Source: an uncultured virus (IMG/VR IMGVR_UViG_3300001335_000606) (taxonomy: Duplodnaviria > Heunggongvirae > Uroviricota > Caudoviricetes). Taken from it: a stretch of DNA of 60,376 nt. Positions 1 to 60,376 of the stretch are shown here, in pieces. How positions within the stretch are numbered: position 1 is the first letter of the stretch; every line of letters begins with the position of its first letter. Under the pieces are notes generated by a model that was not told where the DNA came from, did no database searches, and saw nothing but the letters and a program-made list of their open reading frames with translations. The stretch is taken from IMG/VR virus record IMGVR_UViG_3300001335_000606; one strand, given 5' to 3'. Both the position numbers and the translations under genes were made by a program.

Positions 1-26
1 TGTTCCTTTGTTTATATTCTACTTAT

Positions 27-50
27 ATTATAACTTAAAATTTGAAAATA
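27..50 (-). promoter_or_regulatory. Putative promoter (T-tract + GTTATAAT) for a gene beyond the left window edge
   Basis: Reverse complement reads TATTTTCAAATTTTAAGTTATAAT, followed by an AAGGA SD-like motif at the edge; same motif recurs before other gene starts. Confidence 0.55.
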
Positions 51-57
51 ATTCTTT

Positions 58-1071
58 TTAATTTTGAAATCTCTAATTAATAATCTAATAATCAATGGCT
101 TGAACTCCATATTTACGACGTACACCCATTTTCTTTATTCCATTTTTCTTTCTTAAAAAGATCTTTCTATATTTGCTAAACTAACAAAAACAATTCTGAA
201 TATTCGACAATGAAAGATTTCTATAAGAAGCAGGTAAGTCGTACATTAACTATTCAAACCCTGTATGCTAATACTCACGCAACCATTTGTCTAAATTGTC
301 TTTTACATAATAAACAAATTTGTATCTTTTCTTTCTTGGTATATTGGGGCAAAGATAATCTACACCTGCTAATGCTCCATTACCTAAATATACAAGTTCA
401 TTCTAAGTTATTGCTGTCTAAGGACAATAAGTAATATCAACATAAATTTGATAGGCTAAAAAGTTTCCAATACCTTGCTGATTAGAAATTGCTTTAAACA
501 CCTGTTCAGCATTATTGCTTTCTAATCCTTCCTTGAATGTCTAAAATTCTCTTGAATGATAAAATTTCCACATTCTGTAAAAGGGCATAAATACAATAGG
601 GGTATCTTTATCATCACCTACATGCTTTCCCAAAACTCCACTATTCATATATGCCCCTCTATGCAATTTAGCATTCTACTAAATAAATGGAGAATAATAG
701 TCCATTATTTCTTTAAAATCTTTCTTAAGAAGGGATTCTTTTATTGGAAATTTAAACCTTAAGAAGGTCGCAGGTTGATTAAATATTCTGAACCAAAAAC
801 AATTACAAGCTTTTTCATATATGTTTAACTAGTCATTATAACAAATATGTTTCAATACAAATTTTGTGACCCTATCATGCAATCTTCTTACATTTGTAAA
901 TGAATATGTTTGTAATATGGGATCATTCGTCCAAGGCGGGTCTAATTTTTTTATATCTTTCTTCAAATGTATTTTATATCGTTCGACAATCCAATATAAA
1001 AACATTTTCAATGCCTACTAATCGAGATTCTACTAAATTAAAGATAATATGTCTGCATATTTTTCCGTCAC
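58..1071 (-). CDS. Alpha-glutamyl/putrescinyl thymine pyrophosphorylase clade 1-like (aGPT-Pplase1) DNA base-modification protein
   Basis: TAG read-through gives ~337 aa from GTG to TAA; motifs FLYWIVERYKI..PPWTNDPILQTYSFTNVRRLHDRVT, GIGNFLAYQIYVD, NIQNCFC*FSKY. Confidence 0.8.
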
Positions 1072-1076
1072 ATTAA

Positions 1077-1469
1077 TCAATCCAAATCTCTCATTCTTCT
1101 ATAACAGTTTAATATCAATTGTTTTAATCTCCCTTGGGACTAGCTTTTAGATTTTAGATGTTTAAGTTTCTTGATCTTCTACGGTGTAAACTAAAAGGTA
1201 ATTTGTGTAATATTCAATTCTACTTGTTTAATATCAAATATACCATAGTTCTACAACATATCAAGTAAAAGAAATGTGTCTTCTTCTCTAGTCCCAAAGG
1301 AAAAACTTATATAAGTGGTCTTAACTTTTGCACCGAAATTTGATAGTTTATATACCATCTAATCATGCTATAAATTGTACCCTCCAAGTTTGTTTAAAAA
1401 CTAATTTAAAAAAAAGTTAAAGAATTTTTGTTTGTAATTTGTCGATATACGCTAATATGCACTTTGCAA
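1077..1469 (-). CDS. Hypothetical protein (130 aa)
   Basis: GAGGT SD, TTG start, open through TAGs to TGA, fills the gap between neighbours. Confidence 0.6.
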
Positions 1470-1484
1470 GGTGTAACCTCTTTA

Positions 1485-1718
1485 TTAATCGTTTAAAATC
1501 ATTTTTTGATATGGCTTGCTTTTAATATTCTCATTAATAAATGTCCCCTTTGATGGAGCACTAATTAGATCCTTCCATTCTTTTTCTGTAACATTGTCGT
1601 AACGATACTGATTTCCACCTTTGTATTCAACAATAAGCTCTTGCTTTTCTGTGGAATACCAAAGTGTTTGAATGTGAGATGATTCAAATGAATCAAATTT
1701 TTCAAATGTTGTTTCCAT
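1485..1718 (-). CDS. KTSC domain protein (no TAG codons)
   Basis: SSHIQTLWYS..LIVEYKGGNQYRYDNV..LISAPSKGTFINENIK pattern; AGGAG SD. Confidence 0.85.
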   Translation of the reverse strand: METTFEKFDSFESSHIQTLWYSTEKQELIVEYKGGNQYRYDNVTEKEWKDLISAPSKGTFINENIKSKPYQKMILND

Positions 1719-1751
1719 GATTATTTCTCCTGTATTTTTGATACTACTTAA

Positions 1752-1775
1752 ATTATAACTTACTTTGAAAAAATG
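1752..1775 (-). promoter_or_regulatory. Putative promoter (T-tract + GTTATAAT) of the leftward KTSC operon
   Basis: Reverse complement CATTTTTTCAAAGTAAGTTATAAT about 33 nt upstream of the KTSC ATG. Confidence 0.6.
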
Positions 1776-1889
1776 TTGTATTTTTTATTTGAACATTTTT
1801 TTTAAATATTTTTTTCAATTCATCTATAATTACAATTAGTGGTGCCAAAATGGGCTACAAAAAATAATTGCTCTAGGAGGATTATTATT

Positions 1890-2399
1890 ATGAGTAAAAA
1901 AGATGAAAAAAAGATGGTAACCAGACCCTTTAATGGAACTATGGTTCGAAAACACTTCTAGTCACCATTCAATTCCTTATTCAATGAACTATTTTCTTAG
2001 TTCATGACGGATTTTCTCCCCACTAAATCGGATTCATTTAATTATGAATTTGGAAGCTATCCTAAATGCGATATAAAAGAGTATGAAGACAGTTTCCAAA
2101 TAGAAATGTAGATACCTGGACTTACAAAGGATGATATTAAAATTGAATATAATGAAAATGAAGAATTATTAGTAATAAGTGGAGAAAAAAGAACTTTGGC
2201 AGGCGAAGAAGATGGTGCTGTATACCTAAAACGCTAGCTCAAAAAGTCAAAATTCTTACGATCCTTTTATATTTCTAAGCAAGAAATAGAAGGTGAATTC
2301 CAAGCTAAATTTAATGATGGTATTCTTGAAATTGATATTAGAAAAAAAGAATCAAAAGAAGAAAAAGAGAATTCCATTAAAAAAATTTAGATTAAATGA
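1890..2399 (+). CDS. Small heat-shock protein (Hsp20/alpha-crystallin)
   Basis: YPKCDIKE..IEM*IPGLTKDDIKIE..LVISGEK..KR*LKKSKFLRSF..AKFNDGILEI; GGAGG SD; ends TGA. Confidence 0.9.
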
Positions 2400-2423
2400 A
2401 AAAAATCTAATGTGAATAATTAA

Positions 2424-2456
2424 AGGGTTGGAGAATAAACTTCAACCCTAGTTTTT
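2424..2456 (+). terminator. Rho-independent terminator
   Basis: AGGGTTGGAG-loop-CTTCAACCCT stem followed by a T-run. Confidence 0.6.
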
Positions 2457-2482
2457 AAATAACATAACAAGAGGAGAACAAT

Positions 2483-3346
2483 ATGTCTATTAAAGAACAA
2501 GAAAAACCCCAAAATTTTGGGTAGTTAATTAACAAGGGTACATCTATATCTGTAAAAGATATAGTAAAAGGAAAGGATGATGCAATTGTAAAAATGGAAT
2601 CTCTGGAAAATGCTTAGTATGAAATTGTGGATCTTCCATCAAGAGGCTGGACATATCCAGAAGATTCGGTTTTATCAAGTGGTAGAATTAAACTTAAATT
2701 GCCAACTGGTAGAAATTAGGCTATCTTGAGTTCGCAAAATTTAATAAAAAAAGGTATTATGATAGACGAATTTCTTCGTTCCTTAATATTAGAAGATTTT
2801 CAACTATAGGATTTACTAATAGGTGATAAAAACTATATAACATTTGCATCAAGAAGATTGGCTTATGGAAATTAGTATTAGGTTTAGATTGAATGCCCTA
2901 AATGCGGAACATCTGAAAAAATTAAAGTTGATTTATCAAAACTAGAATTAAAGGATTGTTCAAAATTATTTGAATATCCAAAAACTACAAACTAGTTTTA
3001 GTTTATATTACCTGATACAAAGAGAAAGGTGCTCTTTATTTTGAACAATGGTCACACTTAGAAGACCGCAGAAAAGAGAATTAAAGCTGAAAAGAATCCA
3101 TAGTTGGAATTAACTATAAAAACCGCAGTACTCGTTAAATAGTTTGATGGTGAAACATAGTATGGAAAAATCTTAAAGTCGGTTCAAGAAATGTCTGCCA
3201 AAGAGCATGTAGCTTTGAGAAAACATATGAGATCCTTAATGCCAGATATAATTTTATCAATTCAACATGAATGTGGAAATTGCTTTAGAAGTTAGGAGGT
3301 CTTTATACCTTTGACGGTATAGTTTTTTTGGCCAAGCATCGGTTGA
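2483..3346 (+). CDS. Baseplate hub assembly / tail assembly chaperone (T4 gp26-like)
   Basis: VDLPSRGWTYP, DLLIGDKNYI..RRLAYG, two CxxC motifs, C-terminal PLTV*FFWP; upstream of tape measure gene. Confidence 0.7.
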
Positions 3347-3542
3347 TAAATATTTAATAATACTAACATAGACTTTATTAAATTACTCTTTAATGTCTGG
3401 AGGTGCTATTAGTGTAAATTAGCTTTGGAATGTCCCTATATTACGAAGAAAGCTTTATTTTAAAGTAATTACATAGTGGTACGAAAGATAGAGAGAATAT
3501 AGAAAACAGCTAATAAAAGCCACAGGTGCGAAAATATTTTAA
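3321..3542 (+). CDS. Second chaperone segment (gp51-like), probably a frameshift extension of the previous gene
   Basis: Open frame overlapping the T7 run at 3323-3329; ISVN*LWNVPILRRKLYF motif; only internal ATG (3393) has no SD. Confidence 0.5.
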
Positions 3543-3563
3543 CCATCTGTAGGAGAAACCATT

Positions 3564-3758
3564 ATGAAAAAAACCAAATTAAACGAAGGTGCACTGGAGG
3601 ACTTTTTTTATCATTTTTTTGGAGCACTAGGTATTGACAAAGTTATAGCTAAAAAAATAATAAATGAACCAGAAGTTAAAAAATAGATTATGAATGTAAG
3701 AAGATCAGCTAAAATAGTGAAAAGAAATGCTGAACGCTGGAAAAATCAAAATAAATGA
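3564..3758 (+). CDS. Hypothetical protein (64 aa)
   Basis: AGGAG SD, ATG, one TAG, ends TGA. Confidence 0.65.
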
Positions 3759-3860
3759 TATTATAATATTATTATTATATATATATTATTATATATTATT
3801 AATTAATTATATATATATTAATATAAGTAATACATTATATATAATATATTATATTATTTA
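3758..3860. other. Almost pure A/T intergenic tract
   Basis: About 100 nt containing only two G/C bases, built from TAT/ATA units. Confidence 0.8.
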
Positions 3861-3874
3861 GGAACTTAAAACGC

Positions 3875-6800
3875 ATGACAATTGAAGATTAGAAATTAAA
3901 TCGCCAGATCAAAGATTTTGCCTAGGATATAGAAGATATTTAGGATGACATATAGTCTATAAAAGAAAATTCTAACGAATTAAATTATTCTATTTCAAGA
4001 GTAAACAAAAGAGTATCAGAATGGCAAAAGGGTGTAGAGCAGGTTTCTAGATAGATTGGCAATATTAAAAGTGACGTAATTGATTATGCAGCATAGCTTG
4101 TAAGAATAAAACAATCTTATAAATAGTTAGGAAAAACAGGAAAATAGTGGTTATCTTCTGTAAATTATTCCCAAATTTATGAAAAGGCGACAAAAGCATT
4201 AACATAGCATAAAGGATTGTTCCATTCAGCATTCAGAGAAGTTAATAAAACTATGATAAACATGGCGAAGAATGCTTCTAAAATGGGTACTTATGGATTT
4301 GCAGATGTTACACAAGAATTAAAATCGATAGACTATTAGCTTCTTGATATATAGAAAACAATTAAATCAATGTAGTTATCAGATAATAATCTTGTTTCAG
4401 AAGAGGAGATAAAGAAACTAAGAGAAACTCAATCCTTGCTTATTGATCAAAGAAATCACCTTTATGATGTTAATAAGTTACAAGTATTGTTAGATGCAAA
4501 ATTGTAGGTTGCAAATAAATAGTTAGGCAAAATGGGGGAAAAATTAAATACTGTTAAATAGGGTTTTTCTTCAACTCTGGACTTTATATCAAGTATAGGT
4601 ATATAGTTACCAGGCTTTAGAGATGCCTTAACCAAATTAGATTTTAGTTAGGTTTTTGCTAAATTAGGACCCAAGATCAGTTAGACTACATTTGCTTTAT
4701 CTGTAGGTCTAAAAAATGCAGCGAAGGGTGGATAGAAGCACTTTGGTAAAATGCTAAAAGCATTAGGAGTAGGTCTCAAATCATTAGTTGCATCAATTGC
4801 TTTTGCTATTGCTACTATTGCGTTTATCGCAGTAGCAGCTGTATTTGCTTTAATAGGGGGTCTTGTACTGGCTGCCATACAAAGAGGTTAGGAATTAAAA
4901 AGAATTGCTCTAGGTGTTCAATCATCTGCAAATGCTTTAACTGGATAGTCTGTTAAATTTTCTTAGATTTATTCAACTTTAGGTGGTTAGCTTGGTGGAG
5001 AAAAAGCAGCGGAGTTATATAATACAATGAGGAATTTAAGGGATGTTACAGTATAGACTGCTAAAGAGGTTCAATTGTTATAGCGTGGTTTTGCTGTAAG
5101 TGCTTCGCAATCTTCTGCCATGCTACAAAATATGCGTTATAATTATGGCATGACAGAAGAATCTAGTAATAAATTAGCTACAATGGTTGCCCAATTTGCA
5201 GTTATGCACAAAATACAACCTACTAAAATCTTTGAAGAAATGGCTAATCTTAGCTCACAGGTGTTAACATATTTTGGTGATAGTCCTGAACATTTGGTTA
5301 AAAGCTTATTCTTTGCCAGAAAATTAAATTTAACAATATAGGATATGGCAAGTGCCGCGGAAAGTTTAAGTGATATAGAAAACACAATAGCGAAATCTTT
5401 ATAGGTTCAAGCTTTAACAGGAAAGCGTATAGATGTTGAATAGATTTTAAGAATGCAGTATGAAGGAGATACTGAAGGGGCGGTTGCCAAATTGGTTGAT
5501 ACCTTCGGAGAAAGTTTTGATAAGATGCATTTTACTCAAAAGAAAGCCGTTGCTGAACTTGTAGGTATGGATGTTCAAGCTTTTTCAAATGCAGCGAATT
5601 CTATAAAACAAACTGGCAAAACTGCTGAAGAATCTTTACAAGATCTTGGTACTTCAGTTAAAAAATCCATGGATGAATCAGAAGCAGGTTTAACAAAGGT
5701 TGCTACTAGCGCATACGGTCTTTAGACACCTCTTGAAGGAGTCAATAGAGAAATACAAAACGCAATATACTCAGGATTCAAAAAAGTTGTTGATTGGGTT
5801 TAGGATAATGCACCTAGAATCATTCCAGTAATATAGCGTATATCAAATGCTCTTGGATAGCTTGTGATTAAAGGATTAAACTGGTTATCAAAGCCTGAAA
5901 ATGTGAGTAAAATATAGAAATTTGTTGACACATTATTAACAGGGTTTTAGAGAGTACTGAAAGTTATTCCCGATATAGTTTCCTTTATTACTAAATTTAT
6001 ATCTGGTATTTACAAATTGTCTGGTGGAGGAGTTATGGGAGTTCTGGCCGTAGGAGCGGCATTTGTTGCAATTACACAACCTATAACGACAATATCTCTT
6101 TTATTAAGTGGAATCAAAAAATTGGGAATACTTAAAGGATTGGGATCATTAGTTGGATTTGGAGGTTTAAGCGGAGTTGGGACTTTAGCAAAAAGTATGG
6201 GTAGTTTTTCAACAAAACAAATTGCAGCTGGATTCGCAGGGAAGGCATCCAAGGATGCATTAGCAGGAGCGGGAAAAGCAACAATGGGGTTGGCAAAAGG
6301 ATTATCTGCAGTAGCTGGATTAGCAGCCCCAGTAGCAATTGCTATAGGTGCAACTTATGGTATTGTTAAAGTCGCAGATTATTTTTCTAAAGCGGAAGTT
6401 GCAACTCGCAAATACAAGAAAGAAATTGCTAAAACATTACCTTTGCTGGATTCCCAAATAAGATTAAAGAGTTTGCAAAATCAAAAAGCATAGGATGAAA
6501 TAAATAGTTTGCAAAATGCAATTCAAACTCAAAAAGATTATGCACATCGCACTAATTTAACAAAGATAGAACAAGATAAGTTAGCAGATTCATATAACAC
6601 TTTAATACAAGCATATCCAGATCTGAAATCAGCAGCGGACGGATATAAATTATCAATGTCAGGTATTGCTCAAGCTACAGAAAATACAAGAGAGAAGATT
6701 TAGGACTTAATTTGGGCACAATATGAATTAGAAAAATTACAGGTTAAACAAGGATCTATAAATCTTGCAAAAACTATGACTGAAGATAAGGATTATAAAA

Positions 6801-7429
6801 ACATGTTTCGTCAGTATAGCTTATCTGGTTCCTATGAAACTATTTTAAGAGATAAGGATTATAAAAACATGTTTCGTCAGTATAGCTTATCTGGTTCCTA
6901 TGAAACTATTTTAAGATGGTTAACCGAAGGAGAAGTTCGTTCTGCATTAACCAAGATGAAAGATATTAAGCCTGCAAATTTAAATGCGAACCAAGAACTA
7001 TTATGGCAAACATTAGAAACTAATTTAGAAATATTTAGCATGCAATAGAAATTTGCAAGAGAAGCGCGTAATAAATCACTACGAATGATAGCTCCGCCAC
7101 TAACAGATGAACAGTAGAAAGCACAGTAGAAAGCAAAACAAGAAATAAATGAAGACTTAGTATCAGTACGTGGTGGAATATATCCTTCCGCAGAGGGTGG
7201 TATAGCAACAGCACCTGTTGGTGCTTGGGTTGCTTAGGCTGGATAGTCGGAAGCAATTATTCCTCTTTCGGATTTATCTCATGTTTCTGGTGTTGATAAG
7301 GTTTTGGCAACTTTGGAAAAGAAAGAGAATATGTCAAATAAACCTATTAATATAACATTGAATATTGACGGAAGAAAGGTTGCTGAAATTTTAACTAAAC
7401 ATACAACACCTTCAACAGCATTAGCGTAA
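3875..7429 (+). CDS. Tail tape measure protein (~1184 aa)
   Basis: Five ORF-track fragments share one frame and join by TAG read-through; helical, Ala/Gly-rich hydrophobic stretches; C-terminal VA*AG*SEAIIPL and LNIDGRKV motifs. Confidence 0.85.
6785..6916 (+). repeat. Perfect 66-bp in-frame tandem duplication in tape measure gene
   Basis: DKDYKNMFRQYSLSGSYETILR encoded twice with identical nucleotides. Confidence 0.95.
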
Positions 7430-7444
7430 TGAGAACTAAATATT

Positions 7445-9367
7445 ATGGATTATAAAATATATAATTTGAAAAATAAATCGTAGTTTCTTTATATACCTAA
7501 AGCCGGAAAACCTGATAATGAAGTCAGAGATTATGATAAGCTTTCCCCCAAATGGTTAAATTAGTAGTACGAAGATTTAAAAAATTTTTATATACCTAAA
7601 TCTGGAAAACCTGATAATGATGTCAGAGATTATGATAAGCTTTCGCCAAAATGGTTGAATTAGTAGTATAAAAATTTAAAAAATTTTTATATACCTAAAT
7701 CTGGAAAACCTGATAATGAAGTTAGGGAGTATGATAAGATTTCACCAAGATGGTTGAATTAGTAGTATGAAGATTTAAAGAATTTTTATATACCTAAAGC
7801 CGGAAAACCTGATAATGAAATTAAGGATTATGATAATTTTTCACCATATGAATGGATGCCATATAATGATTCTTTAGATGCTTATTTGAAAAACTTATAG
7901 GCAAGATTGATATATCATCGTCTTCCTGGAAAGAAAACTACTAAAGAATATAAAAGCATGTAGTCGGCGTTAAGAAGAATTATTGATGATGATTATATTT
8001 TAGATAAGGAATATATACCTAAAGCAAAAAGTAATGAAGAGGGCAAGCCTCGTATTGGAATGCTAGATCCCATTGGAATATGGTCTGAAACAAACAATTA
8101 TAAATCATATCATTTTGAATTCTCCAATACTTTAGGTCAACCTGCAGGCTCTTTTGCAGATCATGTTATGTATTTCAATCCGTTGGATAGGTCATATATT
8201 CCATACACTTGGTTACCTAGAATTGAAATAAACAAAGATGCAGCATCTTCTTATCCTGATGTTAAGATCAATGCTCCACTTCCTATACAACTTTTAACAG
8301 ATAAGATATATTAGGGTGTAAACTATGTCTAGGACAAAGCATAGAATCTAGCTAACAAGGCTAAAGCAGCAGTATCTAAACTTAAATACGCTTTAAAATT
8401 ATCTGATGAATAGGACAAACATAAATTCTCTAATGCTCCGTCTTGGGCTACATATTACGGAGTTTATAAAAACAAAACTAAATATAAGAGAAAATTAACA
8501 TTATTTGGTTCTAATATTTCATTATTAGGTAATGTTAATGACAAAATTGTTGTTAATGACCCTTTGTCCTATCAAGCTTAGTCCTACATGTCTTATTTGT
8601 ATGATGTTTCAGATCCTAAACAAAAAAATATTATTGCAAATGAGAATAGACCACAACAATTTTCTTATGATTAGGGTAATATTATAAAATTTTGGATTTA
8701 GGATGCAAATAATTAGTTGATAATGACAACACCTGCTTTCTTAACAAATCTTGAAGATCAAGGATTATCTGGTGAGTGGGATGAATTTAAATATGTTGGT
8801 GCTACTTATCCAAAGTTCCAATACAAGGGTTCAACAAAAAGAACAATTAAATTTGATTTAAAAATAGGTTGTTTTGAGAAAAAATATATAAGAGCATATT
8901 TATAGAAGTTAAATTTTTTAAGATTAGTAGGTACTCCTTCTTATAAAGAGGTTTATTTTACAAGATAGGATTTAGGTGATACTTAGTAGACCTTTCCTGT
9001 ATTATATCCAAGAGCTCCTTTATACAAATTAACCTTAGGTGATATAATTAGAGATACGTATGGGTATTTTGAATCTTGTGATTTAACTTGGAGTGATGAA
9101 GAAGCAACTTGGAATTTGGATAAAAAGAAGATTTTGAAAGGATTAACATTAGAAGGTGGCAGGAATTTCCAAGATATGGAAGATTCCAGAACAGACGGAA
9201 TTGGTTAGTAGCAATGGATAGGAGATGACAATCTGAATAATATATAGTTCCCTATAGTAACAAGTGTTGCTTGTACTTTTGTTTGTATGTATGGATTAGG
9301 GTTTACAAATACAATAGATAGAAGCAATTATCAAAACTTTATTTATAAGCCTACGGAGAGTTAGTAA
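7445..9367 (+). CDS. Baseplate / tail-tube initiator-like protein with N-terminal 33-aa repeats
   Basis: 640 aa by read-through; C-terminal PAFLTNLED..WDEFKYVG..YKGSTKRTIKFDLKI..PLYKLTLGD pattern; follows tape measure gene. Confidence 0.6.
7490..7846 (+). repeat. Coding tandem repeat, 99-bp period, ~3.6 copies
   Basis: Units start at 7490, 7589, 7688, 7787; consensus YIPK(A/S)GKPDNEVRDYDKLSPKWLN**YEDLKNF. Confidence 0.9.
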
Positions 9368-9636
9368 TGGCTAGTAGATATGAAAAGTACGCCAAAAAGA
9401 ATAAGGGGTATTATCCCTTTACTTTATATCCTTCAGTAATACCTAATAATGTGGATTTTTATTAGATTACGGTGAGTGTTGGTGACAGATTAGATTTGTT
9501 AGCTAAAAGATATTTTAAAAACTCAAAGTATTGGTGGGTAATAGCCATGGTAAATGATATACCAGGAGATTCGTTAATAGTATAGCCTGGAACTACATTA
9601 TATATTCCAAAATAGGTAACAACATATGTTTACTGA
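9367..9636 (+). CDS. LysM-like baseplate wedge protein (gp53-like)
   Basis: VGDRLDLLAKRYFKNSKYWWVIAMVN..PGTTLYIP. Confidence 0.8.
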
Positions 9637-11695
9637 AACATTTCAAAATACGGTAATAAATGAATTCAATAAGAGAGCTACATTTAGTGCATTAAGACCC
9701 GAAGATTTATAGTAGCAGTTGCAGGAATAGGAGATAAAATAGTATAAAAATTGGTTACAGAGAATGCCATTTGTGATAGCTTATTCCAATCTAAGATATG
9801 AAGATGAATCTTTGGAAGAAACGATGAATCATTCGGTCTTAACAACAGCAAATTTTGGTTCAATTGCAGATGTTACTACAACCAAATCTTTTTACGATTA
9901 TTATCAAGTTTAGCCTCTGGAAAGTGGTATATAGTTTGGAGTACATCCAAAACCTATGATAAAATCTTTGGATGTAACAGGTAGAGGAAAGAATGGAACA
10001 TTGAAATAGGTTAAGCTAACAATAGAGTGTTATAACTTTTAGCAATTTTTAAATGTAAGAAGATATTTTGCTGTACCTTGCACTTCTATATTTTTGCAAT
10101 TTGGTAATTTTGTAAATGAAAATGAATTTAGATAGCATCTATACCCCCCCATTGAGATAGTATATAATAATCCTCAAGGCAATATTGAAGAGACCTATCT
10201 AAATTAGAATCATTGGTCAGAAAAATATGAAGACGCAGTTCATATGGATGCTTTACATGGAATTGTTTATGGTTTTGATGTTGACCAAGATGTTAATACA
10301 TATACGCTTACTGTTAATCTTATAACAAAAGGTTTGTCTTAGATCTTTAATTATATGCCAACTTAGTTTGCGTTAAAAGAACAGTAGTAGACCTTTGGAA
10401 ATTCTTTAGCGTCAGCCTTAACTAGAATTGTTAATAATAATGAAGAATTTAAACAACAAAAGTAGGTAGCATTTTTAACAGACGCAAAAGAACCCTATGT
10501 AACATTTAATTGGATTGTTAATGTAGTAATATTGGGTATTCGTAATCATATGTATACTTCTTTTATAAAAGAAGGTTAGAATCTTAATATGTTCCCTGCA
10601 TTAGCTAAGAATATGTTTGTTTTTAAACCCGAATAGAAAATGATAGATTAGTTTTATTCCAACACGAAAGATGTAATACTTTTGAATTCAATTAACAATA
10701 AAAATAATATTGGAAATAATTTTAAAGTTAAGGTTCAGGATGTATAGGAAAAGTTGGATTTTTATAGAAATGTAGTTTATAAAGTTTTAGAGATTACAGA
10801 ACCCACAGATTAGCAATATAATGGTTATGGTTCTTACAAACCTTATTTTGATGGATTAAAGAATCCTAATTAGAAATTTGGCTGGACGGGTAATATCTAT
10901 ATTAGATTTTAGAAATTGTTATAGATTCTTAAAACATAGTAGCAGTTAACCATAAATTATTTATTAACCTAGATTATTAAACTTATTAAATCTGCCTTTA
11001 ATTTTTCGATAGGCGTATCCTATCTGCATAAAAAAGAGTTATTTCTAATAGAACAATATAGTTTGAATTATGTAGCGGAAAAACATCCTTATAAAGTACC
11101 TAATTTGTATTACAATAGTATTGTAAAATCAATAAGTTCGAATTTTTCCATGCCGGATAACTATAAAATTACAATATTGCAAGCCTATGGAGGAGATGGA
11201 GGATTATTAAACCAACTCTTTAAGGGCATGTTTAAAGGTGGTAAACCCAGAGATATACAGTTGCATCAGGGTCTTCCTAATTCGATGACAGAGGTTACAT
11301 AGTAGGATGAACAAGAAACTTAGGAAAAAAACAATAAAAAAATAGAACAGTATGATAGCAAAATAAAAAGTATATATGATGCAAACGGTATACTAATAGT
11401 AAAATAGATTTAGAAATCGGAAATGGCAAAGACTATTAGTTCATATAATAGATTGGTATTAATGAGATAGTAGAACGAAATTGTCAAAGAAAATGGAATT
11501 AGGTCTGTCAGTTCTATATATAAAATTTAGATTGAATTAACCTTTGATTTTATAGCTAATATTGCCTGGGGTCAATTGTTTCAATTAAATATAAATCCCT
11601 TGGGTTGGTTTTCAAGATTTTATGTGATATAGGTTCAATATAGAATAAATGAATCAGGTGCTGAGACAATTATAAAAGGTATGATTTTAGTATGA
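9626..11695 (+). CDS. Probable baseplate hub protein (~689 aa)
   Basis: Continuous frame with TAG read-through; position in baseplate cluster; beta-rich C-terminus (FYVI*VQYRINESGAETIIKG). Confidence 0.5.
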
Positions 11696-12183
11696 GTTTT
11701 AAATATACGGAAGGCAATGAATTCTTCAAAAAGGATGATACAGAATATATTGGGTATTATCATTAGGTTCGAGGCAGGTATTATACAGGTAAGCGTCATG
11801 TTTATAGACAATCAAAATAGATTTTCAAAAAAACTTTTTAGGAAGATAATTTCTTTGAGCATGCTTTGAAATTTAAACCAATAATAGAAGATTTGAAGAT
11901 TGATTGGAACGATGTCAAATTAATAAATTATCCATTGTCATAGTTGGACTAGTAGACATCTTCCATTTACATAATACAATTGAAATCCGATAATTCATTT
12001 TATGAAGTTGATTAGACCACTTTTAAGATTTTTAAAAAACATCCATTATTTAACACAATTTCATTTAAAATAAAAAATGACACGCAACATTTTTTAAGTA
12101 CTATTTATAATAGAAATTAGTTACTAAAGAATGTTAGAGATTATAGAATTAGGGAGTATTTGATTAAACATAGAGGTATTTAA
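11692..12183 (+). CDS. Conserved phage hypothetical protein
   Basis: KYTEGNEF..EYIGYYH..YYTG motif; ATGA overlap with upstream gene. Confidence 0.65.
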
Positions 12184-12184
12184 T

Positions 12185-13468
12185 ATGATGAAGGTTTCTA
12201 ATTAGTTATAGGTTTGCAAAGATTTGGATTTGCAAGAACTATATGAAAACAATTGCTTAATTATATAGCATAATGGATGCAATTATATTTCCATTTTAAA
12301 TTAGGACTACTCCATTAGTCATACATATATATATCTTTAGAATTTTCAATTTGCCCCGTCAAAAATTGAAAAATTAATATATACAAACAATAGCAAATTT
12401 TTAAATCAATTCATTAAAAATCAATCCCCAAGAATTTTTTCCACTCTTTATTAGTATTATGAATGGCTTTCTTAGAGAGCAAATTCAATAAGAGTCATTG
12501 ATATTACCAAATTTTCCGCTTTTTAGTTTGAAGGATTGGATTCTAAATCAGAACTGATTAATATAAGCAATATAATATCTTGGTGGAGAGGAATATATCG
12601 TCTGGTCAAAAATTTCCCTGAACAAACTCTTTTGATATACAATTTTTTTAATTATACTTTGTATCTTTTGTCGAGAAATGCAATAAACATTTCATCTATG
12701 AGCAAATTTAATAAGTTCTTTCATGCAAAAGATTCAAATCAATATTTAGGTATAGACATTTATGATAATCGTTGTAAACATATAGGTGGAGGTATAAATT
12801 ATTATGGTATAACTTAGAATTAGCCTGAGAAGTGGAGCACATTTAAAGCGGAAACAGGAAAAGTTTTTTACAAAATTGATTTTGTAGCTTCTTATCTACA
12901 ATTACTATTATATATATTATAGTTGAAAATATAGGGGGACATATATGAATATTTGGCTCTGCAGTTAAATATGAAAACTGATAGTAGATAGAAAGTTAAA
13001 CAAAGAGTTTTTCAAATCTTGTTTTCAAACGAAATAAAGAAGTATCGAAATATAGATTTTTTCAACAAAATTTATTTATTTTCATTATATTTGAAAGAGC
13101 AATATCAAAATTAGGGATATGTTAAATCTTTAATTTCTTAGAAACATATAAAACTTCAAGGTAACAACGCTGTAAACAGAAGTAAATTGTTAAATGCATT
13201 TATAATGTCCCTTTAGAGTTAGTTGTATATTGGGTTATTATATCAATTATTAATGTTCAATAAAAATGTTTTAATGCCAGTCATTTTTAAATATGATGAA
13301 ATTATAATGCAAATAGATGTCAAGGAACTGTTAAACGAAATCCCGCAATTGGAAAGGATTTTAACATTGGATGATAACCTCAAAATTTCCCGTTACGTGG
13401 GAAAAAGATTAAATACACTGGAAAAAATAGAAGTAGGAGATGAGAAAAATGAAAAAAATGGAAATTAA
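12185..13468 (+). CDS. Divergent family A DNA polymerase-like protein (427 aa)
   Basis: Motif A-like FYKIDFVASYLQLL, GDIYEYLA, motif B-like KVKQRVFQILF, motif C-like FKYDEII. Confidence 0.6.
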
Positions 13469-13856
13469 GTCATCAATTTTACTATCAATAGTTAAAAAAG
13501 AAAATCTATGGAAACTAATTGATTCTTTAAAGGAAGATTTGCAACCTGAACAATTTTTAGTTTTGAAATCAACCAATAATCATTAGTATTAGGATTTCTT
13601 TTTTGTAATTTGTTAGTCAACTATTGGTAGAAATGAACCTGTTAAACATAGGTTTACGGTTGTTCATAAAAAAGGTAGATGTTATTACACTATTAATGCT
13701 TTAAATGCTTTAGTAGCTTTGGAAAATGATGGTGTGCCTGATGAAAATTATATTATAGATTGGTAGAAGTATCAAAATATGATATTCTTTATGAATAAAG
13801 ATAAATAGTTGGTTCAATTGAAAACAAGATTATATAAGATGATAAATAATAATTAA
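13449..13856 (+). CDS. Conserved phage hypothetical protein
   Basis: VHKKGRCYYTINALNALV..IDW*KYQN motif; AGGAG SD. Confidence 0.7.
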
Positions 13857-13859
13857 AAC

Positions 13860-13881
13860 TTTTTTTTAAACAAGTTATAAT
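13860..13881 (+). promoter_or_regulatory. Putative promoter (T-tract + GTTATAAT) of the SSB gene
   Basis: TTTTTTTTAAACAAGTTATAAT in intergenic DNA. Confidence 0.6.
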
Positions 13882-13983
13882 AATATAAGCACACTCATGA
13901 TAAAGACAATCTGCTGCTAAATAAAAAAAGAGTAATAGTGGCGAACAGTTCAGTATACCGAAGAGAGTGCGAAGGAGAAAAAA

Positions 13984-14748
13984 ATGCTAGATCTAAACAG
14001 AGCACAAAAAAGGTTGGAATAGCTCCAACAAACAAGAAGAGACTATAGCCGTATTTCTTACAGGCTTCAGGAAGGACAGAATGTTCTTCGATTCATCACC
14101 AAACCAGGATAGACGTGGCCATTTAAGAATGGTGCACTATATTACAACATTAGAAAACCATTCTTTGTTTCACCAAAAGAATTGTATGACGAACCAGATC
14201 CAATATTGTAGCAATTAGAAGAGTTAATGAATACAAAGGATGAAGAAAATGTAGCTTTTGCTAGACAACATTTTCCCACTCGTAGGACATTTGCCTTAGC
14301 AGTAGTGAGAGGTCAATAGGAAAAGGGTGCAGTTTGGATAGCAATGCCTTTAAGAATTGAGCAAGAACTGGTAGGGTATATCACAAATGAAGATTATGGA
14401 GATATCACAGATCCTCAAACTGGAAGGGATTTCACAATAACTAAAATTAAAGGTAATCCTTTCCCTCAATATCTAGTTCAACCTAAAGGCAAGCCCACAG
14501 CCTTAGCTGATTCAAAAGAGAAAATTGAGGAAATTCTCAATAATACACCAGATTTCAAGGAAGCATTCAAGCATTATACATATGAAGAAATGGAAGAAAT
14601 TTGGGAGAAGTATTTAACGGGTCAAAAGAATAGTACTAATTAGGATGAAGAAGAGGAAGTAGACGAGGAACCTATAGAAGAGGAAAAAACTGATATTGCT
14701 GCAACCTTGGCTGCATTTAAAAAGAAAAAACTTAAATCCTAGAAATAA
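13984..14748 (+). CDS. Single-stranded DNA-binding protein (T4 gp32-like)
   Basis: EGQNVLRF, EPDPI, VVRG, DYGDITDPQTGRDFTITK, acidic C-terminal tail. Confidence 0.85.
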
Positions 14749-14782
14749 TAATAATAATTATCTAAAATGTTAGTAAAAATGT

Positions 14783-14807
14783 AAGGGGGCGAAAGTCCCC
14801 TTATTTT
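14783..14807 (+). terminator. Rho-independent terminator
   Basis: AAGGGGGC-GAAA-GTCCCCTT followed by ATTTT. Confidence 0.75.
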
Positions 14808-14836
14808 CCCAATAATTAAAAAAGGAATAACTATAT

Positions 14837-15964
14837 ATGGCAAAAAGTAAGCAAATTAATTCTTAGAAAGTTGATATGAAGAAACTTGTGAAGGAATTAA
14901 GAAAACATCAAGATCACTAGGGTGTTATGTTGGCTGAGGATATAGGTTAGCCTCCATTTTATTTAAGTACTGGCGATGATGTCTTGGATTTGTATATTTC
15001 GAATACAAAGCATGGAGGTGTAGCTGGAGGTAGAATTACAGAAATATCAGGATTATAGCAAAGTGGTAAGAGTTTGCTCTGTGCTCATTTAGTTAAATCT
15101 TGCCAGCAATTAGGAGGCATTCCTATTATAATAGATACCTAGGCTGCGACTAGCTGGAAATTTCTTCAAGCTATCGGTGTTGATATTGAGAATGTAATCT
15201 ATTATAATAATTTAGGTACAATTTAGAAAATACATAAGGTGACAGAGTAGTTAATGCATTCTGTTAGATTGTAGATGCCTGACACACCTATGCTTATTGT
15301 AGTGGATAGTATAACCGCTGCATCAACCTAGAAAGAATTATAGAATAAAGAGTATTAGAACAAAGGATATCTCGCTGCATTAAAAGCAAAAATGAATAGT
15401 GAAGCTTTAAGAAAGTTGGCTATAATGACGGCAAGGCAAAATGTAGCATTAGTCTATACATCCCAAGTAAGAGTTAAAATGGATGTTGCTAATCCATATA
15501 TGGATCCATATGAAAGCTCTAGCGGAGGGAAAGCTTTACAATTTTATGCTTCAACTCGAGTAAGATTACAAAAGAAATCAAAGCAAAAACAAAAAATTCA
15601 TGGCGTTTAGACTGTTGTAGGTATACAGGTTAAAGCCAGATTAGATAAATCTAGGCTTGGAGCATCTAATAGAGATTGCTAGTTTACAGTTTACTACCAT
15701 GCAGGTATAGATAACTATACAAATTGGTTGAAGGTTTTAAAAGATTACAAAGTTATAGATGGTAAAGGTACTAAGAATATTCCTTGGGTTGTTAAATTTG
15801 AAGGTAAGTAGATAACTATCCATGGGAACTTTTATGACGCTATTAGAAAAGATGAAAAGTTAAGAGAGCAAATATATGATATTATAGCGTAGTTATTAAT
15901 TCTTAAATATCGTCCCATAGAAGAAGTTTAGCAACTTGAAACAATAGAATAGTAGGAAGGTTGA
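14837..15964 (+). CDS. recA: RecA/UvsX recombinase
   Basis: GRITEISGL*QSGKS Walker A, IIDT*AA catalytic Glu, IVVDS Walker B, SGGKALQFYASTRVRL. Confidence 0.95.
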
Positions 15965-15988
15965 AATAATTTTTAAGGAGAATTTACC

Positions 15989-17686
15989 ATGAATCGAAAA
16001 ACTGCTAAAAAGCAAAAAAGAGTATTGAAATATCTAACTTAGATTATTGATAATCTACAAGCAACTGCTAAGGCTGTATTTTAGAAATAGAGAGATATGT
16101 AGGAAAATATAATAACAGATATTATACATGTCCTTAAAAAAGATTAGCCATTGATATTTTAGAAAAAACAAGAATAGCCTGAGAAAAAAGTGAAGGTTAG
16201 AAATGTTAAAGGCAGAAATAAAAACAGAGCGTACTATGTAAATCAATCCACTTATGAACAAGACGCTTAGAATAAATATGAACTTGCAGATAAGAGTGCT
16301 AACTTTCATGCAAATTCTGAGAAGAAAGTTTCTAAAAAACAAGATAAAATTGCAGAAGATAAAAGTACATCCAAGAAGTCAAAGGTTAAAGGTAAAAAAG
16401 AAAATCTCAAACCTTAGAAAGATGTAAAAGAACAAATACAATCTGTTTTGCAGTTAGGAAATGACTATCATGATTCCGGTACATTGAAGGGATATGACAA
16501 AAAAAGATGGAGTACTTTCGAAAAAAATATGGCGATATTAATTGATGAAAGTGCAACATATGAACAACAGCAAAAAGCTTTGAAGATTCTTATAAAGAAC
16601 TAGTTCATACAGACTAATGCTTATGCAAGTAAAAAAAGAAAAATATATCTTAACAATAATATTTTCGGTATGTTTCCAAGTAGTGATGAAAAAGTTTCTA
16701 AAACCTTAGGTGCAAGATCCCATAAATCTCTAATGACTGGGTCACAACAATAGGGTGGGGAACACATTCAAAAGATTCTCAAGATGGCTGAAGAATCAAA
16801 TATTATGATTCCCGTAAGACCTAATCGAACTTCACAGGCTCAAGGATCTTGCAATTAGAAGGGAATGGTAGCTTTATTGCATCCCACTGATTAGAATAAA
16901 AAGATATACGCAGAAGAAAAGGCGTCCTTTTAGAGTGTAGGAGGCGATGTAGGCAAGATTCATGCAATGAATTAGATTATGGCAAAAAATGTTAGTTAGA
17001 TGTGTCAAAGAGAAGGTTTAACTATTATAGATGCCAAAGATATAGGTGGTGTTGGCAAAAAAGTTTTAAAAGATAAATACGGAATTGATAATAGAAAGGA
17101 TCCTACTGACATATTATTAAAAGTACAAAAGAAGAATGGCAAGGTAGGTTGGATAAAAATTTCAGCGAAGTTGTATACGGATACGAATTCTATTCTTATG
17201 AAGAATAATGGTCTATTTAGTGTTGGCGAAATTTATTTTGGAGATAGTGGCAAGTAGCTTGATTCTTATGCTAAAAAATTAAAAAATAAACCAGATTATA
17301 ATTTTGCTGAGAACGGAATTTCAGATGCTTAGAGAAAAGAACGACGCCATAAGTATAGAACTGCTTATGTTAAAAAACTTTATGAAGCATTGAAGAAATA
17401 GTAGGCTAAAGGTGAAGAAGGCCAAAAAACCTTGCTTAGAATGTGGAATATAATACATGGTTGTGGCGAAAATGTATATACGTGTATAGGCGATACATCC
17501 ACAATGAAATCAGATATGCATGATCCCGATTATTTTTGCCACCCCTAGTTACCTATGCATGTATAGATGGATGGAAATAAACTTGTAACGACCTTTGGAA
17601 CTGTAAAAAGAGTTGTTTAGATGTCGATAGCATTTACTCCTCAGAGTGCTTTGCTACGATCCAAATCTGTAACAAAAAAGGGTTGA
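15989..17686 (+). CDS. Hypothetical protein (565 aa), possible C-terminal PD-(D/E)xK-like nuclease fold
   Basis: Continuous frame; Lys/Glu-rich linker; DPTDILL..WIKISAK resembles a D..(S/E)xK nuclease signature. Confidence 0.5.
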
Positions 17687-17689
17687 TAA

Positions 17690-18634
17690 GTGCTCTATAA
17701 TCTTAAATATGGAACATCAACAAAGAGAATTCTTGTAATAGATGGAACGAATGCTATTATTCGTGCTGTTTCTGTTGCAGAGAAATACAAGTTAGAATTG
17801 TATGGATTGTTTTTTAAAACTATTTCTACTGTTATAAAAAAATTCAAACCTTTTGAATGTTATCTGGTTTTTGATGGTTAGGGTGGAAACACGATAAAGC
17901 GTACCATTTTTTCAGAGTATAAACTTCAAAGAAATAATGTTACAAAGTTGCAAACATAGGATTATAACAAGTTATTTTCAATGTTGACACATACTCCTAT
18001 TATTACAATAAGAATGAACAATATAGAGGGTGATGACGTAATTGGACATATTGTCCGTAAAAATTAGAATAGAGGGCATAAAATTGTAATATGCTCTTCC
18101 GATAAGGATTTCTATCAATTGTGCTCCGAAACAGTACAAGTTTGGAATCCTATTAAAAAAGTTCTTATGACAAAGGACATGGTTATACAGAAATATAATT
18201 GCCATCCTATCAATTTTCCAATTTACAAATCTTTAATAGGAGATAGTTCCGATAATATACCAGGCATAAAAGGTATAGGATAGAAAACTATTTTAAAATA
18301 CTTTGGAAATCTGTTTAAAGAAGTTTAGCCTTTGAATGGTAATATGAATGATTTCTTATAGTATATAGAGAAAGAACTCCCTCATTCTGATATGAAACTT
18401 CGCATGTTGGAGCATATTGTGGATTTAAAGAAATATTGGAAGATTGTAAACTTAAGAAATGGAACTTTTTTGTCCCCACAATTAGGAAGTGTCCTAGATT
18501 AGTTAATAGAGAATAAGAAAAAAAATTTGAATTTTGATAAACAAGCATTTTTAACGGAAGCAAAAAAACATGGAATAAAATCCGAAGATCTTGTTATAAT
18601 ATACCCAAGTCTACATTTTATTATTAGGAGATAA
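17690..18634 (+). CDS. 5'-3' exonuclease / flap endonuclease (T4 RNase H-like)
   Basis: LVIDGTN, VFDG, YKLQR, EGDDVI, SSDKDFYQL, GDSSDNIPGIKGIG*KT. Confidence 0.92.
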
Positions 18635-18644
18635 ATATTATTTT

Positions 18645-20043
18645 ATGAAAGATACAAATGGTAAATTTTAGTATAATAATTAGTTTCTGGAAAGGTTGAT
18701 AGTAGCGACATTGACTGATTTAAAATTTCTATTAAGATGTATCGATCTCGAGGTAAGTCAATATATAGAAAGTGAACCTCACAAATGGATGGTTGATTTT
18801 ACAATTAACTTTTATAAGGAATACAGAGTTATTCCTTCTATGTAGTCTATACAATTGAAGATAGAATAGCAAAAATAGCCATTGTTTAAACAATCCCTTT
18901 CTAAAACTTTCATTGCGGTATTAAATGCATTTGAAGAAGAAAATCTTTAGTTTATAAAAGATACTGTCATAAACTTTTGTAGATTCCAGTAGTTGAAAAA
19001 AGCAATTATGAAATCTATTGATTTATTAAAACTTTAGGATTATTAGGAAATATATGATTTAATAAATTAGACGAGATTTAAGGGTATTGATTCAAATCTT
19101 GGTATATAGTATGTGGATTCATTTCTTGAAAGATATTCAAAGAAATAGACCCATACAACAGTAGAGACTCCTTGGACGATATTAAATAATATATTAAAAG
19201 GTGGAAGCATAAGTAGTAGGTTGCATTTAATTGTTGCACCGCCTGGAATTGGTAAATCTTGGTTTTTATGTAATCTTGCATCGCATGCTTTAAAATGTAA
19301 TAAAAAAGTTGTTTATTATGCCTTGTAGATGGAAGAATGGGAAATTGCTGAAAGAATAGATATCTTGTTACTTGGAAAGACTCCTTAGCAAATTAAATTA
19401 AACCCCGTTAAATATCGGGAAGAAATATAGAAATATAAATCAAATTTGCAAATAAAGGAATTTTTACCGAAAGTATCTAAGCTTGTATAGATTGAAAATC
19501 ATGTCAAGCAACTATAGCTGTTTGCTAATTTTATTCCCGATTTGATAATTGTGGATCATGGTGATAATTTAAAATTGCCGACGAATATAGGTTCAAACAT
19601 GTATAGTTTATATGGAGCAAATTTTGTGGGTATGAAAGCTATTGCAAAGAGTTTGAAGATACCAGTTTGGAGTGCAAGCCAAGGAAAAAGAGGCACACAG
19701 ACTAAACAGTATATTTTTGAAGAAGATACTTCTCACTCTATGTAGAAAATAGAGATTGCAGACTTCGCTATATCGTTAAGTATGTCTCATGAAGATAAGC
19801 TTACAGGGACTTGCCGTTGGGCTATCATTAAAAACAGGCATGGAAGAAGTGGTATGGTTTATAATGGCATAGTTGATTTTGAAAGAGGGGAAATGAATAT
19901 CTTTGATTCGCATACGAAACAATCAGCAGAAGCAAGAGAAAGGATGGATAATGGTAATACACTTGTAAAAGCAAGAGTTTCTTAGAGATTATTGAATGCA
20001 AAACGAAATAAAAATAAGTAGAAAGAACAAACAGGAGATTTTA

Positions 20044-20057
<14 letters not shown>
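18645..20057 (+). CDS. Replicative DnaB/gp41-like helicase
   Basis: APPGIGKS Walker A, YYAL*M catalytic Glu, IIVDH, PVWSASQ, IKNRHG. Confidence 0.93.
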
Positions 20058-21669
<1,612 letters not shown>

Positions 21670-21677
21670 GGTGAATA

Positions 21678-22043
21678 ATGAAAAAAATAAAAGATTTTCT
21701 AATATAGAAACTTACATCTAAAGATAAATTTATATTTGATTATAATAGTGATTATGATGTTATCATAGTAAATTAGATGATGAAGTAGGCAACTAAAAAA
21801 TTTGATAATGTGAAGTAGTTTTATAACTATATTAAAAGCGGTACCGGATTTTGGATGGATGTTATTCAAAAGTTTAAGAAAGATCTTGGATTAAAACCTA
21901 AAGAAGTTCCATGGGATTATATAAATAATTATTTAACCAAAAGGCAATCAATAATGGGGAACAAATAGTGCGGATCAAAGAAAAGAAATAAATCTTTTGA
22001 TTTTTAGCCTTTTTACAACAAATTTAGAAGAGGTGGTAAATAA
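21678..22043 (+). CDS. Hypothetical protein
   Basis: GAGGTG SD; open through TAG to TAA. Confidence 0.65.
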
Positions 22044-22213
22044 TGGATAAATCAAATGAAAAATTAAAAAACACAGAATAGATTAGGACTAATTTATGGG
22101 TAGCCTAGATTTGTAATGAAGCTGGGGATATTGTTATCAATCCCAATATGATACATGGTTTAAATATAAAGGATAATGATGGGAATTTTAGTGTTCAGGA
22201 TTTTGAGTTATGA
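22043..22213 (+). CDS. Small hypothetical protein
   Basis: TAATG overlap with upstream stop; GAGGTGG SD. Confidence 0.55.
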
Positions 22214-22425
22214 GTATAATGGTGCATATAGATGATTCAATTAATTTGGAATTAATTGGGCAAAGATTTTTGTGGTATATGACTAAAAAATATGTTCTGT
22301 TTTAGACACCTTCTGTTTATACCAAAAAGATGATATAGAAATGTCTAAATTAGGTATTGGATATGGAATTTAATGTAAGATTGAGTGAGAATAAGATTAC
22401 ATATAGGGGGATAGGGCAGAAATGA
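22210..22425 (+). CDS. Small hypothetical protein
   Basis: ATGA overlaps at both ends. Confidence 0.55.
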
Positions 22426-24194
22426 ATGATTTTCAGATTGAAATTTGGAAAAACAATTATAAAGCACCTAAAGATGAGACCATTTAGGATACATTTTTAA
22501 GAGTATCCAAAGCTGTCGCATCAGTGGAAAAGGATTAGGAATCAAGAAAAGTCAGTTAGGATTTGTTTTTTAAGGCGTTATCAGAATGGAAGTTTATTCC
22601 AGGCGGTAGAATTATTGCGAATGCAGGAGTAGGCAAGAGAGATAAAGCGACCTTGTATAATTGCTATGTCTATCATCCTTATGATTTCGGAATAAAAGAT
22701 ATAGATAGCATGGATGGTATTTTTTAGTCCTTAAAAACTTCTGCTAAAATATTAGCAAGTTAGGGAGGATTAGGCATTAATGCAACATTTATTAGACCTA
22801 ATGGTAGCTATATTAGGGGAACAGGTGCAAGGACTCCAGGCGTTTTAAAGTTTTTAGAACTTTGGGATAAAGCAAGTTAGGTTATTACGATGGGTTCTAA
22901 TAAGGTTATGAAAGACAAATATTCAGATGTACAGAAGAAAAAAATAAGAAAAGGTGCGCAAATTGCCGTCTTGGATATTTCGCATTCCGAAATCAAGGAT
23001 TTTATCACCGTAAAACAAACTTCTAATAGATTAACTAAATTCAATCTATCTGTTCTTATTCCGGATAGATTTATGAATGCTGTCAAAAATGACGAAATGT
23101 GGAAACTTTGTTTTCCCGACGTAGATTATTAGAAGTATAAATAGGAATGGGATGGGGATTTAGAAAATTGGATAGTTAAAGATAAACCTATTGTAGTAAC
23201 GGAAGAACTACCTGCCAGAGAATTATGGGATTTGATTATGGTTTCTACATATAACCGAAATTAGCCAGGCGTGTTGTTTTATGATACCATTAATCAATTA
23301 AACCCTGTTAGTTATTGTTAGAATATATTGACCACGAACCCTTGCGGAGAAATAGCTATGCCGTCTAATGTTTGCAATTTGGGTTCTCTAAATCTTGTTA
23401 AGTTTTATAAAGATGGAGAATTTGATTGGAAGGAATTTGAACAAATAATAAAAATTGGTGTCTGTTTTCTAGATAATGTGTCAGATTTTTCTTATGTCCC
23501 AATTAAACAATATTAGAAAAAAATTCTGGAGAAGCGTAGAATTGGATTAGGAATAATGGGTCTAAGCTCCCTATTAATGATGATGGGATTACGATTTGGT
23601 TCACCTTAGGCCATAGAATTTGTAGATAAACTCTTTAAATTTAAGTGTGAAACTTAGTTACTTACATCAGCATTTTTGGGTAAAATCAGAGGATCATTTA
23701 AATCATTTGATGATGAAAAATATTTTTCCACACTTTGGTGGTTTGATTTGCCCATTTCCTATAGAGTCAAAAGATAGATTTAGAATTTAGGTACCATGCG
23801 TAATAGCGTTCACGCCAGTGTGGCTCCCACGGGGAATTGTGTTGTTGGTTCTACAAGGATAATGACATAGGAAGGTGTTTTGTCTATTAAAAAGATTGCA
23901 GAATAGAATCGTGTGTTTAAATCAAAAAACAAAAAACAATGGTTCATCCCTATTAAATCTTTGCGTGTGTATACTTTAAATGGCTTAAAGAGAATTGTTG
24001 GAATTTATAATAACGATGTTACAAATAATTGTTCCATAACAACGGAAACTGGAAAAAAAATAATTGGGACAAATTAGCATAAGATATTGATTAAAATAAA
24101 TGATAAACAAGCTATTTGGAAGAAATTGTCAGAATTGAAAATTGGAGAAAAAATATTGGTTAAAAAGAAAGTGGAGGAAGTGTTCAATGAATGA
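22422..24194 (+). CDS. nrdJ: Class II ribonucleotide reductase, N-terminal part, fused to split-intein N-fragment
   Basis: FIPGGRIIANAG, LYNCYV, N*PGVLF, TTNPCGEI, CNLGSLNL, RRIGLGIMG, SVAPTGN then intein block A; ends TGA. Confidence 0.92.
23838..24191 (+). mobile_element. Split intein N-fragment (118 aa) of NrdJ
   Basis: Starts CVVGSTRIMT; block B GTN*HKIL; LSELKIGEKI; basic tail then TGA. Confidence 0.88.
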
Positions 24195-25506
24195 AGTTGT
24201 GAACATTAATATTAATGATTTTGATTAGGAAATTATAATGAATATATATCTTAAGAAGAAACATACCTACGACATATAGGTTTAGGATGCACATCATTAT
24301 ATTTTGGAAAATGGAATTGTCAGCCATAATTCTTCTATATTCGCTGGCCAGGTATCAAATGGTATTGAACCTGTATTTATGAAGGAATATACTCGTTGGG
24401 TCGTAATGACGGATTAGTAGAAGCAATCACTGTAGTAGAGACATTATTCTATATAGTATGAAAGTAAACCAGATAGTGTTTAGGTTTAGGAACAGTAGTA
24501 TCAAAAAATTCCCAATCCTCAATTGGGATAGTGGTGGTAGACTTGTGTATTTAAATTTGCTGAAAGAGGTAATGAACAAATCCTTAGGGGAGAAATTGAC
24601 GGTGTCATCTATGAAATTGATAAAAATCGTGGATTAATTAAACCTATGTAGGTTATGGATTATGGATGGAAATATGTTAAAGAACATTAGTTGAATGATT
24701 CGGGTGTAGTTTAGATTACCGATTTAAGTGTTGATGACCATATAAATATGTTAGCAACTTCCGCTAAATACATTAATCAAAATCAATCTAAAACTATTAA
24801 TATTCCCAAGGATTACAAGTATTAGGATTTCAAGGAAGTCTATTTTAAAGCATGGTAGAAGAAAATTAAGGGTGTTACAACATATAGAGATGGAACAATG
24901 ACTGCTGTAATTTAGAAAAAAAGTAAAAATAAACACAATGCCAGAGAATTAGAATAGTTGTTTACAGAGAAGAATGGTACCGTAATTTTAAGTGATGTCA
25001 AAATTCCTGATGTTTCCTACGCTTTGCAATATAAAATTAAAGATAAATATAAGAAAAAATGGTATTTCACTCTTTCATTTGCAGACAAAAGTTTAACCAA
25101 ACCATTTGCTTTGTTTATTAGAACAAATAATAGATAGTCTACTTAGGTCACGGATTTAGTAATTAAAGCCATGGAAGATTTGTTGTTGGCTAAAGGAATT
25201 AAGGAATAGTTAATATTGGAGCAAAAAGAAAAATATTCTAACCAAACAAATGTTGATAAGATTGGTAGAGCTATAGGTATGGCGTTGCGTCATAATATTC
25301 CTATCGTTGATATTGTTGAAACATTAGAAAAATACAGTGATGGACTTTCTACCTTGATATTTCATATTAAAAAGGTTTTATCTGAATATATTAAAGATGG
25401 AACACGAATTGAAAATAGAACATGCTCACAATGTGGAAGTGAAAGTTTGGTTTATCAAGGGGGTTGTGTTACTTGCATAAATTGCGGAAATTCAAAATGT
25501 ACTTAA
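24187..25506 (+). CDS. nrdJ: Split-intein C-fragment (48 aa) fused to NrdJ C-terminal part
   Basis: Own GGAGG SD and ATG in a different frame; TYDI*V*DAHHYILENGIVSHN followed by SSIFAGQVSNGIEPVF, SKTINIP, KGVTTYRDG, terminal Zn-ribbon with GNSKC. Confidence 0.92.
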
Positions 25507-25514
25507 AAAAAAGC

Positions 25515-25542
25515 TTTTCTTTTTTTAAAAACGGGTTATAAT
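25515..25542 (+). promoter_or_regulatory. Putative early promoter (T-tract + GGTTATAAT)
   Basis: TTTTCTTTTTTTAAAAACGGGTTATAAT directly ahead of a TAG-free three-gene cluster. Confidence 0.7.
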
Positions 25543-25575
25543 ATAATAAAGAGGTTATATAACAAGGAGTTAAAA

Positions 25576-25863
25576 ATGAAAAAAGTTGCAGACACCCACT
25601 ATCGTCCCTTTCACTTGAAGAAGGCGAGCAAAAACCGAGGCTGGATCGGGCACACTTACATGATTTCAGATGGTCAATGGGAAAGGCTGAAAGACAAGCC
25701 ATATGCTTCCAAGTGGGCAATTTCCAGCATCGGTGCTGGTTATAATTGTGTCTTCCGCAATATCCGCAGAATGACCTTTGCAGAAATCGAAGACGGACTT
25801 GAGTATGGCCTCCCCGAGGAAGCCAGAGAGGAATATTACAAAGCAGGATGGGAAAGAGCATGA
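25576..25863 (+). CDS. Hypothetical protein, TAG-free
   Basis: AAGGAG SD; intact in the standard code; higher GC than flanks. Confidence 0.8.
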   Translation: MKKVADTHYRPFHLKKASKNRGWIGHTYMISDGQWERLKDKPYASKWAISSIGAGYNCVFRNIRRMTFAEIEDGLEYGLPEEAREEYYKAGWERA

Positions 25864-26102
25864 AATTCAATGAGAAAGAAGACATTTGGCCATATTTTGG
25901 AGATACGTATAAGGTATATGTTCCAAAAGCTTTAATAACCGAATTTGAAGATTGGGCGAAGAAGAACAAAATAGATATTAAAATTTCGGCAACATATAAT
26001 TATAGTCATAGAAAAAACTTTGTCGCCAGAGATTATATAGTTCATAAAGATCATAAAACTTTGATTAAAAGATGGCTTAAGAAATCTTATAAAGGAATTT
26101 AA
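25860..26102 (+). CDS. Hypothetical protein, TAG-free
   Basis: ATGA overlap with upstream gene; ends TAA. Confidence 0.75.
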   Translation: MKFNEKEDIWPYFGDTYKVYVPKALITEFEDWAKKNKIDIKISATYNYSHRKNFVARDYIVHKDHKTLIKRWLKKSYKGI

Positions 26103-26106
26103 ACAT

Positions 26107-26889
26107 ATGGCAAATAGATTAAACCCAAGTAATTCAACAAAATCCCTAATAAACAAGTGCAACCCCTTATCCGAAGAAGAAGTAAGAGTATGGCTTGAAG
26201 AATATATGAGGAAAAAATCCCAAAAAGCAGCGACAGCTTTGCTCAATAGTGTTACAAAGATTTTTGCCTCGGAAATTTATAAAAACGAACGAAAATTTCT
26301 TAAAACGATTCCAGATGCTACCTTTGATGATATTTTTAACGAGATGGCACTTATGTTTCTTAAGGGTTTAAGTCAAAATAAGTTTGATCCCGACAAATCC
26401 AAACTAGACACTTGGGCATATTGGGCCGTAATGCCTCTAGTTAGAAATCCTGTAAGGGTTATGGGTAGCAAATTTGCAAGCAGCCATACCCATGTGGACA
26501 TAAACAAACCTCATGGGCAAGATGGCGGTACTATAGCTAATGTGTTGCCTGATACATCTGTAGATTTAGAAAAGGATTACGAAGCAGGAGAAAAGCACAG
26601 AGAACTACAAAAGGCTATAAGTAAACTTAATCGCAAAGATCAAGAAATTATTAAAAGCCTATTTGGTTTCATTCCTGTTAAAAAAGATTGGCAATCCAAA
26701 ACTGGTAAGATAAATGCAAGTTCCATAGCCAGAGGAGAAGGTGTTTCGCCTAATCTTATGAGAAAGAGAATTGCGGATATTTTGCAACAACTTCGTAAAG
26801 AATTGAAATAGTCAAAGTTCGATAGATATTTTTAGTTGGGTTTATTAATATAGAGATATAGTAAAGTAAGGTTTGTTAAAAATATATAA
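26107..26889 (+). CDS. Sigma-70 family RNA polymerase sigma factor (234 aa to first TAG; 260 aa with read-through)
   Basis: Region 2-like DDIFNEMALMFLK..KFDPDKSKLDTWAYW; region 4-like ISKLNRKDQEIIKSLFG..SSIARGEGVSPNLMRKR..ILQQLR. Confidence 0.8.
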
Positions 26890-26900
26890 AAGGAGTATCC

Positions 26901-27638
26901 ATGAATAGAAATTAGTTGTCTTTATACAAATTATATGAAGAGTTGTACAAAAAGTTAATAGCTGGGGAATTTGTTATTGACAAAACAGGAAAGAAGATTA
27001 TTTAGTTGCTGGGAGTAACATTTGCACTAGATCCTTTGTTAGGTCATCATATTAAAATTGTTAATCCTACAACAGGATATGTTTTTAGAGAAACAAATTA
27101 GGAATATGTTGAGCAAGAAACAGCTTGGCATGAAAGTCAAGAATTGAATATAGAAATGGTTAATCATGTTAAAATATGGCAATACTGTTCTGGTGATAAT
27201 GGTTAGATTAATTCTAATTATGGTTGGTGTTGCTATAGCCCTGAAAATGGTTCGGAAGGTAAATCTCAATTTCAACATGCATTAGAAGCATTGAAACAAG
27301 AAAGAGAATCTAGAAGGGCAATGCTTATTTATACCCGACCCACTATGCACTCCGATTACAAGTAGAATGGGAAAAATGATTTTATTTGCACTACTTGGAA
27401 CCAATTCTTTATAAGGGATAACAAGTTATATATGTTTTATGTTATGAGGTCTAATGATGGTTACTTTGGGACTATTAATAACATCCCTTGGGCTATGTAT
27501 GTTTACAATGACATGTATAACCAGTTATTGGAAACTTATCCTGAATTGTTAGTCGGAGACATTATGTGGTTTGCGTCAAGTTGGCATTTATATGAACCGC
27601 AATTTAAGAAACTTAGAAAGTTATTTGAGAAATCATAA
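26901..27638 (+). CDS. Thymidylate-synthase-fold enzyme, T4 gp42-like dNMP hydroxymethylase family
   Basis: G*INSNYGW, SRRAMLIYTRPTMH, DFICT (catalytic Cys), MRSNDGYFGTINN, SWHLYE. Confidence 0.85.
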
Positions 27639-27639
27639 T

Positions 27640-27894
27640 ATGAATACGAAATTATAGATTCTAATTTAGAATTTTCCCTAGTCTCAGTTTCTTATTGCCG
27701 ATGGGTTCGATGATGCTGTTATTGGAAAAGATTTTGCTTCTGACAGATTGATATACTCAGTAAAGTAGATGGTTGTCATACTATGTCAGTATGGTATGTC
27801 TTGGGAAGAAGCTGTAGACTATTTGCATTTTAACACCTTGAGTTCTTATGTTGGTTAGAATACTCCTATCTGGTGTTACGATTTAGAATATTAA
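27640..27894 (+). CDS. Conserved phage hypothetical protein
   Basis: ADGFDDAVIG..MSWEEAVDYLHFNTLSSYVG*NTP. Confidence 0.8.
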
Positions 27895-27922
27895 TTATTA
27901 AAATTAATAAACAGAGGCAATT

Positions 27923-28432
27923 ATGAATTATAGTTTGACAAGAAAGACAAAGCAACCCAGCAGGGGTCATAATGGTGATGCAGGCATCGATATTTATGTT
28001 CCATAGTTTGATGATAAAGATTTTATATTAGCGGTATATTAGTTAAACAGACCTGATTCGTTTTTCATGGAGACAAGCGAAAGAAAATTATATATAATGC
28101 CACATAAAAGAATAAAATTACCAACAGGTGTGTATTTCAATATACCAAAGAATAATATGTTGCTAGTATTGGAAAAAACTAGTGTTCCTAATAAAACAGG
28201 ATTGATTAGCGGAGCTCGTGTGATAGATGAAAATTATCAAGGTGAATTTATTGCTTCAATAATTAATACTTCGGATCAGCAAGCTTATTTGCAGCCAGGG
28301 CAAAAGTTTATTCAGGTGGTATTAGTACCACTTTATTAGGATAGGGAATTATAGCAAACATAGTTTGAAGACCTTTATCCAGAGAAAACTACTCGTGGAT
28401 AGGGTTCATTTGGATCAACTGGGCATTTTTGA
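27923..28432 (+). CDS. dut: Trimeric dUTPase
   Basis: GDAGIDI, VIDENYQGE, KFIQVV, RG*GSFGSTG. Confidence 0.92.
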
Positions 28433-28532
28433 TTTAAAAATATTTATTCTTGATAATTATGAACAAGGAATAATTAAAATGTGATGGTAAAATTTAACTT
28501 TTATAAATTAAGAAAAGAGGATAAGGTATATC

Positions 28533-28778
28533 ATGAAAATAAAACTAAATTTAAGAACTGCACCACTTAAAGAATAGTAGAAAGAAACTAAAAAGAAATA
28601 GTCCGATGTTAAGGCTAATTCTATAAAAAAATAGTAGAACGAAACTAAAAAGAAGTAGTCTGATGATAAGATAAAAGAAGAGTATAACAAACCAATTAAG
28701 AGTGATAGTAAAAAATAGAAAAAAACAACTACTTAGACTAAATCAAGTAAAGCTAAAAAGAGTAAAGCAGAAGAATAA
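28533..28778 (+). CDS. Small Lys/Glu-rich low-complexity protein
   Basis: Internal repeat **xETKKK*SD twice; ends TAA. Confidence 0.65.
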
Positions 28779-28807
28779 TAACAAATAAGTGGTGCAGTAT
28801 TTAAAAG

Positions 28808-28832
28808 AGTGGTATTCATTACCACTTTTTTT
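28808..28832 (+). terminator. Rho-independent terminator overlapping next promoter
   Basis: AGTGGTA-TTCAT-TACCACT followed by TTTTTT. Confidence 0.65.
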
Positions 28833-28850
28833 ATAAAAACAGGTTATAAT
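28826..28850 (+). promoter_or_regulatory. Putative promoter of polB
   Basis: TTTTTTTATAAAAACAGGTTATAAT about 30 nt before the polB ATG. Confidence 0.65.
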
Positions 28851-28879
28851 ATCAACAAATAATAGAAGAAGAGGTAGAT

Positions 28880-30622
28880 ATGGAAGTTTCAAGAATTTCC
28901 ACCTTTATTAAAAATGGTAGAGATTATATAAGAATATTTGGTTATAATTAGAACGGATAGCCTGTAAGGAAACTTACACCAGTTCAGAATTATATTTTTG
29001 TTGAAGAGAAAGATTTAAAGAAATTAGGAAAATCCGTATAGATTCAGACAGAATAGTATATATCCTATGATAATCATATAAGTTCGAAAAAATTACGTAA
29101 GGTTATTCTTAAAGGTGCCAGAACCTCTTTTGTACCAAAACCATTGCAAAAAATAAGTTATCAAAGTGATATATCATTAGAAACTAAATATATGCTAGAC
29201 GAGGGCTTGGAATTTTCACGTAAAAGACATATAGCCTTCTATGATATTGAAACTTATTACGATTTTGAAAATGATCCTGAAAGCAACAGTGTAGATCGTG
29301 CCGATTCCCCTATTACATCTATTGCATTTTATTCCAATTTATTAAAAACATATTTCATTTTAGCGTGGCATCCTTCTATAGAAACTGGTGATGATCCGTT
29401 TATTATTGAATAGAAAGGTGATAAGCAATTCTATTATTGTGATTCAGAAGCTACCGTGATTCAAACCTTTTGTGAATTAATAAAAGTTCTAAATGTAGAT
29501 ATCATTACAGGGTGGTTTTCGCATGGATACGATTTACCTTACATTTTGAAGCGTTGTGAAAAACTTTTTGGTTCCATGAATTTAATATCCCCTCTTGAAA
29601 ATGTTTGGATGGGTAATAGAAAGTTTGGGGATGAATACAAGATTAGAATTTCTGGATTAGATACTGTAGATATGATGCAAGGGGTCGGGAAGTTTAATTA
29701 TAAATTGCAAAATAACAAACTCGATACCGCAGCGGAAATGATTTTGGGTTAGAAACATAAAAAATTAAAAACTGCAACATGGCGAGATTGGGAAGATAAT
29801 TTTCAGGGGTTCTTGAAATATGTTGCGAGAGATGTAGAAATCTTGCAATTAATAGACAAAAAACTCAAGGTTTTCGAATTTCTTGTGCAATAGCAAATCC
29901 TTTCAGGAATAACTTCTTTAACTGATATTATGTCTGTTACCCGCCTGATAGATGCTTTATTGATAAAAAGATATTGGGGAGTATATGTGTTTCCTAATAA
30001 CTTAAGAGCTGAACGAGTTAATTTTATGGGAGCAATAACAATAACACCTAAATAGCCTGGAGTTCATCAAAATGTAGCTGTTATGGATTATGCTTCTCTT
30101 TATCCAACTACTATTATGTCTTATAACATTAGTCCTGAGACATTTTTATTTTCAAAGACACAATTAGGTGAAGAAGAATTTGAAAAGCAACTTAAATTTT
30201 TGCAGAAGAACGATATAAAGTATATAGATACGGGTTAGTCTGATTAGATGTTTGGAAAGCGTTACATATTTTTATCTCATGATTAGCATGCAGGAGTTTT
30301 ACCCGAAATCTCCCGTGAACTATATTTGATGCGTAAGGATTTGAAAAGAGAAGCTAAAAAAGGTAAAACTGCTGATTAGAGATTAGTAGCGGATAAAAAA
30401 CAATATGCTATCAAAATAATTCTTAATAGTATATATGGAGCCACAGGGTTTGCTCAATTTAGATTATTTGTTCCTGAATGTGCCGATGCGATAACTTTTT
30501 GGGGCAGAACTGCTGTTAAATTTGCTATGAATAATCTAGATCCTTATGGCAAGGTACTCTACGGTGACACTGACAGTGTTGGATAGAACAGTAATATTAG
30601 ATATAGAATTAAGCAAAAATAA
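28880..30622 (+). CDS. polB: Family B DNA polymerase, N-terminal part, ending in a 15-aa split-intein N-fragment
   Basis: Exo I FYDIET, Exo II GWFSHGYDLPYI, motif A MDYASLYPT, motif B KIILNSIYG, motif C YGDTD then SVG*NSNIRYRIKQK-TAA. Confidence 0.93.
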
Positions 30623-30636
30623 TATGATGTGTTTTG

Positions 30637-30690
30637 AATTGTCTCAGTAATTAGTATTAAGACACTACGGTGTTCCCATAGGAGACAATT
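30637..30690 (+). promoter_or_regulatory. RNA hairpin occluding the SD of the endonuclease gene
   Basis: AATTGTCTC (30637-45) is the exact reverse complement of GAGACAATT (30682-90); inner GACAC-TACG-GTGTT hairpin. Confidence 0.7.
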
Positions 30691-31671
30691 ATGAAAGAAT
30701 ATGTAATTTGCAAATAGTGTGGAAAGAAATTTAAACAGATCACTCACAAACACACTAAAGTTCATGGATTGACCACTAAGCAATATTGTTAGAAATATAA
30801 CTTAAATCCCGGTTAGCTATTATCTGATTCTACAAGATAGAAATCTAAAGTAACTTTGTAGAATATGATGTTATTGTATGGGTAGGAAGAAGGAACAAAA
30901 AGGTTTAAGGAATACAGAAATAAACAAGCTTACACCAATTCTTTAGAATACAAGAAATAGAAATATGGTTGGACTGAAGAATAGTTTAATGAATATAACA
31001 AGGGAAGAGCTGTAACATTATAGTTATCCATTAAACGCCATGGATTATAGAAGGGAACTAAATTGTTTTAGGAATATTGTAATAAACAAGCTTATGCTGG
31101 TTGCAAAATATAGTATTTTATCTAGAAATATGGAAAGATTGAAGGATAGAAAATATTTAAATAGATCGGTAAGCAAAAAGCTATAACATTAGAAAATATG
31201 ATTAGGGTTCATGGGTAGAAATTAGGAAAATAGGTTTATTACAAATGGTTGGGAAAACAATCTAAAACAGGATTTGGAAAGTCTAAAATTTCTCAATAGT
31301 GTTTTAAAGAAATCTCTAGATTATTGTATAGAAATGATTTAAAATTTCGTGAAAACGGAGGGGAAAAGTATTTCTATATTGATGGAAAAGTTTATTATGT
31401 TGATTTATATGACCCATTAACAGGAAAGGTTATTGAATTTTATGGTTCATATTGGCATGCAGATCCCAAATCATATACTCCTAAAGATGTTGTTAATTAT
31501 CCATCGGATATAAAATTATTGGCTTAGAATATATGGCAGAAAGATTAGAAAAGGATAAACATATTGAAAGAAAACACAGATGTTATTTAGGTGTTGGTTA
31601 TTTGGGAAAATGATTATATTAATAACAAGGCAGAAGTTGTAAAGAACTGCATTTAGTTTTTAAGGAGATAA
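30691..31671 (+). CDS. Free-standing homing endonuclease, Vsr/DUF559-like, with N-terminal Zn finger
   Basis: CK*CGKKFKQITHKHTKVH, KYG..EG repeats, VDLYD..KVIEFYGSYWHADP, IWQKD, VLVIWENDY; sits between the polB halves. Confidence 0.82.
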
Positions 31672-31672
31672 A

Positions 31673-32887
31673 ATGACAATTAATAGTTGCACTATCAAGT
31701 GCTTGTTTGACACAATGGCTAAAGAGATTTTTGTTACTTAGGATAACAGATATATTGGAACTCTACCAAATATAGAATTAGAGTATTATGATGAAATAGT
31801 AGGTTAGGTTAAATGGGGCTAGGTTGAATTTATTTAGAAGCATTTTATTGATAAACCTATGTTCAAGATATCATTTAAAAGTGGTGATTATGTTGAAATT
31901 ACAGAAGATCATTCTTTAGTTGTTAAAAGAGATAATAAATTGATATAGACAAAAGTCTATTAGCTTTAGAATGGTGATTAGTTTTTCACGATTAATGGAT
32001 GGGTAGAAATTGAAACTATAGTTCCATTAGAAAGACATGCTAATTGGGTTTATGATATTCAAATGAAAGATAATCCTCATACCTTTTTTGCGCACGGCGT
32101 TTTAGTTCACAATTCTGTATTTTTAAAACTTTCCAAATCAAAATAGGATACTATAAAATTTCTGGAAATATTCAATAAAGAGATTTTATTAAATGGCTTG
32201 ATAAAAAAGTTCAATCCTTTTGTTAATATTGATTATTTTCTTTATGAATTATAGTATTAGAAAGATTTGGATTATATTTATTTCAGTGATAGAAAGAAGC
32301 GATATTATGCTATTGAAAATACAGGAGAGAAGTATGTTCATGGATTGAATATTATCCATAAGGACACTCCAAAATTTATAAAGGAACTATTGGATTAGTT
32401 ATGCGAAAAAGCGGTAAAGAATGGAATAGTTTTAGAAGATTTGAAGGAAACTTTTTAGAAACTTAAAACAGCTGATTACAAAAATATTGCTGTTCATAAA
32501 ACCTTTACAAAAAAGTTTTCCCAATATAATAAAATGATTCCTCAACATGTTGCTGGTGCTTTATACGCAAATTAGCATTTAAATTTGAAGATTAAGCATT
32601 CGGATGTGGTATTTCTTTTTTACATAAATTCCTTTTGCGAACCTGATATAAAAGTTAAAGATAGAAAAAATGTTATTTGTTTAAGAGAATAGGATTTTGG
32701 TGTAATTAAGGAGAGTGGAAAATTTGAAATAGATTATGTCCAGTTAATGGAAAAACAAATTATTCAACCTCTTCGTGAATTTGATAAAATACCTATTGTA
32801 GAACAAACCATAAACGAATGGTGCAAATTAATGGAAGATAATTATAGATTTTCCAAAATTAAAGGTTATGTATTTAAGAAGAGGTGA
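31673..32887 (+). CDS. polB: Split-intein C-fragment (147 aa) fused to PolB C-terminal part
   Basis: AAGGAG SD; block B VEITEDHSL, block F/G WVYDIQM..FFAHGVLVHN then SVF; L*Y*K, KKRYY, PQHVAGA. Confidence 0.92.
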
Positions 32888-32907
32888 ATTTTTAGGAGAT
32901 ATAATGT

Positions 32908-33081
32908 GTGAAATTAACAGAAAATCAAACCACAAACTTAATAAAGGCGTTAAGATTACATTTGGATTTGTCTTAGAAGAAACAAAAATTTGGTGGATTA
33001 TCCTCTTAGTAGGATGACTAGCTTAAAAAACAAACAGAAATTAGAAGAAAATTGCTAAAAATAATGTTCGCATAGGAATAA
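32908..33081 (+). CDS. Small hypothetical protein
   Basis: AGGAG SD, GTG start, open through TAGs to TAA. Confidence 0.55.
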
Positions 33082-33085
33082 TAAT

Positions 33086-34675
33086 ATGACTAATAATTGG
33101 TTAACATGCTTTCCAGAGGGATATACTCCCAGAAAGTAGCAAGTTGAAGCATTAAATTTTTCTATTAAAAATTTTGAATAGAAGAAGTTTGTTATATTGG
33201 AATTGCCTACAGGTGTAGGTAAATCCTTTATAGCTACAACCTTAGGATAGTATTATTACAAAAATAATCTTTCTTGGAAGACCTATATATTAACTACACA
33301 AATTATACTTCAAAATCAATATAATAGAGAGTTTCCTTCTTATGCAAACATTAGTTCAAAAAATAATTATAGATGCTTAACCTTTCCAGATACCTCATGC
33401 GGGGAAATGAAGTGGTTGCATGACTTTGGTTCAGTTCCAAGATGTGGAGATTGCCCTTACTAGTAGGCTAAAGAAAATTTTATGACTAATCATATGTCCA
33501 TTACGAATACTGCTTTCTTTTTATCTAATTTACAATACAATGAAAACATTATCGATAATAGGGAATTATTGGTAATTGATGAAGCGCATAATTTATAGGA
33601 TTAGTTAATAAAATATAAAGGAATAGAATTAAATTTTTAGAAATTGCATAAAGAATATGGTTATAAATAGAAGAACTGGATATCTTAGGATGACGATCAT
33701 ATATTTGATTGGATTACCAATATATTTTATATTTGGCTGGCAAACAAAAAAACAGAGTACAAGGAGAACATACAAACAGGCTTGGGACTTTTAAATTTAG
33801 CCAGAAGCAAATTGATTGATATCAGTAAAAGATATGATTATTTGGATAAACTTATGTGCCAATTAAACAGAGCTATAGAAGTGTTTTCACCAGAAAGATG
33901 GGTTTTATAGAATGACGGAAAAAATAAAGTAGTCAATGCAAAACCTGTTTATGCTTCAGATTTTTCTTAGGAAATGATGTTCAGAAAAGCCAAAAAAGTT
34001 TTATTAATGTCTGGGACGATATTGAACAAATCCACTTATTGTCGAAATTTAGGTATTCCTTTGGAAGATTGTGCGTTTTTGTCCTTGGATAGTCCCTTTT
34101 CTATTTAGAATAGAAGAATATTTTTGATAAATTCTGGCTCTATGTCAAAAAGAAATATAAATAATACATTACCAATGCTGATTTCAAATATGAGGAAAAT
34201 ACTTTAGCTTCATAAACAAGATAAAGGTATAATTCATGTTTCTTCGCACTATATAGCTAACGAAATTTATAAGAATTTAAATTTGGACAGATTGGTTATT
34301 GTTCAAGGATATAATAATAGGGATGAAATGCTTGATTATCACTATTAGAACGGAAATAATACTGTTTTAATATCACCGTCTTTAATGTAGGGTATTGATT
34401 TAAAAGACGATTTAAGCAGATTCCAAATTATAGCTAAAGTCCCATTTCCTAATTTAGGAAGTTCTTATATATCAATTAAAAAAGATTTAATATAGGATTG
34501 GTATGCTTATCAGACTGCTAAAACAATCGTGCAGGCATACGGTAGAAGCATTAGGAATTAGAAGGATTATGCGATAACTTATATATTAGACGGAGATTTT
34601 ATTTGGTTTTTTAAGAAAAATGCCAGATTGTTTCCAAAGTATTTTAAAGAAGCAATTTCTCACGGGAAAATTTAA
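33086..34675 (+). CDS. DinG/Rad3-like DEAH helicase
   Basis: ELPTGVGKS, Cys cluster, IDEAHNL*D, LMSGT, LM*GIDL, VQAYGRSIR. Confidence 0.9.
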
Positions 34676-34689
34676 TATATCGTTATAAT
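34670..34689 (+). promoter_or_regulatory. Putative promoter (GTTATAAT)
   Basis: CGTTATAAT about 27 nt upstream of the next ATG; weaker T-tract. Confidence 0.45.
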
Positions 34690-34716
34690 AATAGTAATGA
34701 TAAAAGAGGTGATAAT

Positions 34717-35178
34717 ATGGGAAAGTAGAAAGTTCCTTTTTCAATGTAGCAATCTCAAGAAATTGAGAAACTTATTTAGGAATGCATTTAGTAGAACGAT
34801 CTTGATACGGGGGGTGCCAAAATTTGTGGGTTAATGGTTACTCCTTATATTAGTCCGACTACAGCAGGAAAATGCATTAGGGCGGGGAAATAGTTAAAAT
34901 TTTTCTCCGATTACGATTATATAATTTAGATTTCCAAGGATTATTGGGATAATCTTAAGGAAGAAACACGTAAAATTTTGGTTTTGCACGAATGTTTACA
35001 TATCAAAACAACCTATAAAAAGGATGGCACTATTCTTTACCAATTAAACCAACATGATGTTGAAGATTTTGCTCAATTGCTTGATAAGTATGGTGTTCAT
35101 TGGTTAAGGTAGGTTAATTTGGTTAAAGAACATTTGCAAGATAAAGATAATGATGAAAAAAATAGCAACTGGAGTTAA
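34717..35178 (+). CDS. Putative phage metallopeptidase
   Basis: YDYII*I..W..LVLHECLH (HExxH)..HDVEDF..YG. Confidence 0.8.
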
Positions 35179-35180
35179 AC

Positions 35181-35681
35181 ATGAAAAATGAAATGGTCGA
35201 TAAATAGACGATTATTTAGAGGAGTAAAAGTTATGGAAATAATTTTCCCTTCTTAAAGAAAATTTGGTGTAACTATCTTAAACTGCGTTATGGTATAGAT
35301 GTCCCCCTGACATCTGCCGACGTGGCCTTTATGTTTTCCCTTCATAAAATTAGTAGGTTAGCAAATGCGCCTGATGACGAGGACACATTAAGAGATATGA
35401 TTAATTATGCCTGGTTGGGCATAGATTATGATTAGTATGAAAAACTTTTATCCGAAGAAGAGTAGTTTTAGAATAAAGTTGAAAAACTTTTGGACTCTGA
35501 TGATCTTAGAAAATAGGATTTGGAGAATCTTCTTTTGCAGACGGATGAAAAGGATTATTGGTGTTTCTTTTATAATAGACCTTGTATTTATTATAGTGAT
35601 TGGGGGATGGTTAAAGAGTGTCCTTTAAGTTCCGATAATTACTAGGACTGCGAATTCAGTTCTCCTATTGAAATAAATTAA
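35181..35681 (+). CDS. DUF6378-like helical protein (nucleotide pyrophosphatase-like)
   Basis: *RSKSYG..W..DVAFMFSLHKISR..DTLRDMINYA. Confidence 0.6.
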
Positions 35682-35692
35682 AATAAGTTTAT

Positions 35693-36682
35693 ATGTTGTA
35701 GAAATATTTAAAGAGCTCAGCTCAAAAGAGATCTAACAAACAATTTAAATATTTGTCGGAAGATGATGTTAAAAACATAGATACTGATTAGTCCTAGCAA
35801 AGATTTGGAATAAGTTATTCCAATATAAGCACCTTTTTGTCATGCCCAAGAAAATGGAAATTAACATATATTGATGGTTTAGAAGCACCTTCTGATTCTA
35901 TAGATACAATATATGGAACAGCAATGCATGAAACTATACAAGCATTTTTAACAGAATATTATGCTATTACTTCAAAATTAATAATCGAAGATAGGGAAAA
36001 TTATATTTAGAAGTATTCAACATTTTTAATGGAACGATTATTGCTTCTTTATAAATAGAGGTTAGAAGGTAATTATGATTCGGATGTTTCTCCTTAGCAA
36101 TTGAAACAGTATCTTGGATTTGGTATAGATTTGCTAAAAGAGTTTATTCCGAAAGTAAGTAAGTGGTTTCCTAAAAAGAACACTTAGCTTTATGGAATTG
36201 AATTAAGATTAGAATAGCCTAACGATTGGTGCGATTTACCTTTTACTGGTTATTTGGATATTGTTTTATATGATAAAATGTAGGATAGATACAAAATTAT
36301 CGATTTAAAAACTTCTAGAATGGGTTGGAAGCACGAAAAGAAAGATTAGATAAAACGATTACAATTATTGCTTTATAAGTATTTTTTTGCTCGATTTAAA
36401 CAAATTGATCCTGATAAAGTGGATATTTAGTTTATAATTTTAAAGAAAATGATTTTTGAAAATGGTTATAATATAAGCCGAATACAAAAATTTGTCCCAC
36501 CCCAGGCAAATGTTACTTTAAAAAAAGCTTTAAAATTAGTATAGCAAACTATTGAAGATATGAAAAAAATAGCAGAAAGTGGGGAAGATGGCGAGATGAA
36601 ACCATCAAATTATTGCAATTATTGCCCATTTAAACAAAATAAGGAATTATGCACTAGAAAACGAACACTTCCAAAAAAGTAA
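35693..36682 (+). CDS. PD-(D/E)xK RecB/Cas4-like exonuclease
   Basis: ISYS..CPRKWKL, GTAMHE, GYLD, IIDLKT, QLLLY, CNYCPF..C. Confidence 0.88.
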
Positions 36683-37053
36683 GAACTTTTAGAATCTTAG
36701 TTACAGGTGATGTTAACTATGGTAATATAGATAAATTTAATGCATTTATGGAAAATTTGTATTAGCAGATTTAGGAAGTTAAAACCTTAGCTACATTTGG
36801 TAATAAATATGGTGCTTAGATTTTAGCTAGATTATATGCCTAGCAAAGAAATTTATAGTACAAATAGTTTACTATGAATATATTTAAAAATACCAAAAGA
36901 CCTGAAAGTCAATTATATCATATATTATTATCTATTGGAACCAAATGGGCTGATTTAGTATTGATATTTTCCAATATATATACTAATAAAATAAAGGAAA
37001 TCATTAACATTTGTCAGAAAAATGACATAGAATATTGTTTAATAAAGGAATGA
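36649..37053 (+). CDS. SLOG/YspA-like protein
   Basis: ILVTGDVNY..GNKYGA*ILARLYA..ADLVLIF; AAGGA SD. Confidence 0.55.
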
Positions 37054-37057
37054 AAGT

Positions 37058-37414
37058 ATGGAAGAAAAAAACGACGAAATTTACCCTTACAACTATTGCC
37101 CAGATTGCGGTCAACTCAAAATGAAAACAGATTAGGAACATAATTATGTATGCGAAAATTGTGGTGCTAGATATTCCATTGATGATTATCTATTGTCTTG
37201 GGAATTGTTTCAAAAGGAACTTTTGCTTTAGCTCATTGAAGAATTTGTCTAGCCTGGTTATGGAAAATGTATATCCTATAATAATGCAAATTATATTGTG
37301 GGTTTTGATTCAGAAGGTCAGTTAGTAATAGAACCTTATCAACTTCAATAGGGTGAAGAAGAAGGAATGTGGGTTCGTATAAGTTTAGAAAGTGAAAATC
37401 TTTAGGAGGAATAA
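37058..37414 (+). CDS. Zn-ribbon hypothetical protein
   Basis: CPDCG..CENCG. Confidence 0.7.
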
Positions 37415-37668
37415 TGGCAGGTATATCAAAATACTATATTGCTACCGTAAAATATATGGTGGAAGAAATGTCAAAAACAGGGAAAACATCCTTTAAAAGC
37501 AGAAGGGATGATTATTTAATCAATGCAGAATCAATAACGGCGGCAGAAACTACCTTAAATGGTTTATTGGGCGGTGTCTATGATAATTTTGAAATTGTAG
37601 GCATTAGAGAAAGTTCGATTGTCGGTGTTATAAACGAAGTAAAGGACGTATTTAAGGAAACAGAATAA
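37414..37668 (+). CDS. DUF4494-like protein, TAG-free
   Basis: YYIATVKY..YLINAESITAAE..FEIVGIRESSI; AGGAGG SD. Confidence 0.65.
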   Translation: MAGISKYYIATVKYMVEEMSKTGKTSFKSRRDDYLINAESITAAETTLNGLLGGVYDNFEIVGIRESSIVGVINEVKDVFKETE

Positions 37669-37669
37669 T

Positions 37670-39178
37670 ATGGCAGTTAAAAAATTTAAGATTGGTGATA
37701 TAAGGAATGGCACAGAAGTTTTACCACCCTAGCAAAGAAAGAAAATACTGTTTTTAAGCGATTTACATTTAAGACATAGTGGATTAGGTTCGCAAAAAAA
37801 GTAGATAATCTACGAAACCTGTCATAGATATAATTATATTGACATCGGTTATATGGAAGGAATGCAACCTAATGTTGATTATCCTGTATAGGATATGAGC
37901 AATAAATTAAGTTTATAGACTGGAGTCTAGAATGCAAGTTTAATAGTGAAGGCATACAATATATATGCTAATGAACCACCCAAAAAGCAACTTGCGTTAT
38001 TATAGTTTATAGAACAATTTAAACCTGATGCTCTATTTCATTTTACAGATCCTCATTCTTGGTATTGGATGTATGAAATAGAGCATTTAATTAGGTCTAA
38101 AATTCCTATTATTTATTATAACATTTGGGATAATCTTCCCTACCCTAAGTATAATGAAAGATTCTATTCTTGTTCCGATTTGATTATGAACATTTCCAAA
38201 CAAACACAGAACCTTGTCAATAATGTTTGCGTAAACTACAAGCGTGAGCCTTGGCAAACTAAATATGTCCCACATGGAATTAATATGGAAATGTTCAGAC
38301 CTTTAGGCAAAAATAATACAGAGTATAAGAGAGTACAATAGATAATTGGACGGGACAATTATGATTTCATATTTTTATTCGTGAATAAGAATATTGTCAG
38401 AAAACAAGCTGCTTTGATTATGTAGGCGTATAAGTATTTTGTTAATACTCATTTAACACCGTAGCAAAAGAAAAGAACTTGTCTGATTATGAAAACTTAG
38501 GTTATGTATGGGCCAGGTATGCCATTGAATATATATCAAAGTGATATTATACATGATAATTCCGTTAATATAAAATTCATAAGCCAAGGATTAAAACAAG
38601 AAGAGTTGGTAGCACTTTATAATTGTGCCGATTTCATTGTCTCCTATTCTACTGCGGAAGGATTTGGTCTTTCAACAGCTGAAGGACTTGCATGTGGAAA
38701 ACCTTTTATTGCTCCTGTAATAGGTGGTTTGCAAGATCAAATGGGATTTGAAGATTAGAATGGGAATTTATACGTCAATACTATCAAAGTTCCTTCAAAT
38801 TGTTTTGCTACTTATACTAAACATAAACCTTGGGTAATTCCCTTGTGGATGCAAGGTCAAGGTGTAACAGGTTCTATGCCCACACCCTATATTTATGAAA
38901 TGTTTTGTAAATTATAGCATTTAATTGAAGCCCTCAAAAAAGCATATTAGATGCCAAAAGAAGAAAGAGATAAAGTGGGATTAGAGGGTAGATAGTGGAT
39001 GCAAACGGAATAGGTTGGAATGACTGCTTCTAATATGGCAAAATTAATGATTGAAAACATAGATATATTATTTAAAAACTGGAAACCTAAAACTATGTAC
39101 AAGAAATTTCCTGGGGAACCAATAATTAAAGATAGTAATGCTGGTGCATATAATCCAGTAAAAAGAGTTTGGGAGTAA
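37670..39178 (+). CDS. GT-B fold glycosyltransferase (family 4-like)
   Basis: ILFLSD..SG, HFTDP, YVPHGIN, NKNIVRK, LYNCAD, AEGFGLSTAEGLACG. Confidence 0.9.
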
Positions 39179-39182
39179 CTTA

Positions 39183-40460
39183 ATGGAAGTTAAAAATATA
39201 GCAGTATTAGCACCTTTCACTTCTATCAGTGGATATGGCCAATATGGTCGAAATATAGCCTCATGTATAATTAAACAATATGGTAATTTGGAAAATTATA
39301 AGGTCTTTTTGTTTGATGTTGGTGGAGGAAGTATTAATGAATTATAGAAGTTTAACTTGGAAAATTCAACTTTTTTCAAGAACTTATTAGAATTTATTAC
39401 TCCGTTGGATCAGTTGTAGAAGGAGTTTTTTGATGTCTGTTTAACAGTTTCTGTTCCGCAAGCATTCGCTCAAAAGGGTTTATACAATATTGGCGTAACA
39501 GCTTTAGCAGAAGCAGATAAAGTTCACCCTAATCTGATTCAGCATTGTAATAGAATGGATGAAGTTTGGGTAATGTCTGAGTATAATGTTAATACATTAA
39601 AAAATTCAGTGTTTGTATTAAGATAGAATGAACAAAAGGTTCAAGTTAATATCCCTATTAAGGTAGTTCCACCATTTTTTCCAATGAATTAGAAAGATGC
39701 TTAGGAAAAACCACTCAATATAACGGATATAACAAATTATATTGATGATATCCCTCAATCATTTTTATTTGTATCTGTTGGTACTTGGTTGCCGGGATCT
39801 GTGGGTAATGATAGAAAAGATATTGGGGCTTTAATATCAGGCTTTATTAAAGCATTTCCAAATAATAAGGATATTGGTTTGCTGTTGAAGGTAGACCAAG
39901 GAAGATCAAGCATACTCTCAGAATATTCAATGAGATAGAAAATTAATCAGATTTATGATGGATTAGGTGAAAAATGCATTAATAATAATATTTATTTTAT
40001 TAGTGGAAATCTCACTTAGGAACAAATGCAGGAAATTTATGTTCACGATAAAGTTAAAACTTATTTATCATTTACTCACGGATAGTCCTTCGGTATTCCA
40101 ATTATGGAATTCTAGGGGTTAACAGGCAAACCTTTGTTAGTCCCTTATCATAGTGGAATGGTTTAGTATTTAAAACCAGAATATGTTGAAATTTTAATTC
40201 ATAAAGAAGTTAATGTACCGCAATAGCTTTTTAGAACCTTTATGCGGGACTTCTTTGTGCCAGAGTCCAAATGGTATACCGTAGATTATCAATATGCAAT
40301 TTTTAAAATGGCAGAATTGATAAAAAATTATGATTCTCTTAAAAAAAGATCAGAGCTGCAAAGGGAACATATAATATAGGAGTTTAATATAGATAAAGTT
40401 TCCTTAAAAATTAAAGAACTATTAGATGAACATTTAGTATAGGATGATACAATGGAGTGA
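39183..40460 (+). CDS. Second GT-B fold glycosyltransferase
   Basis: APFTSISGYG, NIGVTA, CNRMD, DRKD, FTHG*SFGIPIMEF. Confidence 0.88.
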
Positions 40461-41224
40461 GAAAACGAAGAGCAATACGAAGATCCGATTTCGGGAAAAG
40501 GGTTAATCAAAGATTGAAAAAGAAAGCACCAAGAAAACACAACCATAAAAAGTTAATATTCTAGAATAAGCAATATCGCTATGAGCAGGCTATACCTAAA
40601 TCTCATTTGCGTCCTGGAATGGTTGTATCTTTTCGCTATAGAGGGATTATGGTACACGACCCCACACCATTAGTTTTAGTATTAAATCAAGAGTGGGCAG
40701 GAAAATTACATGGAATTAATTTAAATTATTGTAATTATGCATAGATTATAAAAATTGCTGCTATGGTTAATAAAAAAATTAATGCTCGTGCTATAAAATT
40801 GGGCGAAAAATATAAAATGACTTCTCCAAGAGGTTTTTATCATATTCATTTGAAGCCTATACTTCAAAGAATGTCAAAGAGTATTTATAGAACATACTTT
40901 GTAAGGGGTATTAGCCAAACAAAACTTATGGATTATAAGTTTTCTGCAACACAAGGTAAAAATTCTTTGGTGTTTAATACTAAAGATGGAGTACTTCAAA
41001 CAAAGGTTACTAAAATTTAGCCTGAATAGGCAAAGAAAGTACGCAAAAAACCTAGAAAAGATCAAGTTAAAGTTGTTAGTTTAAATACTAAATCGAGACA
41101 AAAAGCTCCAATTGAAAGTGCAGTAAAATAGAATGATTTGACTGTTAAAAAAGCAAAAAGAAGAGCTGTTAGAAATGTAAAAACTATTCCTAACTCAATA
41201 ACACCGGCAATAAAGAAGGATTAA
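40457..41224 (+). CDS. Basic protein with T4 gp2 (DNA end protector)-like core
   Basis: PGMVVSFRY..HDPTPLVLVL..LHGINLNY..YRTY; GTGA overlap start. Confidence 0.55.
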
Positions 41225-41228
41225 ATTT

Positions 41229-42245
41229 ATGAATATAGGATTTCATTATTACATAACTAAAACTATTGCAAAATTAGCAGGATTTTCTTAGTATTATGCT
41301 CAGATTATTGCTTATGCATGCCAATATGTTGACTAGCAATATTAGTATAAACCAATGACAATTTACGATTTGCCAAGACTGAATTTTCCATAGAGAGTTC
41401 AGGGTCGCAATTTTGATCCTGTATGCACGTCACATAAAGGAATTGATAATATTCTCTATCACTTCTAGGATATAAGAAACAAAGTATTAGCCCCTTTTCA
41501 TTTTCCACCAGAAGGCAATGACTAGACTGGTACATTGCAATGGCAAACCAAAAGAAATTCAGCATTTGCCAGAGAAATGATAATTCAAACTTTTAATTAT
41601 TTGAATAGTGCTGAAACTTAGTAGGAAGCAGAATATGCTTTGATTAAATTAGGAATAGCATTACATACCTTTTAGGATTCCTTTGCTCATTAGGGTTTTT
41701 CTGCCCAAAATAATGAGGAACATAATGGAATTTTATTTGGTGTTCCCTTTGTAAATGGTAAATTTAAGATTATTCCCCCCGTTACTAAATTGTTAGGAAC
41801 ATCGGGGTATAATATAGGACATGGTCAACTATATACTTTTCCCGATACATTTAATACAATTTTAGCATATCTTTCATCTTATAATAAAAATGCAAAGTTT
41901 TCTCATAATAATTCTAAATTTTGTTAGGGGGCTTAGGCGGTATTTTATCTTTTAAAAGGATTTGTTAAAGGTGCTTAGGAAATTTGGAATTAGAATGCAA
42001 CTAAAATCTTGAATGTTCTGTCATATCAACCTAATAATTCTAACCTTTATTACAAACAATTTCATAAAGAATTTCCTGGGTATCATTATTATTATGATAG
42101 TAATTTATGGAAAAGAATGGCAATTAAAGAACATATGCCTGGGATATATTTTTATAATGGGGATACAAAATGGTTTATGTTTAATAAGGCAGCTTATTAG
42201 CAACGAATGGCAATGCAATCGTGGATCTAGGAGGGTGCAATATGA
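41229..42245 (+). CDS. DUF6765-like / phospholipase C-P1 nuclease-like metal-binding protein
   Basis: MNIGFHYY..AGF..QYVD, FHF, LGIALHTF*DSFAH*GFS, IGH..PD. Confidence 0.65.
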
Positions 42246-42577
42246 AATTAATAGATAATCAATATATTGCTGCCACAATTTATACAAAGAAAAAGAAAGT
42301 AACCTATTTTGATTTTCTTAGTAGAGCTTTTAATACATTTGTTATAAAGGCAATCAAAGATCAAATTAAACAAAACAAATAGCAAGATTTGAAATTTTTG
42401 AAGTTCCGCAAACAAGGTGAAAAGGTGATATAGAGTATTCCCACCTTTGCCTTTAGATACAAAAGTACCGAAATATATCTAAATTTATAGTTATTTTTAG
42501 TATGCATTAGGTCAATAACTTTTCCCTTTAATGTAAATGTTTGGTTCATTAGACATTGGAAACTATCCAGAAGGTAA
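42242..42577 (+). CDS. Hypothetical protein
   Basis: GGAGG SD; ATGA overlap; ends TAA. Confidence 0.6.
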
Positions 42578-42578
42578 T

Positions 42579-42872
42579 ATGTCAGCACTATTTGCTCCCA
42601 AAGAAGAATTAATTATTGCTATTCAATTATAGTAGCCTACAGAATTTGAAGACCCAAAAAGTGGATAGAAATTTTTTGGTCAAATAGGTGATTGGAAAGT
42701 TTATGATGAACAGGGAAATATATTCTTAATTAATTATTTTTAGTTCGCACATAGATATAAACCATATAATGATGAAGCATTTGAATTATATGCTAAAAAA
42801 TAGGAAGTTTATTCAAAAAGAGGGAAATACTTTAAATAGTTGAGAAAAGAGATTAAATCAGGAGATCAATAA
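42579..42872 (+). CDS. Hypothetical protein (PGDYG-like motif)
   Basis: GQIGDWKVYDEQG..F..RY pattern. Confidence 0.55.
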
Positions 42873-42882
42873 AAAATAACTA

Positions 42883-43347
42883 ATGTATTATTTGATATAT
42901 AAAATAATTAATACAATTAACGGAAAGGTTTATATAGGTAAGCATTAGACAAAAGATAAATTTGATGGATATTTTGGAAGCGGTATATATCTAAATCGAG
43001 CTATTAAAAAATACGGTAAGTAGTGTTTCACATATTAGATATTACTATAGTGTTAGTCACGATAGGAAATGAATGACAAAGAACGAGAAATAGTTAATGA
43101 AAGTTTTTTAAGGAAATCAAATAATTACAATCTAAACATTGGGGGGCATGGTGGATGGCATTATGTTAATTCAACTGGTAAGAATATTCACCATACTAGT
43201 ACACCCTGTTCTGAATAGAAAAAGAAAAAGTTATCCTAGTCAAATAAAGGTCAAATTAGATCTGAATAGATTATTAGAATTGTAGCATAGAAAAACAGAG
43301 GTAGAAAAGCAACACAATAGCATAAAGATAAAATATCAAAATCATAA
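42883..43347 (+). CDS. GIY-YIG (Seg-like) homing endonuclease with NUMOD3-like repeats; C-terminus frameshifted
   Basis: LIYKIIN..KVYIGKH..YFGSG..AIKKYG..E..YNLNIGG; repeat continues in another frame at 43343-43498. Confidence 0.88.
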
Positions 43348-43500
43348 ACAAACATAGTAGCATAAAAATAAAGCTAGATAGTCTAGACGCAATAGAACTA
43401 AAGAACGACAACTTTAGATTAATAAAAAAATGTCGTTAATACGAAGATAGTATTTAGCAAAAAAAGCAAATAATAATATTATCTTAAAGGGGGTATAAAA

Positions 43501-44523
43501 ATAGCTTAGACCAGAGATTTAATAGTAAGAGCAAAAGATGCAGATGGCACCAAATCTTATATAAGGATTGGGGATTAGACACCCAGTAGTGCTGGTGCAA
43601 CTGGTTCCACTATATAGTTTTTGCAAGATTTAAGTAGTATTGAAAGCACATTTGACAATACTAGCCATTCTGCCTTTAGAATTAGGCATGATACTATATA
43701 GGGGAGGTTATATTTTGAAAGCAAAACTGGTAGTGTTGGTGACCCTGGTACTCCCAACATTTTAATGATATTATAGGATTAGTAGAATACCGTAGAATTC
43801 CCTGGTGTCGTGCAATTTGATACTATTTAGTTTTAGTAGATTACTGGAAGCTATTTGTATATTGGAACAAGTTCACAATTAATGGGAACTACTAGCGTTT
43901 AGTTATTGCAAGGGTCTTCGTAGGGACAAGGATTAATAATACAAGACGGCATAATTAGATTATGTACAGGTTCTACCTCAGCTAGCATTTATATTGATTA
44001 GTTGGGTGGATTAAATTTCGATACTAATACATAGCAAGCATTTCAATTAATTGATGGGATTCTCATTTTAGGCGATTCTACTACCGCTTCACTTGTTTAT
44101 AGTGGTGGTAATTTTATTCAAACTGATAGGGGGATAATGTTTGGTTAGGATCAGACATTATCATTTACAACCTCTTTGGGAACTGCTTCTATTTGGTATG
44201 ATGGCACTTAGATGCATATAGATGGGTTTACATCTGGAGGAAATAGCTGGAAAACTGAATATAAATTAACTGGATCCCTTGTAGCGGACACCCCCTATAC
44301 AATTTTCACCGAAAGTGATTCCCAAACTATATAGCATTATCCCTATCTAGCTGTGTTTTTAAACGGAGATATGCTAATTCAGAGTTCTTCGACCACACAA
44401 TATTAGCATTGGGATTATAAGGATGGTGGGAATAGTTCTTCAATTCAATTTAGATATAATATTCCATATTCTGCATAGGACTAGTTCTATCTTGCATATG
44501 TTTATAATGGTGGTAGCGTATGA
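43501..44523 (+). CDS. Virion structural / tail-associated protein, apparent ATA start
   Basis: Open frame from 43477 with no ATG/GTG/TTG for ~90 codons; GGGGG SD then ATA GCT; Thr/Gly/Ser-rich. Confidence 0.6.
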
Positions 44524-45371
44524 GTATTATTATTACTGGAGGTGTTAGGGTTAAAGATGGAATAGCATTTAACGGGACTACATTTGCATATTAGCAAGAA
44601 ACACTTGATTATTAGACAAGAGTACTTTCAGATAGTGGTTATATTCAAGATTTAAATGTTGTAAACGATTATTATCTGTATCTCAATAACAACAATTTAT
44701 AGTCAAATGTGAAGTTTCTCACATCTTACGATTGTGGTATTAAAACAGCTTCGTCAAAAGTGACTATGATGTATGATTTGAGTAATAACGATGCTGATAT
44801 TGGTCAAGCAGGAGGTTCCACAGTACAACCTACATTGCAATCTGTAGGAATGTATTTTGATGGTGGGGACACTTTGACAAGAAGTACTGTGGTATTAGGA
44901 ACTTCTGCTTCCTTTGTTGTTTGGTACAGCGGAAGTGGGGCAGGTACGGGAATGATTTGGAATCATCCTTGTGATGGATATATCACATATTTTGATTTGT
45001 GGTGGTATCCTAACTCTCCATGGACATTATATATGAATACGGGAGATGGTGGTGGCAATCCATTCAAAAAAGTATCAGATGGACAAAATGTCACAAAGAC
45101 AGATATTCCTAATGGTTATTGGAATCAATTTGCTGTTATATTATAGGGTTCTTAGGGAATCAATAAAGCATTATTATATTTAGATGGGCAATTATATGCT
45201 AGTGCTTCATACCGAAATCCAAGTTCGACGCAATAGAGAAGCTTTGGTCTAGGTGGTCATCCAAACTATAAAATAACAGGACTTATAGGAGAAATGGCAA
45301 TATTCAATATAACACTAAGTGCAGGTCAGATATCAGATTTTTATGATTTGACAAAGGGGAAATATTAGTAA
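44520..45371 (+). CDS. Tail-associated protein with LamG/concanavalin-like domain
   Basis: MYDLSNN, YFDGGD, WNQFAV, LYLDG, G.IGEMAIFNITLS. Confidence 0.75.
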
Positions 45372-45373
45372 TT

Positions 45374-47326
45374 ATGGCAGTTGCTACATGTAGCTATTTA
45401 ATTAATACATCTTATACAAGAGTGACATTAACGGGAACAGGCGGAGACACATCTTCTTTGCATGAATTGTATTAGACAGTGCATGGTCAATATCCTGAAG
45501 TTATGTCATATACATAGTCAACACAAACTTATCATCTTCATTTAGTTAGTGGATCATATGCATATCTTGCAATGAATGCGGGTACTGTCCTTCTAATTCC
45601 AACAGGATCAACCTTTATTCATGATGGAATAGCTTCTGCAACGGCAGGGACACCAGTTTTTTATACTTATGGCGGTAGCAAATTAATTTGTGGTTCGGGT
45701 TCTACTATACAGTTTAGTTCTGGTGGGGGATATGTGTATTTTTACGGATAGGTTGAAGCTATTGGAACAGCATAGCATCCTATCACGATGTCTAATTTCC
45801 GTACAATAAATGTGTATGGTACATATATTACAGATTAGAAGATATTTTAGTTTGTTAATTTCAAAAATTGTACCTATTATGCGGGATGTTTTTTGTATTT
45901 TTCACAATATAATCAACCATCTGCACCTCAGATGATTTTTAATAATATAACTATGAGTAATGACAGTTCTAATAGATACGGTTATGGATTGTATTTTCTT
46001 GCAGGAGGTATGTATTAGAATGTTAAAATTGATGGAGTGTTTTGTTCTGGAGTATATAGGGGTGCCCTTATAAATGGTTCTTCAGTGAAATTAAAAAATG
46101 GAAAATTTACCGACATTGATTACCCACAAGTTATAGCGTGTTTGGGAGGGGGAAATGTTGTAAGTGCTACATATTAGACCACAAAAAATGATAATACATT
46201 TCCAACTGGTAGATTTCAATCTATGGTTGTTTTAGAAAATTTAACATTTGATGATTTAGATTCTACTTCAGACTATGCAATTACAGCATATTACAACTCT
46301 TTGGCGTATGTTAAAGGATGCACTTTTTCTGCTACTGGCGGAACTCCGGCTTATAGGGGAATATACACTTCAAATGGTTCGGTTGTTATTGAAAATGATA
46401 ATGATTGGACAGATTTATTATCTAATTCTTCCAGAAAGGTGTGGAACGCTGAAGGAACAATTTTGCATGGCCATGAATTTGAGTTTGTAGTATTAGATGA
46501 AGAAGAATCCCCAGTAAATTAGGCAATGGTTTCTATTATCCAAAAATCCACACCTTCAAAATAGCGTTGGGTTGGTTTAACAAATTAGGATGGTAAGCTA
46601 TTTAATGTGTTTGGTGATAATCCAGTATTGATTGAAAAAGAGGAATATAGTTTAGATAATAGCCAAAGCTGGGCAGTTCAAACGGTAATAAATGGAGATG
46701 TTTAGTTATATTAGGCAACTTCTGGATATAATGGTGATTATCATTGGATGGGATTTAGTGCTACATTAGATTATTCTGGAAGTTTAAAGTTATATTGTTT
46801 TTCAACTGGTAGTGGGTTTAATTCTTCTGGTACAGTTTCATTGGGAAAAGCTAATACCGATGGCAGTAATTATGAAACAATTTCTACTGTTATTAAGAAT
46901 GCAGAAGATCAATATGTTATATTGGAAAATGTGGAATTAGAAGCAGGAAGCTATTATTTTATTGGCCATACCGATGGATATTGGAGAGATACAACATATA
47001 ATTACAGACCAATAATAACTCCCGCAATAACAATTGATAAAAGTAGCTATAATTTAGCAGATATGCTAACAGGGACATCCCATGCATCAGGTACTTATGG
47101 ATTTGGAAAAATAGAATTTTTAACTTAGTTTGAACAAGATGAAATGGGACACACATTAGTTGTTGGTAAATAGGGGTATGCGATATATTCACAAGATATT
47201 ATCTTTACACAATCTTATACGGGGAGCAATGCAATAACTGTTAGCTTGTCACTTCCCCATGAAGGTGGAACTTCAAGTCAAGGCACAAACCCAGGCATAT
47301 AGATAGGATAGGGAATAGCATTTTGA
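45374..47326 (+). CDS. Tail spike/fibre-like protein with probable beta-helix (~650 aa)
   Basis: Continuous frame; Asn/Gly/Thr-rich beta-repeat character. Confidence 0.6.
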
Positions 47327-47349
47327 TATGAAAAAGGAAGTTAATAATT

Positions 47350-47658
47350 ATGGCAGAGTATAATGGAATTAGAATACCAATTTGGCAAGTTGAAACGCCA
47401 TCTTTTGATATAAATACAGTGACCCATTATATTACAATAACCTGTGACACGCCAGATGCAATAATAAGATATTAGATGGCTTAGGCAACTCCTCCTATGG
47501 TCTCTGTACCTTTCGACCCCACAGAATAGAGTAGGCAATATGGATCCCCTATTTCCTATGACTATACTAAGAATGTTGCAATAAAAGCTAAAGCTTGGAA
47601 ATCCCCAATGATTCCCAGTAATGTTGCTACGGAAACTATAGAGGCAACTAAAGCATGA
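47350..47658 (+). CDS. Fn3-associated / chitobiase C-terminal-like Ig-fold protein
   Basis: VETPSF..ITITCDTPDAIIRY..DPTE*S..Y..PI..IKAKAWK..PSNVA. Confidence 0.7.
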
Positions 47659-48512
47659 TTACGGGACTTAGAATTTCACAAAATAGCATCCCAGGATATT
47701 ATGGGTTTAAATTAAGTGGATATTAGCAAGAAACACTTGCTTATTAGACAAGAGTTTTAGCCGATGGTGGGGTTGTTAGTGATTTGGCATTAGTGGATGA
47801 AGATTTCAAGCTTTTTAAAGGTTAGGGTCTAATTCCTTATCATATGGTTATTTCATACGGTGGATATTTAACATATAGTACAGATTATGTAAAAAAAGCA
47901 TATGCTTTATATGGTTTGGATGTTAGACCTGATGTTTTAACTGATATTAATTACATGCCATATTATAGTTCAAGTGGGGCATTAAATAATATATCTTCGT
48001 TTGATTATTGGCACCAATCTTCAGGTTTGAAAGTTTAGTATGCACAAGTATTAACTTAGCCTTTTTAGGTATTTAATGTTTTAGGGGCATCTAGAGATGG
48101 AAATGTAGGGGCAACAACAAATTATGTATTTGATGCTGTTGATGGTACTAATAGAGTTTTAACTTATAAAACCAGTACAACTAATGCAAGATTTTGGGGA
48201 TTGGGTGGTCAATATATCATATCAACTACAACTGCTCCTTTTGCTACTGCTTCTTGTTATTCGGCATTAGCTAGTGGTTCTACGTCTAAAATATATATAA
48301 ATGGAGTATAGGATGCTTCAGGGCAAGTTGGAAGCAGTACAAATTATTTTGGGGGTATAACCATAGGTAAAAGATATGCTCAATCAGGTGCATATCAATC
48401 TTATAAAGGTGAAATATACGTAACAATAGTATTTACAGCTTCATTAACCACAAATCAAAGAACGAGTTTATGCCAATATTTTGGAAATAGATTTGGAATA
48501 ACAATATCATAA
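47655..48512 (+). CDS. Tail-associated lectin-fold protein, paralogous N-terminus to 44520 gene
   Basis: Shared Y*QETLxY*TRVL segment; IYING, IG..Y.GEIY C-terminal pattern. Confidence 0.65.
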
Positions 48513-48533
48513 ACAAGGAAATAATCAATAATA

Positions 48534-49010
48534 ATGAGTTTATCAATTGGCAAAGGAATTAAGCTATACTAGGGATTAAGCGTAGGAACTTAGCAGATTG
48601 GCATAGTATAGACTAGATTATTTACAATTCAAAATATATTATGGAGTGTTAAGTGGAGACATGTAGAGGGCGAATTTGAGGGGCATCCTCAGATTCAAGC
48701 CGAATATGATTGTGCCTAGTATAAAAATAATTATTGGCTTGTTCTTAGAGATGATAATTTTGCTTATGTCTATCAGAGACTTAATGGGTTTGGTAACTTT
48801 AAAGGTGATCTTCAAAACCTTCTAGTATATACATATAATCTGCAATCATACAATGGCCAGAAATCTTGTTTAATAGATGCAAAAGTAGATTTTTATAGGG
48901 ATGATCATCGTTAGATAACCATATACAATTAGGGAAATGAATCAAAATTTTTTTATAAAGAGGACAGTTATTATTAGAATGTAATTTAGTTAGCACTTGA
49001 TAATTAGTAA
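48534..49010 (+). CDS. Hypothetical virion-associated protein
   Basis: MSLSIGKGIKL N-terminus resembles neighbours; open through TAG to TAA. Confidence 0.6.
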
Positions 49011-49014
49011 TATA

Positions 49015-49291
49015 TAGAGTGAATAAAGTCCAAGAGAGAGATAAGATAGTCCGATCTATATGGAAACATATAGCTAACATAAATGTTTTGCTGATCGCAT
49101 TGGATTAACAACAGCATAGTCCCTTATAACTGGATGAATTCGGTGAAACTCTGACCAGATAATGTTGAAGACAATACCGAGCCAAGCCATAGACCATTCT
49201 ATGGAAGGTGTAGAGACTACTGGAGGCAAAATGGGTTGCCTTAATAACCAGCTTGAGCGTCCAGCTACTTTCTTGGACTTTTAACACTCTA
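49015..49291 (+). ncRNA. Circularly permuted group I intron-like ribozyme (IA-like core, opened in P8)
   Basis: Order S-P9-omegaG-P1-P-Q-R-P7.1-P3'-P8; P1, P3, P4, P6a, P7, P7.1, P8, P9 and P9.0 can all be base-paired. Confidence 0.85.
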
Positions 49292-49317
49292 AAATTTTAG
49301 GAGATATACCATATCCG

Positions 49318-52300
49318 ATGGATAAAACGATTTTAAACGGAAGCAAGGCAAGATTTTATAACTAGGGTAATTCTTAGTCAGGTTCTATTCAATATACAGA
49401 TAGCAAATTATCTATCAAGGGTAATAGTGCAGGAAGTGGAGTATTAATTACTGACGGTAAATTGTATCTAAAAAGCGGAGAAGATACAACTAGTATTATA
49501 TATGATAATGCAACTTAGGGTGTATAGTTTCCAGATGGTGTTTTGTATATTGGCACTGGCAGTAGCAAAGGTGCAATTAAGTTGTAGGATGGAATTTTGA
49601 ATTTTTATACTGATTCCGTTTTTAATGGTAATGTTACGGCAAGTGGGGCAATTACTGCTTCTAATGCTGTATTTTCTGATTATGTTTCAATTGGCCAATA
49701 TGAGGTTCCGGGGATTGGATTTCTTTATAATACCAATAAACCTGTATTGTGGCGTTTGCAAACTTAGCAAATGATAGTTTATGATGCCGATAGTAGTGGC
49801 AACATGTTAATATTAGATCCAGATGACGATTTAATTAGTATCGGGGAACCTCCTTATTTCGTTACGACTTCAATCAATTTAAGTTTGGGTTCTTTACCTC
49901 CGTTGTGTAGCGGATCGTTAAATGTTGGGGGGTGGATATATTCAACATAGGGATATACAAGTAGTGCAGGCGATATTGTAATTGGTGGCGATATTTCAGC
50001 TTCGACTATAAATGCAAATACAGGATTCACTACTAGTGGTTATTCAAAAGTAGGAGGAAATTTCCAATTAGGTGGAACCGCATCCTCTCCTTTTTATGCC
50101 TCCGGATTTGGCGGTGATGGTTGGTCTATTTATGAGGATAATGGCAGGCATATTGCTTAGTTTGACGATTTATGGGTTCGTGGTTCTATGAATGTCTATG
50201 AAATGATTATTAATCAGATTAGGGCAACTAATGGTAGTTTGTGGGTAAGTGACGCTGCAAAGGCAGTTAGTGCATCGATTGTTGGAGAGGATTATGGATA
50301 TGGCTTGCGTTTGCAATTTGAGACGGGATCAATATTACCATTTGTTTAGAATGATATTTTAAGAAGCAAAAGGTGGAGGACTTCGGGAAGTGTTATTTCC
50401 AGCATTTGGGATGCAATTTTTAGAGTTTACTCTGTTGACTATGGGAATGCAATTGTTTAGTTTGATTATTGGGTGAAGCCGTATTACACTTCTTCAAATA
50501 TTACTTCAATGTAGGATTTTGCATATACATTAAGTATTGAAGGTTCATAGTGGGTAAGAGTTGGTTATAGTGGAAGTAACGATAATAGAAAAGGTTCAAT
50601 ATATTTAACTTCAAATGATATGGGTGGGCCATTTTTAGATGTTTATAACGATATAGACACTGTTGCCGAAGCATATGGTGGAATTTCCGAAAGTGTAACT
50701 ACGTCAAAGGTTAAAGTAAGATTAGGTAGACTAACTGGAATCGTGGATAATTCGTTTGATCCTTCTAATTTACAGGGTTATGGTCTATATAGTGATAATG
50801 CTTATTTAAAGGGAACACTTAGTGCAGCCTAGGGTACATTTAGTGGAAGAATTACTGCTAATGAAGGATATATTGGTAATTGGAATATAAATGCTGAATC
50901 CTTGTATAAAGAAGACGAAGATTCTGGATTTACTATGTCATTAACAAGTTCTGCATCAGGTGCAGGATTATTTGTTTATAGCACTTCAGCACCAGCATGG
51001 AGTCAATCTCATACTCCAATATATATAGGTTCTAATGGAAAGTTCTCACTTGGTAACCAATTAGTTTTTGATAATGGAATGTTGACCATATCTGGAATTT
51101 AGGCGGAAGTAGCGTAGCTTGGTGGTTGGAGTGTAAATTAGGATTCGATATATTCTACTGGAATTACATTGTCTAGTGCAACTAATCCCTCAATACAAAT
51201 AGGTGAAGCGACTGCATTTGATACTGGTACAGGCATTTTTATGTCTGGGTCTTCAGCTACATCGTATTTAAGAATTGGATAGACAGTAGGAGCAGGAGAT
51301 AAATATCTATTGTGGGATGGAGCAAATCTTTCTTGGCAAACACCTAATTTTACACTTAGCTCTGCTGGAATATTAACTTTAACTGGTTCATTAAATGCTA
51401 CTAGCGGTAATATTGGTGGACTGGTTCATTAAATGCTACTAGCGGTAATATTGGTGGGTGGGGTATTGGCCAGAATAGATTATATAGTAATCATATTACA
51501 ATTAGCTCTGCTTTAAACGAGGAACGAATCAGTATTGATGCCTTGTATGCTGGTTTTGATTATCCAGGAATATATTTTGGATATAGTTAGGGTTTTCAAG
51601 CATTTTCTTTGGTAAACGCATCACGGCAGGGTGTATTGTGGTTAAATGATACAATTTATATATCAGCATCTAATTTTGAATTAGATTCTGATGGCAAGAT
51701 ATCTGCAAATGAAGCTACTATAAGCGGTTCTATAAGTGCTTCTTCTGGGCAAATAGGCGGTTGGAGTATTGGGGAAAATAATCTTTCACAAGATGGAGCA
51801 ATAGAACTTGGGTCTTCTTCTGTTACAACAAGTGATATATTTATTGGTTCCCAAGATGGCTATCCATATTTTCAATTAGGTGAAGAATTAATATATAGTA
51901 ATAGTGCATTGATATTAACAGGTTCAATATATACAAATAATGGCTATTTTAATGGATAGATTACAGCGGAAACAGGTTCTATTGGTGGATGGACGATAAG
52001 TACAGACAATATATCGTCTAGTGGAATATAGTTGGATTCTTCAACCCCTTCAATTAAACTTGGTGCTCAAGCGTATTTGGTGCTCAAGCGTATGGGGATG
52101 AAGGTATATGGTTTGGCAAAGGCAATCAATACTCAATGTCCCTTTATAATAACACCGACAATTATCTAAAATGGAATGGTTCATATTTAGAAATAAAATC
52201 CTAGAAATTATCTTTAACAGAGGATTCTTTAACGCTTTCCGGCTCAATTACAACGAGTAATGGGTTAATTGGAAATTGGGCAATTAATGAAAGTGGTATA

Positions 52301-53560
52301 ACTCATAATATATCTGGTGGTGGAACAGTAAGTGTTACATCGAATGGAACTACAGATTATATTGATTTCTTAGATGATCATGGGAATGTGTTGTATAACC
52401 AAATTGAGGATTTGTATACAAATGTTGATGATAATTGGGAAAATTAGAATATAATAAATAATTCTGAAATTTTATTAACGGATTATTGCGTCACAAGTTC
52501 TGGGGAGGGGATTGGCGTTAAATTTTACAATTATCAGGGCGGTATAGAACAATTATTGGCATTTACCATAAGTGGTTTAACGGCAGGAAAGACATATACA
52601 TTTCAATCCCAAATAACAAATTTTAATAGAGTTGGAGGACTTGTAACATCAGGTGAAATTTCATCTCCAACTTATCTATGGGTAGATTTCTTTTAGGATA
52701 CTAATTTTCCTGGAACACCATTTGTTTCATTTCTTGAAAATCCACTATATGATCAAGATTATTCCGAATCCTTTGCTTCAAATTCCTTAAGGCAATATAA
52801 TATTACAGTACCTAAAGGTTCTGATGGAAAAATATATGGGGTTTTAACATAGACTCTTAACTATTCTGATGGTTCGCAATATTCTGCATCTTTTACTTGG
52901 AGTGGATGGCGTGTGGATCAATTTGTGCCTTATAGCTAGTTATCTGATAAGGGTTTATTTATTTGGGAGAATCCTGGAAATTATATTAGATTAACAGCTT
53001 TTGACGATTATAAAACATAGTCATCTATGCTGGCTGTTGATAGTGTGAGAGCAAATAATGTACATATTGGTAGCTTGGATGTCAAAAATTACGTATTTTC
53101 CCCGAGAACCATAGGTCAAGGTGGAACTGGGCATAGTGGTAATGGGTACTACACTCATTCCAAAATTTTAACATGGAATAGCGGTTCTAATAAAATTGTA
53201 TCTAGTGACACTATTGATTCTGTTACTGCTTCCAATGGAATAACGATTGGCAATACCTTAATGGTTCATACTATTACGGAAGTCAATGCAACCGAAGAAA
53301 CATCTATTTGCTTTATAAATGGTGCTTATAGTGCATTCTTTGATTACCAAATAAATAGTGGTAGCGAATATAGAGTTGGTAGCGTTAATGGTGTTAAAAA
53401 TGATTCTGAAAATGTTAAATATTCATAGTTTGGCATTGTAGAAACGGAGGAATTCGATGTTGGGTTATCTGTTTCTTCATCTGAATTTGGATTGCATTTA
53501 ACTATTTAGGGTGGGAGTGCATAGGGATCCACAACATCCGTATTTGGTAGAGGTATGTAA
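49318..53560 (+). CDS. Large tail fibre / central tail protein (~1395 aa), interrupted by two frameshifting duplications
   Basis: FDDLWVRGSMNVYEMIINQIRATNG, VRLGRLTGI, YGLYSDNAYLKG, repeated GxIGGWxI; removing the 38-bp and 17-bp duplications restores one frame of 4188 nt. Confidence 0.78.
51382..51457 (+). repeat. Perfect 38-bp tandem duplication (frameshift)
   Basis: ACTGGTTCATTAAATGCTACTAGCGGTAATATTGGTGG twice; creates TAA at 51430-51432. Confidence 0.95.
52060..52093 (+). repeat. Perfect 17-bp tandem duplication (frameshift)
   Basis: TTGGTGCTCAAGCGTAT twice. Confidence 0.95.
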
Positions 53561-53605
53561 TAAATCCTATTTTGGATAGGGAAAAAATAAGGAGAAAAAT
53601 AAATT

Positions 53606-53983
53606 ATGGCAAATGAATTTAGAGCGAAAAATGGCTTGATAACTTAGGGTAATATAGAAGTGGAGGGAAGTGGAAGCTTTAGTGCTATGACTTCTTCTAA
53701 TATTTATACGCCTGGTACCATGGCATCAAATAAAATTACGGTTTCAGATGATACTGTGGTTACAAATTTAAATGCTTAGCGTTTGGATGGAAAAATTCTA
53801 AAGGCTTTTGCTTATAGTGGTGCATCATGGTAGGTAATCGCCGGGGATTGGGCTTAGGTGGATCTTGATTATGATCCGTTGGAAATATATATTTTGGTGG
53901 CTACCCCGAAGGACGAAATCCTAGGAAGGGTTGATCTTCAAACTTTCGCTTTCAAAATAGGGGAGATCTTGGGTATCGTATAA
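53606..53983 (+). CDS. Small tail-fibre-associated protein
   Basis: MANEFRAKNGL start; TVVTNLNA*RLDG motif; AAGGAG SD. Confidence 0.7.
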
Positions 53984-53997
53984 AAATATTTTAAGCA

Positions 53998-54021
53998 TTT
54001 TTTCTTTGGTTTGGTTATAAT
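53998..54021 (+). promoter_or_regulatory. Putative promoter (T-tract + GGTTATAAT)
   Basis: TTTTTTCTTTGGTTTGGTTATAAT 30 nt before ATG 54052. Confidence 0.65.
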
Positions 54022-54051
54022 AAGAACAAATAGTTAAAGAGAGAGGTATAA

Positions 54052-54348
54052 ATGTCTATTTTAGTTAAAAAAACGCAATAGTATTTGCAATAGTTGATTC
54101 ATAAGCAACACTATCTAGAAGTTAGGTTAAACGCTTTGTTTTCTAAATATTTGCTGTTTAAACCCACTATTTCTACAAGAGAAAATGATGAACCTGTTTC
54201 TATTATTAGGAATGAATTCCCCTTTATTTGCAAATTGTGTTCTGAAAAGTTTTCTGATGGTGCAGAATTCACAGAACATTTGATTAATAATCACCCAGAA
54301 ATTTTAGAGCAACCATTGTAGGAACTGGAATTAGATTTACCAAAATAA
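54052..54348 (+). CDS. C2H2 zinc-finger protein
   Basis: FICKLCSEKFSDGAEFTEHLINNH; GAGG SD. Confidence 0.75.
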
Positions 54349-54372
54349 ATAGAAGATATAAGAGGTGATATT

Positions 54373-54714
54373 ATGGGTTTTATACATGGTAAATGTATTT
54401 TAAAGAAGGATATTGCAATAACGGGAATTGAGTTCAAAGCAAAAGATGGAAGACCAGGGGATTTAACGGCATTTTTACCCGAACAATCGGTGTATGCAGT
54501 TATTATGTGGTTGGGTGAAGGGTAGAAATAGAAATTAACAGCAATGTTTCCTTGGGTGACTTTTCATAATTTTGTGGATTTTCATGAATATTTTGCAATT
54601 ATTGACTGCACAACGGAAGTAAGTGAACAATACAACAAGTTATTGGCATAGAATGGGTTTCCAACAATAGATTGGATAACTGATCCTAAGCCTGAAGAAA
54701 CATAGAATAACTAA
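54373..54714 (+). CDS. Hypothetical protein
   Basis: GAGGTG SD; ends TAA. Confidence 0.7.
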
Positions 54715-54730
54715 TTGTAAGGATTAAATA

Positions 54731-55015
54731 ATGAATTAGAATGGAATTAAAAATATTAATTTGTATCGAGATTTTGGATCGATTTAGTTTGAGTTTGAAG
54801 ATGGTGATATTCTATTATTATATGCTATGAATAGTTAGTTTTATACAAAATACCCAACTGAAGAAGGTGCAGAATTAGTTAATATGTCAAAGAAGGATGT
54901 ACATAACCTAATTCGTCAAATATTAGCTTTTCATAGAAAGGATAAAAAAGAATTAAAAGATAGGTTATAGAATATGGATCGTTGGGAAGATTTTAAGCCA
55001 GGAGATATGAAATAA
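54731..55015 (+). CDS. Hypothetical protein
   Basis: AAGGA SD; ends TAA overlapping next ATG. Confidence 0.65.
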
Positions 55016-55398
55016 TGATTCAGTAGATAATTTATGGTAAGCGAATGTCGGGAAAATCAACATATGTTTGCCAAAGAATGTTGGAAGAATAGGATTCTAT
55101 ATATATTTGTTATAATCGAGAAACTGTATAGTATTTTGTTAAACAATTTCCTAATTTGAAAGGAAGATTGGTTACATTGAAACAATTAACACGAAGATGG
55201 AGAAAGAATGGGTATTGTAAAGCCCCGAAATTTTATTTAGAGTGGTTAGATTGGATTAATCTTAAAGATAATATACGTAAAAAACTATTGACAAAGGTTT
55301 ATGTGATTATATTTGATTAGCAAGAATATCAACAAGAATTTAGAGAATATTCAGGTGTAAAATTTAAAAAAATATAGAAAAATAATGGTTGGATTTAA
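55015..55398 (+). CDS. Small P-loop protein
   Basis: IIYGKRMSGKST Walker A-like; VIIFD* Walker B-like. Confidence 0.6.
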
Positions 55399-55410
55399 AC
55401 TTTTTCACAA

Positions 55411-55434
55411 CTTTTTTTATATTTTGGTTATAAT
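55411..55434 (+). promoter_or_regulatory. Putative early promoter (T-tract + GGTTATAAT)
   Basis: CTTTTTTTATATTTTGGTTATAAT ahead of second TAG-free cluster. Confidence 0.7.
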
Positions 55435-55465
55435 AAAAGCGTGAATAAAAGAGAGGTTACAAAAA

Positions 55466-55789
55466 ATGAAAGTTTACACCACACTACCTAAACCCGAAGA
55501 TTTGAACGAGGGAGAATATAAAGTTCTTCTTGCTTGTGCAAAAAACATCGATCATAACACGGGGATCGAATTTGGTTATGCTGATGAAGTGAAGGTTGAA
55601 GGACTTTCGAAGCACCAGATTGCGGGATATATTTCTCAGCTTTCTCAGAAGCGTTACATCACTATCGACGATGAATGTCAGCAGATGTCCTTTATGGACA
55701 AATCGGTTCTTCAGTTCGATAATCATGGGTTCTTGACTGTTCATAATTATACCAGAAAAGAACTTCTTGAAGGAAAGAGAGGTTGGTAA
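55466..55789 (+). CDS. Putative winged-helix DNA-binding protein, TAG-free
   Basis: LNEGEYKVL..GLSKHQIAGYISQLSQKRYITI. Confidence 0.75.
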   Translation: MKVYTTLPKPEDLNEGEYKVLLACAKNIDHNTGIEFGYADEVKVEGLSKHQIAGYISQLSQKRYITIDDECQQMSFMDKSVLQFDNHGFLTVHNYTRKELLEGKRGW

Positions 55790-56304
55790 TGAACGAAGTA
55801 AGACCTTATACATTGGTAGAAAAAACTTCCAAACCATACTTTCCAAAATTGGAAGGTGGCTTGTATATGGGATCCATTAAAATTGATACTGAAAAAATGG
55901 AAAATCGCAAATATGATCTGTATAGTTTTTCTTATGGATTGGTTGTTTGCTTTGGTGAAATTTGGGATACCTTTTGTGGTATACAGCATTGGGATCATCC
56001 CGCAATGTGGGAAGCCATCAAGAGAGCGGTTGACCGTGGAATTATAACTCCCGATATGAATGTTTTTCAATTAGTACCGCCACTTAAAGAAATGTCAGAA
56101 GGAGGTAAGTTTGATGTGGAACCTCCACTTATGGGGTTCTTTAATACAATCCCTTGTCTCTGGGACATTGTTACTGGAGATGTTGATGATCCTACCGTGC
56201 TTATTACAGAAGTTCCTTCTGAAAATGTAGTGGAGGTTATCGATGGGTATTACAGGAATGGAATAAATGTTTGGGGAATAGCAAGGGAAAGGGAGAAAAT
56301 ATGA
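55789..56304 (+). CDS. Hypothetical protein, TAG-free
   Basis: TAATG overlap; intact in standard code. Confidence 0.8.
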   Translation: MNEVRPYTLVEKTSKPYFPKLEGGLYMGSIKIDTEKMENRKYDLYSFSYGLVVCFGEIWDTFCGIQHWDHPAMWEAIKRAVDRGIITPDMNVFQLVPPLKEMSEGGKFDVEPPLMGFFNTIPCLWDIVTGDVDDPTVLITEVPSENVVEVIDGYYRNGINVWGIAREREKI

Positions 56305-56498
56305 AAGTTAGAATAGAATGGGATGAACTTTGGATTGAACATAGATTTGAAGAAATAGACGTGGAATCAATTTCTGAAGCAAAGGAACTAGTAAAGACTA
56401 ATGAACTTACAGGACAAATTGTTGATGGTCATGTGCCAGATTTCCTTAAGATTATAGACAAATCTATAAAAGTTAAAAAACTCTAGGAGGAGTTATGA
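56301..56498 (+). CDS. Hypothetical protein (ends at TAG 56486 in standard code, TGA 56498 if recoded)
   Basis: GGGAG SD, ATGA overlap; only TAG is four codons before the TGA. Confidence 0.7.
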
Positions 56499-56881
56499 AT
56501 TAGAAAAAGAATATGGAAGGAATTCCAAGCCCATAGGAAATTTATAAGAGTTTAATGAAGAAATATGCTAAAACCATTTCTAGATTGGAATAGGCAAATG
56601 ATCTTTTGCGTCGTGAAAATTATATTTTACAAGAAAAGCTTGACAGTAAATATCAACTTGGCCAAGATGAAAGTACTTTAGCTTTTAATGTATTTAATGA
56701 ATTACTGGATATTAATAATAGAATTGAAGGTCTAATGGCTAAAATTGCGAAGTATTATGATATAAATGATTATTAGATTGATGATGATTATGAGACCATT
56801 GATAGCGTTTTAGCGGAAGATGATTATGAATCAGTTCAAGAACGTGTTTTATCGGAGGATGAGTAGCCATGGCCTTGTTAA
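56495..56881 (+). CDS. Coiled-coil hypothetical protein with acidic tail
   Basis: AGGAGG SD; open through TAGs. Confidence 0.7.
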
Positions 56882-57054
56882 TTTAGGGCATTATTAAAGA
56901 AAGCGGAGGGCATTCTTTTTTGATAGATAATCAATTGTTTTTTGCGGATGAGGATTTTAATTTGTATATTTATTCAGAATCAGCAGGAGGATTTGAAAGA
57001 TACTAGGGTAAAAATTATCATGGTATTGTAAAATTGTTGAAGGAATCTTTATGA
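56869..57054 (+). CDS. Small hypothetical protein
   Basis: GGAGG SD; ATGA overlap with next gene. Confidence 0.55.
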
Positions 57055-57527
57055 GTGCTTTAGTGGTTTCAGCATTTCCAGGAACAGGAAAAACCAAATT
57101 TGCGGAAGATCATCCAGAATGGAAAATAGTTGATTTATAGTCTTCCAATTTTAGTTGGATAACAGATGATTAGGGGAATAAGGAGCGAAATCCTTAGTTC
57201 CCCAAGAATTATATTCAGAAGGTTAAAGAGTTACTTTAGGATAAATAGACACAATTAATTCTCCTTTCTTCACATTAGCCTGTAAGAGATTAGTTGTGGA
57301 GAAATCAAATACAATTTCTTATGATCTATCCAGATGTTTCTTTGAAAGAAGAATATTTATCTAGATTTAAAGAACGAGGTGATACTAAAGAATTTATAGA
57401 CAACATAGAAAAACATTGGTAGGAATGGATTTAGAGAATGGATTTAGAATTTCTATTAGATGTTTGCAAAAAAGTAAAAATAACCCGCAACAAAACTTAT
57501 TTAAACGATATAATAAAAAAGAGGTGA
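57051..57527 (+). CDS. P-loop kinase-like protein
   Basis: VVSAFPGTGKT, DL*SSNF, FPKNYI, SSH, YP..KEEYLSR..RG, YLNDI. Confidence 0.8.
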
Positions 57528-57530
57528 ATA

Positions 57531-57791
57531 ATGTTTGAATATACTTAGGAACAATTAAAAGACATAATATAGAATTTAGAAGAAACATTACAAAATAAAT
57601 AGAATTATATCAGAATTTTATAGGATTCTTTAGATATTGCCCAACAATTGTGTGAAGAATTAAGAATAAAATCAGATAGATTACAAGAAGAATTAGATTA
57701 GAGGAAAGATAAAGAAACTCCTACACTTTACTATAGAATTTATACTTCACCTCCCCATAAAATTAATTGGATATTTGACCCTAGAAGATGA
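57531..57791 (+). CDS. Coiled-coil hypothetical protein
   Basis: GAGGTG SD; heptad pattern. Confidence 0.65.
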
Positions 57792-58030
57792 TTATGGACA
57801 CCCTTACTGCTATTCTAATATTAGGCAAATGGAAAAGTTAGAAACCTTTCAAATTCATGTATTTCTAGAATTGGTAGGGATAGATTATTAAAGTTTAGGT
57901 AATCGGATAGATTGAAGATTTATAGGGTCTAAATGATTAGCATAAAATAACTTGGAATAGTATTATTTAGTAGGATTTTGATAGTGAAAATTACGAATTG
58001 GAAAAACTGTATTGCAAGGACAAAGAATAA
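57788..58030 (+). CDS. Hypothetical protein, very TAG-rich
   Basis: ATGA overlap; open to TAA only with read-through. Confidence 0.55.
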
Positions 58031-58041
58031 TTTAGGGGTGA

Positions 58042-58674
58042 ATTATCAATAATTTAAAAGAAAGAATAATAGAAATTAGGAAAAGTCATGATGATAAGTA
58101 TTATGATCCTATTCAAGAACCTTAGGATCCCATAATATTTGATGGTAACACGAATGGTAAAATTTTTGTGGTCGCCAGGGATTTGGGTTTAGAAGAAGTA
58201 AAGCAGAAAATTCCTCTAATAGGAAAATCGGGTCAGTTATTTAGATCTGGTATTAAATGGTTAAAGGAATATCAAAATTAGGTCTATATAACGAATTTAG
58301 TTCCTTATAAACCCCTTAATAACCAAGTGTTTCCTGCATAGATTCGGAATGACTTTAAATTTCATCTTCTTGAACAATTAAAGTCTGTAAAACCAGACAT
58401 TATTATTACACTTGGACGGTAGTCGTATGAGATGCTTTCATCTTTTAAACCCAATTCTATATTAAATGAAATCAAAAATCATAGATTGGAAATTTATGAT
58501 TATGTTTTTTAGGAAACCTTTTAGACCCCATTTATTGTGGTGCCAATGTGTCACCCATCTTATGTTATTAGAAATGGTGGCAATATTAGTAATGGCGAAG
58601 GTTATAAATATATGGGGAGACAATTTAAACTTATTAAATAGATATTAGACAAAATGACAGAATTTAAGGTGTAA
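58042..58674 (+). CDS. Uracil-DNA glycosylase family 4-like protein, apparent ATT/ATC start
   Basis: FVVARDLGLEE..PLIGKSGQ, YITNLVPYKPLNN, IITLG, PMCHPSY; in-frame TGA at 58039 and no canonical start before the domain. Confidence 0.8.
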
Positions 58675-58701
58675 TAAGATAGTTATGAGGAATATTAATT
58701 T

Positions 58702-59676
58702 ATGAAAAAACAAAAAATTGCTCTTATCACAGGCGTTCACGGGATGGATGGATCCCATCTTTCAGATTATTTATTATCATTAGGATATATTGTTTATGGT
58801 TTGTAGCGTAGATCCACCGTTATATAGAGATAGAATACTAAACATTTATTAAATAATTAGAATTTTCATTTAGTACAAGGTGATTTGTCGGATCAAAATT
58901 CCCTTTCAAGGGTGGTTGCATTATCTGATCCAGATGAAATTTATAATTTGGGCGCCCAATCATTTGTTGCGGAGTCCTTTAGAACTCCATAGCATACCAG
59001 TAATATTACGGGATTAGGTTGTTTAAGAATGTTGGAATCAATAAGAGAATATGATAGTTCCAAACATATTAGATTTTACCAAGCTTCTAGCTCAGAAATG
59101 TTTGGTAAAATGGTCGAATCACCTGCAAATGAATATACACCATTCTATCCTAGAAGTCCTTATGGTGTGGCTAAAGTATTTGCACATTATATGACAAAAA
59201 ACTATCGTGAGTCATATGATATGTATTGTTGTTGCGGAATACTTTTTAATCATGAGAGTGGAAGAAGAGGCAAAGAGTTCGTGACCAGAAAAATAACTTA
59301 TGGAATTAAACAAATTTTGGAAGGCAAAACAGATTACATTGAACTTGGCAATTTAGATGCTAAAAGAGATTGGGGATATGCCCCAAAATATGTCTAGGCA
59401 ATGCATCTAATGCTTCAACAAGAACAACCCGATGATTATGTTGTGGCTACGGGTTAGGAGCATTCCATAAAAGAATTTTTAGATCTTGCCTTTTCATACG
59501 CAGGAATAGATAATTGGTGTAAGCATGTTGTAATAAATCCCAAATATTATAGACCTGCTTAGGTTGATGTACTTTGCGGAAATGCAAGCAAAATCAAAAG
59601 TGTAGGTTGGTAGTATAATATGTCATTTGAAGATTTAGTTCATACAATGATGGATAAATAGTTAGAGAAGAAATGA
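58702..59676 (+). CDS. gmd: GDP-mannose 4,6-dehydratase
   Basis: [57 protein letters not shown]. Confidence 0.95.
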
Positions 59677-59984
59677 AGACTAGAGTATTTAAACTCCCTT
59701 CTAATTGGGTTTCATTTGCTTGGTATGGACTAACTGGCGATATTGTCGAAAAACCTTTGTAGGAAAATTGTTTAAGCAAACAAGGGTTAATTGATGCATA
59801 GGATGAAATGTTATATTGCTGCCCTATAGTTTTGGTTGAAGGAATTGATCGTTAGAATATTATAAAATTTGTCCAGAATATGCATTCCAGGTGGTCTTAT
59901 ATTGTTTGTAAATAGTAGAATTAGCACGACAAAGCACAATTAGATAAATATGCCCATTATTAGGTTCTTGCAACTGGACTTTAA
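59673..59984 (+). CDS. Hypothetical protein, paralogue 1
   Basis: FKLPSNWVSF..RWSYIVCK**N*HDKAQLD. Confidence 0.75.
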
Positions 59985-60004
59985 AAAATAATTGGAGAAC
60001 TAAA

Positions 60005-60331
60005 ATGAAAATAAGAACATTTAAATTACCTTCTGAATGGGTTTCCTTTCATTGGCATCATGTAACGGGATAGATAATGCAGAAGCCTATAGATGGATGT
60101 AATATTTTTGATCAAGAGGAAGTTGATCCAGAGGATATAGTAATACGAGGTCTGCCAATGGTTATAGTAAAGGGGATTAATCCAGAAATTATAACTAGAT
60201 TTATTCAAGAAACTATATTTGGTAATGGCGGAGCAAGGTGGTCATATATTGTTTGTAAATAGTAGAATTAGAATGATAAAGCACAACTAGATATATTTGC
60301 AAAATATTAGGTTGTTTCAAGCGATCTTTAA
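60005..60331 (+). CDS. Hypothetical protein, paralogue 2
   Basis: FKLPSEWVSF..RWSYIVCK**N*NDKAQLD. Confidence 0.75.
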
Positions 60332-60342
60332 GAGGTGAGAAT

Positions 60343-60376
60343 ATGACAGAACTTTCATTGAAATATTGGTTTGTGG
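60343..60376 (+). CDS. Start of a gene truncated by the window edge
   Basis: GAGGTG SD followed by ATG. Confidence 0.5.
   Translation, partial: MTELSLKYWFV

What the first reader, a model, noticed from the sequence alone, without database searches (positions are those of the whole stretch)
1..60376. Phage genetic code with TAG reassigned to glutamate rather than glutamine
Seen: in-frame TAG is frequent in nearly all genes (roughly 30 in GroEL), and genes end in TAA/TGA. TAG occupies conserved Glu positions: RecA IDT*AA (15140, catalytic Glu) and GL*QSGKS (15056); helicase AL*M (19326, catalytic Glu); GroEL A*DI*G (20791, 20800) and AAI**GIVPGGG (21259, 21262); NrdJ *PG (23262); dUTPase RG*G (28400); PolB L*Y*K (32252, 32258); DEAHNL*D (33596); glycosyltransferase G*SFG (40083); Gmd RPA*VD (59560). 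Invariant Gln (Gmd AQS and FYQ, RecA SQVR, helicase ASQ and VQAYGR, nuclease QLLLY) is always CAA/CAG. Established: amber recoding in phages is normally TAG=Gln (table 15); UAG=Glu is known from some eukaryotic nuclear codes. Inference: a TAG-only Glu code in a phage, which I do not know to be described.
Basis: partly seen in the sequence, partly recalled or inferred. Interest (0 to 1): 0.96.

Follow-up and report, generated by a model that had tools for sequence, protein, structure and literature searches.

The report
Phage reading TAG as glutamate
This freshwater phage writes about four in ten of its glutamates with the stop codon TAG, and every comparison I could run says TAG means glutamate here, not the glutamine that published work assumes for such recoded phages.

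Summary
Table 11 gives 4 ORFs of 150 aa or more; reading TAG through gives 44. TAG is 3.6% of codons and occurs in 42 of 43 genes.

The Glu reading is supported by four tests:
- Against standard-code homologs of GroEL, Gmd, RNR and RecA, the consensus at 72 TAG columns is Glu at 41 and Gln at 2.
- A Codetta-like decoder gives Glu +68 nats and Gln -76. All 15 control codons decode canonically.
- Among 11 related recoded contigs, the window's TAG aligns with TAG 353, GAA/GAG 357 and CAA/CAG 52 times.
- Database copies translated with TAG=Gln carry 6-10% Gln and 2-5% Glu. Standard homologs carry 2-3% and 6-10%.

An artefact is unlikely, because relatives from many assemblies share the trait and GAG persists in all frames.

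The decoder was not found. There is no tRNA in the window, in about 190 kb of relatives, or among the tRNAs read in two bins that hold relatives. The mechanism (a Glu-type tRNA-CUA) is therefore inferred.

Six literature searches found no phage TAG=Glu code. Earlier notes of this scan report the same reading in rumen and gut phages on other DNA. This is a separate aquatic lineage in which even replication and sigma-factor genes need TAG.

The parts
1..60376 (.). Phage genome segment in which TAG is a sense codon: 43 genes of 150 aa or more, 42 of them with in-frame TAG. TAA and TGA are the only terminators seen.
   Evidence: phage hallmarks (T4 baseplate, gp32, phage metallopeptidase, PHROG homing endonuclease and sigma factor)
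14837..15964 (+). RecA/UvsX-like recombinase with 18 TAG. TAG 15140 sits at a Glu invariant in 121 of 121 homologs, and TAG 15224 at Glu in 116 of 121.
20044..21669 (+). GroEL with 29 TAG. The consensus of 78 cellular GroELs is Glu at 18 of these columns, 8 of them invariant.
22422..24194 (+). Ribonucleotide reductase N-extein plus the N half of an intein (from Cys at 23838). There are 15 TAG in the first 480 residues, with Glu consensus at 10.
24187..25506 (+). Ribonucleotide reductase second gene: the C half of the intein (to HN at 24330), then the C-extein. It is TAG-rich.
27923..28432 (+). dUTPase. TAG 28400 lies in the C-terminal RG-x-G-FGSTG motif, aligned with Glu (2) or Asp (1) in 3 solved dUTPases.
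26107..26889 (+). Sigma-factor-like gene. It has no TAG in the first 234 codons and 3 TAG in the last 26. That tail is conserved in relatives, two of which have GAR where the window has TAG, so TAG is sense here too.
58702..59676 (+). GDP-mannose 4,6-dehydratase with 10 TAG and Glu consensus at 6. Columns 58990 and 59560 are invariant Glu in 93 of 93 homologs.
55466..56304 (+). Two adjacent genes (107 and 173 aa) with no TAG at all. GC is 0.387 against 0.313 for the window. Probably a recent acquisition written in standard code.
25469..25969 (.). Second TAG-free, GC-richer (0.389) island between the RNR and sigma genes. It has no counterpart in the related loci.
28880..32887 (+). Family B DNA polymerase in two genes, TAG-rich. 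It is interrupted after the DTDS motif by a 1,539-base insert (30577-32115) that holds a homing-endonuclease-like gene and an intein-like domain.

Best explanation
In this phage and its relatives, TAG is an ordinary sense codon translated as glutamate. It supplies about 42% of all Glu positions, in every gene class, while TAA and TGA terminate. That TAG stands for Glu is shown by comparison. How it is decoded is inferred. The most likely route is a tRNA with anticodon CUA and a tRNA-Glu body, encoded elsewhere in the phage genome and charged by the host glutamyl-tRNA synthetase. CUA differs from the Glu anticodon CUC and the Gln anticodon CUG only at position 36. A synthetase that already accepts both (the non-discriminating GluRS of bacteria without GlnRS) could therefore accept it. 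A G1-C72 Glu-type acceptor stem would keep the amidotransferase from converting Glu to Gln. With about 11 TAG per 300-residue protein, host release factor 1 must also be outcompeted or disabled.
For: **Shown**
1. At 72 TAG columns in GroEL, Gmd, RNR and RecA, the consensus of standard-code homologs is E 41, D 7, K 7, Q 2, other 15. Invariant Glu falls at 15140, 22761, 23655, 58990, 59560 and 8 GroEL columns.
2. The decoder over 71 columns gives E +68.1, D -67.9, Q -75.9, K -93.8 nats. All 15 control codons decode canonically.
3. In 28,272 aligned codon pairs with 11 relatives, the window's TAG (n=1064) pairs with TAG 353, GAA 316, GAG 41, CAA 42, CAG 10. TAG's exchange profile matches that of GAA, not CAA.
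4. Clade proteins stored with TAG=Q have Q 6-10% and E 2-5%. Standard homologs have Q 2-3% and E 6-10%.
5. Where cellular GroELs have invariant Gln (20617) or His (20065), the clade alternates TAG and GAA and never uses CAR.
6. The base after TAG is distributed as after other codons.
7. Contigs of two runs from two studies match 15-34 kb with no other letters. Relatives from 11 metagenome contigs and 2 genome bins carry TAG at 3.1-5.5% of codons.

**Inferred**
- Passages of PMC9976931 state that ND-GluRS charges both tRNA-Glu and tRNA-Gln, and that the amidotransferase needs U1-A72 and is blocked by G1-C72.
- Neither bin holding a relative has a GlnRS match over the cut-off.
Against: - **No decoder seen.**
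  - There is no tRNA in the window.
  - There is none in the related pieces.
  - There is no CUA anticodon among 33 of 33 tRNA matches of bin G001 or about 48 of 61 of bin G002.
- **No peptide or RNA evidence.**
- **Non-Glu columns.** 31 of 72 TAG columns have a non-Glu consensus.
- **Gln-like exchange at some sites.** At variable GroEL columns 20287 and 20539, TAG alternates with CAA/CAG as well as GAA.
- **Limits of the method.** Conservation cannot tell pure Glu from a Glu-rich mixture with Gln.
- **Reads not independent.** The runs that hold the window may be its own source.
Confidence: 0.85

Rival explanations
1. Ordinary code 15: TAG is read as glutamine, and the phage proteins tolerate Gln at Glu positions.
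For: This is the only amber meaning reported for phages in the papers read (passages; abstract listing of PMC9523058). Two GroEL TAG columns have a Gln consensus in cells. At two variable columns TAG alternates with CAA/CAG.
Against: - Gln scores -75.9 nats against +68.1 for Glu.
- TAG pairs with Gln codons 52 times of 1064 against 357 for Glu codons.
- It would put Gln at catalytic or invariant Glu in RecA, RNR, Gmd and GroEL.
- It would make these proteins 6-10% Gln and 2-5% Glu.
- At the invariant-Gln GroEL column, the clade uses TAG or GAA and never CAR.
Confidence: 0.03
2. Mixed decoding: a CUA tRNA is glutamylated by a non-discriminating GluRS and partly amidated, so TAG yields Glu with a fraction of Gln.
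For: The indirect Gln pathway passes through Glu-tRNA (PMC9976931 passages). No GlnRS match over the cut-off was found in the two bins that hold relatives. Conservation-based tests cannot exclude a minority residue.
Against: TAG sits at catalytic Glu residues in many essential enzymes, where a sizeable Gln fraction would be costly. TAG's exchange profile is as Glu-like as that of GAA.
Confidence: 0.07
3. Sequencing or assembly artefact that turns GAG into TAG.
For: TAG differs from GAG by one G-to-T change. The DNA is probably hypermodified (5-hmdU kinase gene).
Against: - GAG remains in all three frames (134/197/100) and TAG is enriched in frame (586/389/279).
- TAG mostly pairs with GAA, two changes away.
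- Relatives from 13 other assemblies share the trait.
- Contigs of two runs from two studies are identical to the window.
Confidence: 0.01
4. The phage needs no suppressor of its own because its unknown host already reads TAG as Glu.
For: TAG is used in 42 of 43 genes, including replication and sigma-factor genes, with no early standard-code block. That is the pattern of phages sharing their host's code. No phage tRNA was found.
Against: - Two GC-richer islands are TAG-free, as expected for genes taken from a standard-code pool.
- Bin G001, which holds a relative, has an RF1 gene and ends 34 of 215 long ORFs in TAG.
- Cellular homologs of GroEL, RNR and Gmd show no excess Gln.
- Only a fraction of any clade genome was seen, so a phage tRNA may simply lie elsewhere.
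Confidence: 0.05

Closest known systems
Code-15 (TAG=Gln) alternatively coded phages: crAss-like, Lak, Garnet/Topaz (Borges et al. preprint 10.1101/2021.08.26.457843; PMC8346664; PMC9523058)
   Same: A phage with TAG as a sense codon in many genes. TAA and TGA are kept as stops. Coding density is restored when TAG is read through.
   Different: Here TAG stands for Glu, not Gln. TAG is in replication and sigma-factor genes as well, so there is no standard-code early block. No suppressor tRNA or RF2 gene was seen in the 60 kb. The Borges passages say only TAG to Gln and TGA to Trp were observed. The Lak paper saw some TAG aligned with E but read it as a Q-like change.
Eukaryotic nuclear codes with UAG = Glu (such as the peritrich ciliate code; recalled, from no call)
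   Same: UAG is assigned to glutamate.
   Different: Those codes, as recalled, also reassign UAA and belong to eukaryotic nuclei. Here TAA ends 40 of 58 ORFs and the genome is a phage.
TAG=Glu rumen and gut phages noted earlier in this scan (e1-5954662, e1-5950858, e1-5954678, e1-5750912, e1-5951819; unchecked AI notes)
   Same: They give the same reading of TAG, from the same kind of comparison. Some report a Glu-type CUA tRNA.
   Different: They are other genomes and another habitat. No look-alike stretch of this window is in the scan's index. Those notes describe TAG as kept out of replication genes, whereas here it is not. Here no tRNA was found.
Laboratory amber suppressors built on tRNA-Glu in E. 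coli (recalled, from no call)
   Same: A CUA anticodon on a Glu tRNA body can insert Glu at UAG.
   Different: These are engineered and leaky, in a host with discriminating GluRS and GlnRS. They are not a natural genome-wide code.

Membership tests
Stop-codon-recoded (alternatively coded) phages | One stop codon occurs in frame in many genes, and genes become whole when it is read through | tested here: met
   4 ORFs against 44 ORFs of 150 aa or more; TAG in 42 of 43 genes
Stop-codon-recoded (alternatively coded) phages | Phage-encoded suppressor tRNA with the matching anticodon | tested here: inconclusive
   There is no tRNA in the window or in related pieces. Only part of any clade genome was available.
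Stop-codon-recoded (alternatively coded) phages | Early and replication genes kept in standard code | tested here: not met
   PolB, helicases, RecA, RNR and the sigma factor all hold TAG. Only two small islands are TAG-free.
Genetic code 15 (TAG = Gln) | TAG aligns with Gln in conserved proteins | tested here: not met
   Gln is the consensus at 2 of 72 columns and Glu at 41. Decoder: Q -75.9 against E +68.1 nats.
Genetic code 15 (TAG = Gln) | TAG interchanges with CAA/CAG among relatives | tested here: not met
   52 of 1064 pairs with CAA/CAG against 357 with GAA/GAG
Genetic code 15 (TAG = Gln) | TAA and TGA remain terminators | tested here: met
   TAA 40 and TGA 18 ORF ends; no in-frame TAA or TGA in the 43 genes
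UAG = Glu codes of eukaryotic nuclei (recalled) | UAG at conserved Glu positions | tested here: met
UAG = Glu codes of eukaryotic nuclei (recalled) | UAA reassigned together with UAG | tested here: not met
   TAA is the commonest terminator
Pyrrolysine decoding of UAG | TAG at Lys-like positions and pyl genes nearby | tested here: not met
   K scores -93.8 nats. No Pyl family among 42 proteins scanned against Pfam. The rest of the genome was not seen.

The most novel reading that the evidence does not exclude
TAG is needed in every gene class from the first genes on, and no phage decoder was found. The boldest reading not excluded is that the unknown host itself reads TAG as glutamate. That would be a bacterial genetic code not on record, which the phage simply shares. 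The less bold and far more likely reading is that TAG=Glu is a second natural amber meaning in phages. On that reading it arose apart from the rumen cases and runs on a Glu-type CUA tRNA.
Probability: 0.05. Interest if true: 0.97.

Novelty: new variant of a known kind. Interest (0 to 1): 0.82.

Why it matters
- **Annotation.** Pipelines and databases translate recoded phages with TAG=Gln. The protein database used here does so for this very window. That puts the wrong residue at about 3.6% of positions, including catalytic glutamates, and distorts homology, structure prediction and proteomic searches for a whole clade.
- **Biology.** A second amber meaning shows that which amino acid a phage assigns to a captured stop codon is not fixed by glutaminyl-tRNA synthetase. 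It points to the GluRS/amidotransferase route as an entry point for code change.
- **An open question.** A phage that needs the new codon in its replication and transcription genes must impose its code at once. That questions the idea that recoding mainly serves to delay late genes.

Tried and rejected
**Looking for relatives**
- IMG/VR with the stored GroEL (TAG=Q) found no relative.
- A clade alignment found only ordinary GroELs at 39-47% identity.
- [10 protein letters not shown] pattern found 39 non-recoded phage GroEL loci.
- The TAG-specific pattern found nothing in IMG/VR.
- GenBank phages: best GroEL match is under 44% identity.

**Reaching the rest of the genome**
- No whole genome is held for the window.
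- Metagenome records behind the related loci cannot be searched.

**tRNA hunt**
- Low-GC tRNA-array contigs of bin G002 (with a tmRNA, and a Glu-like tRNA with an irregular anticodon loop) show no homology to the clade and no TAG use.
- A loop-plus-T-arm pattern gave 9 hits in the two bins, no more than its reversed control; the one I read in full (on contig C441) is not a tRNA, and the others I judged only from the matched strings printed.
- Walking beyond Gmd on G002:C26 gave 14 kb of TAG-rich genes with no tRNA and no Pfam family.

**Host**
- A phage-specific protein was found in 1 of 5 genomes of G001's order. In 401 sampled genomes of its phylum, only G001 gave a strong match; one other genome had a marginal hit (E 2.9e-4).
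- No host can be named. Co-binning alone is not evidence.

**Expression**
- No RNA holder is listed.

**Other**
- Runs of X in ORFs of G001 turned out to be masked N stretches, not TAG.
- Scan index: nothing for this genome or its look-alikes.
Full report
**Observation**

Under table 11 the 60,376-base window has only 4 ORFs of 150 aa or more. With TAG read through it has 44, almost all on the + strand. ORFs of 100 aa or more on that strand end in TAA (40) or TGA (18).

In 43 genes (16,206 codons) TAG occurs 586 times (3.6%), in 42 of the 43. The counts for comparison are GAA 670, GAG 134, and 3.0% Gln codons.

Pfam and PHROGs show a phage:
- T4-type baseplate protein, gp32, RecA/UvsX-like recombinase and DnaB-like helicase
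- family B polymerase, class II-like ribonucleotide reductase, dUTPase and GroEL
- glycosyltransferases, Gmd, a sigma factor and a 5-hmdU DNA kinase

**Which amino acid**

The protein database holds this window's GroEL translated with TAG=Gln. The 41 closest GroELs (58-66% identical) and the close relatives of Gmd, RNR and RecA have 6-10% Gln and 2-5% Glu. Standard-code homologs have 2-3% Gln and 6-10% Glu. I therefore used only homologs with normal Gln content.

| Protein | TAG columns | Homologs used | Consensus at TAG columns |
|---|---|---|---|
| GroEL | 29 | 78 | E 18, D 3, Q 2, K 2, other 4 |
| Gmd | 10 | 93 of 120 | E 6, Q 0 |
| RNR | 15 | 99 of 120 | E 10, Q 0 |
| RecA | 18 | 121 of 150 | E 7, K 4, Q 0 |
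| Total | 72 | | E 41, Q 2 |

Invariant Glu falls at 15140 (121/121), 22761 and 23655 (99/99), 58990 and 59560 (93/93), and eight GroEL columns (78/78).

A Codetta-like log-odds decoder was run on these alignments over 71 columns, one gappy column being dropped. It gives E +68.1, D -67.9, Q -75.9 and K -93.8 nats. The same decoder assigns all 15 control codons their canonical residue, CAG by only 0.2 nats.

**Relatives**

The clade is absent from IMG/VR and from GenBank phages as held here. A pattern requiring TAG at an invariant GroEL Glu found the following:
- 11 related contigs among 18 metagenome hits
- 2 related contigs among 10 hits in genome bins
- two further contigs, found later

All of these use TAG at 3.1-5.5% of codons.

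I aligned 28,272 codon pairs from 84 ORF pairs. The window's TAG (n=1064) pairs with TAG 353, GAA 316, GAG 41, GAT 45, CAA 42 and CAG 10. The reverse direction gives the same picture. TAG's exchange profile (TAG .33, E .33, D .06, K .06, Q .05) mirrors that of GAA, not that of CAA (Q .46).

The apparent exceptions turn into support. Where cells have invariant Gln (20617) or His (20065), the clade has TAG or GAA (GAT in two relatives at 20065) and never CAA/CAG.

**Artefact**

- GAG persists in all frames (134/197/100) while TAG is enriched in frame.
- TAG mostly exchanges with GAA, which is two changes away.
- Four runs from two studies hold the stretch. Contigs of two of them, one per study, match 15-34 kb with no other letter, though either may be the source.
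- Thirteen or more other assemblies share the trait.

**Is TAG ever a stop?**

The sigma-factor gene has no TAG for 234 codons and then three in its last 26. That tail is conserved in relatives, two of which have GAR where the window has TAG. So it is translated.

There is no bias in the base after TAG. Only two GC-richer islands (25469-25969 and 55466-56304) lack TAG, and neither has a counterpart in the related loci. These look like recent imports from a standard-code pool.

**Mechanism (inferred)**

No tRNA or other Rfam family is in the window or in the related pieces.

Bin G001 holds a relative on contigs C4 and C51.
- All 33 of its tRNA matches were read, and none has anticodon CUA.
- It has an RF1 gene over the cut-off.
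- It ends 34 of 215 long ORFs in TAG.

In bin G002 about 48 of 61 tRNA matches were read, and only 150 of 299 first-look candidates were scored.

Neither bin has a GlnRS match over the cut-off. Both bins are incomplete, and co-binning does not show a host.

The model rests on passages of PMC9976931. Non-discriminating GluRS charges tRNA-Glu and tRNA-Gln, whose anticodons differ only at position 36, as CUA does from both. The amidotransferase needs U1-A72 and is blocked by G1-C72. A Glu-bodied CUA tRNA would thus deliver Glu.

The density of TAG implies near-complete suppression, and hence some way of sidelining RF1. None was seen.

**Compared with what is known**

- Passages of the Borges preprint state that only TAG to Gln and TGA to Trp were observed in phages whose code differs from the host's.
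- A 2026 jumbo-phage survey scored only codes 11, 15 and two others.
- The Lak paper noted some TAG aligned with E and took it as a Q-like change.
- Six full-text searches found no phage or bacterial TAG=Glu code. Subscription papers and supplements were not covered.
- This scan's own notes report TAG=Glu in rumen and gut phages, some with a Glu-type CUA tRNA. They are unchecked and on other DNA. No look-alike of this window is indexed.

This lineage differs in habitat (aquatic and sediment labels). It also uses TAG in its replication and transcription genes.

**Verdict**

The decoder and any protein-level proof are still missing. This is a new variant of a known kind (stop-codon recoding in phages) with a different amino-acid meaning.

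Noticed in passing
window 30577-32115 (within the PolB genes 28880-32887): A 1,539-base insert directly after the polymerase DTDS motif is absent from contigs of two runs, which join 30576 to 32116 in frame. The insert holds a 15-codon tail with a stop, a homing-endonuclease-like gene (30670-31671, PHROG 22677) and an intein-like domain (CLFDT...VHN, 31700-32113). It looks like a 'fractured gene' with a very short N-side intein piece, polymorphic in the population.
   Followed up: partly
window 23838-24330: The ribonucleotide reductase is encoded as two overlapping genes in different frames. The first ends with about 118 intein-like residues starting at Cys after APTGN. The second starts (ATG 24187) with about 48 residues ending in HN before Ser. 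That is the layout of a naturally split intein.
   Followed up: partly
window 58-1080 (-) and 26901-27638 (+): A 5-hmdU DNA kinase gene (Pfam E 2.4e-46) and a thymidylate-synthase-like gene, together with dUTPase and a UDG-family gene, suggest hypermodified thymidine in the phage DNA.
   Followed up: no
window 25469-25969 and 55466-56304: Two islands with GC 0.39 (window 0.31) and no TAG at all, whereas every other gene uses TAG. Neither has homologs in the related loci. No family was found for their ORFs.
   Followed up: partly
window 7445-9367 and 3875-7429: In-frame protein repeats: a unit of about 32 residues (YIPK.GKPDN...LSPKWLN, followed by two TAG codons) occurs about four times at the start of the 640-aa protein. 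A 22-residue unit is duplicated in tandem in the 1,184-aa tape-measure-like protein.
   Followed up: no
L178 (G002:C167) and L179 (G002:C156) 262-332: Low-GC contigs in a roughly 50%-GC bin carry phage-like tRNA arrays with a tmRNA gene. They also carry a Glu-like tRNA whose anticodon arm is irregular; ARAGORN calls a two-base anticodon. They show no homology to this clade and no TAG use, so they probably belong to another phage.
   Followed up: partly
GroEL 20044-21669: The closest named cellular GroELs (about 51% identical) are from Cloacimonadota. This may reflect the origin of the gene rather than the host.
   Followed up: no

Follow-up and report, generated by a model that had tools for sequence, protein, structure and literature searches.

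The core of a predicted sigma-70-family factor is free of TAG codons in five of nine lineages of an uncultured phage clade in which TAG is evidently read as glutamate, whereas the short C-terminal tail of the same gene carries TAG in each of those five (core versus tail, Fisher P=4e-8). The gene was found in a stretch of 60,376 nucleotides from the IMG/VR record IMGVR_UViG_3300001335_000606 (hereafter the window), as the third of three consecutive TAG-free reading frames forming an island that would be the promoter-proximal start of an operon for nucleotide metabolism and replication. The island is of mixed origins, and its lack of TAG probably has two different causes. The reading favored here, at somewhat better than even confidence, is that an imported gene 1 precedes a native gene 2 and a native sigma gene, the core of the latter having been kept translatable before TAG decoding. 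Selection would keep this core, from sigma2 to sigma4, free of TAG, and its synthesis would be possible at a time when TAG still acts as a stop, whether ahead of the phage's TAG decoder or without any need of it. The TAG-stopped product would be a complete DNA- and polymerase-binding protein able to redirect the host RNA polymerase toward phage genes, and only a dispensable C-terminal tail would tolerate TAG.

Genomic Setting

With TAA and TGA as its sole stops, the window resolves into a dense array of long open reading frames, nearly all on the + strand. Family matches identify structural genes (baseplate and tail-fibre proteins), replication and repair genes (an SSB-like protein, a UvsX-like recombinase, a DnaB-like helicase, and a family B DNA polymerase, PolB), and others encoding GroEL, an intein-containing ribonucleotide reductase (RNR), thymidylate synthase (ThyA), and dUTPase. 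Around the island the order is RNR, promoter, gene 1, gene 2, sigma, ThyA, dUTPase, and PolB. Since the recombinase of the nearest cultured phage is only 38.5% identical and none of 50,697 phage records matches the sigma protein, the window is taken to represent an uncultured clade. Positions 25400-27000 (1601 bases) recur in contigs of four runs from two studies, all of them identical and with zero variants, which rules out a single-assembly artefact; the four island-bearing runs are labelled aquatic or freshwater metagenome. ARAGORN detected no tRNA in the 60-kb window or in 12 related loci, and Rfam no family in the window.

Meaning of TAG

Recoding is pervasive: TAG is present in 67 of the 73 window genes (92%), replication genes among them, as an initial annotation of this DNA had remarked. 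Outside the island there are 698 TAG in 18,761 codons (3.72%), and TAG accounts for 41.5% of the sum of TAG, GAA, and GAG. The premise of that annotation that TAG stands for glutamate is borne out by alignment of 19 protein families, in which the window was compared with up to seven related loci. Residues facing TAG were most often Glu (1032), followed by Asp (251), Lys (238), and Gln (193), and among the 167 columns at which the other sequences agree, 113 hold Glu and 10 hold Gln. In GroEL, TAG falls at Glu residues that do not vary among four homologs of solved structure (in the motifs IELED, AEDVEGEAL, and AAVEEG), and one TAG falls at a Gln that is invariant in the same four. Codon usage also points to glutamate: GAA and GAG together make up 8.2% of codons in the TAG-free genes versus 5.1% in the other genes, which have a further 3.8% as TAG, and Gln codons do not differ (2.5% versus 3.0%). 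Between the sigma genes of two close relatives, L003 and L004, TAG is exchanged for a Glu codon at eight of eight sites.

A glutamine meaning was rejected, as the alignment columns favor Glu over Gln and the share of Gln codons is unchanged in TAG-free genes. Database proteins near-identical to the products of loci L003, L011, and L013 have Gln at nine of nine TAG positions of the DNA, from which it follows that the public protein set was translated with TAG as Gln. In the literature collection searched, no report of TAG as Glu in phages was found.

The TAG-Free Island

The three reading frames of the island (25576-26808) comprise 409 codons with 23 GAA and 5 GAG, thus 28 Glu codons, and no TAG, in agreement with the roughly 410 codons and 28 Glu initially counted. 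The flanks are rich in TAG, as had also been described: the C-terminal part of the RNR gene upstream has 23 in 454 codons, and the ThyA gene downstream has 5 in 245. At the background rate, the probability of finding no TAG comes to 1.8e-7 when counted per codon and to 3.0e-7 when counted over the 28 Glu sites; for the sigma core by itself it is 2.6e-4 over 15 Glu sites. The absence that prompted the initial annotation is thus significant, and the TAG-free block it delimited at 25515..26811 holds, except that its third gene continues beyond 26811 to 26889.

That a TAG-free stretch of this size would arise by chance somewhere in 60 kb has a vanishingly small probability. Taken singly, the two small genes might suggest it, their individual probabilities of lacking TAG being weak (0.027 for gene 1 and 0.048 for gene 2). 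Within the window, however, the longest run without TAG is that across the island, at 511 codons; the second, of 357 codons, belongs to another island at 55466-56304, and the third-longest reaches 180. Together with the island probability of 1.8e-7 and the recurrence of a TAG-free sigma core in four further lineages, these run lengths refute chance.

The Sigma Factor Gene

Gene 3 is, on the strength of profile matches and a structural model, a sigma-70-family factor. Its core (26107..26808, + strand) has 234 codons with 15 Glu and no TAG, and would consist of sigma2 (about residues 1-122), a linker (123-156), and sigma4 (about 157-235). It matches NCBIfam TIGR02937 at 44.8 bits (cut-off 42.9, E=9.9e-12) and, more weakly, two PHROGs sigma families (1.2e-5 and 7.1e-5). 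The window protein has no Pfam match at E<=0.01; among 13 members of its family (E<=1), Sigma70_r2 was matched by nine, Sigma70_r4 by five, and Sigma70_r4_2 by three, with best E-values of 2.5e-5, 3.8e-4, and 1.3e-6, respectively. The AF2 model (pLDDT 77) predicts two helical domains joined by a disordered linker, and a Foldseek search of the PDB at E<=0.001 gave 35 matches, all to sigma-70-family proteins and nearly all from RNA polymerase complexes.

The gene does not stop with its core. A C-terminal tail of 26 codons (26809..26889, + strand; TAA stop at 26887-26889) continues in frame through TAGs at 26809-26811, 26833-26835, and 26851-26853, so that the full gene of 260 codons has no TAG in its first 234 and three in its last 26. 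Database relatives and related loci keep a tail motif, S-x-F-D-x-Y-F...L-I-x-x-Y, and because these relatives have a conserved tail that lies in the same frame in the window, gene 3 was judged to run past the TAG at 26809 to 26889. In the closely related L003 and L004, the columns of these tail TAGs show Glu and TAG in exchange. A helix at residues 242-252 of the tail was modelled by AF2 at low confidence.

In a HMMER search, the family proved to have 24 proteins at E<=0.001, 12 of them at E<=1e-10. A scan of IMG/VR with the sigma protein as query gave no match, nor did a metagenome scan with a two-sequence sigma alignment; the only candidate from a family-alignment scan of IMG/VR, L001, was dropped as a non-relative, its match being local (37 columns) with an hhalign probability of 49%. 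In the literature collection searched, no report on sigma factors in recoded phages was found.

Sigma Core and Tail Across Lineages

A metagenome scan with the sigma family alignment recovered 14 related loci, which represent eight lineages, or nine with the window. Their common gene order is RNR, small gene, sigma, ThyA, dUTPase, small TAG-rich gene, and PolB, and all 14 are TAG-recoded, with TAG at 1.1-4.2% of codons (the two lowest values come from contigs under 2 kb). The sigma genes are syntenic orthologs across the nine lineages, with 34-52% identity.

In five lineages the sigma core is TAG-free, with TAG versus GAA plus GAG counts of 0/15 in the window, 0/14 in L002, 0/18 in L003/L012/L015, 0/16 in L006/L007, and 0/21 in L011; judged against the TAG share of its own locus, each absence has a probability between 1.4e-3 and 5e-7. 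In the other four, TAG occurs in the core at about the background share (5/10 in L004, 2/12 in L005, 10/5 in L008/L009/L010, and 6/13 in L013/L014). The tails of the five core-TAG-free lineages, in the same order as above, contain TAG versus GAA plus GAG at 3/0, 2/0, 1/3, 1/3, and 1/1. Pooled, the five lineages have no TAG among 84 core Glu sites and eight among 15 tail Glu sites (Fisher P=3.8e-8). Two further database relatives, P0002 and P0005, show Gln at conserved Glu columns and, as Gln marks TAG at nine of nine sites in near-identical pairs, probably carry TAG in their cores.

Position within the gene does not account for this pattern. In 31 other window genes that reach at least 240 codons, the first TAG appears no later than codon 64; TAG also takes a larger share of Glu codons at the start of genes (0.47-0.53) than at their end (0.36-0.37), a genome trend to which the sigma gene runs opposite. 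If TAG were read as a stop, the five lineages would yield a complete sigma4, and the other four would end near codon 24. Avoidance of TAG by selection is accordingly supported for the sigma core by the contrast with its tail, although it is not universal, as TAG occurs in the core in four of nine lineages.

In five lineages the TAG-free stretch breaks off abruptly where sigma4 ends, as selection against premature termination predicts. Such selection would imply that the sigma factor is made while TAG stops translation, a time that is taken, following the published model, to be the start of infection; the host itself would then presumably terminate at TAG. As a suppressor tRNA needs no translation, no protein strictly must precede a code switch, and about half of the lineages lack the core constraint, two points that weigh against the favored reading.

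It was also considered that no temporal switch exists, TAG being decoded inefficiently throughout infection by the host or by a ready decoder, and that some genes shun TAG for the efficiency or accuracy of translation, much as rare codons are avoided. This seems unlikely, even though the avoidance in sigma varies by lineage, genes bearing TAG share the same class of promoter, and the 92% of genes with TAG recalls phages of natively recoded hosts in Borges et al. (10.1101/2021.08.26.457843), a resemblance that also counts against the favored reading. An effect of codon efficiency would not produce a boundary at the end of sigma4, beyond which the tail has TAG at or above the background share, a distribution that fits tolerance of termination instead; structural genes, which are likely abundant, still have 1.4-2.5% TAG codons. 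Finally, neither the probably imported gene 1 nor a DUF285 gene in L009 contains TAG, which suggests that TAG is not a sense codon in their donors.

Genes 1 and 2

Gene 1 (25576..25863, + strand) has 95 codons, nine Glu all encoded by GAA or GAG, no TAG, and a TGA stop, and is preceded by a Shine-Dalgarno sequence, AAGGAG, at 25564..25569 (+ strand). Its higher GC content, already pointed out in the initial annotation, amounts to 0.472 versus a window gene mean of 0.312, and its GC3 of 0.505 (z=5.0) is the highest of the 73 genes. A word-index protein search of 5.8 billion clusters returned only the protein itself; Pfam, PHROGs, and NCBIfam assigned it to no family, and the Atlas offered no informative structural match. 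The high GC content prompted the idea that gene 1 might be a structured RNA, which was rejected as Rfam gave no match. Two antisense reading frames, 25469-25969 and 25932-26246, were taken as spurious, having no family match. Given its foreign composition and its absence from all related loci, in which the promoter motif stands directly before gene 2, gene 1 is probably an orphan recently inserted between promoter and gene 2. It would lack TAG either because its donor had none or because it arrived too recently to have gained any. The proposal that gene 1 is translated ahead of a code switch thus gives way, as the more economical explanation, to horizontal acquisition, which the initial annotation had itself named as a refutation and which fits both the composition of the gene and its absence in relatives.

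Gene 2 (25860..26102, + strand; 80 codons, four Glu, no TAG, TAA stop) overlaps the stop of gene 1 through ATGA, its start having been set by homologs and by this overlap. A word-index protein search again returned only the protein itself, and homologs were instead recognized by synteny in L002, L004, L006, L011, L012, and L013, with 32-45% identity. The AF2 model (pLDDT 91) predicts a beta-alpha-beta-beta-alpha fold with no PDB match at E<=0.001 in Foldseek and with generic ACT-like look-alikes in the Atlas (TM about 0.66). Gene 2 would accordingly be a conserved small partner gene directly upstream of the sigma gene. Across seven lineages it contains 0, 1, 0, 0, 0, 2, and 5 TAG; it is therefore TAG-free in four of seven and carries TAG in three, a depletion weaker than that of the sigma core and a point against the favored reading.

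Import of the whole island from a standard-code donor, with all three genes yet to gain TAG, was weighed on the same evidence and is quite improbable. It agrees with everything observed for gene 1 (GC 0.472, GC3 z of 5.0, no homolog, absence in relatives), and further GC-rich (0.45-0.47) genes without TAG occur in the same neighbourhood of L008 and L009, among them that for the DUF285 protein of L009. Nevertheless, gene 2 and the sigma gene are native in composition (GC3 z of 0.3 and 0.8) and have syntenic orthologs across nine lineages at 34-52% identity, and neutral gain of TAG would not place eight in the tails and none at 84 core Glu sites. Whole-island import is already contradicted by composition and by the core and tail counts; given its native composition and old orthology, the sigma pattern in particular does not stem from import.

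The initial annotation had further suggested that the island may include effectors of the code switch, such as an RF1 antagonist. Searches with ARAGORN, Rfam, Pfam, PHROGs, and NCBIfam found no tRNA, synthetase, or release-factor-related domain in the island, and gene 3 proved to resemble a sigma-70-family factor, neither of which favors the suggestion. An antagonist of unfamiliar fold may be encoded by gene 1 or gene 2.

Promoter and Operon

The promoter-like motif ahead of the island (25520..25542, + strand) consists of seven T, eight bases, and GGTTATAAT, and ends 33 nt before the ATG of gene 1; it has a perfect -10 without a canonical -35. The composite motif T5+ N4-12 GTTATAAT occurs at seven distinct sites in the window versus a shuffle mean of 0.49, six of these being intergenic and five ending 29-33 nt before a start codon. 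A T-run followed by GGTTATAAT occupies the orthologous place, ahead of the homolog of gene 2, in L002, L004, L006, L011, and L012. It was not found at this place in L013, and in the L008 group other genes lie upstream. A generic sigma-70 scan did not list 25520-25542 and returned 12 sites versus 16.1 expected from shuffles. The "strong promoter" originally described is thus upheld in part, as a conserved element in five relatives, although not by the generic scan. When a second, sigma-dependent motif was sought in the other intergenic regions, only AT-rich words emerged.

The same motif heads TAG-free genes (1485-1718 on the - strand, gene 1, and 55466-55789) and TAG-bearing genes alike, the latter being SSB (6 TAG), PolB (13 TAG), and the gene at 54052 (3 TAG). 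As judged by its enrichment and its retention in relatives, it is a real and conserved promoter motif that is not private to TAG-free genes.

ThyA (26901..27638, + strand; 245 codons, 5 TAG; Pfam PF00303 at 1.1e-12) begins 11 nt downstream of the sigma stop and has an AAGGAG of its own, and relatives have the same order. Because ThyA adjoins the sigma stop, the island would lie at the 5' end of a longer operon that bears TAG and is presumably expressed early, and any temporal separation between the sigma factor and ThyA would have to act at translation. That the promoter class is common to TAG-bearing genes, and that ThyA is apparently on the same transcript, are further observations against the favored reading.

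Relation to Known Systems

That early genes remain compatible with the standard code is an existing idea. In the preprint of Borges et al. (10.1101/2021.08.26.457843), early genes of alternatively coded phages are described as readable in the standard code, recoded genes are given as 26-71% in phages of standard-code hosts and about 90% in phages of recoded hosts, and the genes that lack the reassigned stop are proposed to be translated by the host's own, unaltered machinery ahead of the switch. The present phage resembles those described there in that the reassigned stop is missing from a minority of its genes. It differs in that TAG means Glu here and Gln there, in that 92% of its genes are recoded as against 26-71% for standard-code hosts, and in that its conserved code-neutral gene is that of a predicted sigma factor, code-neutral in the core only and variably so among sister lineages. 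The same preprint describes a "code change module" of Jade phages, in which a suppressor tRNA, TrpRS, and RF1 are encoded in the standard code (10.1101/2021.08.26.457843). Like that module as described there, the island is a compact standard-code operon in a recoded genome; unlike it, the island has no tRNA, synthetase, or release factor, and its one recognizable member would act on transcription.

Phage sigma factors with which gene 3 can be compared include SPO1 gp28, T4 gp55, and phiEco32 gp36, and to our knowledge no phage sigma factor has been tied to a change of genetic code. In Bacillus phage SPO1, the phage sigma factor is reported to be made from early genes that the host transcribes (PMC13401047). 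The window protein resembles such factors in being a predicted member of the sigma-70 family with both sigma2 and sigma4, in having its gene among early or replication genes, and in its presumed hand-over of the host polymerase to later phage promoters; it differs in having no sequence relative among the 50,697 phage records.

The TAG-containing tail invites comparison with C-terminal extensions made by programmed read-through, for example the A1 protein of Q-beta: a short form would end at the stop and a longer form would appear once the stop is decoded. The ratio of the two forms would here follow a genome-wide code change during infection and not, as in Q-beta, a low level of leakiness; in this comparison, both sigma forms are predictions from sequence alone. 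More speculatively, and rather unlikely, the sigma gene might act as both trigger and sensor of the code change, a timer built into the genetic code. Under the host code, a 234-residue sigma factor would drive phage promoters, perhaps that of the TAG-decoding tRNA among them; after TAG has come to be read as Glu, one and the same mRNA would give a 260-residue form whose conserved tail alters or shuts off activity. The bimodality of the cores among sister lineages, TAG-free in some and TAG-normal in others, would then reflect two wirings of the circuit.

What is new in the present analysis is the meaning of TAG as Glu, the near-total recoding, the candidate sigma factor as a conserved code-neutral gene, and the split between core and tail with its two predicted isoforms. 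Which genes must precede the switch in alternatively coded phages has so far mostly been guessed from annotation. The clade provides an internal test at the level of sequence, as the core of a putative regulator excludes TAG, its tail admits TAG, and sister lineages have lost the constraint; it would be a transcription factor, and not a translation factor, that is singled out as most in need of code-independent synthesis. The two predicted isoforms (234 and 260 residues) would be detectable by proteomics or by simple expression. Lastly, public protein sets show glutamine at the TAG positions of these genes.

TAG Assignment and Position Along Genes

Three public database proteins of the sigma family (P0006, P0008, and P0011) are nearly identical to the products of the related metagenome loci L003, L011, and L013, and each TAG of the DNA (9 of 9 positions) appears in them as Q; the public protein collection translated this clade with TAG as Gln. 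Contrary to that translation, the alignments of the present analysis point to Glu as the meaning of TAG. Across the whole window, the TAG share of Glu codons falls along genes, from 0.47–0.53 in the first three tenths to 0.36–0.37 in the last two, a bias towards the 5' end that would be expected if early TAGs block translation before the code switch.

TAG-Free Genes and the Promoter Motif

A second TAG-free island of the window (55399–56304) comprises two ORFs of 107 and 173 codons, which together hold 24 Glu codons and no TAG within a TAG-free run of 357 codons. The motif found before gene 1 (the TAG-free orphan that opens the main island), a T-run followed by GGTTATAAT, recurs at 55412–55434, upstream of both ORFs; their GC is raised (0.395 and 0.381), and no family match was found for either. 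The same motif, on the minus strand within the divergent region 1719–1838, precedes a TAG-free KTSC-domain gene of 77 codons (1485–1773, minus strand; PF13619, 4.7e-17). Another TAG-free gene (37414–37668), 84 codons long and weakly matching DUF4494, shares 45–49% identity with homologs in L011, L012, and L013. Within gene 1 itself, a GC-rich hairpin, CCAGCA-TCGG-TGCTGG (25724–25746), continues into a second perfect GGTTATAAT with no T-run upstream; this copy could be an internal promoter or could have arisen by chance.

Upstream of the sigma-factor gene, the related recoded loci L008 (65–1141) and L009 (60–884) carry GC-rich TAG-free genes (GC 0.45–0.47), one of them encoding a DUF285 repeat protein (1.3e-29); these look like imported cargo, occupying the same spot as gene 1 of the window. 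In L013 (6118–6585) and L014 (11217–11684), where the sigma gene itself bears TAG, the second gene after it is TAG-free, with 155 codons, 19 Glu codons and no Pfam match.

Interrupted Genes, Repeats, and an AT-Rich Stretch

The ribonucleotide reductase of the window (22422–25506), called as two overlapping ORFs, contains an intein-like insert with an Intein_splicing match. In DNA polymerase B (28880–32887), a 333-codon ORF splits the coding sequence after approximately 580 codons, and the remainder starts at 31673. At the N-terminus of a 640-codon protein (7445–9367), a unit of approximately 36 residues is repeated four times in tandem; it reads YIPK.GKPDN.V.DYD..SP.WLN, then two TAG codons and Y. 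Upstream of a 1184-codon tape-measure-like gene lies an intergenic stretch of 116 bases (3759–3874), consisting almost solely of A and T in TATATA-type words.

Follow-up and report, generated by a model that had tools for sequence, protein, structure and literature searches.

The standard way to engineer circular RNA is by means of permuted group I introns. The group I fold also serves in roles other than splicing, as in the c-di-GMP-controlled group I ribozyme that lies in a 5' UTR of Clostridioides difficile. In permuted intron-exon (PIE) chemistry, as summarised in PMC4344496, a guanosine attacks at the 5' splice site and back-splicing then yields a circular exon. The Anabaena, Tetrahymena and T4 td constructs are, in the published outlines, arranged alike as 3' half, exon and 5' half, and are opened in a peripheral loop. 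A natural group I case is ND5-717, a giant intron of mushroom-coral mitochondria that is removed by back-splicing (Chi et al. 2019, PMC6545197). Bacteria carry natural, stand-alone circularly permuted ribozymes of group II, according to Roth et al. (2021, PMC8637638), and the same source describes the lariat-capping (GIR1) ribozyme as group I-derived with a non-splicing role. Our own full-text literature search lay mostly outside subscription journals, so that absence from print is not proven by it; within that scope it returned no compact stand-alone permuted group I ribozyme from a phage or bacterium, and the nearest precedent was the coral mitochondrial ND5-717 precursor.

Here we describe a 277-nt element of an uncultured tailed phage (IMG/VR record IMGVR_UViG_3300001335_000606; the window is the whole 60,376-nt stretch of this DNA that was analysed), which is very probably a real, conserved, permuted group I ribozyme. 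It shares with the engineered constructs the order of halves and exon and the break in a peripheral loop; unlike them it is natural and conserved, its exon is only 20 nt long and non-coding, and its flanks are functional genes, such that cutting of the mRNA may itself be the point. ND5-717 is natural too, a group I intron whose precursor has a permuted intron-exon layout with the permutation at P8. In the mitochondrial case as described, however, the permutation comes from a near-whole circular genome lying inside P8 and real ND5 coding exons are joined, whereas the phage element is a compact unit without a coding exon. In GIR1 and the C. difficile ribozyme, too, a group I fold shapes an mRNA end or controls expression, although both keep the standard element order and the chemistry of GIR1 is altered, while the phage element alters topology only. 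The permuted group II ribozymes also interrupt no open reading frame, and they make RNA circles; they nevertheless belong to another class with branching chemistry, and are described as bacterial or plasmid-borne and AcpG-associated (PMC8637638). The fold of the phage element, and presumably its chemistry, are those of known group I ribozymes, and what is new is the natural permuted topology together with what is presumably a non-intron role.

Genomic setting and order of the group I elements

The phage, which occurs in freshwater habitats, reads TAG as a sense codon. Translation with TAG as glutamine gives an unbroken run of long plus-strand ORFs, including those for a tape-measure protein, DNA polymerase B, a helicase and a tail fibre, and with translation table 11 only 14 ORFs of at least 100 aa are found in the window. 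The ribozyme occupies a 307-nt gap between two of these genes (Table 1), and the 158-aa product of the upstream one matched no PHROG or Pfam family. As the initial annotation had stated, no gene is interrupted: both flanking ORFs are complete and separate, and each has a separate orthologue in a homologous metagenome locus, L110, that carries the element in the same arrangement. Between 48300 and 49700 there is no terminator-like site and no convincing promoter. A search of IMG/VR proteins with the 158-aa protein and with an alignment of the fibre N-terminus returned zero relatives.

Table 1. Coordinates of the permuted element and of its neighbours in the window.
Feature	Position	Strand	Remarks
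Upstream gene	48534..49010	+	158 aa with TAG=Q; function unassigned; stop codon 5 nt 5' of the ribozyme
Outer clamp, 3'-half strand TAGAGTG	49015..49021	+	Pairs with 49285-49291, 7/7 pairs
P8 3' strand AAAGTCCAAGAGAG plus AG	49025..49040	+	16-pair helix with 49265-49281
J8/7 ATAAGA	49041..49046	+	Aligns with J8/7 of standard-order relatives
P7 3' strand (S element) TAGTCC	49047..49052	+	Pairs with 49213 and 49215-49219; invariant
P9 hairpin CTATATG-GAAA-CATATAG	49056..49073	+	7 pairs, 2 compensatory
Conserved 3' tail TAACATAAATG	49075..49085	+	G49085 is omega-G and 49085/49086 the 3' splice site, by homology
Enclosed mini-exon TTTTGCTGATCGCATTGGAT	49086..49105	+	20 nt; predicted to end at the 5' splice site, U49105; internal hairpin weak
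P1 hairpin, GGAT|TA (49102-07) with TA.GTCC (49117-22)	49102..49122	+	Wobble U49105.G49119; 6/6 pairs
P3 5' strand CTGGATG	49130..49136	+	Rfam match, helix pairing
P4 TTCGGTG with TACCGAG, P5 inside	49139..49181	+	Rfam match, helix pairing
P6 hairpin CCATAGA-CCAT-TCTATGG	49187..49204	+	4 compensatory pairs
P7 5' strand (R element) G-A-GACTA	49213..49219	+	Bulged A49214; Rfam match, helix pairing
P7.1 extension	49220..49251	+	Motif marks the phage subfamily
P3 3' strand CGTCCAG	49258..49264	+	Rfam match, helix pairing
P8 5' strand (CT, bulged A, CTTTCTTGGACTTT)	49265..49281	+	Partner of the P8 3' strand
Outer clamp, 5'-half strand CACTCTA	49285..49291	+	Partner of 49015-49021
Ribosome-binding site AGGAG	49299-49303	+	Precedes the tail-fibre ATG
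Tail-fibre gene	49318..51432	+	ATG 49318; 704 aa with TAG=Q; PHROG 33450 tail fiber, E 7e-20

The Rfam group I model RF00028 matches the core of the element in its native order (49128-49265, model positions 48-158; 26.2 bits, E 1.4e-4) and, separately, the P7'/P9 end at about 49040-49073, which lies 5' of that core (19.5 bits, E 0.015). Both scores are under the gathering score of 50 and they do not form one colinear match; across the whole window in native order Rfam gave no gathering-level match, and for group I none at E ≤ 1. The core itself is entire, with P3-P4-P6 and P7-P3'-P8-P7' and the P, Q, R and S elements, together with the group I hallmarks of a U.G wobble in P1 and, by homology, a terminal omega-G. 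The canonical order from P1 to P9 and omega-G is absent, as P8', P7', P9 and omega-G come first, and the layout is that of a permuted intron-exon, in which the exon has the 3' splice site on its 5' side and the 5' splice site on its 3' side, and P8 is opened. The initial annotation, which was read from the sequence, had recognised all of the core elements with the 3' part ahead of the 5' part, and its coordinates for P8, the S element, P9, P1, P3, the P, Q and R elements, P6, P7.1 and the outer clamp are right; a small hairpin that it drew at 49076-87 is instead part of the conserved 3' tail.

The swapped order is plain from comparison with relatives. A scan of IMG/VR for the R/P7.1 motif found 60 loci, and in 57 of these the S element follows 70-109 nt after R, the S element of the other three not being found by the regular expression used. 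In the window S lies 163 nt before R (-163), an order that none of the 60 viral R/P7.1 loci shares. The 5' half of the window element maps to positions 226-357 of the relatives and the 3' half to 373-418, the reverse of their order in the window. By blastn the closest relative in GenBank is an element of Flavobacterium phage immuto (L115), 86.5% identical in two pieces, which has the standard order and scores 76.9 bits; 95 GenBank phage records match the window element in part, all of them over less than 80% of its length.

A re-permuted copy aligns end to end with 15 standard-order relatives, the sole large difference being a much longer P8. Scored against an nhmmer sequence profile of 57 standard-order relatives, which served as a surrogate for the RF00028 covariance model, the native sequence gives two matches that are out of order (133.1 and 9.5 bits) and the re-permuted sequence a single colinear match of 146.5 bits. 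The gain in score on re-permutation that the initial annotation had anticipated is thus seen, and its central claim is upheld: the element is a stand-alone group I ribozyme that is circularly permuted in nature and, like engineered constructs, opened in the loop of P8.

The plus strand folds at -83.5 kcal/mol compared with -60.0 ± 4.8 kcal/mol for shuffled sequences (z -4.9; 0 of 200 shuffles as good), and its minimum-energy fold contains the end-to-end helix, P9, P4, P6 and P7.1. The minus strand is about equally stable (z -5.5), and energy alone therefore does not fix the strand, which is taken from homology and from the direction of the genes.

Permuted homologues, covariation and splice sites

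A scan of metagenomes for the order S..P..R found seven loci, of which three (L107, L110 and L112) are permuted homologues on contigs of a diverged, likewise TAG-recoded phage. The other four (L108/L113 and L109/L111) are adjacent standard-order introns, each preceded by an R and followed by an S of its own. Among viral contigs the same pattern picked out only L063, which proved to be two adjacent standard introns rather than a permuted one, and a pattern of omega-tail plus GGAT returned three loci already known and nothing further.

In L107, L110 and L112 the element lies between orthologues of the window's two flanking genes. The upstream protein is 43% identical to a 156-aa ORF at the equivalent place in L110, and over its N-terminal 120 aa the fibre shares 63% identity with the ORF that follows the L110 ribozyme. 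With Rfam, L110 shows the core and 3' end swapped in the same way (34.1 and 28.8 bits); at E ≤ 0.1 there is no match for L107, L112 or L116, the last being a standard-order relative described below. Between the window and L110 the ribozyme, from S to P3', is 79.4% identical, compared with 59.5% for the upstream gene and with 68 of 120 matching third codon positions in the fibre N-terminus. The RNA is more alike than either the flanking gene or the third codon positions, and hence is under purifying selection. The 7-bp outer clamp is missing in L107, L110 and L112 and is specific to the window.

RNAalifold, given the four sequences unaided, recovers the P8 closure, P9, P3, P4, P5, P6 and P7.1, with 72 pairs of which 14 show compensatory double changes. 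We also counted a structure of our own with 64 pairs. It includes the pseudoknot P7 but not P1, which MAFFT aligns out of register, and in it 98.9% of the 188 cells are paired. Fourteen of these pairs are changed on both sides, a number that 0 of 500 shuffles reached, and slid controls are 38-43% paired with at most two double-changed pairs; as there are only three distinct permuted sequences from two lineages, this covariation is essentially one deep comparison. The closure of P8 comprises 16 pairs, all of them (100%) paired in the three distinct sequences and six of them compensatory, the helix being CTTTCTTGGACTTT/AAAGTCCAAGAGAG in the window and CCCTTTTAACTC/GAGTTAAAAGGG in L107. For the P8 duplex energy 0, 13 and 0 of 1000 shuffles reach the observed value. 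In each of L110 and L107 one other natural 30-mer nearby equals that energy, so that P8 in these two loci rests on position and covariation and not on energy. P1 pairs GGAT|TA with TA.GTCC in the window; in L107 and L110 it pairs GGAT|CA with TG.GTCC. Both lineages retain the U.G wobble, and the +1 pair is compensatory. The search for homologues with covariation that had been proposed was in this way successful.

The splice sites differ from those first assigned. The initial annotation placed omega-G at 49097, with a P9.0 of GAT/ATC, and derived from this an 8-nt exon CAUUGGAU that would be too short to circularise and would give (CAUUGGAU)n multimers or take part in trans-splicing. The ATC that precedes G49097 could indeed pair with GAT as P9.0. 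The element belongs, however, to a subfamily ending ...CTAACATAAATG, whose tail TAACATAAATG is kept in 43 loci (29 viral and 14 genomic), and in the 23S rRNA copies the exon sequence resumes directly after the tail G at two different insertion sites; L098 and L104 were confirmed to lie inside LSU rRNA genes. The tail is retained in the window and, as TAACATCAATG, in the L107-type permuted homologues, and its presence in 43 loci together with the start of the rRNA exons after its G place omega-G, by homology, at G49085 and not at G49097. L107 and L110 show no conservation of the stretch 49086-49097. The enclosed exon is accordingly predicted to be of 20 nt (49086-49105) and not of 8, the lengths in the four permuted copies being 20, 21, 20 and 20 nt, and with the 3' splice site at G49085 both the argument from a too-short exon and the (CAUUGGAU)n multimers lose their basis. 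We regard an omega-G at 49097 as highly improbable. Across the permuted copies the exon is conserved only in its GGAT end, and any internal hairpin is weak at most (0 to -4.6 kcal/mol). No convincing P10 pairing was found for the element; a candidate between 49089-93 (UGCUG) and 49112-16 (CAGCA) is without counterpart in L107 and hence is not claimed.

Relatives with a downstream target

Three standard-order elements, L114, L115 (that of immuto) and L116, are the closest relatives in the 3' half. They sit directly after the stop codon of a gene and are followed by terminator-like hairpins and not by a gene. They have no local P1 hairpin, and P8 stays a closed hairpin. Their putative guide instead makes 6/6 pairs, the U.G wobble included, with a GGAT site about 216 nt downstream that lies 17-19 nt after omega-G. 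The flanking pairs are compensatory, with A-U, U-A and G-C at one end and C-G or A-U at +1. In a further set of eight loci, the GCCC group (L003, L024, L036, L037, L042, L055, L056 and L058), a complement (A/T)GGGT|N follows S by 50-107 nt and precedes the ATG of the next gene by 2-10 nt, and the +1 pair covaries as C-G, A-U or G-C. In these nearest relatives the target strand thus appears to lie downstream of the core. The wobble-anchored count of guides is noisy outside the GCCC group and L114-L116, and a duplex-energy test for guide pairing was dropped since it did not discriminate in AT-rich sequence. Splicing that would change a C-terminus was considered for L114-L116 and rejected, as the upstream GGAT sites give four pairs only and inconsistent frames.

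The relatives and the window element are members of one subfamily, sharing the R/P7.1 motif and the S element and, for L114-L116, the tail TAACATAAATG. Their identity to the window element reaches 86.5%, and like it they follow a stop codon in late-gene regions. They differ in having a closed P8 with a distant guide and complement, whereas in the window it is P1 that is closed and P8 that is open: the downstream-target form, with a guide 5' of the core and its complement 3' of P9, is not that of the window, where a local P1 is present. No homology was found between the upstream proteins of the permuted and the downstream-target topologies.

Predicted activity and competing explanations

We consider the element most likely to be a guanosine-dependent processing or RNA-cyclase ribozyme and not an intron. 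In the transcript the order would be the P8 3' strand, J8/7, the P7 3' strand, P9, omega-G, the 20-nt exon and P1, followed by P3, P4-P6, P7, P7.1, P3' and the P8 5' strand. The 16-bp P8, with the 7-bp outer clamp in this phage, would tie the ends together such that a normal core can form. Since the 5' splice site (49105/49106) comes after the 3' one (49085/49086), splicing cannot join the flanking genes. By established group I chemistry, free guanosine or GTP would attack after U49105 and so cut the late polycistronic RNA. The added G would stay on the downstream piece, made up of the tail-fibre gene with its ribosome-binding site and, as leader, the 186-nt 5' half. The 3'-OH of U49105 may then attack after G49085 and release the 20-nt exon as a circle; alternatively the site after G49085 may be hydrolysed. 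The upstream message would then end at omega-G, and the two mRNA pieces could remain annealed through P8.

The sequence of the exon is free to vary and related elements lie at gene borders, which favours RNA processing as the selected role, and more specifically, we favour processing at the front of the fibre cistron. To the reading as a whole, that of a genuine permuted ribozyme under selection that acts as an RNA-processing or RNA-cyclase enzyme, activity included, we assign a probability of roughly 0.6.

A different reading, which we consider unlikely, is that the element is a structured but catalytically idle relic of a rearranged intron, produced for example by tandem duplication and two deletions, that might stabilise mRNA, act as a spacer, or provide conserved DNA for recombination of tail-fibre modules. 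Adjacent group I introns with exons of 14-60 nt do give the same local order S-P9-exon-P1-P3 (L063, L108/L113, L109/L111 and L099-L106), and the tail-fibre genes diverge past a conserved N-terminus, L110 from L112 after about residue 80 and the window from L110 after about 120 aa. Against a relic, the helices and joining segments of the catalytic core are all intact, with 14 pairs upheld by double changes, and both lineages have kept the omega-G tail as well as the U.G wobble. Compensatory RNA pairs would not be needed at a site that serves DNA recombination alone, and two halves joined by a covarying P8 are unexpected for remnants of different introns. It is also conceivable, and in our estimate rather improbable, that the ribozyme is active and the selected product is the tiny exon, a 17-21-nt RNA in circular or linear form, the mRNA cut being incidental. 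Permuted copies all have an exon of 20-21 nt, and the distance from omega-G to the GGAT site in L114-L116 is similar. Both topologies would free the same kind of piece from different gene contexts; in L114-L116, moreover, terminator-like hairpins and no gene come next. The lack of sequence conservation in the exon save for GGAT, and its weak or absent hairpin, speak against such a product.

An assembly artefact, in which an ordinary intron was misassembled, and a pair of halves from two conventional or split introns with partners elsewhere are both close to refuted. Trans-splicing group I introns that are split in peripheral loops do occur in organelles, as outlined in PMC2731911. In the window, however, the halves pair with one another, and the flanks are complete genes that are wrongly placed for exons. 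No other group I core or S/R element, and hence no partner half-intron of the kind that the initial annotation proposed to look for, was found within the 60-kb window; an S-like match with one mismatch at 28596-28606 lies in a lysine-rich repeat ORF with no group I signal and was set aside as a chance match. Misassembly is likewise contradicted by Logan contigs of four DNA runs from two studies (no RNA run is among those listed for this stretch), in which 48700-49600 is intact with 0-1 differences and no joints, three of the four having the stretch in one piece at a depth of 8-31. Three of these runs are possibly the source of this DNA, and the four are therefore not all independent; the contigs nonetheless bear out the permuted junction, and three independent metagenome contigs show the same order.

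Taken with the downstream-target relatives, the permuted elements suggest that phages have put intron ribozymes to a new use, the processing of mRNA where one gene borders on another. In that event covariance models built on the standard order, which gave no gathering matches here, would undercount such ribozymes. More tentatively, and at somewhat less than even odds, there may be a phage family of former intron group I ribozymes with at least two topologies, one with the P1 substrate strand shifted behind the core and one, that of the window, with P8 opened in its loop. As GTP-dependent processing or cyclase enzymes in late operons, they would cut messages at gene borders, leave the downstream mRNA with a folded leader and a 5' end derived from GTP, and yield circles of 17-21 nt; a compact PIE-type group I ribozyme would then be known from nature for the first time. 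The existence of a conserved natural version of 250-277 nt means that evolution arrived at the engineered design, and its self-clamping P8 offers a small ready-made scaffold for circular-RNA work.

As to origin, the P1 loop of the window (...CAGCA) resembles the sequence after GGATC in immuto. This likeness fits a tandem duplication after which the outer parts were lost as far as P8, and we infer that the permuted form probably arose in this way from an element of the downstream-target type.

Pairing and recoding around the permuted ribozyme

The 3' strand of P7 (the S element, window 49047-49052) and the P1 guide strand (49117-49122) of the permuted ribozyme are the same hexamer, TAGTCC. Because the two strands are identical, the GGAT at the end of the exon could pair with the S element as well as with its guide, and this alternative GGAT/S-element helix is drawn by RNAalifold.

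TAG is a sense codon in the window and in the three metagenome contigs that carry the same permuted element (L107, L110 and L112). Across the whole window only 14 ORFs of at least 100 aa are found under translation table 11, whereas long contiguous ORFs are obtained when TAG is read as Q. Neither a suppressor tRNA nor any other tRNA gene was found within the 60-kb window.

Neighbouring genes

The tail-fibre genes downstream of the ribozyme in the window, L110 and L112 are conserved over the N-terminal ∼80-120 aa and completely diverged over the remainder, a divergence that separates even L110 from its close relative L112. Conservation followed by complete divergence suggests that receptor-binding modules are exchanged immediately downstream of the ribozyme.

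Together, the ORFs spanning 28880-32887 may be a polymerase in split form, with a mobile gene inserted into it or else a split intein. The small lysine-rich ORF upstream of them contains the repeat …AAAGAAACTAAAAAGAAATAGTCCGATG… twice, and the only S-like near-match was found in this ORF.

Coordinates and loci of the features described
Feature	Location	Remarks
Conserved fibre N-terminus	window 49318-49677; L110 3253-3612; L112 2673-3032	
Small lysine-rich ORF	window 28533-28778	upstream of polymerase gene; internal direct repeats
Family B DNA polymerase ORF	window 28880-30622	ends just past YGDTDS motif
333-aa ORF	window 30670-31671	after polymerase ORF; ROS/MucR-type zinc-finger match
404-aa ORF	window 31673-32887	after 333-aa ORF; weak intein-splicing-domain match at its start
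Group I elements, standard core order	L114 2259-2560; L115 (Flavobacterium phage immuto, L001 2886-3180); L116	
Group I elements, standard core order, GCCC group	L003, L024, L036, L037, L042, L055, L056, L058	
23S rRNA loci with two introns	L099, L100, L103, L105, L106 (genome_contigs); L108/L113, L109/L111	

Related elements in standard order

In the nearest standard-order relatives (L114-L116) and the GCCC group, the stop codon of a gene directly precedes the group I element, and the guide sequence finds its complement beyond P9; the pairing includes a U.G wobble, and the positions next to it covary. The paired site lies 2-10 nt upstream of the ATG of the next gene in the GCCC group, and is followed by terminator-like hairpins in L115 and L116. 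These elements resemble processing ribozymes more than introns.

23S rRNA genes of uncultured bacteria each carry two group I introns of the ribozyme's subfamily, separated by an exon of only ∼14-16 nt; several of the hosts are candidate-phyla lineages.
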